Assembly: GCA_000182565.2 (NCBI GenBank)
Contig: KQ257451.1
Length of the DNA: 64,000 nucleotides
Direction: 5' to 3' (one strand)
Source: Spizellomyces punctatus DAOM BR117
Taxonomy: Eukaryota
Shown here: positions 1 through 64,000 of the stretch, in pieces
How positions within the stretch are numbered: position 1 is the stretch's first letter
Layout of the letters: every line of letters starts with the position of its first letter
Notes under the pieces: generated by a model
The model's input: the letters and a program-made list of their open reading frames with translations, nothing else
Databases searched by the model: none
Told to the model about the DNA's origin: nothing
Position numbers and translations under genes: made by a program

Positions 1-1291
1 CCTGTCCACAAGTCAAAAAACGTGCGGGATCGCCAAGCGCCTTCCATTGTGCAATGGTGGTATTCTTTACCATTTGAGCACCCTCCTCACCGGCTGACCC
101 AGAGCCCCAAGGGTTATCCATCGAAAATGAATCTAGTCGCTCCCAATTCCTTACAGCGTCGATGGCATCTGCCATGAGGTATCGTAGGAACGTATATACA
201 TTGACAACGGGACCAAGGAGGTTTTCATTGAGTACGAAGTCGAGGAAAGGGCGATACAAAAGAGATTGGTGCAGAAACACAGCATTAATAGCGTTGTAGC
301 TCCGTAAATGATCGCTCAAGACAGTGGGTGACATTGATATAAAGCCTGGAATATCAGAGACTACCGAGTTAAAGATCGATGATCTCTCTGACGGTTTGGA
401 TGTAGGGTACTTGATATAGTTGTATAGAGAGAATGTGCACCAAAAAGTGTGGGGACAGAATACTTGATGTTCAATGCCTTCGTCGGTTGGTTTCAGGTAG
501 AGAATGTACTCGGCAAATAATGGGTCGGTGGATGCTTCACTGGCCCGGTACCCATGGACGAAGAAGTCGGACCGAGAAAACTTGAACGATAGTCTAACGT
601 CACTTTTATGGTATCCATCTCTACCACCCAGGGACCTGACTGTTATTTGGTCTAATCCCTCCAACGTCCTTGCTCTGCAAACGATCTGTGGTTCCAATGG
701 CCGGAATTTGCATATGACCCGCCCGTCTGCGTTCTCAGCCGCATCCACACAAGTCATCCTGACTAACTGGTCGCCAAAAGAGAGTTCTATGCTCCCTCTG
801 TATGGCGTAGCCTGCTGCCATGTCCGGCAAACCGCTGATAACCGACGGGTTTCGCGGGGTGGGAGGAAGGAGAAGATTGAAGAGAGGATAATGTGGTTAT
901 GGAAAGCGATCTGGGCAGATCGCGCCGAGGCACCTACTAGCGGCTGATTCGGAAACTGTGGGCGCTTTGGAGAAGTAAAGTACGTTAGCAAACCTAGGAT
1001 GAGAGACGCCATAGTGAAAACCCTTGTCTCGAGCATCCAGGATTCTGGTAAATTTTTGGGTAGCATCTGATGACGTAGGTACCGCGGCCGTGCTCCGCGC
1101 TTCCTCCTCCAAACGCATTGCATTCCTTGTTGACTTCGATGACTTGGTTACTAATGAAGGTAAGTCAACACTTGTCAGGAGGACCGCTGCATTGGTTTAG
1201 ATAGCCGGCTCTTACAGTAGCGGTGTATGTTTCTCGTATGAGGACGACACTCGAAAGATGCTGGATTGCTTCGCGTTAGAGATCGTTCCAT
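1..1291 (-). CDS. Host hypothetical multi-exon protein (runs off the window start)
   Basis: Open minus-strand frames including ORF 897-1118, with GT-AG boundaries near 1150-1215 and a possible ATG at 1291; no recognisable domain. Confidence 0.35.
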
Positions 1292-1521
1292 GTTCCTCGG
1301 CCCGCTGATATGTTCCTTAAAAAGCAAAGAGTTCTAATAATTGCTTTTAAGATGTGCTTGTAGAAGCAGTCCTAAGAGACAACGCCAACAGACGTGGTCG
1401 TGATTTTGGCAATACAGAACTGAGCCGAGTTAAACGAATCGCAAAATCGTTATATTTGCCGGGCGTCCCGGTCCAATACCTCGCACCATATAGCCTCGTC
1501 ATCCAAGTTTGGCTTGCAATA

Positions 1522-3854
1522 ATGCCATCAATACTCTCGCGCCTTAAAACACTTTTACCAGGGCCAAATAAGCCGCCTCCACCTCTTATACCAAAATACA
1601 AACGACCTCGTCCGAAAACCATACATCCGTCCGACTTTGGAGGACTCAATAAGCCTTTGACAGAAACTGAGGATATTGTTGTTCCAAGATTGCCAACCGA
1701 GCAGGTCAAACCAGTTCAAGAGTATCCCCAACTTCGATACAAGCCGAGCCAGTGGGCGCATGTTCGAGAGCGAGGACGACGAAAAATGGCTTTTGTTTTG
1801 GACAAGTTTACTAGTGAGAAAGGAGCTATGGTGCTGTTGGGAATCACAGCCGGTGGGGTTTGGGGATTGGGCATATATGAGGCCCTGTTGAATGTGAAGA
1901 GTGGAGTACCGGTTGGAGAGGTGTGGAGGTTCGTTGTACGGTAGGTGGGTGTTTTAGTTGATGAACTTCAGTTCAAATATCTGCCGCGTGCCACACTAAG
2001 CTGCTTCGCTGCAGCTTTGCAGGAGCGAACACACTTGGAGCACTGACGAATACCAGTGTAGCCCCCGAGACAATAGCAGCCTCTCTCAACCTGGATCCAT
2101 CACTATTCAATTTCATTCCACACTCTCCTGAAGCGTTATACAAAACCCTCGACCCAAATCAAGCGGAGGCTCGCCTTCACGCTGTTTACGCCAGAGTAAC
2201 AAGGGGTCTTGCAGCAGGATACATGGGAGTCGCGTCCTTACTGCGAGTTATCAATTGGACTTTCATGGCCAGCAATATTTATCGAGAACGGGTCTTGTCC
2301 GGGAGGGAGCCGCCCTTCTTGGGAGTGGAGGGCCGAGTTTTTCGGTTGTGTGGACGGGTGTCGGATACTTTGACGATGTCATTAGCGAGAGACGGTGAGG
2401 TATGTGGAAGCGGATGCGTAAGAATGACAAGTCCCAGTTGTTTTCTTTTGGCTCATGGCGACTATCATAGCATGTTTTACCAATCATTGAGGAACCATCC
2501 AATGTCCGGCATCTGCTCCAAGAATATACCCAGAACGGTTCTGTTCCCATAGCTTGGCATATACGAGAAAATCAATACGGTTCGCCACAAGCGTGGACGG
2601 GACTGGTCATTGATGAGCCAGCCTTGTTGAAGACAAAGTCAGGAGAGCGGTTGTTATATATTGAGGTTATTTAAAATGCAAATACGTGCAGTGGCGATTC
2701 TGGTTGAGCTGACGCTGCTGACCATAGGCGGATGGAACGAACAGCGAAGATGCCTTGCGTTTGGGAACAGAGAGCGCGGACCTATCTCTGGAGGACGCCA
2801 GTGCCGTGAGTGATATTTGCCGAGATCTCGTCGAACCTTTATGAACAAAACCCCTCACGCCAGGCATATCGTATGATTGAAGACATTGCGTACCGCACAT
2901 CCGGATTGCCATCTTTTACAACGGTCCGTGTATTTCTCGGTGACATGCTTCAAAAGGGTCAGACAGGAGGTGGGATGGAGTACACACTTCGTCAACGTGT
3001 GAAATTTCGGCACGAGGTTAGTTTATTTTCGGATTTGCTTATACGTACCACGGCTGAATGGTAGGAAAGGTGGACATTCTGATAGATTCAAAACTTCCCA
3101 TTCTGACGGAAATTATCAAGTGGGCTGATAAAATTGCCGCACCTGGATGGCAGCTACGTAAAGTGGTATTTGAGACGGACAGTCAAGAGTAGGTTCATAT
3201 GTGGAATGTTGTTTGTGTCTGTCCTCACCGCTGATTAATGGTTGGATACAGATATTTCCATAACCTCACTGCTCTTCTCAAAATCTATGGATTTACAGTT
3301 CTGGACATTTCCCAAGTATCCCCTGAGGATGCTGGAAAGTTGCCGCGGCTAGTCTACTATCGTAGGACAGGCGTAGGTTGATCGTTTACAATCTTGCATG
3401 AGACTGCATTGGGCTAATAGTTCTCCTATAGAGCACCGTCAACGCTTTCCGAGCAATTCTGGATGCGGATCCGATTGATCCGGGACGTATCTGTGTAGTG
3501 ATCGACACAAAGGAAGGACTCGATACGGTCCAACAATTGAAAAGTCGCGGCTACCTGAGTGGCGAAGAAACAACCATCGTTTGCTCTAGTGACATTTACG
3601 ACACGCTTTTGCGACAAGTGAGAACATGGTGCAGAATGGGATACACGCCCAAGCAGATCCAAGCCGAGCTGGATGCTCAAAACGTCTATGTGGCACAAGT
3701 CGCAAAAGCCATTGCTCAGCAGGCTGAAGATGCAAAAAAGAATGGAGAGTTGAAAGAAGGAGAATTCCAGGAAGATCTGGCCAAGAAAGAAATGGAGGAT
3801 CAAAGGGCCAAGCAAGATGCAAAGAGTACAGAGAAAGAAGGGGGCAACGAGTAA
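1522..3854 (+). CDS. Host hypothetical multi-exon protein with an N-terminal hydrophobic segment
   Basis: ORFs 1354-1944 (ATG 1522), 2223-2552, 2810-3064 and 3498-3854 are separated by short GT-AG intron-like gaps; the last exon ends in a charged tail. Exon structure is approximate. Confidence 0.45.
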
Positions 3855-4584
3855 TTAGTTTATCAGATCAGTGGTGACACTCAAGTGCAGGAACGCTTTA
3901 CACTAGTAACGGACAATGTCAAGCTGTACCTTTTAGTCTTATCTTATGACGGACTTGTATACATTTGATTTGAACAATTACCCAAGTCAGTACATCGAAG
4001 GCTTCAACTGCCACCCAAGCCCGTCCCTGTTTTTTTCTCTTTTGGCTTGCCTGCCGTCTCAATTTGGCTCACATCTCATCGCCAAAAGGGCGGCGATCTT
4101 CTTCCACATGCCAATCTAGCAAGCAGCTGCTGACAAAGCACACCTTTGCCACTTGCGCGCGCGTCCCGTCAAGGACTACAAACGCGGTCCGCCTCACGGC
4201 CCGTGTGGGAAAAAACGCGCTTCTTATCAGCGACATGTGAGAAAAAATTCTCAATAAGCATTCCAACCACAGTCTGAAACCTTGATGGGTTAATTCTAGC
4301 CAGCCAATCAGATTGCATCATGTCATCCCTCGAATTTTTGACATAAATAGAGGCCTCCATGGCGATTCCCCCTCCCCTTCTTTCAAACACTTCTGTTGAT
4401 TATCCACGTCCGCTTGCAACTTGCGCTCATCATTACGTCGTTTCTTTGGGCTATTTTGCAACCCAAGCACACACATTTCAAAGATTGCGCTCAAGTTCTT
4501 CCATTTAAGGGGAACTGACAAGTGCAATACGTGTGCTCACATCTGTGATTTAAATTTCTCGAGCTTTTTGCCTTGAGTTTTTCA

Positions 4585-4731
4585 ATGTACTCCCACTCTG
4601 CTGAGAAGGTTTCAAACGACTACATCTCCGACCAGGTATGCCTAGGATGCGCCAGCACACCCACAGTCCTCAGGTACAATACTTACTTTCACTTATGCTG
4701 CTAGGTTTACAAGAGCTCTGGAAGCCAGTGA
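4585..4731 (+). promoter_or_regulatory. Arginine attenuator peptide (AAP)-like uORF of CPA1, spliced (exons 4585-4635 and 4705-4731)
   Basis: Spliced product MYSHSAEKVSNDYISDQVYKSSGSQ (25 aa) carries the DYISD core of fungal AAPs; intron GTATGC...CTAG at 4636-4704; ends about 110 nt upstream of the CPA1 ATG. Confidence 0.8.
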
Positions 4732-4839
4732 ACCCGTCCGCTACCAGCACATATATTTTCAATTACTATTTCTTCAATCGCCACGCAACGTCTCGCGTTC
4801 TCGCTCTCTTCTACCGCACAGCCTAAACACTACATCGAC

Positions 4840-6207
4840 ATGTTTGGATTTGCAAAAAATCTTGTCCGCCCTGCTGCGGTCGCCGCCCGGAATCCCATCA
4901 ACTGGAACGCGGTGAATACTCGCGCACGATTCTTGGCCACCTTGTCCAATGACAAAGCTGGCATTCTCCAGCGCCCGGTCGGCACTCAACCTGAACCGCC
5001 CATGCTCCCCGGTCTACTGCGCCTGCAAACTGGGGAGTCGTTCAAGGCCACATCTTTTGGCGCTCCACTCACTGGCGCTCCAATGTCTGGGGAAATTGTC
5101 TTCACCACCGCCTTGGTCGGCTATCCCGAGTCCATGACCGATCCTTCTTACCGTGGCCAAATTCTTGTATTCACTCAGCCTTTGGTCGGAAACTACGGTG
5201 TACCGGCGCCAACTCGTGACGAATTTGGTCTTCTGAAACACTTTGAGGCGGACGGGATTCAAGTTCAGGGTATTATCGTGAACGATTACGCGACAAAATA
5301 CTCTCACTGGAATGCCATTGAGTCTCTTGGTCAATGGTGTGCTCGCTACGGTGTCCCTGCTCTTACTGGAGTGGACACTAGGGCTGTTGTTACCATGTTG
5401 CGGGAACGTGGGTCGACTTTGGCTGAGATCCGGGTCGGAGAAGAAATGGTGAATGCCGAGCAGGTGCCTTTGGAGGATCCCAACGTGCGTAACCTTGTGG
5501 CTGAGGCCTCCACCAAAGTCAAAACGACTTACAACAAGGGCGGAGACGTCAAGATTGCTTTGATCGATTGTGGTGTGAAGCACAACATCATCCGGTGCTT
5601 GGCCAAGCGGGGTGCTCAGGTTGATGTTGTCCCGTGGGATCACGACCTTGTGCGGGACCCTGTAAAGTACGACGGTATCTTTATATCCAACGGCCCTGGT
5701 AACCCGGACAAGGCTCAAAAGACTGTTGCAAACTTGCGGGCGTTCATGTCTCAACCGTTCAAGGTGCCCACACCCATCTTCGGTATTTGCATGGGCAACC
5801 AGTTGTTGGGTCTAGCCGCCGGATACAAGTCATATAAACTCAAGTACGGTAACCGTGGTCACAACCAGCCTGCTCTTAACTTGGTTACCGGAAAATGCGT
5901 GATCACCTCGCAGAACCATGGGTACGCTCTCGATGATAGTGTCGAAGTTCCTGGCTGGATACCATTCTTCCGGAACGCGAACGATGGTAGTAACGAGGGT
6001 ATTCGCCACGCCGTCTTGCCGTATAGCTCAGTGCAATTCCACCCCGAGGCTATGGGTGGACCTTTGGACACCGATTACCTTTTCAGCGATTTCGTTCAGG
6101 AAGTGCGAGAATACAAGGCTAAGCGGGACAACCAGAGCCGAATCGTAATGCCGACCAGCGTACCTTTCCAGAGTGTTGAACAGCAGCCTGCCGCAGTTGC
6201 CGCTTAA
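4840..6207 (+). CDS. CPA1: Arginine-specific carbamoyl-phosphate synthase small subunit
   Basis: Motifs GEIVFTT..VGYPESMTDPSYRGQIL, SNGPGNP, GICMG (catalytic Cys), SQNHGYA, QFHPE; mitochondrial-type leader. Confidence 0.97.
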   Translation: MFGFAKNLVRPAAVAARNPINWNAVNTRARFLATLSNDKAGILQRPVGTQPEPPMLPGLLRLQTGESFKATSFGAPLTGAPMSGEIVFTTALVGYPESMTDPSYRGQILVFTQPLVGNYGVPAPTRDEFGLLKHFEADGIQVQGIIVNDYATKYSHWNAIESLGQWCARYGVPALTGVDTRAVVTMLRERGSTLAEIRVGEEMVNAEQVPLEDPNVRNLVAEASTKVKTTYNKGGDVKIALIDCGVKHNIIRCLAKRGAQVDVVPWDHDLVRDPVKYDGIFISNGPGNPDKAQKTVANLRAFMSQPFKVPTPIFGICMGNQLLGLAAGYKSYKLKYGNRGHNQPALNLVTGKCVITSQNHGYALDDSVEVPGWIPFFRNANDGSNEGIRHAVLPYSSVQFHPEAMGGPLDTDYLFSDFVQEVREYKAKRDNQSRIVMPTSVPFQSVEQQPAAVAA

Positions 6208-6533
6208 TTTGCAGACGAATTTTTTGGATACCATGGCCATTCGCACACAAGTGTGAATTTCTTAACTGGAATGGGGGTGTTGTTAAATGTGATGGGCCGC
6301 TAGCATAGTTTCTTTTGTACAATTGTTCCATGTTTCACTTTGTCTGAAATATATCACAGACAATCAAATTGTGAAATGTTTCCACTTGCTCATGTTCAGT
6401 GAATATGTTACATAACCAAAATATGAGGGTATGATTACACTTTCTGTTGGATATCGTTTATACGGTCCACAGCATATTAGAATATATAACGGGATGATTG
6501 GTGCTTCAAACTAACAGCAAGCGCAATACGTCC

Positions 6534-9500
6534 CTAGTCGATACTCAGCTCACTGCCAACCTTTCCTTTTCCCTTCCCATTTCCTTGTTCCAGCGGCGCC
6601 CTGCTGGAACTCCTTTCAACCACCTCACCAAAGGACGCTTCCGAAGAAAAGGAACAAGAAGAAGACACTGTCGCTTCCGACGATGCTGGTTTCGCAAGGA
6701 TTGGAGAACTTTCACTTCTCCCATACCCAGCGGCATCCACCTCTCGCCGACGATACATCTCCATATGATGCATTTGGGGGGGAGCTCTGTCCGAACATAA
6801 CTCTACTCCAAGCCCTTCCCCCGGTTTCCACAGCTCCCAATCTCGTCCCTGCTTGTCTCTTGTTATCGTATCCGCCGCGTTTAGCGTTCGAGAGAATGTA
6901 AAGGGGGAGCTGGATAAAGCGAGGGCGGTAGGTGGTATTACAGATAGACGAGACCCAACTGTCGTATCTGTTTCCATTAGTGTTTTCAAGCCAGGTGGGA
7001 TTGAGTTGCGGCGGAGGCGGGAGGTGTAGATTCTTTGAGTCATTGTGGCGGGTGTCTCTCCGTCAACGGCAGTCAACGCAGGGGATACAGTGTTTTGTCT
7101 GCCTGTCGCCACTAATGACGACGACGAAGATGGTGGGATGCTGGTTTCGTTTTCCGGACTGCACGGTCGATTTGTTGATACTGGGCCGTCTGTTCGTGCA
7201 CTGGTTTCGACTAAATTTTCAAAGTCCCGGACCTCCTTTGTGACCGAATCGACAAAAGTCTGAGGAAATTTAATCAGCACTTTTAGTAACTACTAGAGGA
7301 CAATGGTCAAGGCTTACCTCGAATTCGTGCATGTCGCTCCGCAGATTTGTCAAAGACGTCAGAGCGGTGTGTCGATTAGCCAAAGATGATCTCTCATCCA
7401 TTTTCAGACGCTCAGGATCTTTATAAGGTTGGCGCTGACGAACGCTTGATGCTTCGGCGTCGACGGTCCGTCCGAAAGGTGCACTACGATGTCTACCATC
7501 CTCTGTTCTCCACGATGATGTGGTATCTTCACCATATCTCGGTGGTGGGGAACCAGCAGGTCTCACCCGCCATCGAAGTGCGTCCAACTGTTGTTCTATA
7601 CTTTGTCGATAGCGACAACTCTGAGGCGTGTGTGGCTGGGAGGGCAGGTCTACATTCCACTTGCCATTGCTTATCGCTGGAGAGGTATCGCGTGACATGC
7701 TACTTGGACGCCAGCGAGATGTGCTGACATTCGTATCCAGTTCGCAACAGTCCGCCGTGTGTTGGTGACTACCGCTGTTATCATGGTGATCTGCTTCAGC
7801 CGCTCTAGCCGTGCGACTTGTATCATTTCTAAAGAAGCTGTGTTCGCTTTGGGCCATCACCTCTGCATATGCCCTACTCCATGCTTCATATCGTGTCGGC
7901 CAACGGCTTTGGCCGTTTTCATTAAGCAAGCTTCTCGAGAAAGTGGTGGGAGTATCCCCGGGAGAAGATAGAGGAGGGGATAAGTTTCGCGAGGAGCGAA
8001 GGTCGCTTGGAGATGGCGGGGTAATTGCCCTATTCGGTATAGGATGCGAATTGTAATCCATAGGAGAGATGGACCTGCCCGTTGTGAAGGATAGCATGTC
8101 CTCGGGACTATCACCGCGAGAGAAAAGTCTCGATCGAACTGGTGGCGACGGGGCATCCTCCATATCTGTATCAAACCTGGATGCATATGATTCTCGTGAC
8201 TCCGTCCTGGAGCGGCTCCACGATGAGTTGATGCTGGTTCGGGGTAGTGACATTGATGGAGAAGTGGAGTTCTGCTGTCCTTGTAGTTCTAGGTTTGGAC
8301 TAGCAGACTCTTTTTTCTCATCCACCGCACGAACGTTCGTCTCATTCGTTGTCAGGTCCGACAGAGTGGGCCGGACATCATCTCCAATATGTACGGCAAT
8401 GTAGCTGATGAAAAATGTTAGCGTGGCGGAAGAACACGAAAAGGCCAAGAAGGTGCCACTCACTGAGACAAGTCCCGACATTTTTGCGCGTAAGTAGGCG
8501 CTCGTACATGATACCGGAATTCCAACACATCGTCATTAGGATCCCAGTATCCGTCCCTCTCGAGCAAGTCGAGTCGACAAAAGTGGTTATAACCCCAACA
8601 TTCGCCAGGTGTGAAGTCGGATGAAAACTCCCTGTTTAAGCTCAGCGTATTGGATCCATGCTTGACCAATTCCACGCGGTATTGGTATTTTGATCGTGCA
8701 GGATATCCGCTCACCAATTCCACAAATACAGACAGGAAGAGGCCTTGCGATTTGCCATTGCCTTCATGGAGAAGTTTAGGATTCTATCAAGGCTGTTTGC
8801 TCTGCTTGCCAAGACGTACCTGAGGGATATACCTTCAATCGCCACATCAAACCAGAAACAAGAATGGGTTCTGAGTACACCGCATCTTCTGATTGCTGCC
8901 TTTCCCGAAACTTGTCGATGCGAAAGACCCCCATGTCATAATTTGGTACAAGATCGCTTTCAAATTCGCATGACACTTCGGGGAGAGTATATTCCTGTGG
9001 GTTTTCTGGATGTTGCTGTGGATGGATGTACGAAATCAGGCGAATTGCGTCGAAGGGGCGATTGAAATTAAGAGCATGTGCCGATCCGCCTTACCGTCTT
9101 CATCATGTAGATGATATCATCACTGCTTTTTATCAAATCAGAGTAAGAAGATTCGAGAAGGTGACTATGAACCGTTTCGAGTGTGGTTCCCAGCAAGTCC
9201 GTCTCTGTCGTAAGTCTCTCCTTATGTGCTGCATGATAGATTGGCTTCGTTCAGAATATACCCAAGATCTGATAAATCATGGCAAACTATAGCTACCAGT
9301 CAAAAGTGCCATCCTTGAATCAATCTGCTCATCCAAGCGGCGTTGCGCATTTCGAAGCAAATCTCGGTGTTGATTATCAAGCTAAGTTCAAACCGAATTC
9401 AGGATTCACAACAGATAAGTCCATGAAGCGTCCGTTGGAAGACTCACCTTTCGTTGTGCAGTTTTCAAGGCACTGATTCGTCCATCGACCTTCCTTATCA

Positions 9501-10474
9501 AGTTCCGATAATCATCGATTTTCTCGTACAAGGTAATAGTCTTTGCAGTGACGGATGCTCGATGAGTCTTGTAGACGACGTGCAAGTGCTCAAACTTGTG
9601 TTCCTTATGCTGGGGAGCAACGCCCAACGTGAGACTCACGAAGGAAACATGCTATATCACAAAGGTCGCTGTCGTACCTTTGCTTCAATGACAGCACAGT
9701 CGGGACAGATGGCTTCCCGACAATCATGACAATAGTAGTACAATTGGGCCGAATGTAGAAGACACAAGTCATCTTTGTGTTTGGCGCGATCGGATGCAGC
9801 CTTGCGAAGGTGCTGGAAAGGTTCCTCCGATTAATGAATTTCCTTTATCTGTCAGATTCCTTAATATGTCAGATCCTGCCTGCTCTTACATTCACAATGT
9901 CATCTATAAATCGGCACTGAACGAGCTGGGATCCTATCATTGGAGCCCGGCAATGTGGACACTGGCTCTTTTCTTCTGTGAGCCATTTCTATCCGATATT
10001 GGGCGACAAAGTGGGTAACAATGAGACTTTGAAGGTCTACGGTCATGCAAGATAGTATGAGATCTGACTCTACGCAGCATACAACACCGACCTTTACACA
10101 GGCTTCGCACCCAACTTTGGAGCAGCTTGGGCACATGACTGGTTTGCACAATGTGTCGAAGCAGATAAAGCACTTGAACCTTTAGTTACCAAAAAGAGAA
10201 AACAAAGTCGACGTGACCATCCCAATCAAATTTCAATAAGTTTGGACTGTTTAGGTTCCTTTGGCGGGGTACCAAGGGATTTTAGCTGCATGTTACTTTT
10301 GACCTGAACTTACATGTCATCCAACAATGGGGAGAGTGAAGCAGGCATAGGAGCTGCAGGAGGTGACACGGAATCGTCATCTTCTATTGAAAGTCTGAAC
10401 CCACTGGCTGCCCGTCCTCGTCTTGCGGGAAAGTCTCGACTCTCCGGAGTTTCATGCACTTGTTGGGGTATCAT
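6534..10474 (-). CDS. TRIM37-like E3 ligase (RING, B-box, coiled coil, MATH, disordered tail), multi-exon
   Basis: RING CFIC..PVMCPSCSKVGCEAC..CPHCR; B-box region near 9600-9780; MATH YSEPILVSGLMWRLKVYP..REFSSDFTPGECWGYNHF..YHVRAPTY. Confidence 0.85.
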
Positions 10475-11166
10475 TTTGAACAGATGTTGTTCCAATATCT
10501 GACAGAGACTCAAAGCAAGTGTGTGCACCTGTTCTGCACCACACGCTCATTCAACGTAGCTAGACGGATCGGACGGCTGCACGCATTAGGAAGCCATAAG
10601 AATTGGCATAGAAATGTCTGCTGTGTGGGAAAGCAACTTGCAGTTCGTCTGGGACGAAGCGCGTACTGTTGAACTAAATCACGTGATATCACACATCATG
10701 TGGGTTCGACCCTCGCTGCAGTCGTGTTTCAAGTTTTGTGATGGTGTTTTTGTTTGTCTGCCAAACACTTCACCTCTTGGGATCGGAGGAGAGTGTTGCG
10801 TATGGAATGTATTGAGCATTTCCTGATGATAGCCTTAATACTAATTTCGTACTCTTCAAACCTTGTTGCTTACAACCTGGTGGGGGGAAGATGAGACGGT
10901 TTGTGTTTGAGACTTTAAGACGCGTTTGATTAGTCCTGGGTCGGAGTTTTTGTGTGGCGGGGGGGAGATGAAAAAGAAGAGCCGAAAAAAAGGTCCCGAG
11001 TTGGCCTTTGACATTGGCCATATCATAGCGACTCTGGTTCTTTTACTACGACGCACACTGCTCCAGGTCCCCTGTACGCTTTAACGATTTTCTGTTAGGA
11101 ACACATAAGAGAGGAACGTGGATACTGACCTGGACACCACTGTGATGGTTGTTGGGTCCTTAAAGG

Positions 11167-12579
11167 GTGTTCTACCTTCTCGTACCTTTTGAAGCTGTTG
11201 CGATAGTGTTGGCTGTTTCACTGTCGAGCGAAGGAAAAGTAATGTGCAATCGAGAAACTGTTGCCTGCGGTATAGTCTTTTTCTTGATGGCTTCGACGAT
11301 CACCAAAGCAGCAGCCGCACCAGTAACAGAACTGAAAAGGAACGAGGGGAAGAATTTCCTACCCGGAGACAAGAGGGATAAGTCAGACAGGACAAGGGCG
11401 GAAAGGGAAAAAGCAGCAAAGGACAGAGCAGCCAGAGAGAGGGGCAAGGACAGAGACAAGAATAATGATAACGACGGAGGGCGTGGTGGTAATAACAAAA
11501 AAGATGACAACGACCGCCAAGGTGACGGCTCTCCTGGTGCACGCAGTCCTATCAGGATCGTCCTCGTCACCCCGACATTCCCGACGTCTCCTACACCGAC
11601 CATTCCTGAACCTAATGCGGAGCCTGATACGGAGTCCGATATTGAAGGCTCGCCAACGCCAACTGCCCCCCCAACTACGTCCACGGACGTACCAGACTCA
11701 CAAGCAACCACAGAAGCTTCTCCCGGCCTGACGCCTGTAAGCAAGCAGTTAGATCCGTTGCGACCAGTAACGCGACCCTCCACGGCCGCCTTAGCAGGAA
11801 CTATGGCAGCTGCCATTGCGGTAACATTTATTCTACTGGCTCTGGCATGGTGGTATGCGAGATGGAAACGTAAACAAATGGTCAACCCCGACAAACTGGT
11901 TGCTAAGAACTCTGTGAAACGCCAAAAGACCATCGAGAGTAGATCTGACGCTGAGCAGGTTGAACACACAAAGTCGTCAACGACAGAGGCTACAATAACG
12001 GTGCCAGAGCCAGGGGTATCGAAAGAAGAATCATATTCGTATCCCGGTCAACATGATTCTGCGTACGATTTGCCAGTTGCAGAGTTTTTGTTGCCACCAA
12101 TGAATCGCATTAGCGGGGCAACGACGGCAACGATGGCAACAACGACAACAACAACAACAACAACAACAACAACCAATGGCAGGGAAGCATCCATGCTGTC
12201 AGCCATAAGCTCCTCCCCACCGAAGGATAACCTGTGGCCCCCCGACTCCCCGCGAGATTCGTACGTCACCGCATCCGCATCTTTGTCCCGTCCACAACCC
12301 GCCGCAACACATAACTCTATGGCCGCCAGGAAGAGTGAGCCACTAGCCCTTGATACGTCATCCATGCGACCGTCTTCCATAGCCACACCGACCACGCCTA
12401 AAACACCCCTTCTTAAGCGTTTCCTACAGAGCTTAGCAACGAGGGCAACAGGGGACAAGGATCGGAATACTATTCTATCCCCTGATTCATCCCGTGCTAG
12501 TGTGAGCACAGATTGGGATTCCAGTAGAATGAGTGCAATGACTGACGGTAGTTTGAGTAGATATCTGGAGGACGACTAG
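11167..12579 (+). CDS. Host single-pass membrane protein with Ser/Thr/Pro-rich regions
   Basis: 470-aa ORF with a hydrophobic N-terminal segment and TM AAAIAVTFILLALAWWY followed by RWKRK; the true start is probably a downstream ATG. Confidence 0.7.
   Translation: MFYLLVPFEAVAIVLAVSLSSEGKVMCNRETVACGIVFFLMASTITKAAAAPVTELKRNEGKNFLPGDKRDKSDRTRAEREKAAKDRAARERGKDRDKNNDNDGGRGGNNKKDDNDRQGDGSPGARSPIRIVLVTPTFPTSPTPTIPEPNAEPDTESDIEGSPTPTAPPTTSTDVPDSQATTEASPGLTPVSKQLDPLRPVTRPSTAALAGTMAAAIAVTFILLALAWWYARWKRKQMVNPDKLVAKNSVKRQKTIESRSDAEQVEHTKSSTTEATITVPEPGVSKEESYSYPGQHDSAYDLPVAEFLLPPMNRISGATTATMATTTTTTTTTTTTNGREASMLSAISSSPPKDNLWPPDSPRDSYVTASASLSRPQPAATHNSMAARKSEPLALDTSSMRPSSIATPTTPKTPLLKRFLQSLATRATGDKDRNTILSPDSSRASVSTDWDSSRMSAMTDGSLSRYLEDD
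12137..12175 (+). repeat. (ACA)n microsatellite encoding poly-Thr
   Basis: acaacaacaaca run visible at about 12137-12175. Confidence 0.85.
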
Positions 12580-12697
12580 TTGCTAGTCGAGTATATACTT
12601 TGTACATATATTTTGCAGACAATTGTATACAATGAAGAGTTCTTGTAGAAATCTTATGCAAGGCGAAATCCTTATCGATGCTAAATCATGAACAAGA

Positions 12698-12875
12698 GAA
12701 TGGGGATGATATAGTATAAGGAGGATTTAGACCATTACATGACTGTGCCACCCCTACATGACTGTGCCACACTGGAAGGTTACACAAGAGTGAGAATGGG
12801 TCACGTGGGGCGGGCCAGTAGAAAATCACGTGTTGATTGATAGCGTAATGGGTTACACAAGAGCGGAGTTTGAAA
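12698..12875 (+). repeat. Left terminal inverted repeat (178 bp)
   Basis: GAATGGGGATGATATAGTATAAGGAGG...GAGCGGAGTTTGAAA is the reverse complement of 39432-39609, apart from a 2-nt difference (TAGCGT vs TGACGT). Confidence 0.97.
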
Positions 12876-12899
12876 ATCACTCTTTGGGACTTTGAAATG

Positions 12900-13307
12900 T
12901 TAAAGCCAGAGTGAATAGTCTACTTCATTATACCAACGTCTCTTCATTTTACCCAAATAGCCGCCCACCCACTGATATGTACCCCTGTTCTCTGATACGT
13001 CAGACCTAAACTCTCTAACTGTAATCCATGAATCTAGCTGGGCAAGTGTCGGTTTATCCCCATCCGGGCGCCGTCTGTAGTAAACTTTCCACCCTCTGAC
13101 ATTATACCCAGAAACCCCACCACCAAGATAAAACGTATACACATCTAGCACAGTGTCGATTGCTGGTACACCCTCCATAACCAGGGGGTCATTTGGAAAC
13201 TGAAGTTTTGATAAGACTTTATCTTTTGCATCCTCGAACCGTGCCCGCCTAACAATCATCGTCTGAAGCTCGGCCGGTAGTTTGTCCCAGTGTGACTTGG
13301 CCGTCAT
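12900..13307 (-). CDS. Viral protein with an N-terminal F-box-like motif
   Basis: Begins SHWDKLPAELQTMI (LPxE(I/L)xxxI pattern); its ATG overlaps the upstream stop (ATGA). Confidence 0.6.
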   Translation of the reverse strand: MTAKSHWDKLPAELQTMIVRRARFEDAKDKVLSKLQFPNDPLVMEGVPAIDTVLDVYTFYLGGGVSGYNVRGWKVYYRRRPDGDKPTLAQLDSWITVREFRSDVSENRGTYQWVGGYLGKMKRRWYNEVDYSLWL

Positions 13308-13795
13308 AGTAATTGTCCGAGATAGTAAGAAGCTTTCTTGAAATCGGCCGTCTTGGTGTTGTCAGGTTTCTTGCCCGCTCTCGTCAGGTACTTGTAGACG
13401 TTTCCAATACAGAATCCCTCGAATTGCTCAGTCGACAGTTTGGCTTTCAGGATGTCGATCGTCTCGAGTCCGCCCTCTTTATAGTAGTCGGTTTTACCGT
13501 TAATAAAGAGTGTTGTACCGTTAAAACTTGCCGGTTGTTGAGATTCCACTTTGTTGCTGCTTGGTATAGAACGCTCTCCGATAGTTTCGTTGATATAGAC
13601 AGTCTGAAGTTTCGCCACTCCACTGCCGGGGGGATACACGTTGACCATCCTCTCTTTTGAAGAATCGTTGGTCTTCACAGCCACATAAGAGTTACCCGTT
13701 GTGTTCAAATACATCATACCAGTCCCGTTCATAGGAGCCACGTTGTCCATCTTCTTATAGTATGATTCCCCAACTGGCTCAAACGTGTAGAGCAT
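13304..13795 (-). CDS. DUF3310 (SaV/T7 gp1.7-like) domain protein, left copy
   Basis: C-terminal YYKEGGLETIDILKAKL..FEGFCIGNVYKYLTRAGKK..DFKKA.YYL; TATAAA at 13823-13828 on the minus strand; start at 13795 or 13750. Confidence 0.8.
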   Translation of the reverse strand: MLYTFEPVGESYYKKMDNVAPMNGTGMMYLNTTGNSYVAVKTNDSSKERMVNVYPPGSGVAKLQTVYINETIGERSIPSSNKVESQQPASFNGTTLFINGKTDYYKEGGLETIDILKAKLSTEQFEGFCIGNVYKYLTRAGKKPDNTKTADFKKASYYLGQLL

Positions 13796-13967
13796 GTAAG
13801 GGTAAAGTTTTCCACCGCCCCTTTTATAATGCCGTTCTCCCGAAAGGAGGGAAAGAAAAAGAAGCGACCTGTGACTGCCACACCTCATTGTCTTCCAAGG
13901 AAAAGAAAAGCTGTAAAGCTATAAAGGAAGCACTACGGCTCAACAACCCTGCACAGTTTTACACAAG

Positions 13968-14912
13968 ATGCACCAAAGTATATTCGATGGGCCAGGACAA
14001 CGAGAAGAGCAGTATTTGGATCTCATACGTGGCATTCTAGCATATGGGGAAAAACGCGCCGATAGGACAGGAACAGGCACACTAACCCTGTTTGCACCAC
14101 CTCAACTACGCTTTTCGCTGGATGGCAATAGCTTCCCTTTACTCACGACGAAGCGCGTACCGTTGCGTATGATTTTTGAGGAACTCATGTTTTTTATTCG
14201 AGGGCAGACAGATGCGACCATCCTGAGCAAAAAAGGGTGCAAGATCTGGGACGGAAATTCGTCTAAAAAAGCGTTGAAACACCTTGGGTTTGGTGACAGA
14301 CGGGCTGGGGATTTAGGTCCTGTGTACGGGTTTCAGTGGCGACATTTCGGGGCCGAATACACGAACGCGAAGGAGGATTATACTGGAAAAGGCGTGGATC
14401 AGTTGAAAGAAGTCATAAGACTTATCAAGGAAAATCCTACAGATCGAAGGATCGTCATGAGTGCGTGGAATCCAGCAGATCTATCAAAGATGGTGCTTCC
14501 ACCGTGCCACATGTTTTGTCAGTTCTATGTGTCTACACCCCCACCAGGGGAACCAGCGACTCTTTCGTGCCAAGTGTACCAGCGGTCATGCGACATGGGG
14601 CTTGGTGTACCTTTCAACATTGCAAGTTACGCTCTTCTCACCATCCTGATTGCGCATGTTACCCAGTTGGAACCAGGCGTGTTGATTCACTGCATGGGGG
14701 ACGCGCATGTGTACAATGATCATGTGGAGGCGCTCAAAGCGCAATTGGCGAGGAAGCCTAGACCGTTTCCGAAACTCTACATTTGGGGAAACGGGAGTAC
14801 ATCAACGACGGTAGATGAGATGGTTAAGGAACTGGAGGCGTTTGAGTGGGAACGGTTGAATTTGGTGGGGTACGAACCGCACCCTAAGATTACAATGAAC
14901 ATGTCTGTGTAG
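13968..14912 (+). CDS. Thymidylate synthase (ThyA/CDC21-type), virus-borne and intronless
   Basis: DRTGTGT, FAPPQLRFSL, FPLLTTKRV, GPVYGFQWRHFGA, LPPCH (catalytic Cys), YQRSCDMGLGVPFNIASY, GDAHVY. Confidence 0.97.
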   Translation: MHQSIFDGPGQREEQYLDLIRGILAYGEKRADRTGTGTLTLFAPPQLRFSLDGNSFPLLTTKRVPLRMIFEELMFFIRGQTDATILSKKGCKIWDGNSSKKALKHLGFGDRRAGDLGPVYGFQWRHFGAEYTNAKEDYTGKGVDQLKEVIRLIKENPTDRRIVMSAWNPADLSKMVLPPCHMFCQFYVSTPPPGEPATLSCQVYQRSCDMGLGVPFNIASYALLTILIAHVTQLEPGVLIHCMGDAHVYNDHVEALKAQLARKPRPFPKLYIWGNGSTSTTVDEMVKELEAFEWERLNLVGYEPHPKITMNMSV

Positions 14913-14927
14913 AAGTACAGAAAAGGT

Positions 14928-17900
14928 TTAAATAATCATAGGCCCTTGCCACCCTATAGGAAAGAGACGCCCCGTAGTCACATCCAATGTTCCTTTCATG
15001 TCTTTAGGTTTAAAGGCAAAATTCTTGAGAAAGTACTTTGTGAACACCCCTGAGCCCGGTTTGTACACAAACGTGAACTGTGGCACACCAACGACAGAAG
15101 CCTCGGACGCTGGATCTTGAAGATGTTCCAGCACAAGATCGACCATGATATCGAAATTGACAAGGGCAGATGTGGCGCGTTTGATGGAAAGCCCCTTACA
15201 TTTGACGACCGTCTCGCCGTCGGCCGCACGCAATCCGTATGTTTTAGGCCCCATACAGACAGCAGTCCGGATCCCCCCATGTTGGGTGTCTAGATCTTCA
15301 CGGGCCCATTCGCCCCACAGATCGCCTTCAGGGATATTGTAGTCTGCATCTGGGTCGTAGATGTAAACGATCGAGTCAGTATCATGCATCAACACACGAT
15401 CACCGAGCTTGTGAAGGTGTTCATGTAACATCAATCTACCGTAAGCAGGGACAAAGCAAGCAGCAGGCAAGTAGCCTTTATGGAGATTGACGCGGACAGT
15501 GCCAGTGTTACGAGTCGTCTTGATCACGCTCCGTGAGCCAATACGGGTGTACCCTTTGAAATGGTAATTGTTGGTGGAAATATTGTTGAAAAGAGCCCGT
15601 TCGGCGTCGTCGACAGGTCCATCGGCCAACACATGCACCATAGGTAAGTTGGGGTTCTCAGCATGTTTGCCCCATGCAGAATTCAACATGATTTTGAATG
15701 TCTTTTTGTACGCCGGCTGGTTCTTCCACCTATCAAAACTCTCCTGCACCATCTCGCCCATCCCGAACGACCGTTCGTAGGATGCAACCAGACGGGCTTG
15801 CTCTGCGAGGGAAGGAGTGTTCTTTGAGCTCGCCATTTTTTCAACGAACAAATCTTTTAGTAGGGGACCCCACAGACTCGGTCGTTTGGTGTACTGGTCG
15901 TAGCGGTACAGCTCTACCAATTCACAACCTACTTCGATGGCGCGTTTGAATTCCACCGATGTGAAGATACCCTCGACCATGCCGCAGGGGAATGTACATT
16001 TGACCGTGTCTGGGTTGAAAATAGGTAGAACCGGGTGGTACATGTTAGGAACCTTGACTTTAGCAGCGACAAACCCGAAAAACGTTTCATCAGCCATCAA
16101 CACATCGATGGAAGGTGATGCATTCGGAGCATAGTCCAAGGCAAGTTTACGATCTACACGGCGTCGTTTAACGTTGATTGAACAGTCTTCACACGGTATG
16201 GTTTCAGGATGTTCGTAGCACGGAAAATACCGATCGTCATATACGTGGATGGTAGGGTACCCCACAGGGTAGTCATTCGCCACCTGGACGTATGGATACA
16301 TGGACACAATATCCACATATCGAATCCTCACACCACGATTCCAGTCTTCGTCGCTGATGTGGTGGTACACTTTCCTTGCGTCTGTTCGACCCCCTCGCAG
16401 AGCCTTACGAGCGAACCAGTACTCGGAATAGGTCAACACAGCCCAGAACTCAGTTTGTGCCAAACGTTGAATCTCGCGCATGAACAACCCTTGGTCTGTT
16501 TTCGGGTCAGGTAGTGTAATGTCAGCGCAGAGTTTGCGTACGGACACCTCGTGGATGTACCCTGGAGCCGTCGGGTTGAACCAAGGGCTCATCCCGAATT
16601 TCCCACTCAGGATAGTGTGATACTGTTCAACGACACGCGCCAAGATCTCAACATCATTGACACAGTACGCAACAAGTTCCTCCATAAAGTTCCAAGGTTT
16701 ACCGAGTTGGGCGTCGTACCATGTGTTGAAAGCATCCAAATCGGCTTGTTTCAATACAGTGTAGGGTAAATCAAAATATTTTTTATCTGGAATCCCTTCG
16801 GTATGATTGTAGTTCTCGATGGAATTGAATAAATGGGGAAAATATCCTTTCCGCATACCACAATCGGCCCCGAGGAAATCGATAGCAAGACTTTTGAGAG
16901 ATCCTTGTAAATGAAGCATCGAATCGATGAAGGTGCACCACCCTAACGTGAAATGAACGATCTTGTTTCCACGCATGATGGGTTTGATGGGCGAATCGTG
17001 GCCGAATTCTTTACACGCTTCTTCATAGAGAAATCGTGAATCGTACCCACTGGCATTGTGAGCAATGATGATATGGCGCGCTGAATTGTCACTAAACATG
17101 CGCCGCAAAAACCGTTTGAGGCAATCGTCGCCAAAGTATGTTTCGACCTCCCCCTCGAAAACGTTTTTGAAGACGACCAAGTTCGGAACATGTTGATGAA
17201 TCTTTTCCCACCGTGTCACAACTGTTCCATCGTCATGACGAGCAAAATGATCGGGATGGTCTACGTCAGATTCCATCACCAACGTGTATTTGTCCTCAAC
17301 GATCTGCATCCGGCTTTCAATGTCGTAGGCCCATAATTTGTAAGTTTTAGGGGAATCGTCTTCATCGACAGCTTCACTGGAAACGAAATCTTCCACTGTT
17401 TGGTCTTGGTCGATTTCTTCAGACGATCCTTCAAACACCATGGACGATGGGCGTTCAGGGTCTTTCAACAAGATACACCGATGAAGAGATGTCTTGGCGT
17501 ATGGGACACGGCACACTTTACAACGTTTATTAGGACAATCGTGTTCGCCGTACTCTCCACATTCTCTACACTTTTTCATCGTCTTGGGGCGTTTAGTTGG
17601 GCGCATATCGGCAGTGACTGTATTGATAGGGCGCGGCGCCACACAGGCGGAGTGGGGGGTAGTTTGCAGGAACAACTCGACACAGGCGTGACAAAACGTG
17701 TAATTTCGTTGATTTCGACTTTTTAGTAATAACTCTTGTGGAGAACGGACGGCAGCGAAATGGGTTTGGTTCACGTCCATAGCGAGGTAGAGGCATTTGG
17801 AAATGTCGTCGTGGTCGAAAACGAAATCTTTACCGGCATACGTATGCTGACGAAACACCTTTTGGTGGTGGCTGTTCATCAGGATAGTGAGGCGGTACGT

Positions 17901-18650
17901 TGTAAAACGTTCGAGTTCGACGATGCGGCCGACTTGCTCAAGAGTGACTTCATCATCAAAACCGAGTTCGCGCTGTAAAGTGTACGCCCCACGATTGAAA
18001 CTGAGCATGTTTGCTTTACTGCGGTAGTGTTTACGATCCCATTCCAACAACATGTGTAGAGCGTACGCAGCACAGTTTATAGGTGTGCCGTCTTCCAATG
18101 TATGTTGGAGCCACGTACGACCGACGCCCCTGTCAGTATCCATCTTAAAAGGAGGTTTGATACATTTCCCCCCACTCCCGTGGATCATTGCGTTGGGGTC
18201 CAAGATGTAAGTCCATTGAATGTCGGATATACCCACGTCCGCTTGGTAAACGTTTTCCAAGATGTTCAAAAAGTTGTTAAAGTAAGCCACGTCAAGAGCA
18301 CCCACACGGATGGGGTCTTGATTGACGGTGAGCGAGCCATCCAATGTAGACCCTTGCATGTATCCCATAGCTGTAGCATTGATGTGGTCCACCGTCAAGT
18401 CGGAACGCCAGGTGGTGACAGCCCGAACGATCTCGTGGCGCATGATAGATGCCAAGGTACGTAACAAGGTGTTGTCATCGAACTGGGATTTCTCGAGCGG
18501 GGTGATAATGTACTCAAAGGAGACGCTTAAAGGACGGCCCGTGACTGTGTGGCGATCTACATCCAAGACGTATTCTGGGCGCCGTTCAGGTAGAGAAGGG
18601 GTAGAAGCTGAACGAGGGGTAGAACGGTTAGAGTCGCGAAAGAAAGACAT
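14928..18650 (-). CDS. Protein-primed family B DNA polymerase with a long N-terminal extension
   Basis: Exonuclease motifs AYDIES, AHNASGYDSRF, YCVNDV; polymerase motifs YVDIVSMYP, KIMLNSAWGK, HDTDS, GPKTY, KCKG; KGYFPH typical of pPolB. Confidence 0.96.
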   Translation of the reverse strand: MSFFRDSNRSTPRSASTPSLPERRPEYVLDVDRHTVTGRPLSVSFEYIITPLEKSQFDDNTLLRTLASIMRHEIVRAVTTWRSDLTVDHINATAMGYMQGSTLDGSLTVNQDPIRVGALDVAYFNNFLNILENVYQADVGISDIQWTYILDPNAMIHGSGGKCIKPPFKMDTDRGVGRTWLQHTLEDGTPINCAAYALHMLLEWDRKHYRSKANMLSFNRGAYTLQRELGFDDEVTLEQVGRIVELERFTTYRLTILMNSHHQKVFRQHTYAGKDFVFDHDDISKCLYLAMDVNQTHFAAVRSPQELLLKSRNQRNYTFCHACVELFLQTTPHSACVAPRPINTVTADMRPTKRPKTMKKCRECGEYGEHDCPNKRCKVCRVPYAKTSLHRCILLKDPERPSSMVFEGSSEEIDQDQTVEDFVSSEAVDEDDSPKTYKLWAYDIESRMQIVEDKYTLVMESDVDHPDHFARHDDGTVVTRWEKIHQHVPNLVVFKNVFEGEVETYFGDDCLKRFLRRMFSDNSARHIIIAHNASGYDSRFLYEEACKEFGHDSPIKPIMRGNKIVHFTLGWCTFIDSMLHLQGSLKSLAIDFLGADCGMRKGYFPHLFNSIENYNHTEGIPDKKYFDLPYTVLKQADLDAFNTWYDAQLGKPWNFMEELVAYCVNDVEILARVVEQYHTILSGKFGMSPWFNPTAPGYIHEVSVRKLCADITLPDPKTDQGLFMREIQRLAQTEFWAVLTYSEYWFARKALRGGRTDARKVYHHISDEDWNRGVRIRYVDIVSMYPYVQVANDYPVGYPTIHVYDDRYFPCYEHPETIPCEDCSINVKRRRVDRKLALDYAPNASPSIDVLMADETFFGFVAAKVKVPNMYHPVLPIFNPDTVKCTFPCGMVEGIFTSVEFKRAIEVGCELVELYRYDQYTKRPSLWGPLLKDLFVEKMASSKNTPSLAEQARLVASYERSFGMGEMVQESFDRWKNQPAYKKTFKIMLNSAWGKHAENPNLPMVHVLADGPVDDAERALFNNISTNNYHFKGYTRIGSRSVIKTTRNTGTVRVNLHKGYLPAACFVPAYGRLMLHEHLHKLGDRVLMHDTDSIVYIYDPDADYNIPEGDLWGEWAREDLDTQHGGIRTAVCMGPKTYGLRAADGETVVKCKGLSIKRATSALVNFDIMVDLVLEHLQDPASEASVVGVPQFTFVYKPGSGVFTKYFLKNFAFKPKDMKGTLDVTTGRLFPIGWQGPMII

Positions 18651-18778
18651 TGTGGGAGGAGTCTTGGCAGGATAACTAGTAGGTACAGCCTATTTTATAT
18701 ATTCAATGAACGTTACACAACCTAACTCTAAACTTTTGTCCGAAAACTAGCCTGAGGTTGTCCGAATGTGTGGAGCGG

Positions 18779-19480
18779 CTATGTGGCGCTCACGTTAGAC
18801 ACTGGAACGTCAACCAGGTCCACGGTGTCGGTACAACGTGCCATAAACAAGTTACACAGCCCTGTCCCCGGGGGCAACGTGATGACAGTGTCAGTGTTGT
18901 TTACCACGGACACGGTAACATCAAAAAAACTTTCTGAATCCAGCAAGATGTCACGGACGATTAGTCCAGGTACCGCAAAAGGATAGGGTCGTCCACAGAT
19001 GCGTCCAAGAAATCCCTTTGGAATCTGGATAGCGAATCCCAATGGGACGTCAACGGTCGCGCGGCCGGGGAGTACAAGCTTATAATCTGTTCGCAGGGAA
19101 AGGGTCCATCCAACGGAGTTACCGGTTCTGTACGGTAAGCGGGAAGAGTCGGTGTGGCGGAAACAGCGTAGCTCCACACGTTGAGACACCGCGAACAAAT
19201 CTCGTTTCGGGTCTGCGGGCGCGGCGGGTCTCGGGCGTTGGTACGGAAACATCCGTTGTACAGACTGTCGCCCGTGGTCGACGGGCGTCTGAAGAGGTTG
19301 CGCAGACGTTCCGTACGCCGGCGGAGCGTGTCCACCAGTACCGTGGAAAGCCTGCGTCGTGGCAGAGGGCTGGTGGTAGGTGCTGGTTGGCGTTGTGGAG
19401 AAGTTGTGTGGGCTAGGGCCTGGTTGGGCCATTTGCGCGAAGTCGTTCGAGGTGGGATGACCACAGGCATACGAATCCAT
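18779..19480 (-). CDS. dUTPase-fold protein with degenerate catalytic motifs and a low-complexity N-terminus
   Basis: LPGRATVDVPLGFAIQIPKGFLGRICGR and VVNNTDTVITLPPG fit the trimeric dUTPase fold; motifs I-IV are altered and motif V is absent. Confidence 0.75.
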   Translation of the reverse strand: MDSYACGHPTSNDFAQMAQPGPSPHNFSTTPTSTYHQPSATTQAFHGTGGHAPPAYGTSAQPLQTPVDHGRQSVQRMFPYQRPRPAAPADPKRDLFAVSQRVELRCFRHTDSSRLPYRTGNSVGWTLSLRTDYKLVLPGRATVDVPLGFAIQIPKGFLGRICGRPYPFAVPGLIVRDILLDSESFFDVTVSVVNNTDTVITLPPGTGLCNLFMARCTDTVDLVDVPVSNVSAT

Positions 19481-19801
19481 GTGAAACGTTTTTTCTTTTC
19501 TTTAGAAGAGGATGTGACGGTGAGCACAGTTGTGGGAACAGAGGGAACGCCCGAACTTGGCATGTTTTTATCACGAAAAGAGGCCCATCTGACAGGTGGA
19601 ATAGGATGTTTTGGACCAATGCGGCGATCGTAATAGGCGCGAATGGGGGCGGGGTACGTGGCGTCACGGCATAGGCACCAACGACACTTCATGGCGGCCG
19701 AATGGTTATAAAAAGGGCGGGTCCGGCGTTCCCATCCGCTACGGCCGCTCAAACATACCGTACGCCTTTTATACTCATTGGAAACATTCAATTAACGGAC
19801 C

Positions 19802-20425
19802 ATGACCACACCCACCATTCTCGGATTGTTGTTGGCTGACAAACAAATTGGAGTCGCCAAGTTTGCCATCGACGATGCCAGCGACAAGACTGTGTACACA
19901 CCGTTTGTTTACAATGGTAAACAACTGGTTCTCGAATGTCAAGGGCACTTGGCTGCCAGCGGCATAAAGATCTTCAAGAACGGCAAGTCCGAAAATCATG
20001 TCATCAGTATTGTCATGGACGATTCCGATGTGTTGGAATCCTTGGTCGACATGTTGGGGGCGTTGCCTCAACTTGCGCAAGGCGAAGAAGAATGGGAACC
20101 CAAACATCCGACGTGGAACGGACGTGTGGACTTTTCTCTTGGAGTCAACAAAAAGAGCGGCGCCTACTACGCCGACATCACGCCGAAATTCACCCCAAAG
20201 ACCGCCTCCAAACAAGAGACCAATCTACAGAAGGGGTACAGTTGTGAGATTGTTTGTTCCGTCAAGGCGTACATCAACCCAGAGAAAAAGTCGTACGGAT
20301 TGGCGTTGGGTGTGCGCAAAGTCACCGTCGATAAATCCAACGTGAAGGAAATTGAGTTCAATGAACGTGAATACGATGATCTCGAAGTGATCATGTTGTG
20401 TAAGTTTTTATTTGTGTTTGTGTAG
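19802..20425 (+). CDS. Putative OB-fold single-stranded DNA-binding protein
   Basis: Beta-rich 207 aa with LQKGYSCEIVCSVKAYI..SYGLALGVRKV followed by an acidic stretch, resembling T7 gp2.5/NCLDV-type SSBs; lies in the replication-gene region. Confidence 0.5.
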   Translation: MTTPTILGLLLADKQIGVAKFAIDDASDKTVYTPFVYNGKQLVLECQGHLAASGIKIFKNGKSENHVISIVMDDSDVLESLVDMLGALPQLAQGEEEWEPKHPTWNGRVDFSLGVNKKSGAYYADITPKFTPKTASKQETNLQKGYSCEIVCSVKAYINPEKKSYGLALGVRKVTVDKSNVKEIEFNEREYDDLEVIMLCKFLFVFV

Positions 20426-20911
20426 TACAACATTAACTTGGTATTGACTGACATGTCTACGTAGAAAGATCCAAGATGTCGAGGCTGTGTCGAAAACCAA
20501 CCCAATCAGTTAGCGCATATGGACATAGGAGGGTGCTTAACGCAGCAGTTAGATAATTGGTTGAATACGATAAAGTATTTACCTTAAATGTGTAACGTAA
20601 ATAAACCAACTATAAGACAATCAAGTCGTGGTGGTGGTGGTGGCGTCCGTTGTTCCAATGTTCATTCGTTTCTTGAACAAGGTTGCTGAAACCATGGCTA
20701 TGGCGTGCACCACTGAATTGGCTTCTGTACAGTTCGAGAAAGCGAGGACTTCTGAGGCGAGGAAAAGAGCCAGCGTGAGGGAGCCGCCAATAATGGTCAC
20801 CCATTCACTGGGTGAAAAGAGGCAGGCTCCTGACATGAGAAAGGCAAAAAAGACTATATAAAGAGAGGGCCCACACAATTCTTCTATAGGCCCATTGGTG
20901 TCGAACACAAC

Positions 20912-21760
20912 ATGGAATCCATCCACTCTACAATCCAATGGTTCAAGGACATGTGCGAGCGTAAATTGAAGGACCCCCCTCCCATCGCACTTGACTTAAA
21001 GTACGGATACGGCGTGGAGGAAGACGATAACGACACGGTGATCGACGAGGATACGGACTCTGTGTTGGTAGAGCGTTTGACGGAAGGATTATGGATTGTA
21101 CCTGTAAACGCCCCAGCCAGACTCGACGACTATTGGACCATGTTCAGGTACACATTTCCCGAACAGCAACGTAGTGGCCTCGCGTATCTACTCATCGAAC
21201 GTCGCGACGCAGCGCTGGAAATGGCCACCGAAACGGCCATCAACGCTCAGTGTGTGATGTCGCCAGCGTTGAAACGCAGGTTCTTGCACCTGGCGCTGGA
21301 ATCGCGTATGGAGTTGAGACGAAGGGAGGTGGTTCTCCTCAACTTCCAGGTGCACACAGGCTTGTTGGGGATCCGCTCAGGGTGTGTTGGGGAACTGTTT
21401 TTGGCCTGTTCTGCGCTGCACCGGATCCGCGTGTTTTTGTACGATCTGTTGGAGAAGGACTTGGTGACGCGGGGGCTTGGGAAGAACTTGAAGAAAGCCA
21501 AGCATGACCACCCGACGGCCATGAAGCGGGTCATGTTGCTGAATGCGAAACCATCTCGTTCAATGGGGTTTGACGATCTCGCGATGAACTTGCCCCACCA
21601 ACTGGATTTGGTGGCCACCTACTTTCAAACATTAATGGATCACATGATTCGGGACGATCGTTACGTAATTAGATTTGAGGAATTAAGTGTATTAACGCGT
21701 TTATGTGACATGGCCGTCAAAAGTATGGGTGGTGTATTGAGTCTATGCCTACACGAATAA
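20912..21760 (+). CDS. Viral hypothetical protein (282 aa, helical)
   Basis: Long ORF with TATATAAA at 20855-20862 upstream. Confidence 0.7.
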   Translation: MESIHSTIQWFKDMCERKLKDPPPIALDLKYGYGVEEDDNDTVIDEDTDSVLVERLTEGLWIVPVNAPARLDDYWTMFRYTFPEQQRSGLAYLLIERRDAALEMATETAINAQCVMSPALKRRFLHLALESRMELRRREVVLLNFQVHTGLLGIRSGCVGELFLACSALHRIRVFLYDLLEKDLVTRGLGKNLKKAKHDHPTAMKRVMLLNAKPSRSMGFDDLAMNLPHQLDLVATYFQTLMDHMIRDDRYVIRFEELSVLTRLCDMAVKSMGGVLSLCLHE

Positions 21761-21773
21761 GAGCTACTTTCTA

Positions 21774-22241
21774 CTACACTACTACTACACTCGCAGTTGC
21801 GTTGGACGTCTGACAAGGTGCATCACTTTTTGTTGTTTTTGATGAAGAGGGGACCGTGTCAACGATCAGGATCCCTACCGGTTCTGACGACGTTGGTGTG
21901 GTGGTGGTGGTGGTGGTAGTGGTTGCCGTCATGTTGTGTGTGCACGTGGACACCACTGTGGTGGGGGCCGAGCAAGTGGCGGATCTGGTGGAAGTGATCA
22001 ACTGCGTGAAGATGAAGGTACTGAACTTGGTCGTCGTAGATGTGGCAGTAGCGGTCGCGGTTGTGGTTTCTGTAGAGGTTCGATTAGGAGCACAAAACGT
22101 GAACGCAACGCATTCACGATTGAGGGGTAACGTCACGGCAGGCAGAAGGGCCGTACTAGCGTTCGTGCTGGCATTTTGGCCCACCGCAGCCCTAGCAGAG
22201 AGTACGATGGAGGAAATGAGGAACAGGAGACACTGCATCAT
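21774..22241 (-). CDS. Viral secreted Thr-rich (mucin-like) protein
   Basis: Signal-peptide-like MMQCLLFLISSIVLSARA, poly-Thr runs, several NxS/T sequons, spaced Cys. Confidence 0.6.
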   Translation of the reverse strand: MMQCLLFLISSIVLSARAAVGQNASTNASTALLPAVTLPLNRECVAFTFCAPNRTSTETTTATATATSTTTKFSTFIFTQLITSTRSATCSAPTTVVSTCTHNMTATTTTTTTTTPTSSEPVGILIVDTVPSSSKTTKSDAPCQTSNATASVVVV

Positions 22242-22266
22242 GGAGGAATTATCGATAGTATAGGGT

Positions 22267-22539
22267 TCACATAAAAATGCGACGTTTAAAGTTGTAAAAA
22301 TCGCGATCGCTGATGAGTTTGACGTGGTTACCGTCGACGAGGACATGTTCTTTTAAACCTGCGAGGTCAAGGCGAACGCGCAATTCGTTTCCAACCTTGG
22401 TGGCTGTGACAGGGTCAGGGAGCGTCCAGCACCTCACGAGGGCGCGTACTGTACAGCCTGTATCTTCGGCCAACGCGACTGCGAAAGCCGAGTCGATGGT
22501 TTTGCGAGCAATGTGGGCAAGGTTGCGACGGAAGAACAT
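22267..22539 (-). CDS. Viral hypothetical protein (90 aa)
   Basis: ATG 22539 with minus-strand TATAAA at 22583-22588. Confidence 0.5.
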   Translation of the reverse strand: MFFRRNLAHIARKTIDSAFAVALAEDTGCTVRALVRCWTLPDPVTATKVGNELRVRLDLAGLKEHVLVDGNHVKLISDRDFYNFKRRIFM

Positions 22540-22612
22540 GGTTGGGTTGTCTGGTGTGAGGAGTGAGGGGCGAGACGAGCGTTTTATAGACTTTCTTTTA
22601 GTGTATAGTCAG

Positions 22613-23404
22613 TCATGCGTCGGTGGTGTTCAGCTGTGTAAACAAGGCGCTCAACTGTTTGTTGTGTAGTTCTGTGTACGTCCATGGAATTGTATATGGA
22701 GGAGTAACACCATGAAGGTCGAGAATGGCCAAGCAAACAAATAACATTTTTGGGAACCGTTTCCGCTTGAGATCCAGATGTTTATGCTGGAAGGCGTGAT
22801 GAACCCGCGTAAACATGCGCTGCACAGAGTTCATGGTGTGGTCGGGCGGATGGGGCCACGAAGCGCCGCCCATTGAGCGTATGATGGCGGGGATGGACAA
22901 ATACAGTGGCTGTAGTTTGGCTGCTCGTAAGGCGTCCCGCACCTTGATGTAAACATCAGGACGGTTCACAGCCCCGTCACCCCCAATGTGGGCTTTCAGT
23001 TCAGCTAGAAAAGAGGCGTCGAAGGGCCCGCCCATGAACCCCAGCGTGTGATAGAGTGTCCACCGGAAAATGTACGGCCGACTGTAAATATGTTTGTGTG
23101 TTTTACGCACGCGCCCCCAGTCCGATGGATCGAGGGCGATGGGCCGAGCGGTTTCTCTGGATTCGTAGACAATGTACTCATTGTAACCATACTGTTCAGG
23201 TATATCGAGATCGAGCTGATCGGACGAGAAGATGGGTAAAGGTTCGGCGTAAGTGTCGCGCTCGTAAGCGATCGGTGTGTCCGGAAGTCTGTCCGGAGTC
23301 TCCTGCGCCACATCTTTATGTTGCCATGGATACAGATCTTTGAATTGGACAGGGTCCACATGGACCCCACATGATGCGAGTAACTGGAGGTAGGTGTCCG
23401 CCAT
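22613..23404 (-). CDS. VLTF3-like (poxvirus A2-like) late transcription factor
   Basis: Pattern HIYSRPYIFRWTL..VRDALRAAKLQPLYLSIPAII..FTRVHHAF..KRKRFPKMLFVCLAILDLHG follows VLTF3 motif spacing. Confidence 0.7.
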   Translation of the reverse strand: MADTYLQLLASCGVHVDPVQFKDLYPWQHKDVAQETPDRLPDTPIAYERDTYAEPLPIFSSDQLDLDIPEQYGYNEYIVYESRETARPIALDPSDWGRVRKTHKHIYSRPYIFRWTLYHTLGFMGGPFDASFLAELKAHIGGDGAVNRPDVYIKVRDALRAAKLQPLYLSIPAIIRSMGGASWPHPPDHTMNSVQRMFTRVHHAFQHKHLDLKRKRFPKMLFVCLAILDLHGVTPPYTIPWTYTELHNKQLSALFTQLNTTDA

Positions 23405-23496
23405 AGGGCAATGACAAGACTGCCAGTGTGTGCAGTTGGTATTTATAGGCGATGGATATGTTGTATTGGATGATATGTAGAGTGTACCTAAGCATT

Positions 23497-26400
23497 TTAC
23501 AATTCCCTATCATCATAATAACAGCGTGTCACTTCTATAATATGCTCGTAATTTGTGTCAGCGGATGATTTTGCACAGGTGTTGGTGCCGCTTACTACGA
23601 GTTTGACATTATATGTTGTGGTACTATCCAGTTTGGCTGATTCACTGAACTCGAGATGTTGAAAACTTCCGTTTACAAACGATCGATAATAATCTGGGCT
23701 CACAGCTGAATAAACACACGTAGGATCTGAAGCCCCAGCGCTCGACGATGTAATGGCGAGGTGCGCAGTGATATACCCCGTAGCCGTGCCAACCGCAAGC
23801 CATTTGAATGTCATCGTGTATAAACCCGTTGTAGGTACGGCGAAAAAGACGCTGCTTGATGAGTTAACAAACAATCCGCTGCCATTCGTTGTGTCTGTGG
23901 CCCCTATCACACGTTTGACGATTTTTCCGCTATTAACACTATTCACCCACGCCTGAGTCGCCACGATGTTGGTTCCACTCATGTACAAATTACCACCAGC
24001 ATATAGAGCTCCACCTACGCCCACACCGCCCGGAACCACAAAAGCTCCTGTAGATGTGGATGTAGAGGCTGTGGTGCTATCCAACGATATATTTCCAGTA
24101 GTAGCTGCAATGGTGAGCCCCTTAGCACCTGTAGCTTGAATGCGTGTATTTCCAGTATCATTGCGCAGGGTCAAGGTATTCACTCCACCATCCGCCGAGC
24201 GAGCGGAACCGTTTTTGAACAAGGTGGCGAAATTGGTTCCATCTCCCAATGCAACTTCAGCGTACGAGTTGCTTGCGCTGATGACTTGTGTATTTCCATC
24301 GAATACTGTGGCACCGGTGGTTTCTGCAATGGTCAGTCCTTTTCCACCTTTAGATTGGATTTTAATTTTTCCGGCACCATTTTGAAGCATTAAACCGTTG
24401 GTCCCAGCCCCACCCGTGTTGGTAGACGAGTTAAATAACAAATATGCTCCAATAGCCGTATCATTTTCAAACCCGATAAACGTTGTCGCAGATGTACCGT
24501 TTGATTTGTTTTTAACCAAAAACGTGCGTTGGCCGTTCACCGAGGTGCTCCCCAATGTATAGAAATTCACATCCAAGGTAGGTGTTGTGCTGCTCAACGC
24601 CGTCAAGTTGGTGTTAAGTGGTTGTTTTCCAGCTAGGCTGCTATCCACATAACTTAACGCAACCAACGGGTCCACCCCGTCCTGAAGCATCTGCCCATAA
24701 AACTCTACATCGCCATAGAACCGTGATGTCGATCCACTACCCACATCCAGTTTAGGTAATGAAGGATTCGCCCCACTCAGACTGGTCAGGTTGGTGTTAA
24801 GTGGTTGTTTCGTGGCTAGCGCTGTAACCACATAGTCAGTTCCAACTAGAGGATCTGTACCGTCGAGCAGAACCTGCCCGTAAAACGCAACGTCGCCATA
24901 GAATGTTGATGTATCCCCAGCACCAACTTCCAGTTTAGGTAGTGTAGGTGTAGCCCCACTCAGGTTGGTGAGATTGGTGTTGAGCGGTTGTTTACCGGCT
25001 AGCCCACTTGTCAATGCAGAGTTGGTGGCATAGTCCCCCGTAGGTTGTTTCGTCGCTAACCCGTTGGCCAGCGCCGTGTTTGTGGCATAATCCCCAGCAT
25101 CTTGTTTCGTAGCTAAACCGTTCGTCAATGCCGAGTTTGTGGCGTAGTCACCAGCATCTTGTTTGGTGGCTACAGCCACATCCACATACTGTCTCGTAGC
25201 TAACGGAAGAGGGTAATCTGGATTCAATGTGACGATAACCCCATCCCCAGCCAGATCCACGTATTCCTGGGTAGCCACTTGTTTGCTGCCTTCAGCTGTG
25301 ACTGTGCCAGTCACCGTCAAGTCACCTGTCAGCGTAGGTGTTGCACCACTCAAGCCTGTTAAATTGGTGTTGAGAGGTTGGCGAGTCGCTAACCCGTTGG
25401 TTAGGGCGGTGTTGGTTGCATAATCACCAACAGCCTGTTTCGTCGCGAGACCAGTATCCACATATTCTCGTGTGGCGAGTTGTTTACCCCCTTCTGCAGA
25501 AGCGGTTCCCGTAGCAGCTATGGTTCCGTCAAATGTGGCGTTTCCAGTGGTAGGCGCAATCGTCATACCTTTACCACCTGTAGCTTGCACTCGTGTGGTA
25601 CCCGTATCATTGCGCAGGGTCAGGGTGTTCACCCCACCATCCGCAGAACGAGCGGAACCGTTCTTGAACAAGGTGGCCATGTTGGTTCCATCCCCCAATG
25701 CAACTTCTGCGTATGAGTTGGTTGCACTGATTGCTAACAACTGGGTGGATTGTATATTCCCATCTAACGTCATGTTGCCGGTGGTTTCTGCAATGGTCAG
25801 GCCTTTTCCGCCTTTCGATTGGATTTGAATTTTTCCGGCATCGTTTCGCAGTCGTAAACCATTCGCCCCAACACCGCTCGTGTTGGTAGACGAGTTGAAA
25901 AGCAAATACGAACCAAGAGCCGTATCATTTTCAAAACCAATAAAGGATGACGCGCCAGTGCCTGTCGATTTATTTTTCACCAGAAACGTACGTTGACTGT
26001 TCAACGGGGTGCCCCCCAATGTGAATGTATTCACATCCAGAGAAGGGGCGGTGTTACTCAAGCTGGTCAAGTTGACATGGAGGGGTTGTTTTCCGGCTAG
26101 ACCACTCGTCAACGCTGTGTTTGTGGCATAGTCGCCCGTAGGCTGTTTCGTGGCCAATCCTGTATCCACATAATTGGTTAATGCGGTCGTTGTGGCTTGC
26201 AAATACGGCGTGACCAGTCCAGGGAATTTGGTGGAGACGTAACGACGCAAGTAATCGAAATTCACAGCTTGCTCTGCTTCTATCAAATCCAGATTCGTGG
26301 ATGCGCAGGGTGGTGTGTCAAACAATAACCGCGTACAACCCCCCGTGTCATCGCCATAATCTGAAGCTGCGATAACTACTTGAGAGTTGGGAACCAGCAC

Positions 26401-28869
26401 ATAGTTACCATCTCCATCAGTTTCCCATACAGGATTCCCCTCCCCATCTACAACAGGTGCACCGTTTTCATCTTCTTCTTGTTTACGCCGATGGGCATAT
26501 CCAAAGACCGCGATCCAGCCGGCGGCCGCCACTGCCGGCCCGAACAATGCTGGAACCAGACCAGTGCCTGGCGCTGGTGAGACAGGCCCCAGTAACCCAC
26601 CAGAAATCGGTGCCACTGCCGCAGCAGGGCCAGACACACTGACCGTGTTGCTAGACCCGTCGGCTTGCTCGGTCACATCCTCATCGTTGTTTTCTTCCGT
26701 GTCGTCATCGTCCGCTGTTTTGACGCCTGTGGCAGAAATCACATTCCCAGTGATGGTGATACCTGGCCCGGGGATGTAGCCCTGAATCACACCCCCCAAA
26801 ACAGTAATTCCGTTTGTACCGGTGTACGACCCCTGAATATTGCTACCCACAACAGACACACCGCTGGATCCTGTGTAGGCTCCTTGGATACTGCTCCCAC
26901 TGACAGTGACACCATTGGTCCCCGTATAGGAGCCTTCAATATTTCCCCCGTTGACAGTGACACCGTTAGACCCGGTATAGACTCCTTTGATCGTATCTCC
27001 GTCCACGGCCACGCCATCAGAACCTGAATATGCCCCTCGAAACTCATTCTCTACACGCGTGACACCGTTGCTTGCGGTAAGAATGTCTTTGACAGTGACC
27101 GTGTCGCTGTTGGTCTCTATGACAAGCCCGCCTTCAGCATATAGGTCTAACAGCACTTCGTGATCGCTATTTTCAAACAAGCCCCTCGTAAACGTCCGTG
27201 TGTCTCGAATTTTATTCACCTCTACCATTTCGAGAGCGCCCTCCACTTGGAGAGCCAATTGAATGTCATTATTCGTGCCTGACCGGACTTGTAACCCGTT
27301 GATGGGCTGAAAATTCAACCCTGACGCAATCTTGTCTTCAACGATGCGAATGGTGCTGCCGTCCACGAGAGGGGATGGGTTAACAGCAACATTATTGTTA
27401 CTGTCTATCTGTAGCGATGCAGCACACCTCACACTCAGTTCACGGCGACCATTGACTTCAGCCGAAACGTCAATGCCGCCAGCTTGCTTGGCTTGGATGA
27501 ACTGAGCCAGAAAGCCTTTGGTGACCGCATAATTGTCTTGGCTTGGGGAAAAGCTGAACCTCGAGGCCAATTGCACGTCGTCCAAATCCAGACGGTTAAA
27601 CGTTTCGTTGTAGGTGAAATTAGGCCGTGACTGTAGACCGTTAAACACCCCAAAGTAAGGAATACGCCCATTCCCGTGTGTTTTCATTTCGAGTTGACCA
27701 TTCGTTTGCGTGAAATCATTGGAAGCCATCAACCGGAGAACCGTAATGTCAGTGTCACCCAGAAACGTAAACAAATCGGTCAGGGTGGAGAATCCCAAAT
27801 CCAACAAATCGCCTGGCAACAGGGCGGACAGTTCCGTTAAACCGGATGTGCTACGCAGGGCCCCAAGGGGTTTCAAAATATTGGTGATGTTGGTTTCCAA
27901 TTTTCCGTCATCGTTCACCTTGAGCGATTTGTGGAGATCTAGAGCCAACTGTTCTTGGTCCACTTTGAATGGGGTCTTTGACCTCAACCGTACATGGGTG
28001 GTTGAACTCTCGCCTGGTGTAGTCTCATAATACTGTAAAGGTGGGTCCAATGCGTTGGCTGTGCGAACCACCGTTAACTGGTTGTTGATATCCACGAACA
28101 ACGTGGCTGGGTCCGTGTCGAGCGAGATATCGATGGTGTCCCCTGCACGTACAGCATCGAGAGGGGGGTTGGCTGTGACACCTTTGACCAGACCGCCAAA
28201 ATCCGCATACAGTTCGTTGGTCGCATCATCGACTTTCAATGTATCATCGTCAATGTTGAGTGATATTGCAATGTTGTCACCTGTCCTCTGGGTTTCGAGA
28301 GGTGTGCTGCTTGACACCTGTTTAACCAGACCGTCAAAATCAGCATACAACACTTTTGTAGTATCATCCACTTTCAATGTCAACTCGTCAATGTTGAGTG
28401 ACAGGTCAATGTTGTCTCCTGTCCTTTGAGCTTCCAGAGGATCCTGTGCGGTGACGCCTTTCACTAACCCGTCGAAATCCGCGTACAATTCTCCAGTATC
28501 TTCATCCACTTTTAATGTCAATTCGTCGAACGCCAGCCCGACTGTAGTGGTTTCGTTGGGCTCATCAAACACTTGCGTGATGGGTGCAGTGGCCAAGATA
28601 TCTTTTACGATTTTCCCCGCGGCCGACCACCATAACGTTCCCGTCCACACTTCCACCCGGTTTGTGTCGGTATTGAAAATGACCGTTCCTCTTTTCACAT
28701 GGCTCAATGCATCTCTCCCTGCGGTGGTGAACCGTCGCAAAGTTAATCCTGGCGCGATACTGTTGGGGGTATTGACAACGACATCATCTTCTACGTTCAC
28801 ACTGTCAAAGACCGCATCGTCTGAACCTGTGAGGGTCTTGCTGGAGGGGAACGGTCTTGCTCGTGCCAT
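23497..28869 (-). CDS. Large fibre/spike protein (1790 aa) with several repeat types
   Basis: 46-aa beta repeats, 17-aa YTGxxGVxVxGxxI repeats, ATxxYVD and KQPLNTNLT tail-fibre-like repeats, a duplicated ~170-aa module, and a C-terminal beta head (FAVPTTGLYTMTF). Confidence 0.8.
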   Translation of the reverse strand: MARARPFPSSKTLTGSDDAVFDSVNVEDDVVVNTPNSIAPGLTLRRFTTAGRDALSHVKRGTVIFNTDTNRVEVWTGTLWWSAAGKIVKDILATAPITQVFDEPNETTTVGLAFDELTLKVDEDTGELYADFDGLVKGVTAQDPLEAQRTGDNIDLSLNIDELTLKVDDTTKVLYADFDGLVKQVSSSTPLETQRTGDNIAISLNIDDDTLKVDDATNELYADFGGLVKGVTANPPLDAVRAGDTIDISLDTDPATLFVDINNQLTVVRTANALDPPLQYYETTPGESSTTHVRLRSKTPFKVDQEQLALDLHKSLKVNDDGKLETNITNILKPLGALRSTSGLTELSALLPGDLLDLGFSTLTDLFTFLGDTDITVLRLMASNDFTQTNGQLEMKTHGNGRIPYFGVFNGLQSRPNFTYNETFNRLDLDDVQLASRFSFSPSQDNYAVTKGFLAQFIQAKQAGGIDVSAEVNGRRELSVRCAASLQIDSNNNVAVNPSPLVDGSTIRIVEDKIASGLNFQPINGLQVRSGTNNDIQLALQVEGALEMVEVNKIRDTRTFTRGLFENSDHEVLLDLYAEGGLVIETNSDTVTVKDILTASNGVTRVENEFRGAYSGSDGVAVDGDTIKGVYTGSNGVTVNGGNIEGSYTGTNGVTVSGSSIQGAYTGSSGVSVVGSNIQGSYTGTNGITVLGGVIQGYIPGPGITITGNVISATGVKTADDDDTEENNDEDVTEQADGSSNTVSVSGPAAAVAPISGGLLGPVSPAPGTGLVPALFGPAVAAAGWIAVFGYAHRRKQEEDENGAPVVDGEGNPVWETDGDGNYVLVPNSQVVIAASDYGDDTGGCTRLLFDTPPCASTNLDLIEAEQAVNFDYLRRYVSTKFPGLVTPYLQATTTALTNYVDTGLATKQPTGDYATNTALTSGLAGKQPLHVNLTSLSNTAPSLDVNTFTLGGTPLNSQRTFLVKNKSTGTGASSFIGFENDTALGSYLLFNSSTNTSGVGANGLRLRNDAGKIQIQSKGGKGLTIAETTGNMTLDGNIQSTQLLAISATNSYAEVALGDGTNMATLFKNGSARSADGGVNTLTLRNDTGTTRVQATGGKGMTIAPTTGNATFDGTIAATGTASAEGGKQLATREYVDTGLATKQAVGDYATNTALTNGLATRQPLNTNLTGLSGATPTLTGDLTVTGTVTAEGSKQVATQEYVDLAGDGVIVTLNPDYPLPLATRQYVDVAVATKQDAGDYATNSALTNGLATKQDAGDYATNTALANGLATKQPTGDYATNSALTSGLAGKQPLNTNLTNLSGATPTLPKLEVGAGDTSTFYGDVAFYGQVLLDGTDPLVGTDYVVTALATKQPLNTNLTSLSGANPSLPKLDVGSGSTSRFYGDVEFYGQMLQDGVDPLVALSYVDSSLAGKQPLNTNLTALSSTTPTLDVNFYTLGSTSVNGQRTFLVKNKSNGTSATTFIGFENDTAIGAYLLFNSSTNTGGAGTNGLMLQNGAGKIKIQSKGGKGLTIAETTGATVFDGNTQVISASNSYAEVALGDGTNFATLFKNGSARSADGGVNTLTLRNDTGNTRIQATGAKGLTIAATTGNISLDSTTASTSTSTGAFVVPGGVGVGGALYAGGNLYMSGTNIVATQAWVNSVNSGKIVKRVIGATDTTNGSGLFVNSSSSVFFAVPTTGLYTMTFKWLAVGTATGYITAHLAITSSSAGASDPTCVYSAVSPDYYRSFVNGSFQHLEFSESAKLDSTTTYNVKLVVSGTNTCAKSSADTNYEHIIEVTRCYYDDREL
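28075..28560 (-). repeat. 138-bp (46-aa) tandem repeats within the fibre gene
   Basis: AATC(C/A)GC(A/G)TACA recurs at about 28200, 28338 and 28476. Confidence 0.85.
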
Positions 28870-28913
28870 GATAATTATTGTATGAAAACATATAATTAAA
28901 CGATACTCTGACC

Positions 28914-30029
28914 ATGGGTAAATCGTGTTGTACGAGTTGTTTACGCCCAGGCGGAGGAGGAGGAACCTGCCATAAACGCCCGGTCGTCAGGTTCGCCCCC
29001 GTCGATCGTACGCCCACGTACCCAAAATCCAGTGTTGTCACGGGGGCCATCCCGCCTATGGGCGGTGTTGTGGGTAACGAAGGCGTGAAAGCCACCTCTG
29101 GAGCCGACATTGCCGAATGGGTCCTTCCTGAACATCGCCCTATTGCCGCCATGGTGTTTGGACTCTTGTACCAGAAACGGCTCAAGGACGTGGATGGGTA
29201 CCTCCTCCAACCGATGGAATCCCTGCGTGTTGGCGTATGGTACAACCGCGTCAAACACCATACGGTTGTCGGGTTGCGGGGCACCTTGCTAGGCGCTCAA
29301 GGCGGTTTACAAGACCTGAAAGACGACGGCGTGGTGAGCGGACTCTTGGGCGGCGCGAGTTGTGATTTAGGGATTGTGAAGGAAGCCACTACGGTCATGG
29401 ACACTGTGATGGCGGCCTCCCACTTGAGGACCAGTTGGATTACCGTGGCGGGATTTTCCTTGGGCGGCAGTGCAGCCATGTGTTTAGGCAACATGTACCC
29501 CCATGTCGAAGTGGTCAGTTTTGCTGGAGGGGCTCCTGCTACGCAGCCTACGTTGGTAGGGCCAGGCCCCGATCGAGCGATCCACTACCATGTCGTTGGC
29601 GATTTGGTGAGCAGCCATATGAGTCCCGCTGCGGCTACGGTCGTGAGAGTGGATAAAGGGTTCACCGACTTTTCGGTGGTCAAACACCATTCCAGCGACC
29701 GGTTTCTGCGGGCGGATTGGGCAGGGCGGCGGGTAGACGCCGACTTTGAAGATCAGTTGTTTCTGGCATGGGCCCGCGGTGACAACCGTAGTACGGCTGG
29801 AAAAGTGTCTACATGGGTGAAACAGGGATTGATCTCGTTACTGCCCTCGCCTTTACGCACAGTCGCCGGGATGGTCGACTCCCAAGTAGACGCTACGTTC
29901 GCTCGCGTGGCCGAGTCTTCGCCTATCCCAGGCAGCACGCGGTTCCTCCAGACTCAAGGGGACCCGTTCACCCTAGCAACCGAATTTGATAAAGATGATG
30001 AAGACGACGAAAGTGGAGAAGTACTTTAG
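28914..30029 (+). CDS. Lipase (class 3 alpha/beta hydrolase)
   Basis: VVGLRGT, nucleophile elbow VAGFSLGG, GDLVS (Asp), KHHSS (His). Confidence 0.85.
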   Translation: MGKSCCTSCLRPGGGGGTCHKRPVVRFAPVDRTPTYPKSSVVTGAIPPMGGVVGNEGVKATSGADIAEWVLPEHRPIAAMVFGLLYQKRLKDVDGYLLQPMESLRVGVWYNRVKHHTVVGLRGTLLGAQGGLQDLKDDGVVSGLLGGASCDLGIVKEATTVMDTVMAASHLRTSWITVAGFSLGGSAAMCLGNMYPHVEVVSFAGGAPATQPTLVGPGPDRAIHYHVVGDLVSSHMSPAAATVVRVDKGFTDFSVVKHHSSDRFLRADWAGRRVDADFEDQLFLAWARGDNRSTAGKVSTWVKQGLISLLPSPLRTVAGMVDSQVDATFARVAESSPIPGSTRFLQTQGDPFTLATEFDKDDEDDESGEVL

Positions 30030-30080
30030 CCATAAAAGGAAATGTAAATTATGTGTAACAATATATTACTGTGAAAAACA

Positions 30081-32250
30081 ATGGCCGACCATTTTCGTTT
30101 CTACCCTAACGCCGAGGACACCATCACCCCGTGGAACGCGAGGTACCAGTACCCGTCGCAATCCAATGCGGCGAGGAAAGTGACCCCGCGTATCCCGCCC
30201 GTCAACGGGATGGTGTTTGGCGCCAACTATGGGAAATACATCAAAGTCCAGTTCCCCGCGCAAGGTTACGTCAACCCGACCAACACGACACTGACGTTTG
30301 ACGTTACTCTCACGGGGTACTCCCAATCCTCGGCCGTCGAACAAGTCAGGTTCCAAAACAACATTCAATCGATTTTCAAACGTGTCAAGTGGATGTATGG
30401 GTCTACCCCCGGTGAAGATATTGACGACTACAATGTGATGGTCCGCAATTTGACCGAATGGACAGCGAGCAACGCCTATGGCACGATGGATTCCACGTCT
30501 ATTAATGAAGGGATCGGCGGGGTGGTGGTTGGACGGACCCTCACTGCCGGTGATCCAAGCCCTGTACAATCGGGTGCTGCTCTCGTCAATGCGCGTCAAG
30601 CGTACATCCAAGGCATTGACAACACGGACGCCGCATTAGGGTTTGGGGGTGTTCCCAATCGTCACAACCATAGTTTATTGACAGCTACTTATGGGACTAA
30701 CGCATGTACCCGGCGGTACCAGGTCTCCCTCATGTTGGGACTCTTGACACAGGAAAAGTTGATCCCAACTAAATTCATGGCCTCTCAACTGTCCATCGAA
30801 ATCGAACTCGCTTCCCCCGAAGAATGTATCATTGTCGCCTACAATGGAACCACTGACAACCTCGCTCCCCCGACCTATCTCGTCCACAACATCCAGCTCA
30901 TCCCTGAAATCATCAATTTCGACCCCTCCTACGACGAAATGTTCATCCGTGGATTGTCCCAAGGAGGAGTGTGAGTACCTTTCCATTTCAGCTAGTTCAC
31001 GTTCCACGTCCACGGCCCATGCCAGGTTTTCGGCACGATCGTCTATCATGTCACCGTTGAGATGCACCACTTTTGATAACCGATGGACCGGCAACAACGA
31101 ATCCATGTGAAAGACCGTAGCAACCAACTCGTCGACATTGTAAGTGTCTCCTTCCACACATACTGTATTACGCCCGTCGTGGCCATATTGTTTCTTACAC
31201 CATTTTCCTTTGTAGTATACGACTCCACGGTTGGTGACGACGAGTCCTTTCACTTGGGGGTGTGTGCGTGCATCAGTCTTTTTAGCAAAGTAACGCCCTT
31301 TACATAGATGCAACCGCCGAAAGACTGTGTCCCCCAACACCACACGGTTCCGCTCGCTACACCAATCCAACAAGGTTTCTACGGAGACATGATAGGCGGC
31401 TGCTGCTGCGGCGATGGACGTGTACCGCTTGACCTTGACTAACTTGTAAACATCTAATCCATGTTGTTCCTCGATCATATTTTTCAATGTTGATTAGGCC
31501 GATCAAGTTTGGAACGTGAGTTCACGGGTGGCTTTTAAAGCGTAGCTTACCCATTTTATATATCTTCTTTTTTCCAGATGGCACACGTTCAGAACATCTA
31601 CTGCCGGTTCAAGTGTCATTAATTTCCCTATCCACGAAAGAGGCCGCTCTATCAAATCCTTGTTTGCGGTGCAAAGGCGACAAGTTCCTGTTTACGGTCG
31701 AGATATGGGAGCCACGCCGAACGCTTCCAACGGGATTATGCAATCGTACCAGTACCGCATCGGTGGTGAATATTATCCCGCGGCTCCGGTCGAATTGTCC
31801 ATGTCACCGTCCAGCAAGGTTTCCAACGGGGGTACAGAGGCGTGGCTCGAATTACAAAAAGCACTCAACACCGTCGGGGATTACCGTCTTTCCTCGGCCA
31901 TCAACACGCTCCGTTGGCATGCGCCGTACAGTGCGGTTTTGTGTGAAACTGATTTCGCCGGTACCATTATACGCGGCGACCAGACAGAACCGTATGCCCA
32001 GACAGTGGTCGCCCCCACTTCCAAGCAACAGGCGGGTAATATGGGTTCACACCATTTCGCCGCGGCGATTTCATTGGAAGCGACCAACGGGACCGAGATC
32101 TCGGGTCTCAATGCGCAAGAACAGTCTGATATTACCTTTATGGCGCGTTACTCTGAGTCTCAATTGGCGGATTACCAGATCTTTGTTTTTGCTTACATTG
32201 ACAAGATGATTATTTTGCGTGAAAACAATGTGATGGAAATGGTAGAGTAG
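30081..32250 (+). CDS. Major capsid protein (double jelly-roll, PLV-type), 3 exons: 30081-30970, 31498-31515, 31578-32250 (526 aa)
   Basis: Splicing at GTGAGT..TAG and GTGAGT..CAG gives one frame (GLSQGGV-PIKFGT-WHTFRTS..ERGRSIKSLFAVQRR). MCP-like motifs IKVQFPAQGYVNP, EDIDDYNV, KLIP..LSIEIEL, YQYRIGGEYYP; directly upstream of the penton. Confidence 0.88.
30675..31478 (-). CDS. Intron-encoded HNH homing endonuclease-like protein (antisense to MCP)
   Basis: NUMOD1-like YTSIAAAAAAYHVS and HNH_3-like VDELVATVF..VVHLNGDMIDDRAENLAW; ATG 31478 (the ORF track starts at TTG 31487). Confidence 0.8.
   Translation of the reverse strand: MIEEQHGLDVYKLVKVKRYTSIAAAAAAYHVSVETLLDWCSERNRVVLGDTVFRRLHLCKGRYFAKKTDARTHPQVKGLVVTNRGVVYYKGKWCKKQYGHDGRNTVCVEGDTYNVDELVATVFHMDSLLPVHRLSKVVHLNGDMIDDRAENLAWAVDVERELAEMERYSHSSLGQSTDEHFVVGGVEIDDFRDELDVVDEIGRGSEVVSGSIVGDNDTFFGGSEFDFDGQLRGHEFSWDQLFLCQESQHEGDLVPPGTCVSPISSCQ
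30971..31497 (+). other. MCP intron 1 (527 nt, GT-AG) containing an antisense HNH endonuclease gene
   Basis: Donor GTGAGTAC at 30971, branch-like TGACTAAC at 31436-31443, no AG until TAG ending at 31497; removal restores the frame. Confidence 0.88.
31516..31577 (+). other. MCP intron 2 (62 nt, GT-AG)
   Basis: GTGAGT donor, GCTTAC branch-like site, TCTTCTTTTTTCCAG acceptor. Confidence 0.85.
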
Positions 32251-32306
32251 TGCGCTTTATTTTTGTGTGTAAACCATAAGTAGTAGTAGTAGTAGTACAA
32301 TACATT

Positions 32307-33179
32307 ATGCCCCAAGCTGTCGGTAAAGCTGCGTTCGGTATCGCTGATTTTTTACGTTACAATGAAGTGTATTTCGACTCTTCTGAACGGACGTATGGCA
32401 CGACCAATTCTCCAAATTATTCGGTGAAACCACTGACCAATGTCGTGGGGTTCAAACTCCTTGACGCCCAAATTCCGTTCTCGTATTACGTGTTTCCCGA
32501 GGGTCGCAACACGTTCCAGCTGTACGAACCGGCTACCGACGCCACAACGACCGTCACCATTCCGCCTGGAAATTACACGCCTTCGTCGTTCGTAGCCGTA
32601 CTGCAGACCGCCTTGGAAACGGCTGGTGACGCCGAGTACACCGTCGCCTTCTCCACTCCCACGGGCAAATTCACGATTACGTCCAGCGTGGCTGAACCGT
32701 TTGCGGTCACATTTGACTTTGACGGGCCAGGGCCGTGGATCGGGTTCACACATGCAGCCACGTTTACGGCCTCGGCGGGCGGTGTCTTAGTCGCTCCGTT
32801 CGTGGCACGACTGAGTGGGCCTGATTACATCTATGTCTGCTCCCAGTCCCTTGGGTTCCTCAATTACAATACGTTGCGGCTCGGTGACGCCTCGACGTCC
32901 GGCGCCGTGGTCGCTAAAATCCCTGTGACGGTGAATCCAGGTGGGGTCATCACATGGACGGACCCAGACCCAACAAAACTGTTTGAATGTGATGTGGGCG
33001 TGTTGGAACGTGTGGATTTGTATGTGGCCGCTGGGGGCGATGTGACCACTCCACTGGATTTCAACGGTGCACCGTTTTCCTTGAAATTTATGTTTGTCAC
33101 GTCTGACGATATCTATGTTAAACGTGGCGCTGGGGATACATTGGGAAATCCGACCAAGCGGATGATGTTTTCGAATTGA
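32307..33179 (+). CDS. Minor capsid (penton, single jelly-roll) protein
   Basis: VYFDSSER, NVVGFKLLDAQIPFSYY, VTIPPGNYT, DYIYVCS, VVAKIPV, PLDFNG are motifs typical of PLV/virophage pentons. Confidence 0.85.
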   Translation: MPQAVGKAAFGIADFLRYNEVYFDSSERTYGTTNSPNYSVKPLTNVVGFKLLDAQIPFSYYVFPEGRNTFQLYEPATDATTTVTIPPGNYTPSSFVAVLQTALETAGDAEYTVAFSTPTGKFTITSSVAEPFAVTFDFDGPGPWIGFTHAATFTASAGGVLVAPFVARLSGPDYIYVCSQSLGFLNYNTLRLGDASTSGAVVAKIPVTVNPGGVITWTDPDPTKLFECDVGVLERVDLYVAAGGDVTTPLDFNGAPFSLKFMFVTSDDIYVKRGAGDTLGNPTKRMMFSN

Positions 33180-33223
33180 ATTTTTGTATGTAAACATAAA
33201 GTATATCAATACATCCCATTACT

Positions 33224-35074
33224 ATGGAACGTCTTTCTCGTACGACACAACCGCCCAAAAACCCGGTCGTGACCGTTGGACCGCAAGGTCCGCTTGGCGC
33301 CACCCTTACTGGCCGTCAAGTCGTAGACACGCGCCGCGGGTACCGACAAGTCGATGTCAAACCTAAACTCCATGCCCAACGCGTGGATACCGTGGCTCCC
33401 GAAGTGAAAGGCAAATTTTGGGGCCGCCCCACATTCAAGACCCAGTACGGTTGGAAATTCCATGATTACAGAGCTCCGGATCTGTACCATGAACCTATCC
33501 TCAGTCCGCTCAAACAATTCGATTGGACCAACAAGGTCGCCACAACCATTCAGGCCGCTGACCGTACGGGGTCAAAGAACCCATGGGTTCCAAAAGCCAA
33601 CCCTGGAGGGTTGTTGGTCAAACCGAAAAATTATTTGACACGTGGGTCGAACTTGAGGACGTTGGAAACTGTTGATGAATATGGAAAACCGTTCATCCCT
33701 GACGTCATGGATTGGGAACGTACTCACAAAGATAACCTCAATCTTGAACGATCGGTTGTGGACCGCTACGATGCTCACTATGACGACCCAATGGAAACTG
33801 ACACCATCTTCTCTGGCCCTCCAAAAAATGATATGAAAGCGCGTGCCGCATCTGAACGTACTCAATTGAATGCATTGTTGAAAGCATTGGACAATGCTCG
33901 GTCACATAACATTGAACTCTCACCGCAGATGGCGGAAACTTTATCTCAATTGGAATCAGTGGCGAAGGACGCGGCCGATGCCATGGAAGGGATCGAACAC
34001 GTGGGCTATATCCAGCGCGCCACTCAGCCTTCCAAAACCGCTGCCGCAGAATCCGGCTACACGGCCCAAGCCATCCACCAATTCATTGCGATCCTCGATG
34101 GGATCAAGGCGGCTTCATTGACATCCTTACCCGAGACCGCATCACAAATGTGGTACGAACGTGTCTTGGACCAAGTGGAATCCTTGTCCCAAGCGTTCGG
34201 ATTCTTGTCTGAACGTTTGAATGATGATTCCGTGCCTAAAAACCAATTGGAACGGCAACACGGGATCCTTGTCGATGTCGAGAAGAGGGTTGGTTTACTC
34301 ACTGTCTATGCCCTCCACGGTCAACGTACACAGATGCGCCCCCAAGAAATGAATGCCAACGTGACTTACATCCACAACAAACTCGGTGAATGTTTATTGT
34401 GGGTGAACCAGCTGCTCCACTCTAAGGGGTACTCTGCCACAGCCGCCAACGGTTACCAAGACGTCCCTGCAACCGCTTCCGAGTTTGAGGATATTAGTGC
34501 GGCATGGGAAGATCTGTTGACCATGGCAGACGCCCCAACCCAACGTGCCATGGCGCCGGTCCTTAACGCGTTACGCCCTGCGCGTGAATCATTGAGTAAT
34601 ATTGCCATGGACATGGACATCACGCCTACGGCCATTGCCCCGGCTATTGGTAATGATATAGATGTAGAACGCTCGGCCGCAACCGGTGTTAGCAGCAGCG
34701 GCGGTGAAGGCGTCGCTGGTGGCGAGGCCTCGGCCACGGCGGTCACTCACACGGTCGTCCCCCAAACGACTGTCACTGGCACCAACCTCCCTGACGTAAC
34801 GGATGAGGAAATTGATACTTTCATTCAAACCGGTCAATTTAGGGCGGAATGGGGAATTCGCACTAAGGCTCAACGTGACCCCAAACGTCTTATACGTAAT
34901 AATGCATTTCGGGAAAGGGTCCGTACAACCCTCGCCCGTGAGAAAGCATTGACCCAACAACCGAGACGCAATACCATTAATCTGGATAAGCTCACCCCAC
35001 GAAAGACCGTCCTCCAACCTCCTGCAGCCCCGTCTACGTCCGTTGTACACGATGCTGACACTGAAGCCATGTAA
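33224..35074 (+). CDS. Viral hypothetical protein (616 aa), possibly a virion core protein
   Basis: Long ORF in the structural cluster, preceded by the TGTATGTAAACA motif; basic N-terminus, helical middle. Confidence 0.7.
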   Translation: MERLSRTTQPPKNPVVTVGPQGPLGATLTGRQVVDTRRGYRQVDVKPKLHAQRVDTVAPEVKGKFWGRPTFKTQYGWKFHDYRAPDLYHEPILSPLKQFDWTNKVATTIQAADRTGSKNPWVPKANPGGLLVKPKNYLTRGSNLRTLETVDEYGKPFIPDVMDWERTHKDNLNLERSVVDRYDAHYDDPMETDTIFSGPPKNDMKARAASERTQLNALLKALDNARSHNIELSPQMAETLSQLESVAKDAADAMEGIEHVGYIQRATQPSKTAAAESGYTAQAIHQFIAILDGIKAASLTSLPETASQMWYERVLDQVESLSQAFGFLSERLNDDSVPKNQLERQHGILVDVEKRVGLLTVYALHGQRTQMRPQEMNANVTYIHNKLGECLLWVNQLLHSKGYSATAANGYQDVPATASEFEDISAAWEDLLTMADAPTQRAMAPVLNALRPARESLSNIAMDMDITPTAIAPAIGNDIDVERSAATGVSSSGGEGVAGGEASATAVTHTVVPQTTVTGTNLPDVTDEEIDTFIQTGQFRAEWGIRTKAQRDPKRLIRNNAFRERVRTTLAREKALTQQPRRNTINLDKLTPRKTVLQPPAAPSTSVVHDADTEAM

Positions 35075-35141
35075 TTATTTTTTAAATGTAACCTACTCTT
35101 ATAAATACCATTGGCCATTCTTTTCCCCTATTTCCTTCGTG

Positions 35142-35498
35142 ATGGTTAAACCCAATGCCAAGGGTAAAAACCCAACCAAAACGCCACATTCCAAACGCCA
35201 AAAGGCCCAAACAGCCCTTAGGATTGACACCTCAGCAAAGACTGGCTCTGGACAAAAAGGCCGGCGTCTCGTTCGTAACGGGAAAGGTCAAACCGCCAAA
35301 GTTCGACCCGGCGGATCTATTCCATCATCCTCCACAAAGAAAAGATATCATCCCTCCCACGATACGATTAGCAAAGCCGCAGCCGCCGCCAAGCTTGTCA
35401 AAGGAGCCGTTGGGTTCATCCAAGGACTTAAAACCAATCACACCGCAGTCACCAGTATGGGCGGTACAGGCAAACCCTACTCCGACGTACGAAAGTGA
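35142..35498 (+). CDS. Small Lys/Arg-rich protein, putative DNA-condensing core protein
   Basis: 118 aa, very basic, TATAAA at 35100-35105; overlapped by +1-frame ORF 35155-35604. Confidence 0.5.
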   Translation: MVKPNAKGKNPTKTPHSKRQKAQTALRIDTSAKTGSGQKGRRLVRNGKGQTAKVRPGGSIPSSSTKKRYHPSHDTISKAAAAAKLVKGAVGFIQGLKTNHTAVTSMGGTGKPYSDVRK

Positions 35499-35652
35499 CA
35501 CTAGTCGTAGTAGTTGTGATGAGGATGGGTGGTGGGACGTGACCGTCGACTCCACATCTTCCGATTCTGATAGTGATGATAATTCTGATGATGAGCAAGT
35601 ATAAATAGATCGTCTTCCGTAGATTTTCTCCCCTTTTTACTCCCAATACAAC

Positions 35653-36054
35653 ATGTTGTCTCCACGTATCACGGTGTTCCACTACCCTGAAGGCCATAAC
35701 TCCTTTGATATACTCACAGGAGAGATCATCAATACGATGCATAAACACAACTTTTGTCCGATGGTAGATGCCCTCCATGGCCATGACGAGACGTGGCTTT
35801 TCGAAACATTTCACAACGTTCAACATCATCGATTCGTTTTCATGACCATGCATGGATTCGTTTCTGCACCTGTCGACCGTATAAAGGACAACACGTTTGG
35901 CGACCCTAGTTTTGTCATTTATTTTCCTGACGATCCTGATCTCGTTGTTCCTTGGAAATCTATCGTTTTATATTTCGAAGGGATATTTGGGTTACGTGCA
36001 CCTGTTTTCATAGACGATACGTTGAGGTACTTTCTCGGTGTCGAAAAAGCATAA
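35653..36054 (+). CDS. Viral hypothetical protein (133 aa)
   Basis: ATG ORF with TATAAA at 35600-35605. Confidence 0.6.
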   Translation: MLSPRITVFHYPEGHNSFDILTGEIINTMHKHNFCPMVDALHGHDETWLFETFHNVQHHRFVFMTMHGFVSAPVDRIKDNTFGDPSFVIYFPDDPDLVVPWKSIVLYFEGIFGLRAPVFIDDTLRYFLGVEKA

Positions 36055-36107
36055 ATAGACAGCATAGCAACGGATTTCCCCTTTCCCACTTTTTATTACA
36101 CCAATAT

Positions 36108-36278
36108 ATGGTTGTGCTCAGTCCTGTTCAGTTTTGGTGTGCCATCATATTTGTTGTCTTTGTACCTTTGATCTCACTTGTTGGGCTGTTGGTCTATCAA
36201 CATACTCAGAGCGCTAAACTTGCCGTCGCCGAAACCGTTCGCCAGCAACACCACAGCGCGTGCACATCTCCATTATGA
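36108..36278 (+). CDS. Small single-TM viral protein (56 aa)
   Basis: Hydrophobic FWCAIIFVVFVPLISLVGLLVY; its stop overlaps the next ATG (ATGA). Confidence 0.5.
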   Translation: MVVLSPVQFWCAIIFVVFVPLISLVGLLVYQHTQSAKLAVAETVRQQHHSACTSPL

Positions 36279-36895
36279 CGAAAATCTATAAAGCCTCGCT
36301 CGCCGATATCACCAATGTGTTGACGGGTGGTTCGCCACCTGCCAAGAAACAAGGAGGTCGTAAGCGTAAAGAGAATCCTGTCGAGGAACCGCCTGAAGCT
36401 ACTACTCAGCCTGAGGCGACTAATGAGCCAGAAACCCCTCAACAACGTCGTAACCGGCTAGCCCGCGAACGCCGTCAAGCCAAGAAATCGGTTTCTGTCG
36501 AGCCCGTTCCCGAACCTGTTACTGAACCCGTTCCTGAGCCGCCTGTGCCTGAACCTCCTGTCGTTGAACAGCCTGTTGAACAGCCCGTGGAACAACCAGC
36601 TACCCAGCCCACTGTTGAACAGCCTAAAAAGAAGAAACAGCGTACGGAACGGCCTAGCGGAGCCCCGCCGAAATGGTTTGTCGATTCTTACAACAATATC
36701 ATCAAACATGTGTTGGACTACAAAGTGGCTACTGAGACCAACGCTCAATTGGCGCCTACTGTCGCTGCGGCTGCTCAACAGAAATGGGACGAACAAAAGA
36801 ATGAAGTTGCCCCTTTGGAGGATAAATTGTTTTCTGAAATGTTTGGTAGAGCGTTTGGCCGTAGTCACCGTAAACCAGCTAGGAAACTGCTTTGA
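36275..36895 (+). CDS. Viral Pro/Glu-rich protein with NLS-like basic clusters
   Basis: PEPV/EQPV repeats, PAKKQGGRKRK, PKKKKQR, conserved-looking PPKWF motif. Confidence 0.7.
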   Translation: MTKIYKASLADITNVLTGGSPPAKKQGGRKRKENPVEEPPEATTQPEATNEPETPQQRRNRLARERRQAKKSVSVEPVPEPVTEPVPEPPVPEPPVVEQPVEQPVEQPATQPTVEQPKKKKQRTERPSGAPPKWFVDSYNNIIKHVLDYKVATETNAQLAPTVAAAAQQKWDEQKNEVAPLEDKLFSEMFGRAFGRSHRKPARKLL

Positions 36896-36929
36896 TTTTT
36901 AAATGCAAATAAACATTGTATTGTACACA

Positions 36930-38559
36930 ATGAACGTGACGCCTAAAATTGTACGTAAACATCAAACTGTGCGTGTAGCACAAGGGTTGCCAGGCCACCA
37001 ACGCGACCGTGATGGCACCTTGCTGTCGCTGGACGTGGCTTCTGTACCGGAAGATGAGACAGATCACCATCCCGCCCCACCACACCCCGCGCTGCTTCCA
37101 CACGAAACGTCGCTGCTGCTCGTCGCGTCAAAGGGGTCCGGCAAGACGACGTTGATCTGTAATTTGCTCGATTTCTACAGAGCATTTTTTCATACAATAC
37201 TTGTGTTCAGCCCCACAATCAACAACGATTCAAAATGGGTGAGTACCTCTTCTTGTCTTTTCCGTTTACGGTTGGCCAGCATGACGATGGCTCGCCGTTG
37301 GTTTTCATACCGCGTCACCCATTCGAGGTTATCTGCGCGGTTGTTTTTGGTGTTGCCGTCGATATGGTCAATCTCGGGTGAACAGTGTTTAAGGAGCGAA
37401 TGTTTTTCGTCTGGATAAAATGTGTCTCCAACAATACGATGGATGAGGTAGTTTTTGTACTTGATCATGACTTGCATGTAGCCGTTACTGCCGATGTACC
37501 CAAACGTACGTCCACCGTTCGCATGTTCTATACGCCCATGTGACGAGACTTTGACTGGTAGGGTTGGGTGGTCAAACCATACTTCGTACTCGCCAGGCTG
37601 TAACATGAGGTCTTGATTGGCGTATTTCCATTCGTAACCCCGATAACGGAATTGAGTATTGCCGTGTTTTTTGAAGTGATACCATAACGTTGGTTGGGAT
37701 ACCCCGATTGATTTTGCCGCAGCGTTTATAGATCTGAATTCTGTTTCTGAATCGTCCAACTCGATTCTAACCACTCTTCTATTTGCTGGTGTCCATTTCC
37801 TCATTTTTCTCATAGGATTGGGTCAAGGGCCAGAAACTGTTGGCGCGCAACACAAAACTCGAAAAGTTTGTCAAATCCCTCGAAACGAAAAGGGCCCGCG
37901 ACCTTTCAGGCGTTGTCGTAGGGCGTGAACCGATGGAGTTGGCTAGAGAACGGGAGAAGGAAGACGATATTGTCGACGAGGATGATTTCACAGGATATAT
38001 CCCCGATGAATGTTTTCTCGACGATTACAATGAACAGATGCTGGTCGATGTGATGAATGAACAAGACAAGTTAATCAAATGGCTTAAAGCCCACGGAGGG
38101 CACAAGACGGTTGCGAATCGCCTTTTACTGATTTTCGATGATATGGTCGGGTCGTCCCTCTTTTCGAACGCAAGAAACAATGCCTTCAAACGTCTCAACT
38201 CCAATCTGCGCCACTACTCTGCTTCTGCCATTATTGTGTCCCAGTCGTACAAGGAACTTCCACGCATCTGCCGAGTCAATGCCTCGGGTGTCATCTTGTT
38301 TGAAACGCCTAATGAAAAAGAGTTGGAAGTGTTATACGAAGAAAATCCTTGCTCGCTCAAGAAAAACGATTGGCTTTCCTGTTATTACGAATGTACAGCT
38401 GACCCATTCTCGTTCATGATGATCAACTATAAGCGGCCGAAACAACTCAGGATCTCAAAACGATTCGATGAGTTTTTGCTGTGCGATACGATGAAAGGTA
38501 TCCCGGATCGACGGCCACCAATGAGATCTGCCGCAGATGACCATCCACCAACCATATAA
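36930..38559 (+). CDS. DNA packaging ATPase (A32/FtsK-HerA), 2 exons: 36930-37238 and 37816-38559 (350 aa)
   Basis: Walker A LLVASKGSGKTT in exon 1; Walker B LLLIFDDMVG and LRHYSASAIIVSQ in exon 2; a phase-0 GT-AG intron joins NNDSKW-DWVKGQ. Confidence 0.92.
37190..37813 (-). CDS. Intron-encoded HNH homing endonuclease (antisense to ATPase)
   Basis: NUMOD1-like EFRSINAAAKSIGVS, VSSHGRI, GYMQV, and canonical HNH_3 LIHRIVGDTF..IDHIDGNTKNNRADNLEWVT..EN. Confidence 0.92.
   Translation of the reverse strand: MRKMRKWTPANRRVVRIELDDSETEFRSINAAAKSIGVSQPTLWYHFKKHGNTQFRYRGYEWKYANQDLMLQPGEYEVWFDHPTLPVKVSSHGRIEHANGGRTFGYIGSNGYMQVMIKYKNYLIHRIVGDTFYPDEKHSLLKHCSPEIDHIDGNTKNNRADNLEWVTRYENQRRAIVMLANRKRKRQEEVLTHFESLLIVGLNTSIV
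37239..37815 (+). other. ATPase intron (577 nt, GT-AG) containing an antisense HNH endonuclease gene
   Basis: Donor GTGAGTAC at 37239, branch-like TTCTAAC at 37765-37771, pyrimidine tract, first AG at 37814-37815. Confidence 0.9.
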
Positions 38560-38600
38560 AAGTCGTGGCTTGGCTAGGTTTTTCCCTGCCACCAACAAAA

Positions 38601-39008
38601 ATGACTTCTTCCGACTATTATGCGTTCCGATACGAAATCATTACCTTACATGCTGGCGTTGATGTCCGAGCGGTCGTCGAAGTCCGAAAACCTGGCTGCC
38701 GGCTCCCGTTTACTGACGTAATCACGAATTACCATACCCGTGGCTTGAAACCTGTGTTTACGGATCTGTTTATTTCCGCTGATTGGGGGACATGTTTGGC
38801 TGATTACAAGTTTTTGCGCCAATTGTGGGACGACCTAGAAATGGACGGAACGTTTGATGTTGACATGTTACTCAGCGACGCCACGCGGCGGTGCCTACCC
38901 CAAACCGAGGCGCTGATTCCAGACGCCGAGCCTCGTGTATATAGACGTTCTTTGGAAGAAGTGCGTGATCGGATTATGGCGCTTGTCCCTGTCACTCTCA
39001 CCGAATAA
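38601..39008 (+). CDS. Viral hypothetical protein (135 aa)
   Basis: ATG 38601 with TATAAA at 38555-38560. Confidence 0.6.
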   Translation: MTSSDYYAFRYEIITLHAGVDVRAVVEVRKPGCRLPFTDVITNYHTRGLKPVFTDLFISADWGTCLADYKFLRQLWDDLEMDGTFDVDMLLSDATRRCLPQTEALIPDAEPRVYRRSLEEVRDRIMALVPVTLTE

Positions 39009-39091
39009 ATAAAACGCCTCACTTGTAAACAATGTCTTGTCTATTTAAACTCCTCCAAAACTTTTCTTATTTCTGTCCTGACTGTACACGT

Positions 39092-39424
39092 ATGGGCTTA
39101 TTCGACCCTACACCCCCACTCATGGCTTCCACCCCCGCATTAGGCCCATTCCCTTCCAACGCCCCTCGCCCAGCAGGCTTTTTTGCGACAGTTGCTGAAC
39201 CGGCCCAAACTCCTCCCCCGGCGGCCGATTATTACAAGGAGGGCGGGCTTGAGACCATCGACATTTTGAAAGCCAAACTGTCGACTGAACAATTCGAGGG
39301 ATTCTGTCTTGGAAACGTGTACAAGTACCTGACGAGAGCGGGCAAGAAACCGGACAACTCCAAATCCGATGATTTCAAGAAAGCGTACTATTATTTAGGC
39401 TTGCTGGCTGGTCCTAAAGAGTAA
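39092..39424 (+). CDS. DUF3310 (SaV/T7 gp1.7-like) domain protein, right copy
   Basis: DYYKEGGLETIDILKAKLSTEQFEGFCLGNVYKYLTRAGKKPDN; abuts the right TIR; alternative start at 39032. Confidence 0.8.
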   Translation: MGLFDPTPPLMASTPALGPFPSNAPRPAGFFATVAEPAQTPPPAADYYKEGGLETIDILKAKLSTEQFEGFCLGNVYKYLTRAGKKPDNSKSDDFKKAYYYLGLLAGPKE

Positions 39425-39431
39425 TGTAGAC

Positions 39432-39609
39432 TTTCAAACTCCGCTCTTGTGTAACCCATTACGTCATCAATCAACACGTGATTTTCTACTGGCCCGCCCC
39501 ACGTGACCCATTCTCACTCTTGTGTAACCTTCCAGTGTGGCACAGTCATGTAGGGGTGGCACAGTCATGTAATGGTCTAAATCCTCCTTATACTATATCA
39601 TCCCCATTC
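39432..39609 (-). repeat. Right terminal inverted repeat (178 bp)
   Basis: TTTCAAACTCCGCTC...ATCATCCCCATTC matches the left TIR in inverted orientation. Confidence 0.97.
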
Positions 39610-40886
39610 AGGAATTTATGAAATAGGTAGACTACTAAAAGGAGGTGGTATAACGGCATGTGTATGATGCTGGGGCGGGTTATCGGAGTGCATTTCCAAA
39701 CTTCAGGGATGCATTCAAAGCCCAACGAAATCACCATCTTTTATCTGAATGAACACCCCGGTGCCGATCCGCCTTCGCTACTATCGTTTCTGTATTCACC
39801 TAAGCAAATACCTTTCTCAAATTAGTCCAGTCAGATTTTTGGACCAAGGGAGCAGTCTTTGCTAATTAGCTTTCACATTGCATCTTTGGCATAGGCAATG
39901 TGCTGATCTAGTGGCAAAACTTGCAGGCCAACCAAATGAGAACGTTTCTGGGCATTCGTAAACAACAACAGTTGCTCAACAGCGTCAGGGTCCGCTGAAA
40001 CCCTGCAATACGGTCACAATCTGATTCGGCTGACATTGCTCGCCATCCCGATCATGTTTACGTAAGCCACCATATTGCAATTAAGGTTTTCGTCTGTGTA
40101 ATCTAATGATCACCAGCACATGTGTCTCTCCAAGAGTTACTGTACAATCCCAAGTTCACCAAATAGCAACCCATCCTTTGATCGAGGCCTTAATCCTCAA
40201 TGGCTGGATATCGGGACACATCTATCGTAAATTCTGGAAGGACATATCCTTGAATTGCACAAGTTCAAATATCTGTTGTAGAGCTACAAATTCATCTGTT
40301 TGGTGCTTCTAAACTATTACGTCGTGTACTCTAATCTACCAAATGTGTAGATGTTATCTGGAGAGAACACAAAGGATTGTCGGTTTTCTGGCTCCACAAA
40401 TCGCTTCTGTTTCGAGAACCTCTTAAATTGCGTTCGGACAGCCTGGATGCAACAGTCCATGCTTCATCTTTCAAACCTCGGCCAACATTGGGCCACCGCG
40501 TACTGATCATCGTATACCATTTCTCATTTTTCAATTTTCAGCTGGTTGGGGGCATCCTTTTCGATGGGTGAATACTGATGCTGACACCATATGTAATTAA
40601 CTACCATTGGGATGCACTTCTTCATACTATTGAAAGTGGCCATCAAGGTAAAACATCGCATTGCTTGGCACACAAAACATTATAATTGGATGGAATGTGG
40701 ATTACTTAAGCCTAAAAAGGCAAGAATTTGTGACATCAGCAGCATTAATTATCGTCAAGCCCCATCACTGCATGCCAGCGAGTAGATGGCGGATTAGAAC
40801 GTCCAAAGCTTCACTGCAGCTGGCACCTGAATCTCGGCTGGTTATTCTCAGTACACTCCGTTTCTTCCATCATCGTTTGCTTGAAC

Positions 40887-42632
40887 ATGGTTCTTTTGCC
40901 GCAGCATACGCGGCAAAGTCAGTACAAACGTCTCTGGCGTTTGAAATGGTCCAACTGCATGCTAGCAGTACGATCCTATCGCCTAATGCAATGCCTACTA
41001 TTGCTGGTTTGGATAGTGCTGGTATTTGGTTGGTGGAAGCCAAGCAAGGAGAGGGACAATGTGAACGATTTATTTGATTTATGGAGACTTGACAGGCATC
41101 GTCTCAGGTACGAGCCAATCTCGAGAATTTGCATCCTCGGTGACATAAAGACATGCACGCCTATTAGACTGCCTGGAATTCAAGGGCAAGGCTCGCACCA
41201 CGTTGGAGCCTTGCCACACTACATTCCTTCCGTCCAGCAAGATCCAGTACCACTATGTCTCGTGTCAGTCTGGGAACGCGGACCACTCCCGAAATATATC
41301 CGCGCTGCTCTTGACACATTTGGCACCGGATCCTCCCGCCCTTACGCCAACCTGTATCTCTTCCTACCTCCAACATATGGTTTGCAACATCTCAATGATT
41401 TGTACGAAGGAGAAGGACGGTGGCCTTCCAATGTCTATGTAATTGATATTGGACAAGTGCACGCACGATGGAATGTGACAGGATGGAATGGGTTTGTGTC
41501 AGACCATCTATGTAGACTCTACGGGATTGGTGTACATAGGAATCAATGTAAACAATTGAGAAAGGCGGTCAACCACAGCACACTAACGAGAGGATCAAAC
41601 TTGGGTGAGCATTTTCATGCGTTTGTGATATCTCTTTCCAAAAACCTTTGAGATTAACCGTACGACCAACTCCTAATACCAGTTCAGTTGCGGCCCGTCT
41701 ACGGTCAGCTCTTTTATCCGTGGACGAACCCCTCGCGCTGCTCGGCCTGGGCATGGTCTGACCTCGATACAATGTGGGGCGACCTCCCCACTCTCCTTGA
41801 CGCACCCGTCTTTAATGTCGAGACCGACGTTTTTACACTATCATTTGGAGACTCGTGGCGGTTGTACACACGTGGTCAATTTACGGCCTTCAATCAGCAC
41901 CGCCCAAAAATCAATGATGCCTGGCGTTCTTGCAAGCAACTCAAAACTCTTGACGATACCATAGCTTTCTTCAATAGTACAGATTGGGCAGCCTTGGATG
42001 AAGGATGCGGCGCTGATGCCGTTCTGAAATCTGATTTCACCCTTACAGAAGCTCCAATCCAGGAGGCAGACTGGACGCATGTCGTTCTATCACGCTCTGA
42101 TAGGGGTATCCTTACAAACTGTCGATCTGCAAATAACAGTGTACAGATCCGTCATAAATGCCGGGAAGCTATGCGAAAGATCACCTCCGAACTCGTAAAT
42201 TCCAACCGCACATCACCCTTCTCTTTGCCTCCAGTCGAATCTCGCCCGCTCAAACTCTACCAACCAGAAGACAAAAGAGAGATGTGCTCCTACTGGCTCC
42301 CGCAAGACCAACAATGGTGCGTGGCGAATTCCATATCGGAGGACGTCGCATGGTGGGTTCACGTGGCCAACAGCAATGGGTCAATAGGTAAAAAGTACCT
42401 CTACTCTACTGCCAATTCCCAGCGTGACACGGCAGCAGAGATTCAAGTCATTGAGTCCGCTCTTTTCCATCTTCAAAACTGGAAGCACCAAAACTTGACG
42501 GTCTTGTTTGATCCGGACGTAGATGACCGGGCTTTAAAAGTAGGCCGGGGGGTTATTGAGGTATACGAAAATAGGAATGACGGAGACGAAGAATCGAAGG
42601 GAATCATCATGCGATATGTCAACCTGGCATAA
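40887..42632 (+). CDS. Host type II membrane glycosyltransferase-like protein (DUF6625-like), intron 41605-41682
   Basis: N-terminal TM, LPKYI, LRPVYGQLF, WAWSDLDTMWGDL (DxD), GQFT, LDEG. Confidence 0.6.
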
Positions 42633-43756
42633 AACGCAACATTTATCTCTATACCCTGGTGAAAGTATATAGCATTTTTGGAATATTGGTGTGCAGTATT
42701 AGTTTTTTTTAAGGTTTGCTTTAAGCTTATGTTCCTCTTGTATATCCTATTGAGTCGTGAATGTAAATTCTCTTTGTAACATGCTTCATATTGTATAAAG
42801 GCTTAACTTTCTGTAAAGATCCGTGAGCTGACAGACAGGAGAACATCATTAAGCACAATTCCGTTGCGACAATGCCCTGGTTCTTAAGGTCTCCTCACGC
42901 ATTAACACACTGAAAAGGGTTTCATAAATGTGCAACTGCAGTGGTTGTAAGACATCATAGGCTGGGAGACACAACACCTATTCAATCACAGACTCGTTCT
43001 CCCACAATATCGGCATATTTAACGTTTTTTTTTTGGAAAGAAACATAACGGGCGGTTGTCCAAATTATTGATCACTGTCAACCCAGGGGTTCATATTACC
43101 TAGACATATCTCGAGTCCCGAGCGAAGCGACCCAAACCAAGCAAGCCACCGACGGGATGGACTTGTATAGGATAATACATTGCAGATATGCACAGGCCTC
43201 AAGGAAACCTTCTGATGGGACGGCAAAACAAGTCGAGGGCACAAGTCTTATCCTGAAGCCTCTACTTCCAAACTCTTGCAGTTCAATGATCATCCTTGCT
43301 ACGTACTTGCCACAGTTTTATAAGTATATTTCAAGTCATAGAAAAAAAAGGTGTGCCATTTACAGAATGAACCGAATCAGTTCCGACAAGGCGTGCAAAT
43401 CTCTCGCAGCGAATATCACTGACGTTTTCCATTCCATGGCTGAGCAGGATGTGGCCAGTTGATAAGTATCCAGGCGACATATTAACTTTATTCCTACACT
43501 CAGCGAGAAAAAGAGCTTTGTTGCGCGACCAAAGATACAGCAGTTCTTGCCTCGAAAAATTTCAAAGCTCCAGAATAGCAACAACGATAGGCAGAGGAGG
43601 TTATTTCAAACTGAAGACGCTCGGGATGGAGCAAGCCGACCAGTAGCGGGATTACGATATCTTGCTTATTGCTGATTCAGCCTCACGTGATTTTGAACGC
43701 AACCATAACTCCTCCATCGCTGTTGCCAGTCTTTGTCTTTAAATCAATGCTGAACG

Positions 43757-44799
43757 ATGCCACCTCAGCGAGGGAAATCTGGCGCAGGCCGACCGGACCA
43801 GGCGGATGAAATTGGATCCGAGGCGGCAAAGAAATATAATGGACTGTTTTCTGAGAAGGTGAGATTTCTCAACTGATCTGCATCGGGGGGCGCAGCTGCT
43901 TTGCTTTTTCTACCCAAACGCATTGGAAGCTATCATGCCACCCAAAGCGTCCTAAAGACCATCGCTGACCTCATTGGCACCTCAGGACTGGAAATGTAAA
44001 CTTTGTTCCAATATCAACTGGGCTCGACGAAACGTGTGCAATCAGGTAATGTGATCAGTTCACACGCTGTAAAGATTAGATTACTGAGCCGCATGCTATT
44101 AGTGTCAATCTCCAAAGCCTGGCAGTGGCACGGACGCCCAGAGGGAAGGGCACGGTGGAGGGTTCTTTGATAGAGGTGGGTTTGTTCCCACATTGCGAGG
44201 AGCTCCAAGAAATCATAGCTCTAAACTACAGTGTAGAGGCGGAAATCGAGTACAGAGAGACACGCTATCAAGATGATGATGAGTATGACGATTTTGGAAG
44301 GCTAAAAAAGAAGAAGCGAAATGGGAGTGGGCAGGAAGGGTCAGCTGAGCCGGTGTCCCGTCCTCGAATGGCAGCGGAAGCGGACCAAAAGGTTGAAAAA
44401 CAAGATCGCGACGATGATGATGACGATGATGGCGATGGGGATGATGGAAAATGGGATGCATGGGCAGATATTCTAGGCGACGATACGAAAACCGAATCAG
44501 TTGGAACTAAAGCAACCAGCGTCGCCTCCGAGGAGAAGACATACGCCGCCAAACTTGAACGAGACAGATCCCCTCAAAGGGATCGTGATTACCGCTACAG
44601 AGACCGCAGGCGATCTCGTAGTCGGTCTCGATCTAGAACGCGATCTGACCATGGTGAGCGAAGAGGATACGAACGTCGGAGTCGGTCTCCAAGATATCGA
44701 AATGGGCCGAGGGGGGAACGCTCCTATTCCAGGGAAGAGGATAGGGGATACCGAAGAGTCAGTAGAAGTCGATCTCGCGATCGGTATAGGAGAAGATGA
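43757..44799 (+). CDS. ZRANB2-like RanBP2 zinc finger/RS-domain splicing protein, multi-exon
   Basis: Spliced EIGSEAAKKYNGLFSEK-DWKCKLCSNINWARRNVCNQ-CQSPK, EYDDFGRLKKK, RS-rich tail. Confidence 0.85.
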
Positions 44800-44955
44800 C
44801 CGCGTTTTAATGTGCACCAGCGGTTGGGGTCTTTCATTCAGACAAGAATTATCAGCGCTGTGCTACATCCATCATCGGTGCAAGACGATTGTAAATCCTT
44901 GCTCAGTATCATGATCTTGTCTATAATTTACTGTTGCAATGACCCTCATGGATGA

Positions 44956-46732
44956 CTACTTTTTCCCTGACGGTGGAGACGGTGGCGGGCCGATGACAAT
45001 GCCATCTTGATCCTCCTTCAGTTTCCCAGCAGTCAACCCTTGTTCTAACTCCTTAAAGGATACTTCGCCAGATCCTCGGGCCAATGGCTACAATGTCATC
45101 GTGGCGGTCAGAACGCGGACTTGTCAAAAAAAACCTGCATCTTGTCCTACCTTTGGTTGCGATGGATCAGGCTTCCATCCAATCTAATCGGAAACATGTT
45201 CAGATTAAGGGTTGCCAGTTAGATGCCTGGGTTTCTCTTTCTTCATCGACTTACCATATATATGACCTAAATGGTATAGATATGACGAAAGTAAGTACGG
45301 TGCCCGTTACCTCCACTGGGACCAGAAGTGCAGTACCTGAAAGGTTGCGGGGACGCTTCCATCATCATTTCCGTAAATCTCTGTATCATGAAACATTGAC
45401 ATCGTAAACACAACACACATCCGCAGGAATACTAGTATGACTGACCTTTGTAGGTAGCCGCTGCAGCCATGAGTGTGTCACGTGATATATAAGGTTTCCT
45501 TCAAAAGGGCACAGTGTAAACCGTAGATCAATAAGCCAAGATGGAAGTTTACCATTTATGAAATTACCTAGCGGCAATCGCATTGCTCTCCCCCATGGCT
45601 CTCAAATCATCCATTAATTCGAACATTGAAGGATAATTCACAGCAATTTCATCCACATCAACAGTGATGAGATTAAACCCGGCACGTTGAAGAAGGTTCG
45701 CCACGTCCCGGACATCTATGTCATCGTCATTAACTTCTGATGTTAAAGACCACTTCACTGTCTCATCACCGAATCTTACCAGTCATTGGCGAAATGTGGG
45801 GAGAAACACCTCCTTCGCGGTCAATTTCGGCCAGTTGGAGAGAGGTTCTAAGCGGTCCGATAAGTCTAATTCAAGCAAAGTCTCAAAGACAGAAGGTACA
45901 TACCGCAGTTCATAAAGAGTGTCACCACCAAACATGGCCCCAATGAAGACACCGTCTGGCTTCAATGCTCGCTGTGCTTGGATCAGCGTCCCGGGGATAT
46001 CGTTTACCCAATGCATACTTAGACTGCTCATGATGGCATCCACAGAGTTTTCTTCGAATGGCAGGGATTCTTCGTCACCAGCTATGCGCTCCGTTGGCAC
46101 TATATACAGTATCAAAGAGAGCCCTCATGCATTACACCGAGTAGAATAAACTTACCTTCGTATTCAATATCTTTGTCTCGATATAGGAGTTTTTCTAATC
46201 GCGCAAGATTGCCATTAGTTATCTGAAATCACTGTGATTACAAAAATACAATCAACTCACCCGACATATCATACATGATCAGTTTGTCCATCATATCAGA
46301 ATCCACAAACTTGATAATATGCCCAGCGCCTGAACCCAGATCTATCACTTTTGAAAATCGCCGCTTAATGTCCTTTGTAAACCCAAGAATTCGTTAAGAC
46401 TTTTCCGAATGTTGGAATGCTGACCCTTGTTCGGTCCGCATCCGCGTCGCAGCCGACAGATCCCGCCATACACCGAAATATCAACCCACCAGCAACCGAT
46501 CCACCAACCGATCGGCAACCTCATCCTTCAAGTAATCCACATCCCGACTCTCTTTTCGTAACGCTGCTCGGTCGCGTTGTCGCTTTTTGACAGAGCGGTT
46601 GAAGATGTGTTGAACAGGAGGTAGATTGGATGAAGTTGCAAGGTGGGCACATGAACTCCGTTGCGCAGCTAATGTGAGCGATGTACGGAGAAGGGGATAG
46701 AGGTAAGGTAACCGCGGAGGTATGCGATGCAT
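44956..46732 (-). CDS. NDUFAF5: NDUFAF5 complex I assembly arginine hydroxylase (methyltransferase fold), multi-exon
   Basis: [65 protein letters not shown]. Confidence 0.9.
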
Positions 46733-47062
46733 TACGGAATTTGGAGGTGCTCAAGTACAAGTGCAAAGTAGACGAACAGTTGTCATGATCGGACACGTGG
46801 CGTGTGGCGCTGACATGAGGTAAGCGAATCTCTGGTTTGGTGTGGAGTGCAGTAGATCTCAGTGCCATATTCCTGCAGCAACGTCTTCAGTCATGAAGAT
46901 TACAGAGTTGAAACACTCAGGACGGATTGAACAATAAGGATCAATTAGCCAATCGCCATTGGCGTCAAAGCGATGAATTGATCATCATCTTATGAAGTCC
47001 TGAATCAAGCGTCCAAAGTACAACTGTCGGCCAGCTCTACCTAAGACCTTAGATGGGCAAGC

Positions 47063-49354
47063 TTACTCTGCCTTGGGATCTTGCCGTGGTCTTCGAAATC
47101 CTGGAACACCACCGGCCATGTAAAATGCCACAAACAAGCCCCCGAACACTAGCAATAACATCATATTGCTTTTCAAGAATACCTGAGAAAAACAAGGGTT
47201 CTCAGTAAATGCCAGCACAGATGATGAACGAGATAGGATACGCACCATTGAACGGTCAATACCTTTTGAGATATTGTACCCTAAACGACCCAAAAACCCG
47301 GACGTGTATTTTGGCTAGGACGGAGACGACAACCGATGAATAACACCAGCCAGATGGCAACCAATTGGATGACTGACATACCGATGCGGTTCCCTCCAGG
47401 ATATCGTTGATGTTTTGCAATAGCGATTCCTTCTCAAAGCCAATACCGCGTCCACCTTTATCCGTGTCGTAATATTTATCCTCCTATTCAAGAATTTGAG
47501 AAATTGGTTCACGCAGACGATATCACATGAAATTACCTTTGGATCCGCGATAATCAAAGTTGGCAACTGGTCTTGACTTATCCCGTAGACTCTCTCAATG
47601 TAGTTGTGCCACTTGACACCATCCAACCATGTGACAACCACCAAATTATGCATGTTCTCTTCCTTCTCTTTTTTGCTCCACGCAATGGAGCTGTCTTTCA
47701 AAGTTTTTAGGACGCTCCCACTTCGAGGCGAAGAGGGATCGATGATCGCCATTACTACCAACTTGTCCCCACCAAGGACCTGCTCTTGATTGTCAGAATC
47801 CAAATGAAGGACACGTGGATATCGATTATCCAAGACAAATTGTCGAATGTACTGTCTAGCCGCCAATGTGTCGTCCAGATCTCCAGTGTGCCTGATGAGT
47901 GTATCACCATGGTCCTTTACCGCGAACAGATATGGGCCGGACGGCGGTGCCTTAAAAAGTTCACGCGCAGCAGAATCCGGGGTTACAAAGAACGACGCTT
48001 CGTTGCGCAACGCTTTTGCTACGGTAATTACAGCGTTCTAAACAACATCCATTGTTCAGCTTACGTTAGGCACTTATTAGTGAAACAATGACGGTTGTTC
48101 ACACTCACAAGAGCAGACTTTGGCATTGTCCGAGGATCGTACAAGAGAAAGTATGACACTTCCTTTTGTTTCCATATTGCGGGAATCTCTGAAGCTTTCA
48201 CAGGTGTAAAGGCCGGTTGGCTGCTAAATCCTAGTGCATAATCCCGCAGGGCATCGAATGACCGTGACCCCCGATACTCAATAGGCGGTGACGGCTGTTG
48301 AAGAAATTTGAGCGTCGGATAACCGCGAACACCAAATTGTTTGCATATGCTGCCCTCACGGGTGCAATCAACCTCCCCAACGTTGACAAGGCCCTTCAGC
48401 GCCGGTGCAAGATCTTCGAACACCGGCTTGAGTTTTTGGCAATGAGGGCACCAGGGGGCATGAAACATGACAAACCATGGAGTATTGTTCGTCATGATTG
48501 CAAACGTCTTTTCGGTCAACTGAACAAATCGACCGTCGGGATTGATCCCTCTATTTGGTTTGGTGCTAGCGTCCACAATGGCTTGGAGTTCCTTGATCGC
48601 TTCATTCAGACTGTCAGTGGCGGCACGTTCCTGCTTCACCAGCGCTTCTTGCTCTCGGTTTACCGCGGCCTTATCCTCTTTGGACTGTCCAGAGTCCGCT
48701 GACTTTTGCTGGGGCTCGGATCCAGGCAGAAGCACCGTGATCTTGCTTTCGATGTAATTCATCAACTTGCTAATCTCCTTGATGTCATCAGGTGTGTCCA
48801 TCAACTTTCCATTGAGATATCTAGAAGGCAAGCTTTAGCTAGTGTGCTGGTAACAATATTCCGTAATGGGAACCAACGGTCCGTACAGTTTCACGGTGGG
48901 ATAGAATTCAATCTTTTGATCCGTACACAGATCTAAGTAGAGAGTTAGCAAACGGATGACTTTGGTGGAAAGTAGAACATTACACACCTTCATTGACTGC
49001 CCTCCCAGTGCATTCCACTTTCCCTAGGTGAAAGTCTTTCTTCATGGCCTTTACCTTTCGCTGTGCCTCCAGCCATGTCGGTGTAAACCTAGGCGCGGTA
49101 AAAGTGTCATGCACGATTTCCTTGGACCATAGAGACGCTCAAGTGCCTTACTTTCGACAGTGAGGACAGGACTTTGAGCCAAAAAACACTAGCCACGCTC
49201 CCTTGCTAATGGTCGTTGTAAACTCGTTTGGATCGATAAAGGTGACCTGCGGCTCAGCCTCCTTGTATGCCTGCTCCATCTCGGCATTGCCATTCACCGA
49301 TACCAGACCCGCCCATGCAAAGAATATGCAAAATAAAAGAACCACCACCCTCAT
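47063..49354 (-). CDS. Membrane-anchored protein disulfide isomerase/thioredoxin-domain protein, multi-exon
   Basis: Signal peptide, two CPHC active sites (SKSCPHC, FHAPWCPHC), VRGYPTL, C-terminal TM. Confidence 0.85.
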
Positions 49355-50018
49355 GCTGTGCGATGTTGCTGCTGGGTGGGATGCTCTGTTGATTGCCCCA
49401 GCTGCTTCGCAAAGCAAACGGTATGGTAGGATATAACCCACTCGAACCGCATTTCAAAGAGTCATGATATGCGATAAAGACTAAAAATAGGACATTTATA
49501 ACGATGCCGTAGTGGGATGGCCGTAGCGGAACAGTTGTGCCGTGTGGATCATAAACAAACCGTTTGCGCAGCACGCCAGAAAGGCGTATAAACAAAAAGA
49601 AACTTTTGAAACTTGCCAGTTGAAACAACCCAAAAAAAAAGAGAAAAAAAAAAACACGCCAGTAGCAAGTTTGGGGGCGTCAAGGGATCGAAAGTTCAAT
49701 TTTTAAAGAATTTCAAAACTCTTAAGTCCCAGCCCTGTTTGCCCATCTCGCTGCGCCCCCATTTCCCCCCATTGCTTTCTTCCATTTGCTGGGCTATATT
49801 ATCTTTTACTTGCCAGCATTCCCCCCATCTTTCTCCCTTTGCTTTTACGTTTACGGTTATGCTTTTATTATAGAGGATATTCTTTTATTTTTACATAGAA
49901 CAGGTAACGCGTGAGCTACAACCAGCGGTTGTGTTTCGCCTCCAGTGCTCCCTAACTCAATGCCATCACTTTCTGCTAGCGTTTTTAAACAGGCTCTTGC
50001 AGTCTCCTCTAATTCACA

Positions 50019-53000
50019 ATGGGTCGCAGCAAGAAGGTCTTGGCGCCCGGCGACTCTAAAGAAGACTTGATTCTTCTTCCCAATCTAACAGACGACGTTG
50101 TTTTCGCCAACCTCAAAGACCGCTACTCCCGAAACCAAATCTTCACACGCATAGGTGCCAGTGCACTTGTAGTCGTCAACCCCGTAAAGACTCTCGAATC
50201 CTTTTCCGACGGAACATCCTCACAATATGCCGCATGGGCAAAGGACACATCCGAGGAGAAGGTGCCGCTCCCCGCGCACATCTTTGACTTGGCCTCTTCC
50301 GTGTTCTACCACATGCTACGCAACCAGCAAGATCAATCCGTAGTCTTTTGGTATGTAAAGCTATTCGCTCGTAAAGGCGTCATCCGGTTGCTATCTCTAA
50401 TCCCAATTTTAACAGCGGAGAGAGCGGTAGTGGCAAAACCGAAGCTCGGAAACTTTTGGTCAGGCAGTTGATTGCACTCAGCAGAAATGCAAAAAAGAAG
50501 TCAAAGGTGCACTCGGGAGTAATGAAAACGGAAACGGTTTTGGATGCGTTTGGAACGGCACGCACACTGACGAACCCAAACTCCTCTCGATTCGGTCGAT
50601 ACACCGAGTATCAGTATGACGAGCGCGGAAAAATGGTTGGTGCAAAGATGCTGGACTACCTGTTGGAAAAGAGCCGAGTATCCCACACTCCAGCCGAGGA
50701 ACGGAATTTTCATATCTTTTACTACCTCCTGGCGGGTGCCACACCAGAAGAGAAGATACAATGGCGCTTGCAGGATGCTGGACATTTCTCTTACTTGCAG
50801 ACACCGAGGCACGCTCGTCTGACTACGGAAGACCAAATCAAATTTGGAGAACTTCGAGATCACCTTAAATCCTTGGGCGTAGGAAGAAGATTACAAGCAC
50901 AGATCTATCAATTGATGGCTGCTACACTTCATCTGGGAAACGTTACATTCCAGGATGATCCGGAAAAACCTCAGGAGGCATGTACGGTGAAGAACCAAGA
51001 GGCGTTGGAAATCGCCGCTGAGCTTCTTGGTGTGGCTGCACGGAATCTGGAGGCCGCGCTTACCTTGCGGACAAAGCTTGTATACAGGGACGTTGTCACA
51101 GTCTTCTTGAATGCCGAGGACGCCGCATCTCAGCGTGATTCCTTGGCCAAGACCTTGTATTCTCTGGTGTTCAGCTGGTTAGTAGAACACATCAACAGTA
51201 GGCTATGCAAAGAAGATTGCGCCACATTTGTAGGCGTGGTGGATTTGACTGGATTTGAGGACTCTAAATCAAACGGGTTCGAACAATTACTGGGCAATTT
51301 TGCCAACGAGCGTCTCCAACAGTTTGTCAACCATCGCATCGTAGAGGCTCATGAAGAATATGTCCGTGAAGGCATCCGCTCAGCCTCGGTTCCCCAAAAC
51401 GACAATACCCCTATTGTAGACGTTATCGCGGGTAGCGGCGGCGTTTTTTCAGTGATCGATGCAGCATCTGTGGAAGGAAACCAGAAACAGCCAGATGTGC
51501 CTTGTCTTCAACGACTAACCGAGAAACTTGGCCAGAACCAGTTCTTTGTGCAAGGGAACTCCAGCACGTCGTTTGGGATTAAGCATCATTCTCGCACTGT
51601 CGAATATGATACCACCAACTTTCTCGATAAGAACAAGGATGTGCTATGCCCGGACTTTGTGTCGATCTTCCGAGGTAATGGCAAGGACATCCCTTCGTCT
51701 GCGAATGGCTTCATTCGAGATCTTTTCTCGGAAAAGGTTGTTTCGACCGAGAACGGTGGACGCGATTCTGGAATGGTCACTGGAGCGCAGGGGCCAAAGA
51801 AGCCCCTTCGCCAACCTTCTTTGAAGAGGAAGGGTGGCCGTTTCGGGTACGAAAAGACCGCTCCTCCCACAGTTGCATACAACTTCAAAGCAGCGATTGA
51901 TGAGATGATCGACACCCTATCGGAGACAATTCCTTGGTTCGTCATGTGCATCAAACCAAACGAAGACCTATCTAGTGATAAATTGGAGTCGAAGCGGGTC
52001 AAGCAGCAGCTTCGTGCCTTGGGAATCACACGGATCGCTCAAGCTCGTGCTGCCGCTGACTACACGGCAAGCTATGGTATTGACGAATTTCTGTCTCGCT
52101 ACCGAGTGATCATCGATCCCATGCGGTTGGATGAGTCTGCAGGTCCCAGCGGCAAGTGCGAGGATTTTGTATTGCAGAGCAATTGGACAAGTAGGGAAAT
52201 GGCCATTGGTCGTAACAAAGTGTTCCTTTCCGAATCGTCGTGGATCTCCTTGGAAGATGAATTGAGAACCATTGAGGATCAGTTGCGCGCGGAGAGAAAG
52301 GCTCGAGGGAGGAGTAGAGCACGCGATGGCTCGCAAGAGAGGTCTCGCGGGACTAGTGTTGGTTCATCTAGCTTCCTTGACGATACCGCATCCCAGTATA
52401 GCACTGATATGGAGTACGGGGATGAGGGCTCTTACTACGACGATACAGAGTCTCAGTATAATTCAGAGTTTGAGTATGAACCATCCGCTCATCGATTGTC
52501 CCAAGTCAGTATCAGAGCAGGATCCATGGACAAGAAGCTAGCCGACAGGGACTTGAATGAACTGAATGTCATCTCCACGAAGAAAGATGCTTCAGAGGAA
52601 ACCTTAATCGAGGAAAATGAAACATCGCCCGCTCGAAAAAAATGGGTCTGCTTCACCTGGTTCCTCACTTGGTGGATCTTTCCCCCCTGTTTGTCCTTCT
52701 GCGGTGGAATGAAGCGGAAGGATATTCAAATGGCATGGCGTGAGAAGGTTGCTCTCTGTATCATTATATTCTTCCTCTGCTGCGGACTTTTGTTCTTCAT
52801 TATCGGTCTCGGTCGACTGATTTGCCCCAGAATCAACGTGCTCAGTACCGAAGAGTTGGCAGGACGAACGAATCCCGATGACCCTTGGGTGTATGCCTAC
52901 GGTCGTGCATACGCCATCAAGCCCCTTATACAAACCCACCAGAATCTCAACATCCAAGATTATCGTCTTGCGGAGTTTTACGGACAAGACGTGGCCTTCA

Positions 53001-55596
53001 TGTTCAACAAGACGAACAATTTTGCAGCTTACTGTCCTGGAGTACCTGCGCCGACCATGGGATGGGACAACTTGGCGAATCGTCGTCCACTTGCTTTTGA
53101 CATGCACATGCACGACTTAATTCAAACTATCGATGGACAAAAATTTCCCAGACCTTACTTTGAATACATGAACCAGTTTGCTAAGAGCCGGGTTGCATGG
53201 ACCATGGATTTCATTGAGGCGAATGCGAAGCCCACAAAACGGTTGATTGTCATCAATGACAATGTTTACGACGTGACAGCATATTTCAATTCGCCCTTCT
53301 TCAACGACCTGAACATTGACAGGATTTTTGGTGGTTTCATTGGCAAGGACGCTACAGAAGAGTGGAACAAAGTCATTCGAAACAGGGACCCCGGTCTCTC
53401 GAGGACGTATCTAACATGCATGAACAATATGTTTTATCAGGGTGTCGTCGATCACCGAAACGATGTCAAATGTCAATTCTCAAACTACGTCTTGCTCGCT
53501 AGTACCATCGTCTTGGTTGCGGTGATCGGATTCAAGTTCTTGGCTGCTCTTCAGTTTACGTCCGCAAAGGAACCCGAAGAGCATGACAAGTTTGTCATCT
53601 GCCAAGTGCCTTGCTATACGGAAGGTGCCGAGTCTCTGCAAAAGACTCTAGAATCCCTTGCTGTTCTGCGATATGATGACAAACGAAAGCTCTTGTTCGT
53701 CATCTGTGATGGTATGATTATTGGTAGTGGAAACGACCGACCAACGCCTCGAATCGTCCTCGATATCCTGGGTGTTGATCCCAATCACGATCCTGAACCT
53801 TTCAGCTTCCAGTCTTTGGGCGTTGGCGATAAGCAGCACAACATGGGCAAGGTCTATTCTGGTCTGTACGAAGTGCAAGGGCATTCCGTTCCCTATATTG
53901 TGGTCGTCAAAGTCGGAAAGGCCAGTGAACGCTCTCGCCCTGGTAACCGTGGTAAACGTGACTCGCAGATGATTTTGATGCGCTTCTTGTCCCGTGTTCA
54001 CTTCAACTCTGAGATGAATCCTCTCGAACTTGAGTTGTACCACCACATGAAGAACATCATCGGTGTCAATCCTTCCTTCTACGAATACATTCTTATGGTC
54101 GATGCTGATACGGAAGTGTCCCGAGACTCGCTGAACCGTATGATTTCCTCGATGATCCACGACTCGAAAATCATGGGACTCTGTGGAGAAACGCTCCTCG
54201 CCAACGAAAAAGTATCTTGGACGTCGATGATTCAGGTGTACGAGTACTTTATTTCCCATCACTTGGCAAAGGCCTTTGAGTCTCTCTTTGGCTCCGTCAC
54301 TTGTCTCCCGGGATGTTTCTGTATGTACCGAGTCCGGACCCCGACCAAGAATGTCCCTCTCCTTATTGCGCCTAGCGTGATCAATGACTATTCCGAGAAC
54401 CGCGTTGACACCCTTCACATGAAGAACTTGCTCCATCTTGGTGAAGATCGGTACTTGACCACGTTGATGATGAAGCACTTCCCACACTTGAAGACCAGTT
54501 TTACCAACGACGCGCAGTGTCGCACCAACGCCCCTGACCAATGGTCTGTCCTGCTCTCGCAACGTCGTAGATGGATCAACTCCACGGTGCACAACCTGTT
54601 GGAATTGATGTTCTTGCCTCAGCTCTGCGGTTTCTGCTGTTTCTCAATGCGTTTCGTTGTCATCCTGGATCTGTTCTCAACGCTCGTGCAACCGGTTATG
54701 ATGCTGTACATTATATACTTGATTTACTCTGCGGTGTCGGCAACTGAGATTTTCCCCAAAATGTCGATTATTCTATTGGGTGCTATATACGGTTTGCAAG
54801 TCATTATCTTCATTCTGAAGCGGCAGTGGGCGCAGATTGGATGGATGATTGTGGTATGTACACAATAGCGTTTTTTTGTCGTCTGACGGTGCTCGGGCTA
54901 ATCCACCGTTGTTTTTAGTATATTCTTGCGATGCCTGTCTTCAGTTTCTATATTCCCCTGTATTCATTCTGGCACTTTGATGATTTCTCCTGGGGTAACA
55001 CCCGTGTAGTTATTGGCGAAAAGGGCAAAAAGATGGTGTATTCTGCCGATGTTGCACCGTTCGATCCGAAATCCATCCCGCAGAAAAAGTGGTCGGAGTA
55101 TGAAGCTGAGGTTTGGGAAAAGGGGTCCGAAGGTTCACGAGACTCTCGTGCATCGGACTTTAGCGGCCGACCACCAGTAGCGGGATCTGTCTACGGTGGA
55201 GCGTCAGCTTATGGTCCAGCACCGTCGGCATATGGTGGATCAGCATACGGTGGCCCGACACCTTCCGTATACTCTGGTTATGGCGTACCTGGAGCAGCGG
55301 GCTCGGTGTATGGCGGGTCTGCATACGGCGCCGCCGCGCCCGCTCTGCCACCGTATCAATCGCAAAAGCGGTTGTCCCATATTTCTGTGGGAAGCATGGG
55401 CATGTTTGCTGGTGGACTCCCTTCGGACGATGACATTCTCCGCGAAGTCCGACGCATCCTATCCACCGCCAACCTGATGACTGTTACCAAGAAGCAAGTG
55501 CGTGACGAGCTGTCTTCGGTATTTGGTGTAGATTTGACTGCAAAGAAGACGATTATCAACGGATTTATTGAGGATATACTTCAAGGAAGGTTGTGA
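50019..55596 (+). CDS. Class V chitin synthase with myosin motor domain, 3 exons
   Basis: Myosin P-loop GESGSGKT, NSSRFG, cytochrome b5-like region, LGEDRYL, QRRRW, C-terminal DEK_C. Confidence 0.95.
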
Positions 55597-55946
55597 TTAT
55601 GGAATCCTTATGAGAGTTAATATGTAGTCTTTATTGTTTAATTCGAGAAAACTGTATTTTGGAATGGTGAAGGGAGGTAGTAATGTACAAATGAATACAG
55701 TACAGTATGTGTATTATTGAACTATAACGGGATCAACTCACTGTATTTACGCCTTCAATCCTGGAACATCAAGTCTCAAAGCACTATCTTTGAATTCGCC
55801 CTACCTTCGACCCAAATCCTCAAGTTATTTATGCAGCCGCCGTTTACAAAACTGCGTACATGCAAGTGATACTGTTGATTGATTGAATGACTGACAGGGA
55901 GACAGAAGAAATACACGGTTCCAAAATCCAACATGAATCATCTCGT

Positions 55947-56752
55947 CTATGCCCCTAATACTCCCCCACACATCTTCTTTGCTAAATCCCGCGCAAATGG
56001 AATGTAACTGCACGGACAAGAGATTAGAAATGAGAAAACCTCAGGTCCAATAAATGCGTTTGTCATCCGATGATACATACCTCAAGGAATACCAGAACAA
56101 AGCCAAGAATTGGATGAAGCAGCACAGAAGGGTCAATAGCACGTTTTCGAGCTATTCGACGAGAGTATGCATCAATGAATAGGAAGCTCCAGACGGGGAA
56201 AGAGGACAAATCGGCACTTACGGTGAACGCAACGACCAATGTTGTCACCATCGTCACAAGAAAAATGATACTCGCCGTTAACCGCGTTGCATCAAACATT
56301 TTCTACACTCAAGAATGAATATCCGGAGCGTAAGGATGAAGACCAGTATAGCTTCAACTTGCCTTAAATTGTGTTTTGAATCCCACCAAAAATCCTGTTG
56401 ATACCAAGGATATGATGTTGCCAGTGGTATAGAGAACCGCAAACCCGGCTATTGCTCCAAAGGTCAACAATATTGAGGACTACAGCCGAAGAATTAGAAT
56501 ACTTTGCCGCGCTGCAAATCAGCAAGTCGTTGACGTACAAGGAGAGATATGACGAAACCAAGGGTAAAACATATTCCAAAGCCGTAGAACCGTTGGGTGC
56601 GAGTCAGCTCCATTCCGCCGCACATCTGGAGTGACATGCATTGTCAGATAATTGCGCGCATAAAAACAAACTATGATGTATCAACAATTGCATACAGGGT
56701 CCATGGTTGAGCCTTGCTGGGCCGTGCTTGACATGTAATCCGTTATAGCCAT
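55947..56752 (-). CDS. SFT2/Got1-family vesicle transport protein, multi-exon
   Basis: LTRTQRFYGFGICF, FAVLYTTGNIISL, MFDATRLTASIIF, WYSLSYIPFAR. Confidence 0.85.
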
Positions 56753-56960
56753 GATGAAAGTGACTTAAGGCGAGAGAGGAAAAAACGAGAGCGGATGGAA
56801 GAAATGCGACAACAAGGTGAACAGCCCCCCCTCCAAGTAATGGGCTTGGCTTTAACTCGGTTGCCAAATATAGAAGCGCGTTTCACCAGCTGGAATTGTT
56901 CGCCTTGCCTTAAGCTGCTTTGCTATATTACCATTTTCACACTTGCCCAAACGATCTTGA

Positions 56961-58881
56961 ATGGTCTCCACAACAGACTCTGCCGTAGATCCACCTCAAC
57001 AGACGGGCGCTGCACCTAATGAGCGTAATAGTGCTCTGGAGCCTCGACGAAATGGTGATACGGGCCCTCGTGAGGTGTCAGCCAATGCTTCGTCCACGCG
57101 CATGACCAGGAATCGCAAGCTCCTCGCGGAAGGGAAAGAGATTCGCAAACCACAATACAACGTCCGTCAACTGGCTAATGGGCACCTGTCAGGGGGGAAG
57201 ATAAAGGAAAAGCCGCGCTGGTATAACCAGACATATATTATGTTTCTGGCCTTAAGGCAGGCTGGAGAACCATTACCCCGTGGTGTCCTCATTCCAAAGG
57301 CTTTGGCATTGGACAAGGAGATATCTAGACAACGGGGACTTCCCCCGCTGTTTGGAGGAAAAGTATGCTTTGATTGATACTGATCTCGTCATTCATGTCT
57401 CTAACGTTTCTGGCACGGACAGACACCGCAAAACACCGCAAGTGGTATCTTGACTGAGAACCGCGACAAGCTTTTCATATCCTTTATACCAGAAGGAAAG
57501 AAACATGTGCATTTCAAACTTGCGTACGAGCCTGGAAACTTTGAGACTGCGCTGGAAGCCTACAATAAGTGGATGGATGCGCTGATTCACAAAGACTGGC
57601 CCTATCTCTTTAGCAAACGTCGAAAGGAATGGGAGACTACGCCGATCAATACAGACAAAAGCCTGGGGATATGCAGAAAAAATGTGACAATTGAAAGCCC
57701 AGCGCCTTCAGATGTTCAGGATGCGGCTTTGCAAATCAACCCTCCTTGCGATGCGGAGAGAAAGCGGAAACGAGAAGCCGAGAAGGAAAATGAACAGCAG
57801 TCGCCTAAGAAGCATCGAACAGAGAGTTCAGAGACGAAGAGTGTCGAAAGCGGACCGTCATGTACCGTAGACTATTTTGCTGATGTTATGAATAGCGTGG
57901 AGAATGCCAAAGCTCGAGCGGTCATGGAACAGTCTCATGCCCTTGGGCATAAGGATGATGACGTTGCATTGGATGCGATATTCGAAGCGGCAGAAGACGA
58001 TGACATTCCAACGTCCTTGGATCAAGTGGTGGAAGTGAAGGAGTCTACTGTACGTTGGCGCATGTGTTCCGAATGCTTGGACTTCTTTTTGCGTTATATT
58101 CACCCCATGGCATGTAGATACCGAACGCGGGTCGTGGTCTGTTTGCTAAGCGATTCCTTCCTGCATGGACGTTCCTGGGATTTTATTTTGGGGTACCAAT
58201 GACTGAGGACGAGTTCGATTCGTTGAAAGACGGGGTTGGGCTGGCTTCGCATTATGCTGTACGTCATGCAATGTGGTAGCGTATGCTTACAATCGGAATC
58301 AACCAGTCTAACGTCCTTCTTTTCATTTATAGCACCAATATCGCCTAACTGTCCTGGATGCCACCGATGAAAAAGGGCAGCCCTACTGGAACCATCCACG
58401 GATCTTTTGTCCATTTCACTTTATGAATGAAGATCCTAAACGGGCCAATATTGTCTTTAAAGAAGGTCATCAAGTCAATCAAGTCCTCTGCATGACTACC
58501 AGGGAGATACAACCTGGTGACGAGCTGTTTGCAAATTATGGAAAGTCGGTTGAACGTCATTGGCAGACCGGGGAGGATTTACCATCACAAGCAACCGTAG
58601 ATCGTGATGAGGGCGAGGGAAAATCACTCGGCACCAACGAAACCGACGCTGTCCAGACGCCCGCAACAGATAGCTGTCAACCTTCCCAACCTGTCTTTCA
58701 ACCTGATACAACACTGCCCACAGACATTTCCAACATCATCGCAACGCCGGTCCTAAGTGACTCTGACGACGAACATAACCCGGTAAAACCTGGTCGAGAA
58801 ATATCCTCTCAAGTTCCAACGGGAAATGCCCACTGGCCAAGTCCGGAGCCGACCGATTTATCAAGTGAGATCGATGTATGA
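56961..58881 (+). CDS. SET-domain protein with an N-terminal winged-helix-like region, multi-exon
   Basis: STIPNAGRGLFA, MNED..ANIVF, TTREIQPGDELFANYG; N-terminal FGGKTPQNTASGILT. Confidence 0.8.
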
Positions 58882-59204
58882 AAAGACCGAATTTTAGTAA
58901 ATATGTATAAATTGTCAAACGGGGCTGGTCCATGTCTTGGGTAATTGCGTAATCAATAAATTTATGGGGCCGCATAACCTGGTTGTTAAAATCCAGCAGA
59001 CAACGGCTGCCATCTCTTGGATTGCTGTCACAGTCTTCCTTTCGTGGATATACGCTTACGCTGATATTTTACGGACTACCACGGCGATGCACAGTGCTCT
59101 ATAACACGGCCCATTTTAGTTGCCGCGGGACCACATCCTTTCCATTGAAACGACCGTATTGCAAATTATCCAGTCTGCTCCTAGAGTCTGCTGCATGAGC
59201 CGAA

Positions 59205-59833
59205 ATGGATTACTTTGCCGGCAGAGCCACTGGACCTCCCGTAGACTACGTGTACGTTTACATATCTATGTCCGTATTTGAAGGTGTCTTTTCTCAATGC
59301 CATGCAGCGCACCTACCTGGCCGGATTTACAGGAGTGGGTCATAGGAGCCGAGTCTGACCAAATGACAAGTGACGTATTGTGGTATAAAGGAGGTAAATG
59401 CACCCTATGGTTTTGGCGGTGCGGACTCTGCCTAACACCATTATCGCTCTTTTACAGATATTGTTGTATTCACTCTCGTCTGGACAGTGATCCTCTTCTC
59501 AATCGTCTACGGCGTCGCCGGATTGTGGGCATATTTTGTCTTCTTCCGTAGTAAACTTGGCCTTATTCTTCTGCTCACTTTCGGTGGTATTGGACTGTTT
59601 GCTGGCGCGTCTTCCGGTGCTGTTGTCGGTAGGTTTTTGATCAACTGCAATTGGTGGCGGATAACCTCGGATTATGGTACTCAGCCCTGGTAAACTCAGG
59701 CATTCTTCTCGCAAGTGTTTACAATGCCGGTTACTTTGCAATGGCTACCTGGATCCCATTGGCGTGGGCTCTGGTACAAGTTCTAATCGTCATCATTTCT
59801 GCTGATGCCGATCTTAGCTTGACGACGTTGTGA
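59205..59833 (+). CDS. TMEM170-like small membrane protein, multi-exon
   Basis: Three hydrophobic segments; LASVYNAGYFAMATWIPLAWALVQ. Confidence 0.7.
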
Positions 59834-60026
59834 AAGCAGCCGATGTCGTCTTTTGTACATAGCATTTTTACGTTAGTGTGTATATATTGGAGCTGTGAAG
59901 TCCCCTGATACGTCAGATCCTGAAGAAACTAATTCTCGTTAAAAGATAAAATATAATAAACTATCGTATTCCTAAGATGACCCTATGTACAAGATTGCAT
60001 ATCGAAAAAGAGACGTACATATCTCT

Positions 60027-62256
60027 CTAATCTTCGTCACTGCTCAACTCCAACTCTATCATACCATCATTACTCGGTTTAGATATCGTAACCTGTGCAT
60101 CCGCCATCACCGGAACGAGCTTATTATGTGACGGCGCTGCTGCTATAAAATCTCGTCCCGTGACAGGATCAAATCCCATTCGACTCATTGCCTCAGGTGT
60201 GAATACGGTTTTTGGTTCTGACTTTTTTCGATCTGGAGGTGGATCTAGCAAACAAAATTAGCTTGCGTAGGAAATGTAGCCGAAGACTCTAACATACCTT
60301 TTGAGCCCTTCAAAAGGTGCCTGGCTATTCGGAGGTACCGAGCACCTGGAGTGTGTGTGTCTAACATACCCGCTCTGACATAAGGACCAACATATCACGA
60401 CATTTAGGTTGAACATGTCATTGAACCAGTCGCATTCACTCTGATATTGTGACTCACAGCTCTTTCTCCTCTTCAGGCTTCAGCTTCCGTCCTGGTTTAC
60501 ATGCTTGCAGCACTTGCAGGCCCGACTCGCCAGTGGACAAAGCCTGTCCGCCAGGAAACAAATATGTATCGGTCGCCGCTAATTTCCGGCGCTTTTTGGA
60601 GGTATCTTTTGGGTCCCCTAATGCAAATACGGCATTGCTATAAGATTGTTTAACATTGTACTGCGATCATGAAGTAATGAAGCAAAATTGCATGCCTTAC
60701 CCTGCAAGGAACTCCTGCCGTTTCAAGCGAGCTTTCTTGAACAATTCGACTGCATGTTCTTCACAATGTTTACTATGCCGACTAAGAAAGAAAAGAGGGC
60801 GTTGAGCGTTGGCGTATTCAGCGAACAAGCACCAACGTACTGACATATTAAGCACCCGTGCGCATCTATCGTGTTCATTTTTCATCGCCTCGCAGAATCC
60901 AATGTCCTGAGACATGCCAATTTTCATCCACTTGTCTTCATTGTCCACGTTCAAACCAACCAGTCTCCCCTTCTGTTATGAGCAGTCAGCACGTTCAGTA
61001 GACCAGACACTGAGATTGAGATTCGCCATACCTCATTGGGTAACAGGATCTTCGGGTTCAAGAGTGCCACAACACTTCCAACCAGCTCCTTCCAATGACG
61101 CTCGAATGACTTTTTGAACAAAAACACGTTGACGACGCTTTTGTCGAGGTCGGTCAATTTGATCACACAGTATTTACCGCCTTTTAGGCTGGTACGAGGC
61201 GAAGATTTCTCGGCAATCACACCAATTGTCACCCAGTCCCCCACTATGTCGTCCCCGCTCATATCCTGCATTATACGATGGAGAGGGACCATGCGGCGTC
61301 CCAGCATTCGCGTTTGCATATCAGTCACAGACACTTGGCGGTCCCTTATGTGAAATTAGATTGAGAAAGACCGCAGTCAAACCATTCCTGAGAGTCATGC
61401 GGCTACTGACCTCAATCGTAAACCCGAGTATCCCTCTACTGCATTCTCACTCACAGTAGCTTGCTTGCCCTTGCTTCGAATATTGGGCGACGGCAGGCGA
61501 GGTGACATTGGATCTGAACGATTGTAAAACATTCCCTGTTATAATCACGATCTAATATACATGATCTATTGATTGACAAACCAGATCGCACCTGAGGACG
61601 CCTGTCCGAATGACTTTGCCTTTGGACGATTATGAATCGCGGCTTCCTTGAGGTAACAACTCCTTTTGTCTGACATCTTTTCTGTGAACGATGCTTCTAG
61701 ACCCTTAGAGCCATAAAAATCTGGAGGGGGCAGTTTCCTCTTCAGCGACGTTTGGGCGATAATCTGCGAGGTTTTGGTAGTGACTTCCCTGACTGCAAGC
61801 AAGTCTTATAAGTAATGTGGTGCAGAAGAATTATGAGGCATTTCATACCTAACGCATCAGTCGCTTCCGTTTTGGCGAATATACTATGATTATAGTCCCT
61901 TGATATCTCAGGTTGCATATCCGGCTTGCTGCCCTCCTCTTCCATTTGGCGAATTTCAGCCTCTAGCCTGGCCTTTTCATTCTCCAATTTTAGCCTTCTG
62001 AGCCGTTGATGGCGTTGACGCAGTGCTTCGAGTTCCAGAAGCTGAGCATCTTCTGCACCGTGAGAAACTAAGTTTAGTGGAAGGACCTACAGGCAATTTT
62101 GGGTGTCATGGGAGAGCTGTAGTTACTTGGTTGTTCACAGGTGGTGGGAGACCTCTGGCGCTCCGACGTGTCCTTTTCATTTTCGACTTCCTCTGCTAGG
62201 CAAAGTAGCGGGTCCTCATCTGAAGAGTCGTCGTATGACGTCCCTGTCAAGGTCAT
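60027..62256 (-). CDS. MCM10: DNA replication factor Mcm10, multi-exon
   Basis: OB fold GDWVTIGVIAEKS..KLTDL..VVALLNP and CCCH zinc finger GFCEAMK..RC..CEEH. Confidence 0.85.
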
Positions 62257-62429
62257 TATGTATTCAGCTGCACATTACTTCTTACGATCTCACCAATGCA
62301 GCGGAGATAGGTGTCCGAAAGTCCGAAAGTGCTTAGGTGTCACGTGGCGGCAGCCTGGCCGAGTGATCGTGGACAAGATCGCTCCGGTTTACGTTCCTGG
62401 TAAGGACTTCAGTGTCCGTGTTCCACATC

Positions 62430-63272
62430 ATGGAGGGGTCCGTGACTGTAGCCAAAACCTCAGATAAGGAATATCTCTACCACATTGTCAATATACCACC
62501 ATACCGCCTGACTATTGCTTCGAGGCTTGAAGATACTGATTCCGACGACGATTTTGTCGATCCGTATTTATTCGACCCATCATACACACTTGCAGCAGCT
62601 ACTGGCTTTTCAGTCTGGGAAGGCTCGGTTGCGCTCCTCTCCTTCATTCATTCCGCGCAGAGTTCAGAGGCACAAGAATTTCGCCGACGAGTGCTGGAGA
62701 AGCGAGAGAAAGTTGTGGAGCTGGGGAGCGGAACTGGCATCGGGGGGTTGGGGGTCGCTGCTTTGGGTGGGGACGTCCTATGCACAGACGTGGAAAGCGT
62801 TTGCGATTTGACGAGATCAAATATCAGACGAAATAGATTGGAAATCTCGTCTGAACGTTGCCCAACGGGTGGGTGGTTTGATTCAGTATCAGTCGGACGA
62901 GGAACGGCAGGTGTCCAACCTCTGGACTGGTCGCAGCCAGTATCCGCACAACGCAAACCGAATGATCCAATATCTGCGTCAATAATAATTGCAGCAGAAA
63001 CTGCTTGGCTTGCCGACCTGGCTCCTCTATTTGTGGAAACCGTGGCCAACTTGCTACGGTCTGGAGTCGAGGTATCGAATTGTAAGGTATGCTATTGGGC
63101 GTACAAGGAACGAGGAACGGAAGCCAGCAAAATTTTTACTACAATGTCCAACGTCAAAAGAGCCTTTCACCAAGCTGGGTGTGAGGTAGTCGAGATATGG
63201 AGAGAACGTAGTAAGGAGGATCCAGATAAGCACGTAATCATTAACACCATTCGTCAGACGCGGCTGCCGTAA
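62430..63272 (+). CDS. METTL21/Methyltransf_16-family protein lysine methyltransferase
   Basis: TGFSVWEGS, VVELGSGTGIGG, LCTD, LDW. Confidence 0.85.
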   Translation: MEGSVTVAKTSDKEYLYHIVNIPPYRLTIASRLEDTDSDDDFVDPYLFDPSYTLAAATGFSVWEGSVALLSFIHSAQSSEAQEFRRRVLEKREKVVELGSGTGIGGLGVAALGGDVLCTDVESVCDLTRSNIRRNRLEISSERCPTGGWFDSVSVGRGTAGVQPLDWSQPVSAQRKPNDPISASIIIAAETAWLADLAPLFVETVANLLRSGVEVSNCKVCYWAYKERGTEASKIFTTMSNVKRAFHQAGCEVVEIWRERSKEDPDKHVIINTIRQTRLP

Positions 63273-63487
63273 ACCTATGAGCCTATTATTATGAATTTTG
63301 CACCTAGCTAGCAGTCTTTGGAGGACGTATAGCACTGAAATATCACATTTGGTCCCAATGTCATTGTCTATATAATCGTGCGTTAGGACTAGAGTCTACA
63401 ACCTCTGATCTCTGGCTCTGCGAAGAGATCTGTGCCATTACTGACTATGCGCATCGATCTGATCTTTCGTCTTTGCCACAAAAGTCC

Positions 63488-64000
63488 TCATTGCTTCCAC
63501 TGCTCCCATGGAAACCCTTCCGGAATCAGATCCGGCCGGTCCCATATGAATCCGACCAACCATTCTAAGGCATCGACAAGCCGGGGGCCAGGGCGGTTAA
63601 ACATCTGCGCGAAGTAAAGGAGCGGGGCGGGTTTATTTCGTGTTCCGATACTTTCCATATTATGGGTACCTACCTGATTTCCATCGACAACCGCCACTTT
63701 CTTGCAGGTCTTCATGACCTCTTTCCACCAATTCTTTTCTTGGGCTAACCGGGTTTCCCTTTTACTGTCCTCCAGGTTAAGTCCACATGGGCAGATGATG
63801 AGAATTTCTGGTTTGCTATCTATCACCATTTGTTCTGGCGTGCGTCGGGAAGGTCCCGCACCTGCGTCCTCCGTGGCAGGAGCAACGGGATGAGTTCCAC
63901 CAGCCATCTCGATGAGCTGCGGTGTCCTATCAACGTAGAACATGAACATGCGGACATGCAAAATGTGCATCAACAGAATCCCCTACCAGTGCCCGCCTGG
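63488..64000 (-). CDS. BtuF/Fe-siderophore periplasmic-binding-protein-like (helical backbone metal receptor), partial, multi-exon
   Basis: GGHW-TPQLIEMAGG, PEILIICPCG, VDGNQ-MFNRPGPRLVDALE. Confidence 0.8.

Follow-up and report, generated by a model that had tools for sequence, protein, structure and literature searches.

The question raised by this locus is whether a virus-like element lying within a chytrid chromosome is an intact and active provirus, and how two of its essential genes can be interrupted by long introns and yet remain functional. The window (i.e., the whole stretch of DNA analysed, 64,000 nt) contains a TIR-bounded element of 26,912 bp at positions 12698-39609, hosted by a Spizellomycetales chytrid on a contig of 2,165,103 nt. 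We consider it likely that a Polinton-like virus (PLV) has integrated here which is still genetically intact and is being transcribed, with spliceosomal homing introns in the genes of its major capsid protein (MCP) and packaging ATPase.

The left (12698..12876) and right (39431..39609) terminal inverted repeats (TIRs), neither assigned to a strand, were delimited by repeat search and pairwise alignment. The repeat search detected inverted arms of 198 nt with 94% identity (12681-12878 and 39429-39626), and the alignment placed the start of near-identity exactly at 12698 and 39609, with ~179 nt carrying 2 mismatches, followed by a 6-nt indel; the earlier note, which had claimed near-identical TIRs of 178 bp, was correct on this point. 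A second inverted pair (I2; 13317-13491 and 39225-39399, 175 nt, 86%) corresponds to a DUF3310 gene present at both termini. The host ORF 11242-12579 stops 118 nt ahead of 12698, and the flanking host genes include a carbamoyl-phosphate synthase small chain, an F-box protein and a myosin-motor chitin synthase, in agreement with the proposed insertion ~118 bp past a stop codon among host genes. At the left junction, three reads of X20, an independent raw DNA library, continue beyond the end of the TIR into left-flank sequence (reverse complement) and so support this junction; the right junction is backed by continuous coverage, X20 depth being unbroken across 39609 into the flank. The read analysis listed no read-end pile-up at 39609. 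The left flank ends in ..AACAAGA and the right flank starts with AGGAATT.., with no direct repeat and hence no target-site duplication. Besides, the Pfam-scanned ORFs (nearly all ATG-ORFs of at least 125 aa and some shorter) contained no integrase family and no protease family, the adenain-like cysteine protease included. Since an integrase gene and a target-site duplication are both absent, we infer that its entry into the chromosome did not rely on a self-encoded integrase. With 2 mismatches between the TIRs, the provirus may be recent, as had been suggested.

The replication genes include a protein-primed PolB (pPolB) of 1240 aa (14928..18650, minus strand; Pfam DNA_pol_B_2, E 8.7e-34; 564 homologues), in which all columns that are invariant across an alignment of 27 sequences are retained, Exo and Pol motifs included; no family could be assigned to its N-terminal region, the conserved Cys/His region there included. 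The genome would replicate as a linear, protein-primed molecule starting from the TIRs. A thymidylate synthase (13968..14912, plus strand; Pfam Thymidylat_synt, E 3.6e-103, full-length) has TATAAAGG at -48, and a dUTPase-like protein is encoded at 18779..19480 (minus strand; Pfam dUTPase, E 2.5e-6). The two DUF3310-domain proteins each read toward their terminus, the left copy at 13304..13888 (minus strand; E 9.2e-17; within pair I2) and the right one at 39032..39424 (plus strand; E 6.1e-18), the latter with a plus-strand RNA depth of 105 in bin 38708-39374. A VLTF3-like protein (22613..23404, minus strand) was assigned from a weak Pfam match that misses the curated cut-off (Pox_VLTF3, E 0.0076), and tblastn matched its gene in 24/81 related loci. 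The ORF of a repeat-rich, fibre-like protein of 1790 aa (23497..28869, minus strand; weak Pfam hints only) is followed by a poly(A) site at 23442. A putative alpha/beta-hydrolase/lipase-like protein with a GFSLGGS motif (28914..30029, plus strand) gave matches in 12/81 loci, only weak Pfam matches (E 0.028) and no PDB sequence match. The other ORFs are of unknown function: 12900..13307 (minus strand, 135 aa; no Pfam family and no match in the 81 related loci) and, on the plus strand, 19802..20425 (207 aa; ORF list and Pfam scan), 20912..21760 (282 aa, TATA box at -57; ORF list, Pfam and motif scans), 33224..35074 (616 aa, weakly conserved in 7/81 loci; no Pfam family), 36275..36895 (206 aa, proline- and glutamate-rich; ORF list) and 38601..39008 (135 aa; matches in 2/81 loci).

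Among the morphogenesis genes, the MCP has 375 homologues and is, on its modelled fold, a double jelly-roll capsid protein, a fold read from the model of a 50% identical, full-length homologue (P0127) and not from the window's own spliced chain. This model (pLDDT 86.2) matched best the SGIV structure 8hif (E 1.6e-15) and also the double jelly-roll MCPs of PBCV-1, mavirus and Sputnik. The penton, a single jelly-roll vertex protein of 290 aa (32307..33179, plus strand; Pfam DUF5901; 33 homologues), was modelled from the window itself (pLDDT 80.6), and Foldseek returned the mavirus penton 6g41 as the best match (E 2.6e-10), together with the pentons of PBCV-1, Sputnik and adenovirus. The jelly-roll folds expected for both proteins were thus recovered, from the homologue's model for the MCP and from the protein's own model for the penton. 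An A32-type packaging ATPase is encoded on the plus strand by exon 1 (36903..37238, with Walker A; from the ORF and homologue comparison) and exon 2 (37816..38559, with Walker B; Pfam Pox_A32, E 1.3e-6). The frames of pPolB, MCP, penton, A32 ATPase, thymidylate synthase and dUTPase are uninterrupted or cleanly spliced, as the earlier note had held for the replication and morphogenesis genes.

With a double jelly-roll MCP, a penton, an A32/FtsK-type ATPase and a small genome with TIRs (about 15-40 kb range), the element belongs with the PLVs, and TIRs, gene set and folds bear out its description as an endogenised PLV in a fungal genome. It has in common with Polintons/Mavericks the pPolB, TIRs, double jelly-roll MCP, penton, A32 ATPase and chromosomal integration, but differs from the strict definition of that group in having no retroviral-type (rve) integrase, adenain-like protease or target-site duplication. 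Polintons generate a target-site duplication of ~6 bp. For integrated elements that bear an integrase, a duplication of 5-7 bp is given in the relevant passage of PMC7805220.

The provirus itself is not new: the element is most probably the S. punctatus PLV published in 2021. The passages concerned describe a single integrated PLV of Spizellomyces punctatus, with a novel MCP and host sequence of a large contig on either side, and propose it as a dsDNA fungal virus (Bellas & Sommaruga 2021, Microbiome 9:13, PMC7805220). That virus, placed there in a group of 27, is likewise a soil-chytrid PLV mid large contig, and the host order matches. On the other hand, 52% of the group have a chitinase according to the same passages, while none was found in the scanned ORFs here. 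The word "intron" has 0 occurrences in the main text of PMC7805220, and its passages on this virus do not cover splicing, endonucleases or expression. Relatives are numerous, many of the listed pPolB homologues lying on contigs of ~20-27 kb, and the 81 related loci include 28 with MCP, 23 with penton, 24 with the VLTF3-like gene and 12 with ATPase. Close relatives include a penton of 98% identity, its name pointing to another Spizellomyces, a 23,640-nt contig with pPolB and penton both 80-81% identical, and a relative in a root sample that is ~93% identical.

The MCP gene is split, on the plus strand, into exon 1 (30081..30970; homologue search, alignment and X3 contig), intron A (30971..31497, 527 nt, GTGAGT..AG), a micro-exon of 18 nt (31498..31515) encoding the residues PIKFG(T), intron B (31516..31577, 62 nt, GTGAGT..CAG; X3 splicing and motif scan) and exon 3 (31578..32250; homologues, X3 and read data), with a poly(A) site at 32327. 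A contig of the sequencing run X3 with a depth of 138 covers 30066-30971, passes from there into the micro-exon letters, which were read at its loose end, and continues in exon 3 (path 30970|31498-31515|31578). The spliced product regains GG-VPIKFxx-WH, i.e., the GGVPIKF motif present in 10/10 full-length homologues examined. Likewise, an X3 joint (37238|37816) skips the 577 nt of the ATPase intron (37239..37815, plus strand, GTGAGT..TAG) from GT to AG, and in the seven intron-less loci whose HSPs both extend to the junction, the two parts of the ATPase are, without exception, directly contiguous. The tool labelled X3 as "DNA?"; we take it as cDNA, the nature of the library being deduced from its exon-exon joints, gene-bounded contigs and zero depth on the host flank. 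The DNA run X20 listed no joint at the MCP and ATPase splice sites (~17-120 reads at the sites), and X19 coverage is too thin there to reveal joints. A scan of the window against Rfam gave 0 matches at the gathering threshold, and in 30800-38000 no intron family appeared even at E <= 1. These results support that the long introns of both genes are spliceosomal and not self-splicing. The organisation of the MCP gene in three exons with an 18-nt micro-exon appears to be new.

Both long introns harbour endonuclease-type ORFs in antisense orientation. The ATPase intron carries an HNH_3 and NUMOD1 endonuclease gene (37190..37813, minus strand; Pfam HNH_3, E 2e-10; NUMOD1, E 3.8e-4), with a minus-strand RNA depth of 23.9 in bin 36707-37373. 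MCP intron A carries an ORF with an HTH and a degenerate HNH_3 domain (30975..31478, minus strand; HNH_3 only E 0.083), whose open frame continues to 30675. This ORF shares 29% identity with the HNH protein of the ATPase intron (E 5e-6) and is collinear with the intron HNH protein of the related locus L056 (25% over 158 aa, E 0.004); this degenerate MCP-intron endonuclease may be inactive. Read antisense, MCP intron B presents a TATATAAA box ahead of the ORF in intron A. Endonuclease homologues were found in 3/81 loci (L056, L057 and L058), each antisense inside an MCP interruption, which together with the window's two makes antisense orientation the case in 5/5. The insertion sites recur in metagenomic relatives, distant ones included; L056 shares both the site and the micro-exon architecture of the window's MCP. 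The pPolBs of L056 and L058 are almost identical, yet their aligned MCPs hold the endonuclease gene in different introns, so that it is present or absent at intron sites common to both; like the recurring insertion site, this would support homing indirectly. In the equivalent introns of relatives, branch sites of the ACTAAC/ACTAAT type lie shortly ahead of the 3' AG. Mapped on the pPolB tree, intron states required 7 changes, compared with 7.5 on average for shuffled labels, a clustering no stronger than with shuffled labels, which would fit mobility and, equally, repeated loss.

Based on these features, we propose that the endonuclease-bearing introns of MCP and ATPase are spliceosomal homing introns ("shintrons"), for which homing is predicted. 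Each long intron holds an antisense HNH/NUMOD endonuclease gene with transcription of its own, whose product would cut intron-less alleles of co-infecting relatives; recombinational repair of the cut allele would then copy the intron in, while host splicing would keep the essential gene functional. In the MCP, the 18-nt micro-exon between the endonuclease intron and the 62-nt intron keeps the conserved GGVPIKF strand intact, and the second intron might provide the TATA box for the antisense gene. Shintrons have been described in mirusviruses, relatives of tailed phages and herpesviruses, where, in the passages concerned, HNH types target MCP genes and homing during co-infection is proposed (Nat Microbiol 2025, PMC12768974). 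The introns described here likewise have GT-AG boundaries in viral morphogenesis genes, are removed from RNA, have no group I/II signature and are accompanied by HNH genes. The differences are that they occur in another viral realm (a double jelly-roll PLV), in a cultured, identified host and with direct spliced-transcript evidence (X3 as cDNA), that the endonuclease gene is antisense in every case, and that a micro-exon and another mini-intron break up the MCP insertion. An association of endonucleases with spliceosomal introns had not been seen earlier according to the passage in PMC12768974, and our literature search for "shintron" returned no further relevant paper. Spliced endonuclease-bearing introns in capsid and packaging genes appear to be previously undescribed for this virus group.

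The element, which the earlier note saw as possibly inducible, is transcribed in ordinary RNA libraries. Poly(A) ends were detected in RNA reads at 23442 (a poly(T) loose end in 21 X19 reads), 32327 and 35056, and viral 3' ends reach depths of 44-105 compared with <= 0.54 on the host flank; transcription of the viral genes far above that of flanking host genes also appears to be new. In X3, the MCP is the deepest gene (75-132 across bins, vs 12-24 for the fibre gene). TATAWA was observed 13 times upstream of ORFs vs 0.94 expected (~14-fold, p = 3e-11) and is present for 10/22 ORFs. The use of host Pol II and spliceosome, which had been deduced earlier from introns and TATA boxes, is upheld by the GT..AG spliced contigs, the poly(A) ends and this enrichment. 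Expression would thus be nuclear, with RNA polymerase II and the spliceosome both supplied by the host, and such nuclear-type expression suggests that replication is nuclear as well. An antisense RNA (35057..36166, minus strand), spliced (CT..AC joints in X3) and polyadenylated (poly(T) end at 35056 in X19), has no long ORF, the longest in its spliced form being 45 aa, and overlaps the unconserved plus-strand ORFs 35155-35604 and 35653-36054. An exact TTGTRTGTAAAC motif precedes the starts of both the penton gene and ORF 33224 by ~40 nt, and the structural genes have no TATA boxes.

Several other explanations were weighed against this reading. An episomal or contaminating viral genome misjoined to the host scaffold could account for X20 depth exceeding the flank over parts of the element, and the junction reads number only three on the left with none explicitly reported for the right; however, these three independent reads link TIR end and left-flank sequence with no deviation from either, coverage carries on past 39609, and PMC7805220 also places, in the passage concerned, the S. 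punctatus element mid large contig, which makes an assembly artefact very improbable. The classical home of HNH and NUMOD endonucleases is the group I intron. This association, restated in part of PMC12768974, would favour self-splicing group I/II introns, or else plain gene disruptions, but the spliced contigs use exactly the GTGAGT..YAG boundaries, the relatives' equivalent introns have branch sites of the type given above, and Rfam intron families are absent at both thresholds, leaving little room for this explanation.

More weight, though clearly less than to an intact virus, goes to a transcribed but non-infectious endogenous element, fixed in the host lineage, with co-opted or leaky expression and no virions. 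Neither free ends nor an extrachromosomal signal were listed in the read analysis, the scanned ORFs gave no integrase and no function for excision, the MCP-intron endonuclease looks degenerate, and the abundant ORF-less antisense RNA could reflect host or viral silencing. On the other hand, the frames of the core genes are all still open and conserved, down to a micro-exon that has to be spliced precisely, the TIRs differ at only 2 of ~179 positions, no gene has deeper X3 coverage than the MCP, and the close relatives listed above point to a circulating virus. A virophage-like PLV that needs a zoosporic-fungus giant virus (Mycodnaviridae) to replicate and is integrated as a defence against it seems unlikely. 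Virophage genes are expressed in the cytoplasmic factory of the giant virus. The element requires nuclear splicing for MCP and ATPase, unlike virophages, which depend on a giant DNA virus according to the passages in PMC8547959 and 10.1101/2022.07.28.501842, although the mavirus and Sputnik MCPs and pentons are its closest solved structures and mavirus integrates into its host genome (PMC8547959, same passage). The retention of the VLTF3-like gene in 24/81 loci would fit such dependence, as would a late virus-specific promoter in the form of TTGTRTGTAAAC before penton and ORF 33224 among TATA-less structural genes; parts of PMC13533422 and PMC12220804 document giant viruses of zoosporic fungi and propose PLVs as protist defence systems, respectively. 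However, the VLTF3 match is weak, motifs of the TTGTRTGTAAAC type are not enriched overall (17 matches vs 11 expected), the main text on Mycodnaviridae (PMC13533422) contains 0 occurrences of "Spizellomyces", and polyadenylated transcripts are present in ordinary cultures with no sign of a giant virus. An intact PLV expressed in the nucleus has a counterpart in the lytic PLV TSV, whose host is an alga, Tetraselmis. According to the passage on TSV (10.64898/2026.06.19.733378), which makes no mention of integration, this PLV, likened here by description only, replicates in the nucleus and needs no giant virus.

Comparison of the window with four public sequencing runs over 22700-42690 resolved the structure of two interrupted genes of the Polinton-like virus (PLV), those for the major capsid protein (MCP) and the A32-type packaging ATPase. 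The run X3 behaves as a transcript assembly despite being labelled 'DNA?': 26 of its 28 aligned contigs are at least 99% identical to the window, contigs are bounded by gene ends, depth varies from 0 to ~130 per bin (single contigs up to 149), exon-exon joints are present, and coverage on the host flank is zero. When the ATPase gene is read from the DNA, its frame breaks at GTGAGT (37239) and is open again after TAG at 37815, and an X3 joint (37238|37816) skips exactly these 577 nt with GT..AG boundaries. The two ATPase halves also abut exactly in all seven intron-less relatives with both HSPs at the junction (L070, L069, L026, L003, L057, L058 and L076).

For the MCP, an X3 contig at depth 138 follows 30066-30971, continues with 17 letters of 31499-31515 and then with the letters from 31578 on, and the gene is therefore split into three exons by two introns, in the order exon 1 (30081-30970), intron A (30971-31497; 527 nt, GTGAGT..AG), an 18-nt micro-exon (31498-31515), intron B (31516-31577; 62 nt, GTGAGT..AG) and exon 3 (31578-32250). 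The spliced product reads ..GG-V-PIKFGT-WHTF.., restoring a motif that takes the form GG-VP(I/L/M)(K/Q)xxx-(W/F) in 10 of 10 full-length homologues examined. A two-exon gene, with 30081-30970 joined directly to 31578, would be six conserved residues short of these homologues, and this model was dropped because the X3 contig revealed the micro-exon. In a minor X3 contig (depth 17.6), intron A is partly kept, while a 76-nt GT..AG segment (31140-31215) and intron B are removed.

No joint was listed at any MCP or ATPase splice site in the independent DNA run X20, in which coverage at these sites is ~17-120 reads; the spliced forms are therefore RNA and not intron-less DNA. Group I or group II introns were rejected for lack of Rfam support, with 0 matches at the gathering threshold over the whole window and, at E <= 1 over 30800-38000, no intron family and a single chance miRNA match.

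Both long introns contain an open reading frame on the opposite strand. The antisense ORF in the ATPase intron (37813 down to 37190) carries the endonuclease-associated Pfam domains HNH_3 (E 2e-10) and NUMOD1. The one in the MCP intron (31478 down to 30975, minus strand, with the frame open to 30675) is a degenerate relative: it matches HNH_3 only at E 0.083, and shares 29% identity over 66 aa with the ATPase-intron ORF (E 5e-6) and 25% identity over 158 collinear residues with an intron protein of the related locus L056 (E 0.004). A TATATAAA box upstream of this ORF falls in intron B, in antisense orientation.

The recurrence of this arrangement was followed in 81 related viral loci, of which one came from an alignment-based search of IMG/VR and 80 were kept out of 149 metagenome relatives; an IMG/VR single-protein locus search returned 0 loci. 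Endonuclease homologues were found in three of them (L056, L057 and L058), each within an MCP interruption and on the opposite strand, so that with the two genes of the window the antisense orientation holds in 5 of 5 cases. HNH_3 scores reach 3e-12 in L056 and 1e-10 in L058, both with NUMOD domains. The MCP gene of L056 has the architecture of the window at the identical codon: exon 1 ends in ..GGAGGAGT and is followed by an HNH intron (GTAAGT start, antisense HNH gene, CTAAC branch site, TTTTTAG), by a 21-nt micro-exon that finishes the V codon from exon 1, encodes PIKFSS and starts the W codon, and by a 33-nt second intron (GTGAGA..TAG) before the remainder of WHTF. Besides, three of 150 MCP cluster representatives stop exactly at ..GGV, as expected from a gene caller running into an intron at the GGV site.

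To place these introns in the wider group, the full-length MCP homologue P0127 was mapped onto the window and the 29 loci with any MCP match, counting at least 35 extra nt as an interruption. Interruptions were present in 10 loci and the window, with GT..AG boundaries visible in seven loci (L011, L014, L033, L057, L063, L056 and L058) and an ACTAAC/ACTAAT-like branch site close upstream of the 3' AG in most of the MCP introns of these seven. Extra MCP sequence at residues 145-191 in L022, L042 and L057 may represent loop insertions, the L057 boundary, the only one of the three printed, carrying no splice signal; the interruption in L065 is ambiguous. The PLV group of this element thus commonly has spliceosomal introns, which points to nuclear expression as a trait of the group. 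On a pPolB (protein-primed DNA polymerase B) tree of 25 rows, comprising the window and 24 of the 81 loci, chosen because an MCP is also present in them, intron states are scattered (7 changes vs a shuffled mean of 7.5), and since they do not cluster, gain and loss are not separated.

The closest comparison is provided by L056 and L058, whose pPolB are almost identical (terminal branches 0 and 0.013) and whose MCP genes align throughout with few exon differences but unlike intron content. Following ..FPAQ, a 563-nt intron with an HNH gene interrupts the gene in L058, where L056 has a short extra sequence only. The GGV site holds the HNH intron, micro-exon and second intron in L056; in L058, a 27-nt GTAAG..TTAG mini-intron takes the same position, and intron B is absent. 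In addition, one small intron in each locus is missing from the other. The presence and absence of endonuclease genes at shared sites, as read from these two sequences, is what a cycle of homing, decay and loss would predict, short of proof. In both loci (L056 1080-3470, L058 4600-6990), MCP introns of 26-33 nt with GT..AG boundaries adjoin the endonuclease-bearing introns of ~470-560 nt, and this may point to a host whose introns are unusually short.

Spliceosomal homing introns with endonuclease genes (shintrons) were defined in 2025 in mirusviruses, where 334 intron-borne endonuclease genes were reported, the HNH types targeting MCP genes; the available text of that study (PMC12768974) describes the association of spliceosomal intron and homing endonuclease as previously unseen, and our literature search on shintrons found nothing else relevant. 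For cryptophyte PLVs, the available text of PMC12220804 describes endonuclease genes that are free-standing or fused and reports group I introns as a separate finding; spliceosomal introns are not described there. In contrast to the shintron-bearing mirusviruses, which are uncultured and for which laboratory cultures have been called for (PMC12768974), the element studied here belongs to an unrelated viral lineage, has spliced transcripts and resides in a host that can be grown in the laboratory. The occurrence of the arrangement in such an unrelated lineage besides mirusviruses suggests that homing into spliceosomal introns is a strategy used generally by DNA viruses that are expressed in the nucleus. 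Any mechanism must account for two concrete features, namely the antisense orientation and the micro-exon with its mini-intron, by which a conserved capsid strand is preserved.

The element carrying these introns has well-defined ends. A repeat search found inverted arms at 12681-12878 and 39429-39626 (198 nt, 94%), and in pairwise alignment the identity of the terminal inverted repeats (TIRs) begins at 12698 and 39609, extending ~179 nt with 2 mismatches up to a 6-nt indel; the element is therefore 26,912 bp long, and the ends and near-identical TIRs claimed in the earlier note proved exact. A second inverted pair (13317-13491 and 39225-39399, 86%) corresponds to a DUF3310-domain gene at each end, each copy transcribed toward its own terminus. 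The spacing between outer TIR and inner repeat is ~440 nt on the left (12879-13316, with an ORF at 12900-13307) and ~30 nt on the right (39400-39428), and this inequality is an end-specific insertion or deletion. The left flank ends in ..AACAAGA and the right begins with AGGAATT.., so there is no target-site duplication, and flank alignment found none under either reading of the element ends. GC content is 0.47-0.54 in the element, near the 0.46-0.51 of the flanks.

Insertion about 118 bp past a host stop codon, as had been claimed, agrees with the host ORF 11242-12579, which stops 118 nt upstream of the left TIR. Genes in the flanks code for a chitin synthase that carries a myosin motor and a cytochrome-b5 domain, for a thioredoxin-like protein, a lysine methyltransferase and an F-box protein, and for the small chain of carbamoyl-phosphate synthase. 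For this last protein, the best named relatives all come from Spizellomycetales chytrids (Powellomyces 83%, Phlyctochytrium arcticum 82%, Geranomyces 79% and Gaertneriomyces 77%), and the element's pPolB sits on a contig of 2,165,103 nt. The host belongs to this order and is most probably Spizellomyces punctatus. Misassembly at the junctions was weighed against the raw DNA reads of X20. Three reads reach 39609 and then continue into the reverse complement of the left flank; they are left-junction reads that were placed on the identical right TIR. The left junction is thus bridged directly, and the support at the right takes the form of uninterrupted coverage across 39609 at a depth of ~5-6 per strand. 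Among the best-supported loose ends, a listing that leaves aside a further 707, none piles up at an element terminus.

The gene content includes Pfam matches to thymidylate synthase (E 3.6e-103), protein-primed PolB (E 8.7e-34), dUTPase (E 2.5e-6), Pox_A32 for the second half of the ATPase (E 1.3e-6), DUF5901 for the penton and, weakly and under the curated cut-off, a VLTF3-like protein (E 0.0076). Integrase, protease and chitinase families were not found by Pfam in the element ORFs scanned, nor were tRNA genes found. A further ORF was rejected as a firm lipase, the Pfam match being weak and a PDB sequence search giving a single chance match (E 0.22). In an alignment of 27 sequences, the pPolB keeps all invariant columns, those of the exonuclease and polymerase motifs among them. 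Its N-terminal third (residues ~1-500, window 17150-18650) is conserved across the group, with invariant C192 and H296 and eight zinc-finger-like Cys/His positions in residues 319-389; it has no Pfam family, and ESM Atlas, using language-model features, returned unnamed eukaryotic clusters only. This region could be a terminal-protein, protease or DNA-binding domain.

The MCP fold was modelled from an alignment of 55 rows that included the two MCP pieces of the window. P0127 (50% identical to exon 1 and 40% to exon 3) was folded in place of the window MCP because the gene of the latter is split, and the model (pLDDT 86.2, pTM 0.88) matches the double jelly-roll capsids of SGIV (8hif, E 1.6e-15), PBCV-1 (Vp54), Faustovirus, EhV, mavirus and Sputnik. 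The window's own 290-aa penton (pLDDT 80.6) matches best the mavirus penton 6g41 (E 2.6e-10), followed by the PBCV-1, Sputnik and adenovirus pentons. Failure of MCP and penton to model as jelly-roll folds had been named in the earlier note as grounds for refuting a viral element; both model as such, the MCP through its homologue.

Relatives of the element are numerous. Among 8000 scored candidates, 564 pPolB homologues have E <= 0.001; the closest non-self one (81% identity) lies on a 23,640-nt contig, and many others listed, at 40-49% identity, lie on contigs of ~20-27 kb, the size of a whole PLV genome. MCP exon 1 matches 375 proteins at E <= 0.001, 120 of them at E <= 1e-30, and a protein 98% identical to the viral penton, on a 19,300-nt contig, is named from Spizellomyces sp. 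'palustris'. When 188 window ORFs were compared with the 81 loci by tblastn, pPolB matched all 81, MCP exon 1 28, MCP exon 3 26, the VLTF3-like ORF 24, the penton 23, the lipase-like ORF and each ATPase half 12, ORF 33224 seven, ORF 38601 two and the 1790-aa fibre-like protein (23497-28869, minus strand) one, weakly; thymidylate synthase, dUTPase, DUF3310 and the remaining ORFs matched 0 of 81. Most of the element within 22700-39531 is matched at 90-95% by contigs of the root metatranscriptome X11, and a close relative of the element's virus, or of its host, is present in this plant-root sample. A single 12,395-nt X11 contig covers 27089-39328 with both long introns unspliced, which in an RNA library may be carried-over DNA.

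The provirus is clearly transcribed. In the RNA run X19, reads cluster at 3' ends and the first mate is RNA sense, strand being judged via the fibre and MCP genes; poly(A) ends lie at 23442 (fibre, 21 reads), 32327 (MCP, 27 reads) and 35056 (26 reads), and depth at viral 3' ends is 44-105 vs at most 0.54 on the host flank (40042-42690). In X3, depth is 75-132 in MCP bins, 12-24 in the fibre gene and 34-70 in the ATPase region. Between 16 and 100 nt before the starts of 22 ORFs (1870 nt in total), TATAWA occurs 13 times vs 0.94 expected (p = 3e-11); it precedes 10 of the 22 ORFs, mostly at -43 to -57, and is absent upstream of structural genes. Together with the GT..AG joints in X3 and the poly(A) ends in X19, this enrichment upholds the earlier proposal that the element uses host spliceosome and Pol II. 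The sequence TTGTRTGTAAAC has only two exact copies in the window, ~40 nt upstream of the penton gene and of ORF 33224, and was rejected as a shared promoter motif, since allowing up to 2 mismatches gives 17 copies vs 11 expected, with 5 of 100 shuffles as high, an excess that is not significant. The motif common to these two upstream regions falls, at 32263, within the MCP 3' UTR. Packing is tight here, the MCP poly(A) site (32327) lying 20 nt past the penton start codon (32307).

The earlier note's observation of an endogenized PLV, and its interpretation, stand, but a PLV in a fungal genome is no discovery in itself, the element being most probably already in print. As far as the available text of these sources goes, Bellas & Sommaruga (2021, PMC7805220) report one related element mid-contig in a large Spizellomyces punctatus contig, name a 27-virus group after it and suggest this group as possible dsDNA fungal viruses, and a 2026 preprint (10.64898/2026.06.19.733378) cites the S. 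punctatus PLV and adds chytrid ATPase matches. Another 2026 preprint (10.1101/2025.04.19.649669) describes dsDNA viral regions in 153 fungal assemblies and states, in its available text, that fungi have yielded no isolate of a Baltimore class I virus. The word 'intron' has 0 occurrences in the main text of PMC7805220, and literature searches by genus with polinton, and by species with virus or endogenous viral, returned no report on splicing or expression of the element. In the literature searched, we found no description of the element's exon-intron structure with its micro-exon, of antisense HNH genes in PLV spliceosomal introns and how they recur and vary among relatives, or of the clear transcription seen for the provirus.

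Our statements on homing, on the production of virions, on inducibility and on how the element integrated are inferences. It is a tentative proposal, and one that we would expect to fail more often than to hold, that the provirus is a replication-competent fungal dsDNA virus, chronically or sporadically produced in ordinary chytrid cultures, with HNH-bearing spliceosomal introns actively homing between co-circulating PLVs. If true, a dsDNA virus of a fungus could be studied in the laboratory, and spliceosomal homing introns would become open to experiment beyond mirusviruses. Considering that the provirus is intact and that public RNA data of a cultured chytrid clearly show its transcription, the question of productive small dsDNA fungal viruses reduces to filtering culture supernatant.

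Several further observations concern the RNA and DNA runs. An abundant, polyadenylated minus-strand RNA (35057-36166; X19 depth 55.7, poly(T) end at 35056) has introns at 35567-35717 and 36002-36165, CT..AC as read on the plus strand, and overlaps the plus-strand ORFs 35155-35604 and 35653-36054; no ORF at 35057-36166 has a conserved counterpart among the 81 loci. The CT..AC joints and poly(A) site had suggested a minus-strand protein gene at 35-36 kb, which was rejected, as the spliced RNA has no ORF >45 aa; this transcript may be an antisense regulatory or silencing RNA. X20, which is ChIP-seq DNA, reaches a depth of 40-70 per strand direction over 28703-31370 and 36040-38040, vs 1.2-2.4 on the host flank and ~2-9 over the rest of the compared element sequence. 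Each block takes in an intron with an endonuclease gene as well as the promoter side of the gene for the MCP or the ATPase, and the peaks could reflect chromatin (ChIP) enrichment or extra copies. At 30891, A>G is seen in 105 of 176 X20 DNA reads (60%) and 11 of 13 X19 RNA reads, with 0 at a depth of 138 in X3, and the relative in the root sample X11 has G; the strain behind X19 and X20 may have a second copy or allele. At 32256, 6 nt past the MCP stop codon, T>G is present in 41 of 111 plus-strand RNA reads and in 0 of 8 DNA reads.

Follow-up and report, generated by a model that had tools for sequence, protein, structure and literature searches.

An antisense HNH gene without canonical metal ligands in a spliced capsid-gene intron of an integrated polinton-like virus

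The window, by which is meant the whole stretch of 64,000 nucleotides that was analysed, contains an integrated polinton-like virus (PLV) of about 27 kb that is bounded by terminal inverted repeats and has cellular genes on its flanks. The inverted-repeat pairs are I1 (198 nt, 94%) and I2 (175 nt, 86%), and the gene content of the element includes a protein-primed PolB, an A32 ATPase, DUF5901 and a PLV-type capsid protein (MCP). The window also holds a gene for a chitin synthase–myosin motor fusion, which points to a fungus-like host genome.

12681-13491, no strand: left terminal inverted repeat of the integrated PLV (inverted-repeat pairs I1 and I2)
39225-39626, no strand: right terminal inverted repeat of the integrated PLV (inverted-repeat search)

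The MCP gene lies on the plus strand and is divided into the following parts.

30081-30970, plus strand: MCP exon 1, PLV-type double jelly-roll capsid protein (ORF, homologues, RNA joints)
30971-31497, plus strand: MCP intron 1, 527 nt, GTGAGT...TTAG, spliceosomal type (RNA joints and loose ends, runs X1 and X11)
31140-31215, plus strand: inner 76-nt GT..AG intron, used where transcripts retain intron 1 (X1 contig)
31498-31515, plus strand: 18-nt mini-exon (letters inside the X11 joint, X1 loose end)
31516-31577, plus strand: MCP intron 2, 62 nt, GTGAGT...CCAG (RNA reads, boundary letters)
31578-32250, plus strand: MCP exon 3, with poly(A) addition near 32327 (ORF, homologues, RNA)

At E<=1e-3, 489 homologues of the capsid protein were found; those ranked highest are 56-57% identical and 520-560 aa long. 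The 5′ splice site of intron 1 is 30970|30971. In run X11, which is RNA from a relative about 93% identical to the window that also appears in run X10, 30971 is joined to 31578 with the letters of the mini-exon in between, and run X1 contains the same spliced form with a loose end at the mini-exon. The mini-exon finishes a Val codon and encodes PIKFGT where homologues have PIKFSS; a single 607-nt intron (30971-31577), which would drop 'PIKFSS', is ruled out by the reads that show the mini-exon. The splice sites of intron 1 fit the GTGAGT...YAG consensus of the element's other introns, and the intron is removed from the capsid mRNA by the host spliceosome. The X1 contig that is spliced at the inner intron has a depth of 17.6, as against 138-149 for the exons. 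Run X1 was labelled 'DNA?', a label that is a guess, and it behaves as cDNA. A reading of this run as DNA with intron-less alleles was rejected, the depth being 0 over neighbouring genes (32619-33491), and it is also contradicted by five separate skips bounded by GT..AG or CT..AC and by the presence of the 76-nt inner intron in no X1 contig.

On the opposite strand, an open reading frame (30675-31487) specifies 270 aa from a TTG codon or 267 aa from an in-frame ATG at 31478.

30675-31478, minus strand: HNH-like ORF, 267 aa from ATG, stop at 30675-30677 (ORF call, homology)
31353-31430, minus strand: N-terminal helix-turn-helix, residues about 20-45 in TTG numbering (weak Pfam HTH_28, E=0.078)
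31137-31271, minus strand: NUMOD4-like beta-sheet region, residues about 73-117 ('VSxxGxV' motif alignment with relatives)
30975-31136, minus strand: variant HNH motif, residues 118-171, VDELVA ... V141-H142-LNGD ... N154-L ... R163
30675-30970, minus strand: ORF tail, codon-aligned with MCP exon 1 (codon statistics)

The ATG at 31478 is the likely start, because a 2-nt indel just upstream of it in the 93%-identical relative leaves it unharmed. This codon is 19 nt inside the 3′ splice site of intron 1, and the frame runs to the 5′ splice site without a stop; the start and 169 of the 267 codons fall within the intron and 98 codons are antisense to exon 1. The exon-1 tail probably arises incidentally, as the frame continues past the intron until it meets a stop, and reflects codon usage. 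Only the MCP codons TTA, CTA and TCA create stops in its frame, and exon 1 contains just 2 such codons among 296; with codons at MCP frequencies the 98 tail codons stay open with probability 0.26, and at pooled frequencies with probability 0.08. No separate coding signature is seen in the tail (0.041 bits/codon versus 0.296 in the MCP sense frame), and a selected function is unnecessary given these statistics.

The packaging-ATPase gene of the same element carries a companion intron of this kind.

37239-37815, plus strand: packaging-ATPase (A32-like) intron, 577 nt, GTGAGTACC...CATAG (X1 joint 37238|37816)
37190-37813, minus strand: canonical HNH_3 + NUMOD1 ORF, 207 aa, in the ATPase intron (Pfam HNH_3, 2e-10)

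Exon 2 of the ATPase gene matches Pfam Pox_A32, the exon junction reads ...SKW|DW..., and in X1 the depth is 26.7 for the spliced joint, 43.6 for the unspliced form and 70.1 for exon 2. The canonical ORF begins with an ATG 2 nt away from the 3′ splice site and stops 49 nt into exon 1, and the protein matches by sequence (E=4.3e-5) I-HmuI (PDB 1U3E), a nicking homing endonuclease of the HNH type from a group I intron in a phage.

Homology and fold agree that the MCP-intron ORF encodes a true I-HmuI-like protein with a helix-turn-helix, a NUMOD4 region and an HNH motif. BLASTP aligns it with the ATPase-intron ORF at 26% identity over 157 aa (E=5e-6), an alignment that spans the N-terminal helix-turn-helix, the beta region and the HNH motif; it matches PHROG 959 'HNH endonuclease' (E=1.8e-11), and hhalign against seven canonical intron HNHs aligns 138 columns with 97.8% probability (E=9.7e-13). 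Its score for Pfam HNH_3 (PF13392) is below the cut-off (12.2 versus 24.8 bits, E=0.14), and among the 19 sequences aligned with it 17 match PF13392 and 11 match NUMOD4. A search of NCBIfam gave 0 matches, a sequence search of the PDB gave chance antibody matches alone at E of about 1, and a cluster look-up gave no names. The helix-turn-helix has its counterpart, by alignment, in the NUMOD1 region of the ATPase-intron enzyme and is modelled by AlphaFold as helices at residues 25-31 and 36-44. The mean pLDDT of the model is 76, rising to >90 over residues 71-120, and the sole Foldseek match in the PDB at E<=0.001 is I-HmuI 1U3E (E=9.7e-6); since HNH_3 relatives supplied the alignment behind it, the model leans towards the HNH_3 fold. 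Much of what the first-pass annotation had read from the letters is borne out by these results. The ORF exists as described, with the strings VDELVA and VVHLNGDMIDDRAENL in its translation; its 296-nt antisense extension into MCP exon 1 spans 30675-30970; the intron end at 31497 agrees with RNA contigs that run from exon 1 through the mini-exon to 31578. An architecture shared with the ATPase-intron enzyme at low sequence similarity is what BLASTP found, and an independent or older invasion by the same family is in keeping with BLASTP, hhalign, PHROG 959 and a 55% orthologue at the same site. Structure prediction, which had been proposed as a check, gave I-HmuI as the only significant PDB match.

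Catalytic residues were mapped by the I-HmuI alignment together with pairwise and profile alignments. In I-HmuI, H75 is reportedly the general base, N87 structural, and D74, which directly precedes the His, and N96, nine residues beyond the Asn, the metal ligands. The general-base His (H142, codon 31062-31064) and the structural Asn (N154) are kept in the MCP-intron protein and are invariant columns in the 19-sequence alignment. Both metal-ligand positions are replaced, D74 corresponding to V141 and N96 to R163; they are occupied by A and R in the orthologue P0121, and by D and N in the ATPase-intron enzyme. The earlier description of the catalytic residues as eroded is therefore right for the two metal ligands and wrong for H142 and N154. 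In characterised HNH enzymes metal-ligand changes of such kind are reported to abolish cleavage, and in some beta-beta-alpha-metal nucleases a single protein ligand suffices. Because both canonical metal ligands are absent, the protein has most likely ceased to act by itself as a nickase of the I-HmuI type, a reading that we give about an even chance.

The variant motif is common among relatives. A survey of 62 related HNH modules, drawn from 27 of the 30 matching proteins, found 46 without an acidic or amide residue preceding the His. These variant modules rarely have N or H at the second ligand position (2/46 versus 9/16 canonical modules; Fisher p=2.4e-5) and often have an Asp four positions after the His (34/46 versus 6/16; p=0.014), with no excess of D/E at +6 to +8 (23/46 versus 9/16). 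The nearest non-orthologous relatives of the MCP-intron HNH are multi-module NUMOD4/HNH_3 proteins, P0122, P0123 and P0132 among them, which have the exact variant motif VDELVA ... xHLNGDxxD[DN]RxENLxW. Such proteins are arrays of 2-5 modules, sometimes with a canonical one last, whereas the MCP-intron HNH has one module and a helix-turn-helix; in P0123, P0132, P0140 and P0144 variant modules adjoin one canonical module.

The orthologue P0121 is 55% identical to the HNH ORF (E=7.5e-49), comes from the same MCP site in another element, on a 23.6-kb contig, and likewise has an antisense-MCP tail. It is known from the protein alone and carries an ascertainment bias because it was found as an open ORF. 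Between the two proteins VxHLNGDxxDDRAxNLxWxVDVEREL is invariant and all gaps are in-frame; block-wise conservation is not significantly uneven (chi-square about 20, 16 d.f., p about 0.2). P0121 is the sole orthologue in about 5.8 billion proteins: a word-index protein search with the HNH ORF alone gave 0 matches, and the two-sequence profile returned P0121 alone. Locus searches for the HNH gave 0 matches in viral contigs and 0 in metagenome contigs, and an MCP search of viral contigs, by single sequence and by profile, gave 0. Among 78 metagenomic MCP loci with both flanks of this site, 64 are uninterrupted, none has an HNH of the MCP intron 1 type, and four (L013/L072, L009 and L051, three distinct sequences) have ORF-less introns of 23-32 nt at the identical position. 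At three other sites, four of 80 metagenomic PLV MCP loci (L029, L056, L075, L080) have a splice-site-bounded GT..AG intron filled by an antisense HNH_3 ORF, and the ATPase-type HNH has relatives of 31-37% identity in MCP introns of other PLVs. Because the MCP-intron HNH is 26% identical to the ATPase copy and 55% identical to an orthologue at the same MCP site, the comparison supports its placement in a separate, older lineage of the same family.

The gene looks like a conserved variant kept as a protein, and not a neutrally decaying pseudogene, because the ORF is intact, has a codon signature, is covered by antisense reads and shares its motif with the orthologue and related modules. Neither lineage (the window or P0121) has stops or frameshifts in the ORF. 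By a codon model of the element the HNH ORF scores 0.206 bits/codon in its own frame and negatively in the other five, the element's genes ranging over 0.06-0.33. Run X20, in which strand evidence consists of binned depth only, has a minus-sense depth of 4.82 versus a plus-sense depth of 0.5 over 30582-30872, the 3′ end of the ORF, and a minus-sense depth of 39.3, about 8-fold higher, over 36984-37274 in the ATPase-intron HNH. Antisense expression of the MCP-intron ORF is low, and 31164-31215 is covered by no X1 contig. In the 93%-identical relative the intron region differs at 48/660 positions and two exon contigs at 54/972 and 29/435, the exon differences being mostly third-position (26/36 among the rows listed). 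Between 30942 and 31601 the relative also shows 11 gap letters; only 3 of these can be placed, and a frameshift in its ORF is possible.

On the whole, the locus is probably explained by a spliceosomal homing-type intron in the MCP gene of an integrated PLV, with a maintained ligand-less HNH protein. With its gene on the antisense strand, the HNH protein would be made from a separate mRNA that is not spliced, even as the sense RNA undergoes splicing. Endonuclease-triggered gene conversion is the most likely route by which an ancestral intron would have spread into intron-less capsid genes, with the highly conserved ...GGV|PIKF... MCP site as the proposed target, and the canonical HNH of the ATPase intron is presumably still spreading in this manner. 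A self-splicing group I or group II intron with an intron-encoded HNH, as found in phages and giant viruses, is a very improbable alternative even though HNH_3 and I-HmuI relatives are classic residents of group I introns and the last letters of the 5′ exon and of the intron are T and G. MCP intron 1 has 0 Rfam matches at E<=1 and the ATPase intron likewise has no Rfam family; there is no room for a ribozyme core because the antisense ORF takes all but about 20 nt of intron 1; the folding z-score is -1.18, with 12/100 shuffles folding equally well; and the splice sites follow the consensus of the element's other introns. The reading of the antisense ORF as a chance open frame, and not a gene, has next to no probability: chance explains the 98-codon tail, but the homology over 138 columns, the orthologue and the codon signature refute it for the intron-internal part.

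The fate of the HNH protein is harder to judge. The first-pass annotation saw it as degenerating, that is, as a homing endonuclease that is dying at a late stage of the homing cycle and whose frame would be open still since too little time has passed. Replacement of both metal-ligand positions is as expected of such an enzyme, and the sub-threshold HNH_3 score, the antisense expression well under that of the ATPase-intron HNH in X20, the great rarity of the family and the short ORF-less introns at the exact MCP site, which could be end products of ORF loss, all fit with decay. We nevertheless consider decay rather unlikely. The substitutions are common to an orthologue that has diverged by 45%, and by a rough estimate neutral drift that far should bring several stops and frameshifts, yet both ORFs are open; the codon signature matches that of bona fide genes in strength; and the ligand-less motif recurs in modules of many unrelated proteins. 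The annotation itself had named active homologues with the same substitutions as evidence against degeneration, and at the level of sequence such homologues exist. It is likewise doubtful, to a similar degree, that the protein is an active nickase or endonuclease whose metal is held by other residues, with the intron still mobile. Candidate ligands are D146 in the NGD turn and D160/E162 at the helix start, which are invariant in the orthologue, as is VDVEREL; the general-base His is kept, and the enrichment of Asp at His+4 in variant modules hints that an acidic ligand has moved to this position. A precedent from experiment for such an arrangement was not found, however, D/E at +6 to +8 is not commoner in variant modules, and variant modules beside a canonical one fit non-catalytic DNA binders.

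For the favoured reading, a spliceosomal homing-type intron with a maintained ligand-less protein, the closest known kind is the mirusvirus spliceosomal homing intron, or shintron. As described in the main text of the work that reports them, shintrons are GT-AG introns without group I or II features that contain homing-endonuclease genes, 171 of them HNH; they are concentrated in virion-morphogenesis genes, the HNH types favour MCP genes, and they are proposed to spread by cleavage of intron-less alleles (Nat Microbiol 2025, PMC12768974). On that description the intron studied here is alike in its GT-AG boundaries, its splicing, its lack of a ribozyme signature, its nested gene of a homing-endonuclease family and its location in an MCP gene. 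It differs in its carrier, which is a PLV with a double jelly-roll MCP and a protein-primed PolB, integrated in a cell genome and expressed in sequenced cultures; in its ORF, which is antisense, reaches from splice site to splice site and has its stop outside the intron; and in the absence of both metal ligands from the MCP-intron copy. The main text of PMC12768974, supplementary tables aside, contains 'antisense' or 'orientation' 0 times and mentions polintons 0 times. I-HmuI resembles the MCP-intron HNH in combining a NUMOD4-like beta sheet, an HNH motif and a helix-turn-helix, but its helix-turn-helix is C-terminal and not N-terminal, its D74 and N96 are V and R here, and its host is a group I intron, as against a spliceosomal intron with an antisense gene. 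Homing endonuclease genes of the HNH and GIY-YIG types between PLV capsid genes (bioRxiv 10.1101/2022.07.28.501842, PMC12220804) are similarly tied to PLV capsid and packaging genes. In the accounts available they are free-standing, described as intron-less or fused, whereas the HNH gene studied here and those in L029, L056, L075 and L080 are inside a spliced or splice-site-bounded intron of the MCP gene.

It is possible, as a tentative extension, that PLVs own an ultra-compact antisense shintron family, of which the introns described here are the first pair in a host that is sequenced, transcriptionally active and culturable, and that the ligand-less copy has outlived homing. The intron may then be little more than an HNH gene in reverse complement between splice signals, and the ligand-less HNH may be a domesticated DNA-binding factor, which may for example guard or mark the capsid-gene site against competing viruses, or it may be a new catalytic variant of the beta-beta-alpha-metal type.

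Spliceosomal homing introns were first proposed in late 2025 from mirusvirus metagenomes, by authors who call in their discussion for cultures in the laboratory as a means of testing the endonucleases (PMC12768974); here the same kind of element is seen in an unrelated lineage, the PLVs, and the host is an organism with RNA-seq and ChIP-seq data sets, in which the reads show the splicing directly. PLV gene calling that assumes 'no introns', as described in PMC10120064, will break up the genes for the capsid protein and the ATPase and will wrongly label intron HNH genes as free-standing. A canonical HNH intron and a ligand-less HNH intron form a matched natural pair in one element, and this pair makes testable the homing of such introns, the role of the antisense layout in expression and the fate of the endonuclease after fixation.

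The element that carries these introns is a polinton-like virus (PLV) integrated in a eukaryotic genome, probably a fungus-like one to judge from the domain make-up of its chitin synthase. Inverted repeats at 12681-13491 and 39225-39626 (94% and 86% complementary) delimit about 27 kb encoding a protein-primed PolB, thymidylate synthase, a 1790-aa repeat-rich fibre-like protein, the major capsid protein (MCP), a DUF5901 protein and a packaging ATPase, and the cellular genes beyond the repeats specify the carbamoyl-phosphate synthase small chain, a chitin synthase-myosin motor fusion, a lysine methyltransferase and an F-box protein. The terminal inverted repeats of the element (12681-39626) reach ~800 nt, its thymidylate synthase gene (13968-14912) adjoins PolB, and the fibre-like gene contains internal repeats of 57 nt, 138 nt and ~1.45 kb. 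Homologues of the plus-strand capsid protein number 489 at E<=1e-3; the closest, encoded on contigs of some 20-30 kb, are 56-57% identical and have lengths of 520-560 aa. A single-intron MCP model was rejected: comparison with relatives indicates that six conserved residues would be lost, and sequencing reads settle the gene structures, which are given here with the two antisense frames.

Exon and intron structure (from reads) and antisense HNH-like frames
Ending at 30970, plus strand: MCP exon 1
30971-31497, plus strand: MCP intron 1, 527 nt, GTGAGT...TTAG
31498-31515, plus strand: MCP mini-exon, 18 nt, supplying PIKFGT
31516-31577, plus strand: MCP intron 2, 62 nt
To 32250, plus strand: MCP exon 3, with poly(A) near 32327
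37239-37815, plus strand: sole intron of the ATPase gene (Pfam Pox_A32)
30675..31487, minus strand: MCP-intron ORF, open frame of 270 codons from TTG
37190..37813, minus strand: ATPase-intron HNH ORF

The spliced MCP form was found in two runs. X11 is an RNA run of a relative that is 90-99% similar; X1, labelled 'DNA?', behaves as cDNA, with depths of 138-149 over the MCP exons, 0 across 32619-33491, and five intron-like skips. About 12% of the X1 MCP molecules (depth 17.6 vs 138-149) keep intron 1, and every one of these has lost an inner 76-nt plus-strand segment (31140-31215, GTAAGT...TTTGTAG) that is either a nested intron, a cryptic intron or a splicing intermediate. For the ATPase intron, spliced (26.7) and unspliced (43.6) depths together account for the exon depth of 70.1. 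Neither HNH-bearing intron matched an Rfam family at E<=1, and the folding of MCP intron 1 is unexceptional (12 of 100 shuffles as good; z=-1.18). GTGAGT or GTAAGT begins all six introns seen. The window contains just two exact copies of the 9-mer GTGAGTACC, one at the start of each HNH-bearing intron, and the antisense ORFs read it in different frames. X1 shows two further spliced introns (35567-35717 and about 36000-36165; CT..AC on the plus strand), both in small genes on the element's minus strand; the element has many introns for a PLV.

The MCP-intron ORF and the ATPase-intron HNH are the only two HNH-like frames in the window. An in-frame ATG at 31478 gives 267 codons for the former, and it is taken as the start because reads from a ~93% identical relative carry a 2-nt indel in the ATAT immediately 5′ of the ATG and leave the ATG itself unaffected. 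Read antisense, MCP intron 2 contains a TATA-box-like TATATAAAA ~80 nt upstream of this ATG, a motif with no counterpart at the ATPase-intron HNH; the mini-exon and intron 2 could be part of the ORF's expression unit. At its other end the ORF meets no stop anywhere within intron 1, and its tail is a read-through into exon 1 as far as the first stop. The codon register of the tail matches that of the MCP antisense, such that stops are possible only opposite TTA, CTA and TCA, which make up 2 of the 296 codons of exon 1; the probability of a 98-codon open tail is 0.26 with MCP codon usage and 0.08 with the pooled usage of the element. The tail scores 0.041 bits/codon vs 0.296 for the MCP sense frame, and has no coding signature of its own.

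The first-pass annotation had the ORF, its coordinates and its motif strings right; the strings are present in the translation. By every test other than Pfam alone, the product is predicted to be an HNH protein. Pfam matches are marginal (HNH_3, E=0.14; HTH_28, E=0.078), whereas PHROG 959 'HNH endonuclease' matches at 1.8e-11, and hhalign aligns the ORF with seven canonical members over 138 columns (97.8% probability, E=9.7e-13). BLASTP aligns the ORF with the ATPase-intron HNH (26% identity, 157 aa, E=5e-6), which itself has Pfam HNH_3 (2e-10), NUMOD1 and a match to I-HmuI (E=4.3e-5). An exhaustive phmmer search yielded 30 matches at E<=1e-3; in an alignment of 17 of these with the two ORFs, HNH_3 was found in 17 of the 19 sequences (the MCP-intron ORF being one of the two without it) and NUMOD4 in 11. 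An AlphaFold model, which was built on the relatives' alignment and leans on it (pLDDT 76, pTM 0.64), has I-HmuI (1U3E) as its sole PDB match at E<=0.001 (E=9.7e-6, 107 columns). In both ORFs the HTH is N-terminal and is followed by a NUMOD4-like sheet and then by the HNH motif. The claim that they belong to one family is thus upheld by BLASTP, PHROG 959 and hhalign, the structure prediction agrees, and the reading of the MCP intron as a separate, older invasion was judged right.

The catalytic motif was mapped through alignments with I-HmuI, the ATPase-intron HNH and profiles. In I-HmuI, H75 is reportedly the general base, N87 a structural residue, and D74 and N96 the metal ligands.

Catalytic positions of I-HmuI (reported roles) and the MCP-intron ORF, numbered from TTG
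H75, general base: H142, kept
N87, structural: N154, kept
D74, metal ligand: V141, replaced
N96, metal ligand: R163, replaced

The aligned site is thus not randomly eroded, the losses being exactly the two metal ligands; 'eroded catalytic residues' holds for these ligands and fails for the general-base His and the structural Asn. P0121, a 55% identical orthologue at the same MCP site, has A and R at the ligand positions, with the 25 surrounding residues nearly invariant. A motif-pattern scan of the 30 hits recovered 62 modules in 27 proteins, and because the hits were chosen by similarity to the query the module counts are not population frequencies. D/N/H/E before the His is absent from 46 of the 62 modules, the other 16 being canonical; N/H at the second ligand position is found in 2/46 variant vs 9/16 canonical modules (p=2.4e-5), and Asp at His+4 in 34/46 vs 6/16 (p=0.014). 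Roughly twelve modules have a VDELVA-like string in place of VHRLVA. In several multi-module proteins the variant modules are accompanied by a single canonical one; in others all modules are variant. The ligand substitutions are common to P0121 and to the 46 variant modules rather than specific to this copy, and these comparisons show the supposedly eroded motif as a recurrent, conserved form of HNH. In P0122, P0124, P0126, P0133 and other hits, a module of NUMOD4 and ligand-less HNH is repeated 3-5 times in tandem, and some of these proteins end in one canonical module or a different nuclease motif; they seem to form a hitherto uncharacterised class of modular proteins that bind or cut DNA.

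In favour of maintenance rather than decay, the ORF and P0121 differ by 45% at the protein level, with both frames open and all gaps in-frame. Its intron part scores 0.206 bits/codon under a codon model from the element's genes (range 0.06-0.33); scores in the other five frames are below zero, and the ATPase-intron HNH scores 0.113. In X20, a run whose first mates are RNA-sense as judged from poly(A) ends, minus-sense depth just past the ORF's stop (30582-30872) is 4.82 vs 0.5 for plus-sense, and past the ATPase-intron HNH stop (36984-37274) 39.3 vs 2.2. Differences from the ~93% relative number 48 in 660 positions of its intron contig, and 54 in 972 and 29 in 435 for the exon contigs, with exon differences at third positions in 26 of 36 listed rows and mostly synonymous-type; the rate of change in the intron is therefore not much above that of coding sequence under constraint. 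Against maintenance stand eight inserted letters in the relative's intron contig that could not be placed, the low expression of the ORF and the single orthologue in protein collections, itself found because it is open; block-wise conservation of the orthologues was not significantly uneven. Open frames in two lineages, the codon signature, the minus-sense reads and the intron's rate of change do not favour degeneration, and the copy is best described as a putative conserved, ligand-less HNH of uncertain activity.

Among 80 metagenomic PLV MCP loci, an antisense HNH_3 ORF fills a GT..AG-bounded MCP insertion in four.

Predicted HNH introns in other PLVs (boundaries read from sequence)
L075 and L080: after MCP residue ~27, antisense ORF
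L056: after MCP residue 6/7, antisense ORF
L029: near the MCP C-terminus, antisense ORF

In all four the ATG lies 17-60 nt from the putative 3′ splice site, and there are motifs resembling a branch point (TACTAAC/CTAAC); both ligand positions are canonical in three, while in L080 the His is preceded by Leu. Every HNH intron compared (MCP, ATPase, L080, L075, L029, L056) has its ORF directly next to the donor site: the MCP-intron, ATPase-intron (37190-37238) and L080 (~2889-2895) ORFs stop in the upstream exon beyond the 5′ splice site, and those of L075, L029 and L056 inside the intron, within about 15 nt. L075 has tandem MCP paralogues (2405-4611 and 4702-6342; 52% and 48% identical to MCP exon 1 of the window), only the first of which has the intron.

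The window's MCP-type HNH was found in none of the 80 loci. Its exact site is uninterrupted in 64 of the 78 loci with both flanks, and L013/L072 (junction-identical), L009 and L051 have ORF-less 23-32-nt introns there, three distinct tiny introns at a position identical to that of the HNH intron. Tiny 22-32-nt GT..AG introns occur in MCP genes of the AT-rich PLVs L009, L013/L072, L051, L053 and L080, which points to hosts whose introns are very short. Both halves around the ATPase site are available in 32 loci, and 27 of these lack extra sequence there (two of the 27 on the opposite strand); a 74-nt intron lies 1 nt away in L008, and small introns lie 5-6 nt away in L051, L060 and L065, the last of which has further insertions. 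Near-identical 27-nt ATPase-gene introns (GTAAGG...CGACTGAACGTAG) in L060 (~9313-9345) and L065 (~11904-12222), in several copies and twice in tandem, look like an introner-type family.

In the literature searched on PLVs with HNH and introns or with spliceosomal introns, no paper reported an HNH gene inside a PLV intron, nor did any combine spliceosomal intron, HNH endonuclease and antisense; orientation may be listed in the mirusvirus supplementary tables. PLV papers describe HNH/GIY-YIG genes as free-standing or fused (bioRxiv 10.1101/2022.07.28.501842, PMC12220804), and one assumes endogenous PLVs to be intron-less (PMC10120064). Spliceosomal homing introns ('shintrons', a term in no other biological paper in the literature searched) are defined in mirusviruses in PMC12768974, which counts 334 intron-nested endonuclease genes, 171 of them HNH, with HNH types favouring MCP genes, and states that such an association was previously unseen. 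The MCP-intron feature is a PLV member of this newly described kind, antisense and extremely compact; it differs from the mirusvirus shintrons in its PLV carrier and in an HNH that is predicted to be ligand-less, and may differ from them in its antisense orientation and extreme compactness.

What the first reader, a model, noticed from the sequence alone, without database searches (positions are those of the whole stretch)
37190..37815. ATPase intron: intact HNH whose start codon is built into the 3' splice site
Seen: the intron (37239-37815) separates Walker A from Walker B. The antisense ATG (CAT 37811-37813) overlaps the acceptor TAG (CATAG), and the purine-rich codons of MRKMRK form the sense-strand polypyrimidine tract. 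The HNH motif is canonical (IHRIV..IDHIDGNTKNNRADNLEW) and the ORF stops 49 nt inside exon 1. Inference: tight dual coding of splice signals and nuclease N-terminus, probably an active enzyme. Its promoter would have to lie antisense within exon 2.
Basis: partly seen in the sequence, partly recalled or inferred. Interest (0 to 1): 0.9.

Follow-up and report, generated by a model that had tools for sequence, protein, structure and literature searches.

The report
Virus intron carrying antisense homing nuclease
A virus integrated in a soil fungus genome has its DNA-packaging gene interrupted by an ordinary-looking nuclear intron that is almost entirely filled, on the opposite strand, by an intact homing-type nuclease gene, a kind of mobile intron so far described only in an unrelated group of marine viruses.

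Summary
The window comes from Spizellomyces punctatus. Positions 12681-39626 are an integrated Polinton-like virus (PLV) with inverted terminal repeats and a protein-primed polymerase.

Its A32-type packaging ATPase is split by a 577-nt insert (37239-37815). The insert has GTGAGT, one CTAAC, a pyrimidine tract and TAG. Removing it restores the junction KW|DW, which is continuous in 27 of 27 homologues examined. There is no ribozyme signature.

The minus-strand 207-aa ORF is an I-HmuI-like HNH_3 endonuclease. A relative carries the same split ATPase and the same nuclease. Its exons are 83-89% identical and its nuclease 62-64%. The nuclease ORF stayed open, which happened in 12 of 1000 neutral simulations.

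Best reading: a spliceosomal homing intron ("shintron"), a class named in 2025 for mirusviruses only (PMC12768974), here in a PLV.

Splicing and nuclease expression are not shown. The RNA reads laid leave the locus almost silent, with no junction reads. The ATG/TAG overlap and the ORF tail in exon 1 are not conserved as protein features in the relative.

The parts
12681..39626 (.). Integrated Polinton-like virus (about 27 kb) bounded by inverted terminal repeats. Host genes flank it.
   Evidence: Inverted repeats 12681-12878/39429-39626 (198 nt, 94%) and 13317-13491/39225-39399 (175 nt, 86%). Protein-primed PolB PF03175 at 14928-18650(-). Host CPSase at 4840-6207 and myosin-chitin synthase at 50456-54868.
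36930..37238 (+). Packaging ATPase exon 1 (103 aa), ending ...SPTINNDSKW
   Evidence: Pox_A32 profile positions 9-54. 83% identical (86/103) to P0035 of the relative.
37125..37151 (+). Walker A (ASKGSGKTT)
   Evidence: Translation. Invariant G.GKTT columns in the 21-sequence alignment A3.
37239..37815 (+). 577-nt GT-AG intron, phase 0
   Evidence: Removal gives KW|DW, continuous in 27 of 27 homologues. No Rfam match. RNA fold z-score -0.09.
37239..37244 (+). 5' splice site GTGAGT
   Evidence: The same nine letters GTGAGTACC are fixed in the relative by its two overlapping reading frames.
37767..37771 (+). Only CTAAC branch-point-like motif in the intron. The branch A (37770) is 45 nt from the intron's end.
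37786..37815 (+). Pyrimidine tract and acceptor TAG. An 82-nt AG-free zone lies upstream of the acceptor.
   Evidence: 21 of 27 pyrimidines; longest AG-free gap in the intron.
37816..38559 (+). Packaging ATPase exon 2 (247 aa plus stop), starting DWVKGQKLLARN
   Evidence: Pox_A32 27.9 bits against a cutoff of 22.8, profile positions 53-174. 89% identical (203/228) to P0002.
38122..38142 (+). Walker B (LLLIFDD)
   Evidence: It lies in the most conserved 12-residue windows of the family.
37190..37813 (-). HNH endonuclease ORF, 207 aa plus stop. It fills the intron and runs 49 nt into exon 1.
   Evidence: HNH_3 E=2e-10. phrog_59 E=6.6e-23. I-HmuI 1U3E by sequence E=4.3e-5 and by fold E=1.8e-4, prob 1.00.
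37319..37369 (-). HNH catalytic motif DHIDGNTKNNRADNLEW (residues 149-165)
   Evidence: H150, D152, N154, N157, N158, N162, L163 and W165 are invariant in 9 of 9 aligned sequences.
37676..37744 (-). N-terminal NUMOD1-like helix-turn-helix (residues 24-46)
   Evidence: NUMOD1 21.1 bits, below the cutoff of 22.8. It aligns weakly to the C-terminal DNA-binding part of I-HmuI. Helices 29-35 and 40-49 in the model have block-mean pLDDT 85-92.
37175..37246 (-). 72-nt minus-strand intron implied by the public gene model SPPG_08891 (P0021). Donor GTACTC, acceptor TAG.
   Evidence: P0021 reads ...RKRKRQEE then KSSKLQ.... The tail exon was located at 37174-37067. Not verified by RNA.

Best explanation
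The 577-nt insert is a spliceosomal homing intron (shintron-like element) in the packaging-ATPase gene of a Polinton-like virus integrated in the Spizellomyces punctatus genome.

Proposed mechanism:
1. The virus genes are transcribed in the nucleus.
2. The host spliceosome removes 37239-37815, using GTGAGT, the CTAAC branch point and the first AG downstream. This yields an uninterrupted 350-aa ATPase.
3. The opposite strand of the intron encodes an I-HmuI-like HNH_3 nuclease with an N-terminal helix-turn-helix and basic tracts (MRKMRK, RKRKRQEE; my guess is nuclear import signals).
4. When made from its own minus-strand transcript, the nuclease would nick or cut an intron-less ATPase allele near the KW|DW junction. 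Repair from the intron-bearing copy would then spread the intron.

Shown here: the anatomy, the exact restoration of the junction, the absence of ribozyme features, the nuclease family, and retention of split ATPase plus nuclease in relatives with both kept open.

Inferred: splicing in vivo, expression and activity of the nuclease, its target site, and homing.
For: 1. Junction. Uninterrupted homologues read ...SPT..D.KW|DWVK.... 27 of 27 aligned homologues have no gap at the junction. Locus L082 is also uninterrupted.

2. Splice signals. One of 44 frame-preserving GT-AG pairs matches the homologues and carries the only GTGAGT. There is a single CTAAC, 45 nt from the 3' end. The pyrimidine tract is 21 of 27, and an 82-nt AG-free zone ends at the acceptor.

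3. Not self-splicing. No Rfam match at E<=1 in 36000-39500. Fold z-score -0.09, with 47 of 100 shuffles folding at least as well. The antisense ORF occupies 575 of the 577 nt.

4. Nuclease. HNH_3 40.6 bits. phrog_59 E=6.6e-23. I-HmuI by sequence and by fold. Motif residues invariant in 9 of 9 sequences.

5. Relative on one 23,640-nt contig.
- Exon-1 ORF P0035 is 83% identical and ends ...NNDSKW then VST.
- Exon-2 ORF P0002 is 89% identical.
- Nuclease P0022 is 62-64% identical.
- Its two overlapping frames fit at one offset only and fix GTGAGTACC at the same place.
- Both exons stayed open and better conserved than the nuclease. The ATPase therefore stayed under selection with the insert present.

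6. In substitution-only neutral simulations to 64% amino-acid identity, the nuclease ORF stayed open in 12 of 1000 runs, and in 3 of 1000 with the ATG kept.

7. A 12,395-letter contig about 93% identical, in a root metatranscriptome run, also carries the insert.

8. TATAAA/TATATA lies within 80 nt upstream of 7 of 19 genes of the element, against about 0.8 expected. This fits RNA polymerase II transcription.

9. Precedent. Passages read in PMC12768974 describe 334 endonuclease genes (171 HNH) inside GT-AG introns of mirusviruses, mostly in virion morphogenesis genes.
Against: - No RNA evidence of splicing. In run X9 (RNA raw reads of the same species label, about 6 in 100 of the run read, reads up to 60 letters), no joint is listed anywhere in 33000-39700. 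Depth is 0-0.45 over exon 2 and at most 0.7 over most of the nuclease body.
- The contigs that cross the intron (X1, X3) are unspliced. They may be DNA.
- The X1 relative has a 1-letter deletion at 37586 and a diverged 67-nt block at 37432-37500, both inside the nuclease ORF. Its copy may be decaying.
- No promoter-like motif lies upstream of the nuclease ATG.
- Presence of the insert follows relatedness: only the window and its closest relatives have it. One old gain explains the distribution without any homing.
- The junction is only moderately conserved in the family (rank 101 of 339 12-residue windows).
- The branch point lies 45 nt from the acceptor and the intron is 577 nt. From memory, not tested here, both are long for fungal introns.
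Confidence: 0.62

Rival explanations
1. A spliced intron whose nuclease is not a homing enzyme. One version: an ordinary intron was colonised once by a free-standing HNH gene. Another: the HNH gene now serves the virus, for example in genome processing for packaging or in competition between viruses. In either case it does not move the intron.
For: - The insert is found only in the window and its nearest relatives. This fits a single gain.
- HNH_3 genes occur free-standing in Polinton-like viruses, and one lies directly upstream of a packaging ATPase (PMC12220804, passages read).
- The nuclease ORF is under selection, which a selfish element fixed in its lineage would not need.
Against: - The ORF fills the whole intron, so no trace of an older intron remains.
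- All 27 other homologues lack any intron at this site.
- The protein is of the I-HmuI type with a NUMOD-like DNA-binding part, the architecture of homing enzymes. From memory, it is not the small HNH associated with phage terminases.
Confidence: 0.17
2. A dead gene. A free-standing HNH gene inserted into and inactivated the ATPase of a decaying endogenous virus, and the GT...AG ends are coincidence.
For: - The locus is nearly silent in the RNA laid.
- The terminal repeats are only 94% and 86% alike.
- Unspliced RNA would give a truncated 163-aa product from ATG 36930 (frame 36903-37418).
Against: - Exact GTGAGT, CTAAC, AG-free zone and TAG lie at the homology-defined junction.
- Both exons are intact and 83-89% identical in a relative whose nuclease is only 62-64% identical.
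- The donor is conserved in that relative.
- Other large ORFs of the element are open: 1240 aa and 1790 aa.
Confidence: 0.12
3. A split ATPase. The two halves are translated separately and assemble, so no RNA removal is needed.
For: Exon 2 has possible starts (TTG 37840, ATG 37933). ORF callers report it as a separate protein (P0001, P0002).
Against: - The exon-1 frame runs 60 codons into antisense nuclease sequence before a stop.
- The ends match splice signals exactly.
- No homologue of this kind was found split apart from the HNH-bearing ones.
Confidence: 0.04
4. A self-splicing group I or group II intron with a reverse-oriented endonuclease gene.
For: HNH_3 enzymes such as I-HmuI live in phage group I introns (PMC3428280, listing only; otherwise recalled). 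Antisense endonuclease genes occur in nuclear group I introns (PMC9548176, title and start of abstract in the listing).
Against: - No Rfam match at E<=1.
- Fold z-score -0.09.
- The ORF leaves 2 nt of the intron non-coding on the other strand.
- The ends are GTGAGT...TAG.
Confidence: 0.02

Closest known systems
Spliceosomal homing introns ('shintrons') of mirusviruses (PMC12768974, Nat Microbiol 2025; abstract and passages read)
   Same: - GT-AG intron without group I/II features.
- Sits in a virion-morphogenesis gene of a DNA virus of a unicellular eukaryote.
- Carries an HNH-type homing endonuclease gene.
- Implies nuclear transcription of the virus.
   Different: - The host element is a Polinton-like virus integrated in a fungal chromosome, not a mirusvirus from plankton metagenomes.
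- Splicing here has no transcript support.
- The nuclease gene is antisense and overlaps both splice sites. The main text of that paper holds none of the words antisense, orientation or opposite strand. Its supplementary tables could not be opened, so the orientation there is unknown to me.
I-HmuI (PDB 1U3E), the HNH nicking endonuclease of a Bacillus phage group I intron
   Same: - HNH_3 catalytic core with DH.DGN..NN...NL.WVT.
- Best and only significant match by sequence (E=4.3e-5) and by fold (E=1.8e-4).
- A helix-turn-helix DNA-binding part is present.
   Different: - Domain order is reversed: helix-turn-helix first, HNH second.
- Identity is 27% over 109 columns.
- It resides in a spliceosomal-type intron, not a ribozyme, and on the opposite strand.
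Nuclear rDNA group I introns with antisense homing endonuclease genes (PMC9548176; title and start of abstract seen in the listing)
   Same: An endonuclease gene on the strand opposite to the interrupted host gene, in a eukaryotic nucleus.
   Different: Those introns are ribozymes in rRNA genes and carry His-Cys box enzymes. Spliceosomal introns there sit inside the endonuclease gene, the inverse of this case.
Introners (transposon-derived spliceosomal introns)
   Same: Mobile DNA that brings its own splice signals and so creates new spliceosomal introns.
   Different: Recalled, not tested against a database: introners are multi-copy, short and non-coding or transposase-derived, often with target-site duplications. 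Here there is one copy in the window (tblastn). I saw no duplication or inverted ends at the junctions by eye. The element carries a homing-type nuclease.

Membership tests
Spliceosomal homing intron (shintron) | Interrupts a viral protein-coding gene, and precise removal restores the ORF | tested here: met
   KW|DW junction. 27 of 27 homologues are continuous. The product stays in frame at 350 aa.
Spliceosomal homing intron (shintron) | Canonical spliceosomal donor and acceptor, with no group I/II signature | tested here: met
   GTGAGT...CTAAC...TAG. Rfam found none. Fold z-score -0.09.
Spliceosomal homing intron (shintron) | A homing-type endonuclease gene lies within the intron | tested here: met
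   HNH_3 / I-HmuI-like ORF 37190-37813(-). Caveat: it is antisense and extends 49 nt beyond the intron.
Spliceosomal homing intron (shintron) | Splicing supported by transcripts | tested here: inconclusive
   No joint in X9. Depth below 1 over exon 2. Short reads, about 6 in 100 of the run read.
Spliceosomal homing intron (shintron) | Mobility: presence/absence among close relatives, and cleavage of the empty site | not testable with these tools
   Present in the window, in the 23,640-nt contig and in the X1 contig. Absent in 27 more distant homologues and in L082. This distribution also fits one gain.
HNH_3 (PF13392) / I-HmuI-like endonuclease | Profile match above the curated cutoff with the motif residues present | tested here: met
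   40.6 bits against 24.8. H150, D152, N154, N157, N158 and N162 are invariant in 9 of 9 sequences. The motif aligns to that of 1U3E.
NUMOD1 (PF07453) DNA-binding module | Profile match above the curated cutoff | tested here: not met
   21.1 bits against 22.8. A helix-turn-helix is modelled there, so it is NUMOD-like at most.
Pox_A32 (PF04665) packaging ATPase | Profile match above the cutoff, with Walker A and Walker B | tested here: met
   Exon 2 scores 27.9 bits against 22.8. Exon 1 alone scores 16.6, on profile positions 9-54, which adjoin the 53-174 matched by exon 2. Both motifs are present.
Polinton-like virus | Terminal inverted repeats, protein-primed PolB, A32 ATPase, capsid genes | tested here: inconclusive
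   Repeats, PolB and ATPase are met. No capsid gene was identified by Pfam among the 10 ORFs scanned. One integrated PLV in this species is reported in PMC7805220 (passages read). Its coordinates are in a supplement that I could not open.
Group I / group II intron | Conserved ribozyme core | tested here: not met

The most novel reading that the evidence does not exclude
Homing endonuclease genes that carry their own splice signals are a general way for DNA viruses that use the host nucleus to acquire new spliceosomal introns. On this reading they arose independently in Polinton-like viruses (double jelly-roll lineage) and in mirusviruses (HK97 lineage). The element here would be an active one: the antisense HNH enzyme nicks intron-less ATPase alleles at the KW|DW site and copies the intron into them. 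It sits in a culturable chytrid for which a genetic transformation method is published. The whole cycle could therefore be tested at the bench for the first time: splicing, antisense expression, cleavage and homing.
Probability: 0.35. Interest if true: 0.8.

Novelty: new member of a known kind. Interest (0 to 1): 0.62.

Why it matters
- Spliceosomal introns that carry homing endonucleases were first reported in late 2025, and only in uncultured mirusviruses. That paper says mechanistic study awaits laboratory cultures (PMC12768974, discussion passage).
- A case in an unrelated virus lineage suggests the phenomenon is broader than one phylum.
- This case sits in the sequenced genome of a chytrid that is grown in culture (methods passage of PMC12695648). 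A transformation method for it is cited in that paper's reference list as Medina et al. 2020, which I did not read.
- A spliced essential gene would also mean this Polinton-like virus is expressed in the nucleus by host machinery, and not only in a giant-virus factory. That bears on the open question of how such viruses replicate.
- Practical point: no full-length spliced ATPase from this locus appeared among the protein hits, although the length limits would have admitted a 350-aa product. Gene callers therefore miss this ATPase.
- My searches found no paper linking Polintons or Polinton-like viruses with such introns.

Tried and rejected
- **Whole genome.** None is held for the window.
- **The relative's DNA.** The relative's acceptor, branch point and dN/dS remain unseen.
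- **Other copies.** tblastn of the nuclease against the window found only itself at E<0.1.
- **Viral contigs, nuclease query.** 79 loci were returned, all 33-52% identical. I take them for phage-type genes from the hit pattern and did not inspect them. None holds the ATPase.
- **Viral contigs, ATPase queries.** The exon-2 query found nothing. The 21-sequence ATPase alignment found one uninterrupted locus, L082. A survey of interrupted ATPases was therefore not possible.
- **Metagenome contigs.** An alignment of the two nucleases gave two distant loci, L080 and L081 (28-32%), with tandem HNH units and no ATPase.
- **RNA.**
  - X9 gave no joints.
  - X2 (root metatranscriptome contigs, depth 0-8) is patchy. 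It has zero depth in both wholly intronic bins (37256-37703), but also in one exon-2 bin, so it says nothing about splicing.
- **Other introns in the element.** A pattern scan gave two candidates. The one at 20400-20464(+) does not join two reading frames. I dismissed the one at 34750(-) because it lies antisense to the long + strand ORF 33224-35074 and did not examine it further.
- **Host intron consensus.** The window gave too few sure cases. The fungal consensus GTRAGT/CTRAY/YAG is therefore recalled, not measured.
- **Representative search.** 18,846 relatives at E<=0.001, but only P0022 above 41% identity. The library holds no genomic context.
Full report
**What is there.**
- A + strand frame from ATG 36930 encodes 103 residues with a Walker A motif and ends ...SPTINNDSKW at 37238.
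- The next letters are GTGAGT. The frame then runs 60 codons further and stops at 37416-37418.
- At 37816, directly after TAG, a 247-residue frame starts with DWVKGQKLLARN and contains Walker B.
- Pfam places the two pieces on adjoining parts of the Pox_A32 packaging-ATPase profile: positions 9-54 and 53-174.
- On the minus strand, ORF 37190..37813 (207 aa) fills all but 2 nt of the gap. It starts at CAT 37811-37813, overlapping the TAG by one letter, and stops 49 nt inside exon 1.

**Where it lies.** The nuclease is identical over its first 189 residues to a protein that a public source names as from Spizellomyces punctatus DAOM BR117, on a 2,165,103-bp contig.
- In the window, inverted repeats at 12681-12878/39429-39626 (94%) and 13317-13491/39225-39399 (86%) bound a 27-kb element.
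- The element carries a protein-primed family B polymerase (PF03175) and a thymidylate synthase. Fungal housekeeping genes lie outside it.
- This is an integrated Polinton-like virus (PLV). One such element in this species was reported by Bellas and Sommaruga (PMC7805220, passages read). That text holds neither 'intron' nor 'HNH'. I could not confirm it is the same locus because the coordinates are in a supplement.

**Is the gap an intron?** Uninterrupted relatives of the ATPase read ...SPT..D.KWDWVK.QKLLA.N.
- I aligned 27 of the 34 hits with the computed spliced product. All 27 are continuous across W|D with no gap.
- Seven hits were left out. Three are the split forms (P0001, P0002, P0035). 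Four are short fragments (P0013, P0018, P0019, P0037). Of the fragments, P0037 also reads through the site.
- Of 44 GT-AG pairs that keep the frame open, only 37239/37815 gives this junction, and it has the only GTGAGT donor.
- The intron has one CTAAC, with its branch A 45 nt from the 3' end.
- The last 27 nt before CATAG hold 21 pyrimidines. The 82 nt before the acceptor hold no other AG, the longest AG-free gap in the intron.
- GTRAGT, CTRAY and YAG as the fungal consensus is recalled knowledge. I could not measure the host's own consensus from the window.
- Rfam finds nothing in 36000-39500 at E<=1.
- The intron RNA folds no better than shuffles: z -0.09, with 47 of 100 shuffles as good. 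A ribozyme is therefore very unlikely.

**The nuclease.**
- HNH_3 scores 40.6 bits against a cutoff of 24.8. NUMOD1 scores 21.1, just under its cutoff of 22.8. phrog_59 'HNH endonuclease' gives E=6.6e-23.
- The only solved relative is I-HmuI (1U3E), at E=4.3e-5 by sequence. The motif DH.DGN..NN...NL.WVT aligns.
- An AlphaFold model (mean pLDDT 78.4, from a shallow 9-row alignment) finds the same entry first: E=1.8e-4, prob 1.00, 109 columns.
- The helix-turn-helix comes before the HNH core, the reverse of I-HmuI.
- Motif residues are invariant in 9 of 9 aligned sequences.
- The family is huge: 18,846 representatives at E<=0.001. Only one is above 41% identity.

**The relative.** Three proteins lie on contigs of the same length, 23,640 nt, from one source. 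I take this to be one contig.
- P0035 is exon 1 plus read-through, 86/103 identical.
- P0002 is exon 2, 203/228 identical.
- P0022 is the nuclease, 62-64% identical.
- P0035 ends ...NNDSKW and then VST, as the window does.
- The tail of P0022 read backwards and the tail of P0035 read forwards fit each other at one offset only, over 69 nt. At the codon level, which I worked out by hand from that output, they fix the + strand there as AAATGG followed by GTGAGTACC. The donor is therefore conserved.
- A 4-nt indel follows. This is why the relative reads the exon-1 tail of its nuclease in another frame.
- The tail inside exon 1 is thus not a conserved peptide. The relative's start Met aligns with the window's M4, so the ATG/TAG overlap is not conserved either.

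**Selection.**
- Both ATPase exons are open and much better conserved than the nuclease. The ATPase therefore stayed useful with the insert in place, which requires removal at the RNA level.
- The nuclease ORF is itself constrained. With substitutions only, 12 of 1000 neutral runs to 64% identity kept it open, and 3 of 1000 also kept the ATG. Indels were ignored, which makes this control lenient.

**RNA.** This is the weak point. One call was allowed (33000-39700, likeness 85).
- Run X9 holds RNA raw reads of the same species label. About 6 in 100 of the run was read, and reads are at most 60 letters. It lists no joint anywhere.
- X9 depths (first mate on + / on −) are:
  - 43.2/36.4 at 36808-37031;
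  - 2.24/33.9 at 37032-37255;
  - 3.82/3.04 at 37256-37479;
  - 0.68/0 at 37480-37703;
  - 0.2/0.16 at 37704-37927;
  - 0-0.45 over the rest of exon 2.
- The ATPase mRNA and the nuclease mRNA are therefore essentially absent in what was read. Splicing is neither shown nor refuted.
- A patch of cover at about 36584-37255 ends in the bin that holds the donor. I cannot explain it.
- Run X1 is a root metatranscriptome. It holds one 12,395-letter contig at depth 50, with about 7% other letters. It spans 33000-39328 including the whole insert, with a diverged block at 37432-37500 and a 1-letter deletion at 37586. The tool warns that such contigs may be DNA.
- Run X3 (kind unknown) has an identical contig, 37532-38183, crossing the acceptor unspliced.

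**Promoters.** TATAAA or TATATA lies within 80 nt upstream of 7 of 19 ORFs of the element, against about 0.8 expected from its frequency in the element. This fits polymerase II. Neither the nuclease nor the ATPase has one.

**Comparison with what is known.** A 2025 paper on mirusviruses (PMC12768974; abstract and passages read) reports the following.
- 334 endonuclease genes (171 HNH) lie inside GT-AG introns.
- 64.1% of them sit in virion-morphogenesis genes.
- The authors name them spliceosomal homing introns (shintrons).
- They state that no such association had been seen before.

The words 'shintron' and 'spliceosomal homing intron' occur in no other relevant paper of the library. Searches combining Polinton or Polinton-like with intron, HNH and homing endonuclease gave no report of such an intron. 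A cryptophyte PLV study (PMC12220804, passages read) lists HNH_3 genes as free-standing or fused, and group I introns, but no spliceosomal case.

The present element meets the sequence-level features of a shintron. It sits in a different virus lineage, integrated in a cultured fungus. Its nuclease gene is antisense and overlaps both splice sites.

**Verdict.** I file it as a new member of a recently described kind. Confidence is 0.62 for the full reading. It is higher for 'spliced intron' and lower for 'active homing'.

Noticed in passing
window 13968-14912 (+): A complete thymidylate synthase (PF00303, E=3.6e-103) lies inside the repeat-bounded viral element, next to its left end. It appears to be virus-borne rather than a host gene.
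   Followed up: no
window 23497-28869 (-): A 1790-aa ORF of the element has several internal direct-repeat families (units of 50 to 300 nt, 66-81% alike) and no Pfam match. It may be a fibre or surface protein.
   Followed up: no
window 12681-39626: TATAAA/TATATA lies within 80 nt upstream of 7 of 19 ORFs of the element, against about 0.8 expected. A second recurring upstream word, TGTAAAC-like, was seen by eye.
   Followed up: partly
window 36584-37255: A sharply bounded patch of RNA cover (depth 30-45) has first mates on + to the left and on - to the right. It ends in the bin that holds the ATPase donor site, while exon 2 and the nuclease body are almost empty. Unexplained.
   Followed up: no
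window 35056: 26 RNA reads carry a loose run of T before 35056. This suggests a polyadenylated minus-strand transcript ending there, antisense to + strand ORF 35155-35604.
   Followed up: no
window 37067-37813 (-): The public gene model SPPG_08891 (225 aa, P0021) joins the nuclease ORF to a second exon through a 72-nt minus-strand intron (37175-37246, donor GTACTC). That intron straddles the ATPase donor site. No full-length spliced ATPase from this locus appeared among the protein hits.
   Followed up: partly
run X1, contig of 12,395 letters laid on window 33000-39328: A virus about 93% identical to this element over at least 6 kb is present at depth 50 in a root metatranscriptome run. A weaker signal appears in a second run of the same study. 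Close relatives therefore occur in the environment.
   Followed up: no
L080 920-2221; L081 4113-6638; P0023: Distant relatives of the nuclease occur as tandem arrays of HNH plus helix-turn-helix units in one ORF or locus. Many representatives of 300-850 aa match in 2-5 stretches. This may explain the reversed domain order here.
   Followed up: no
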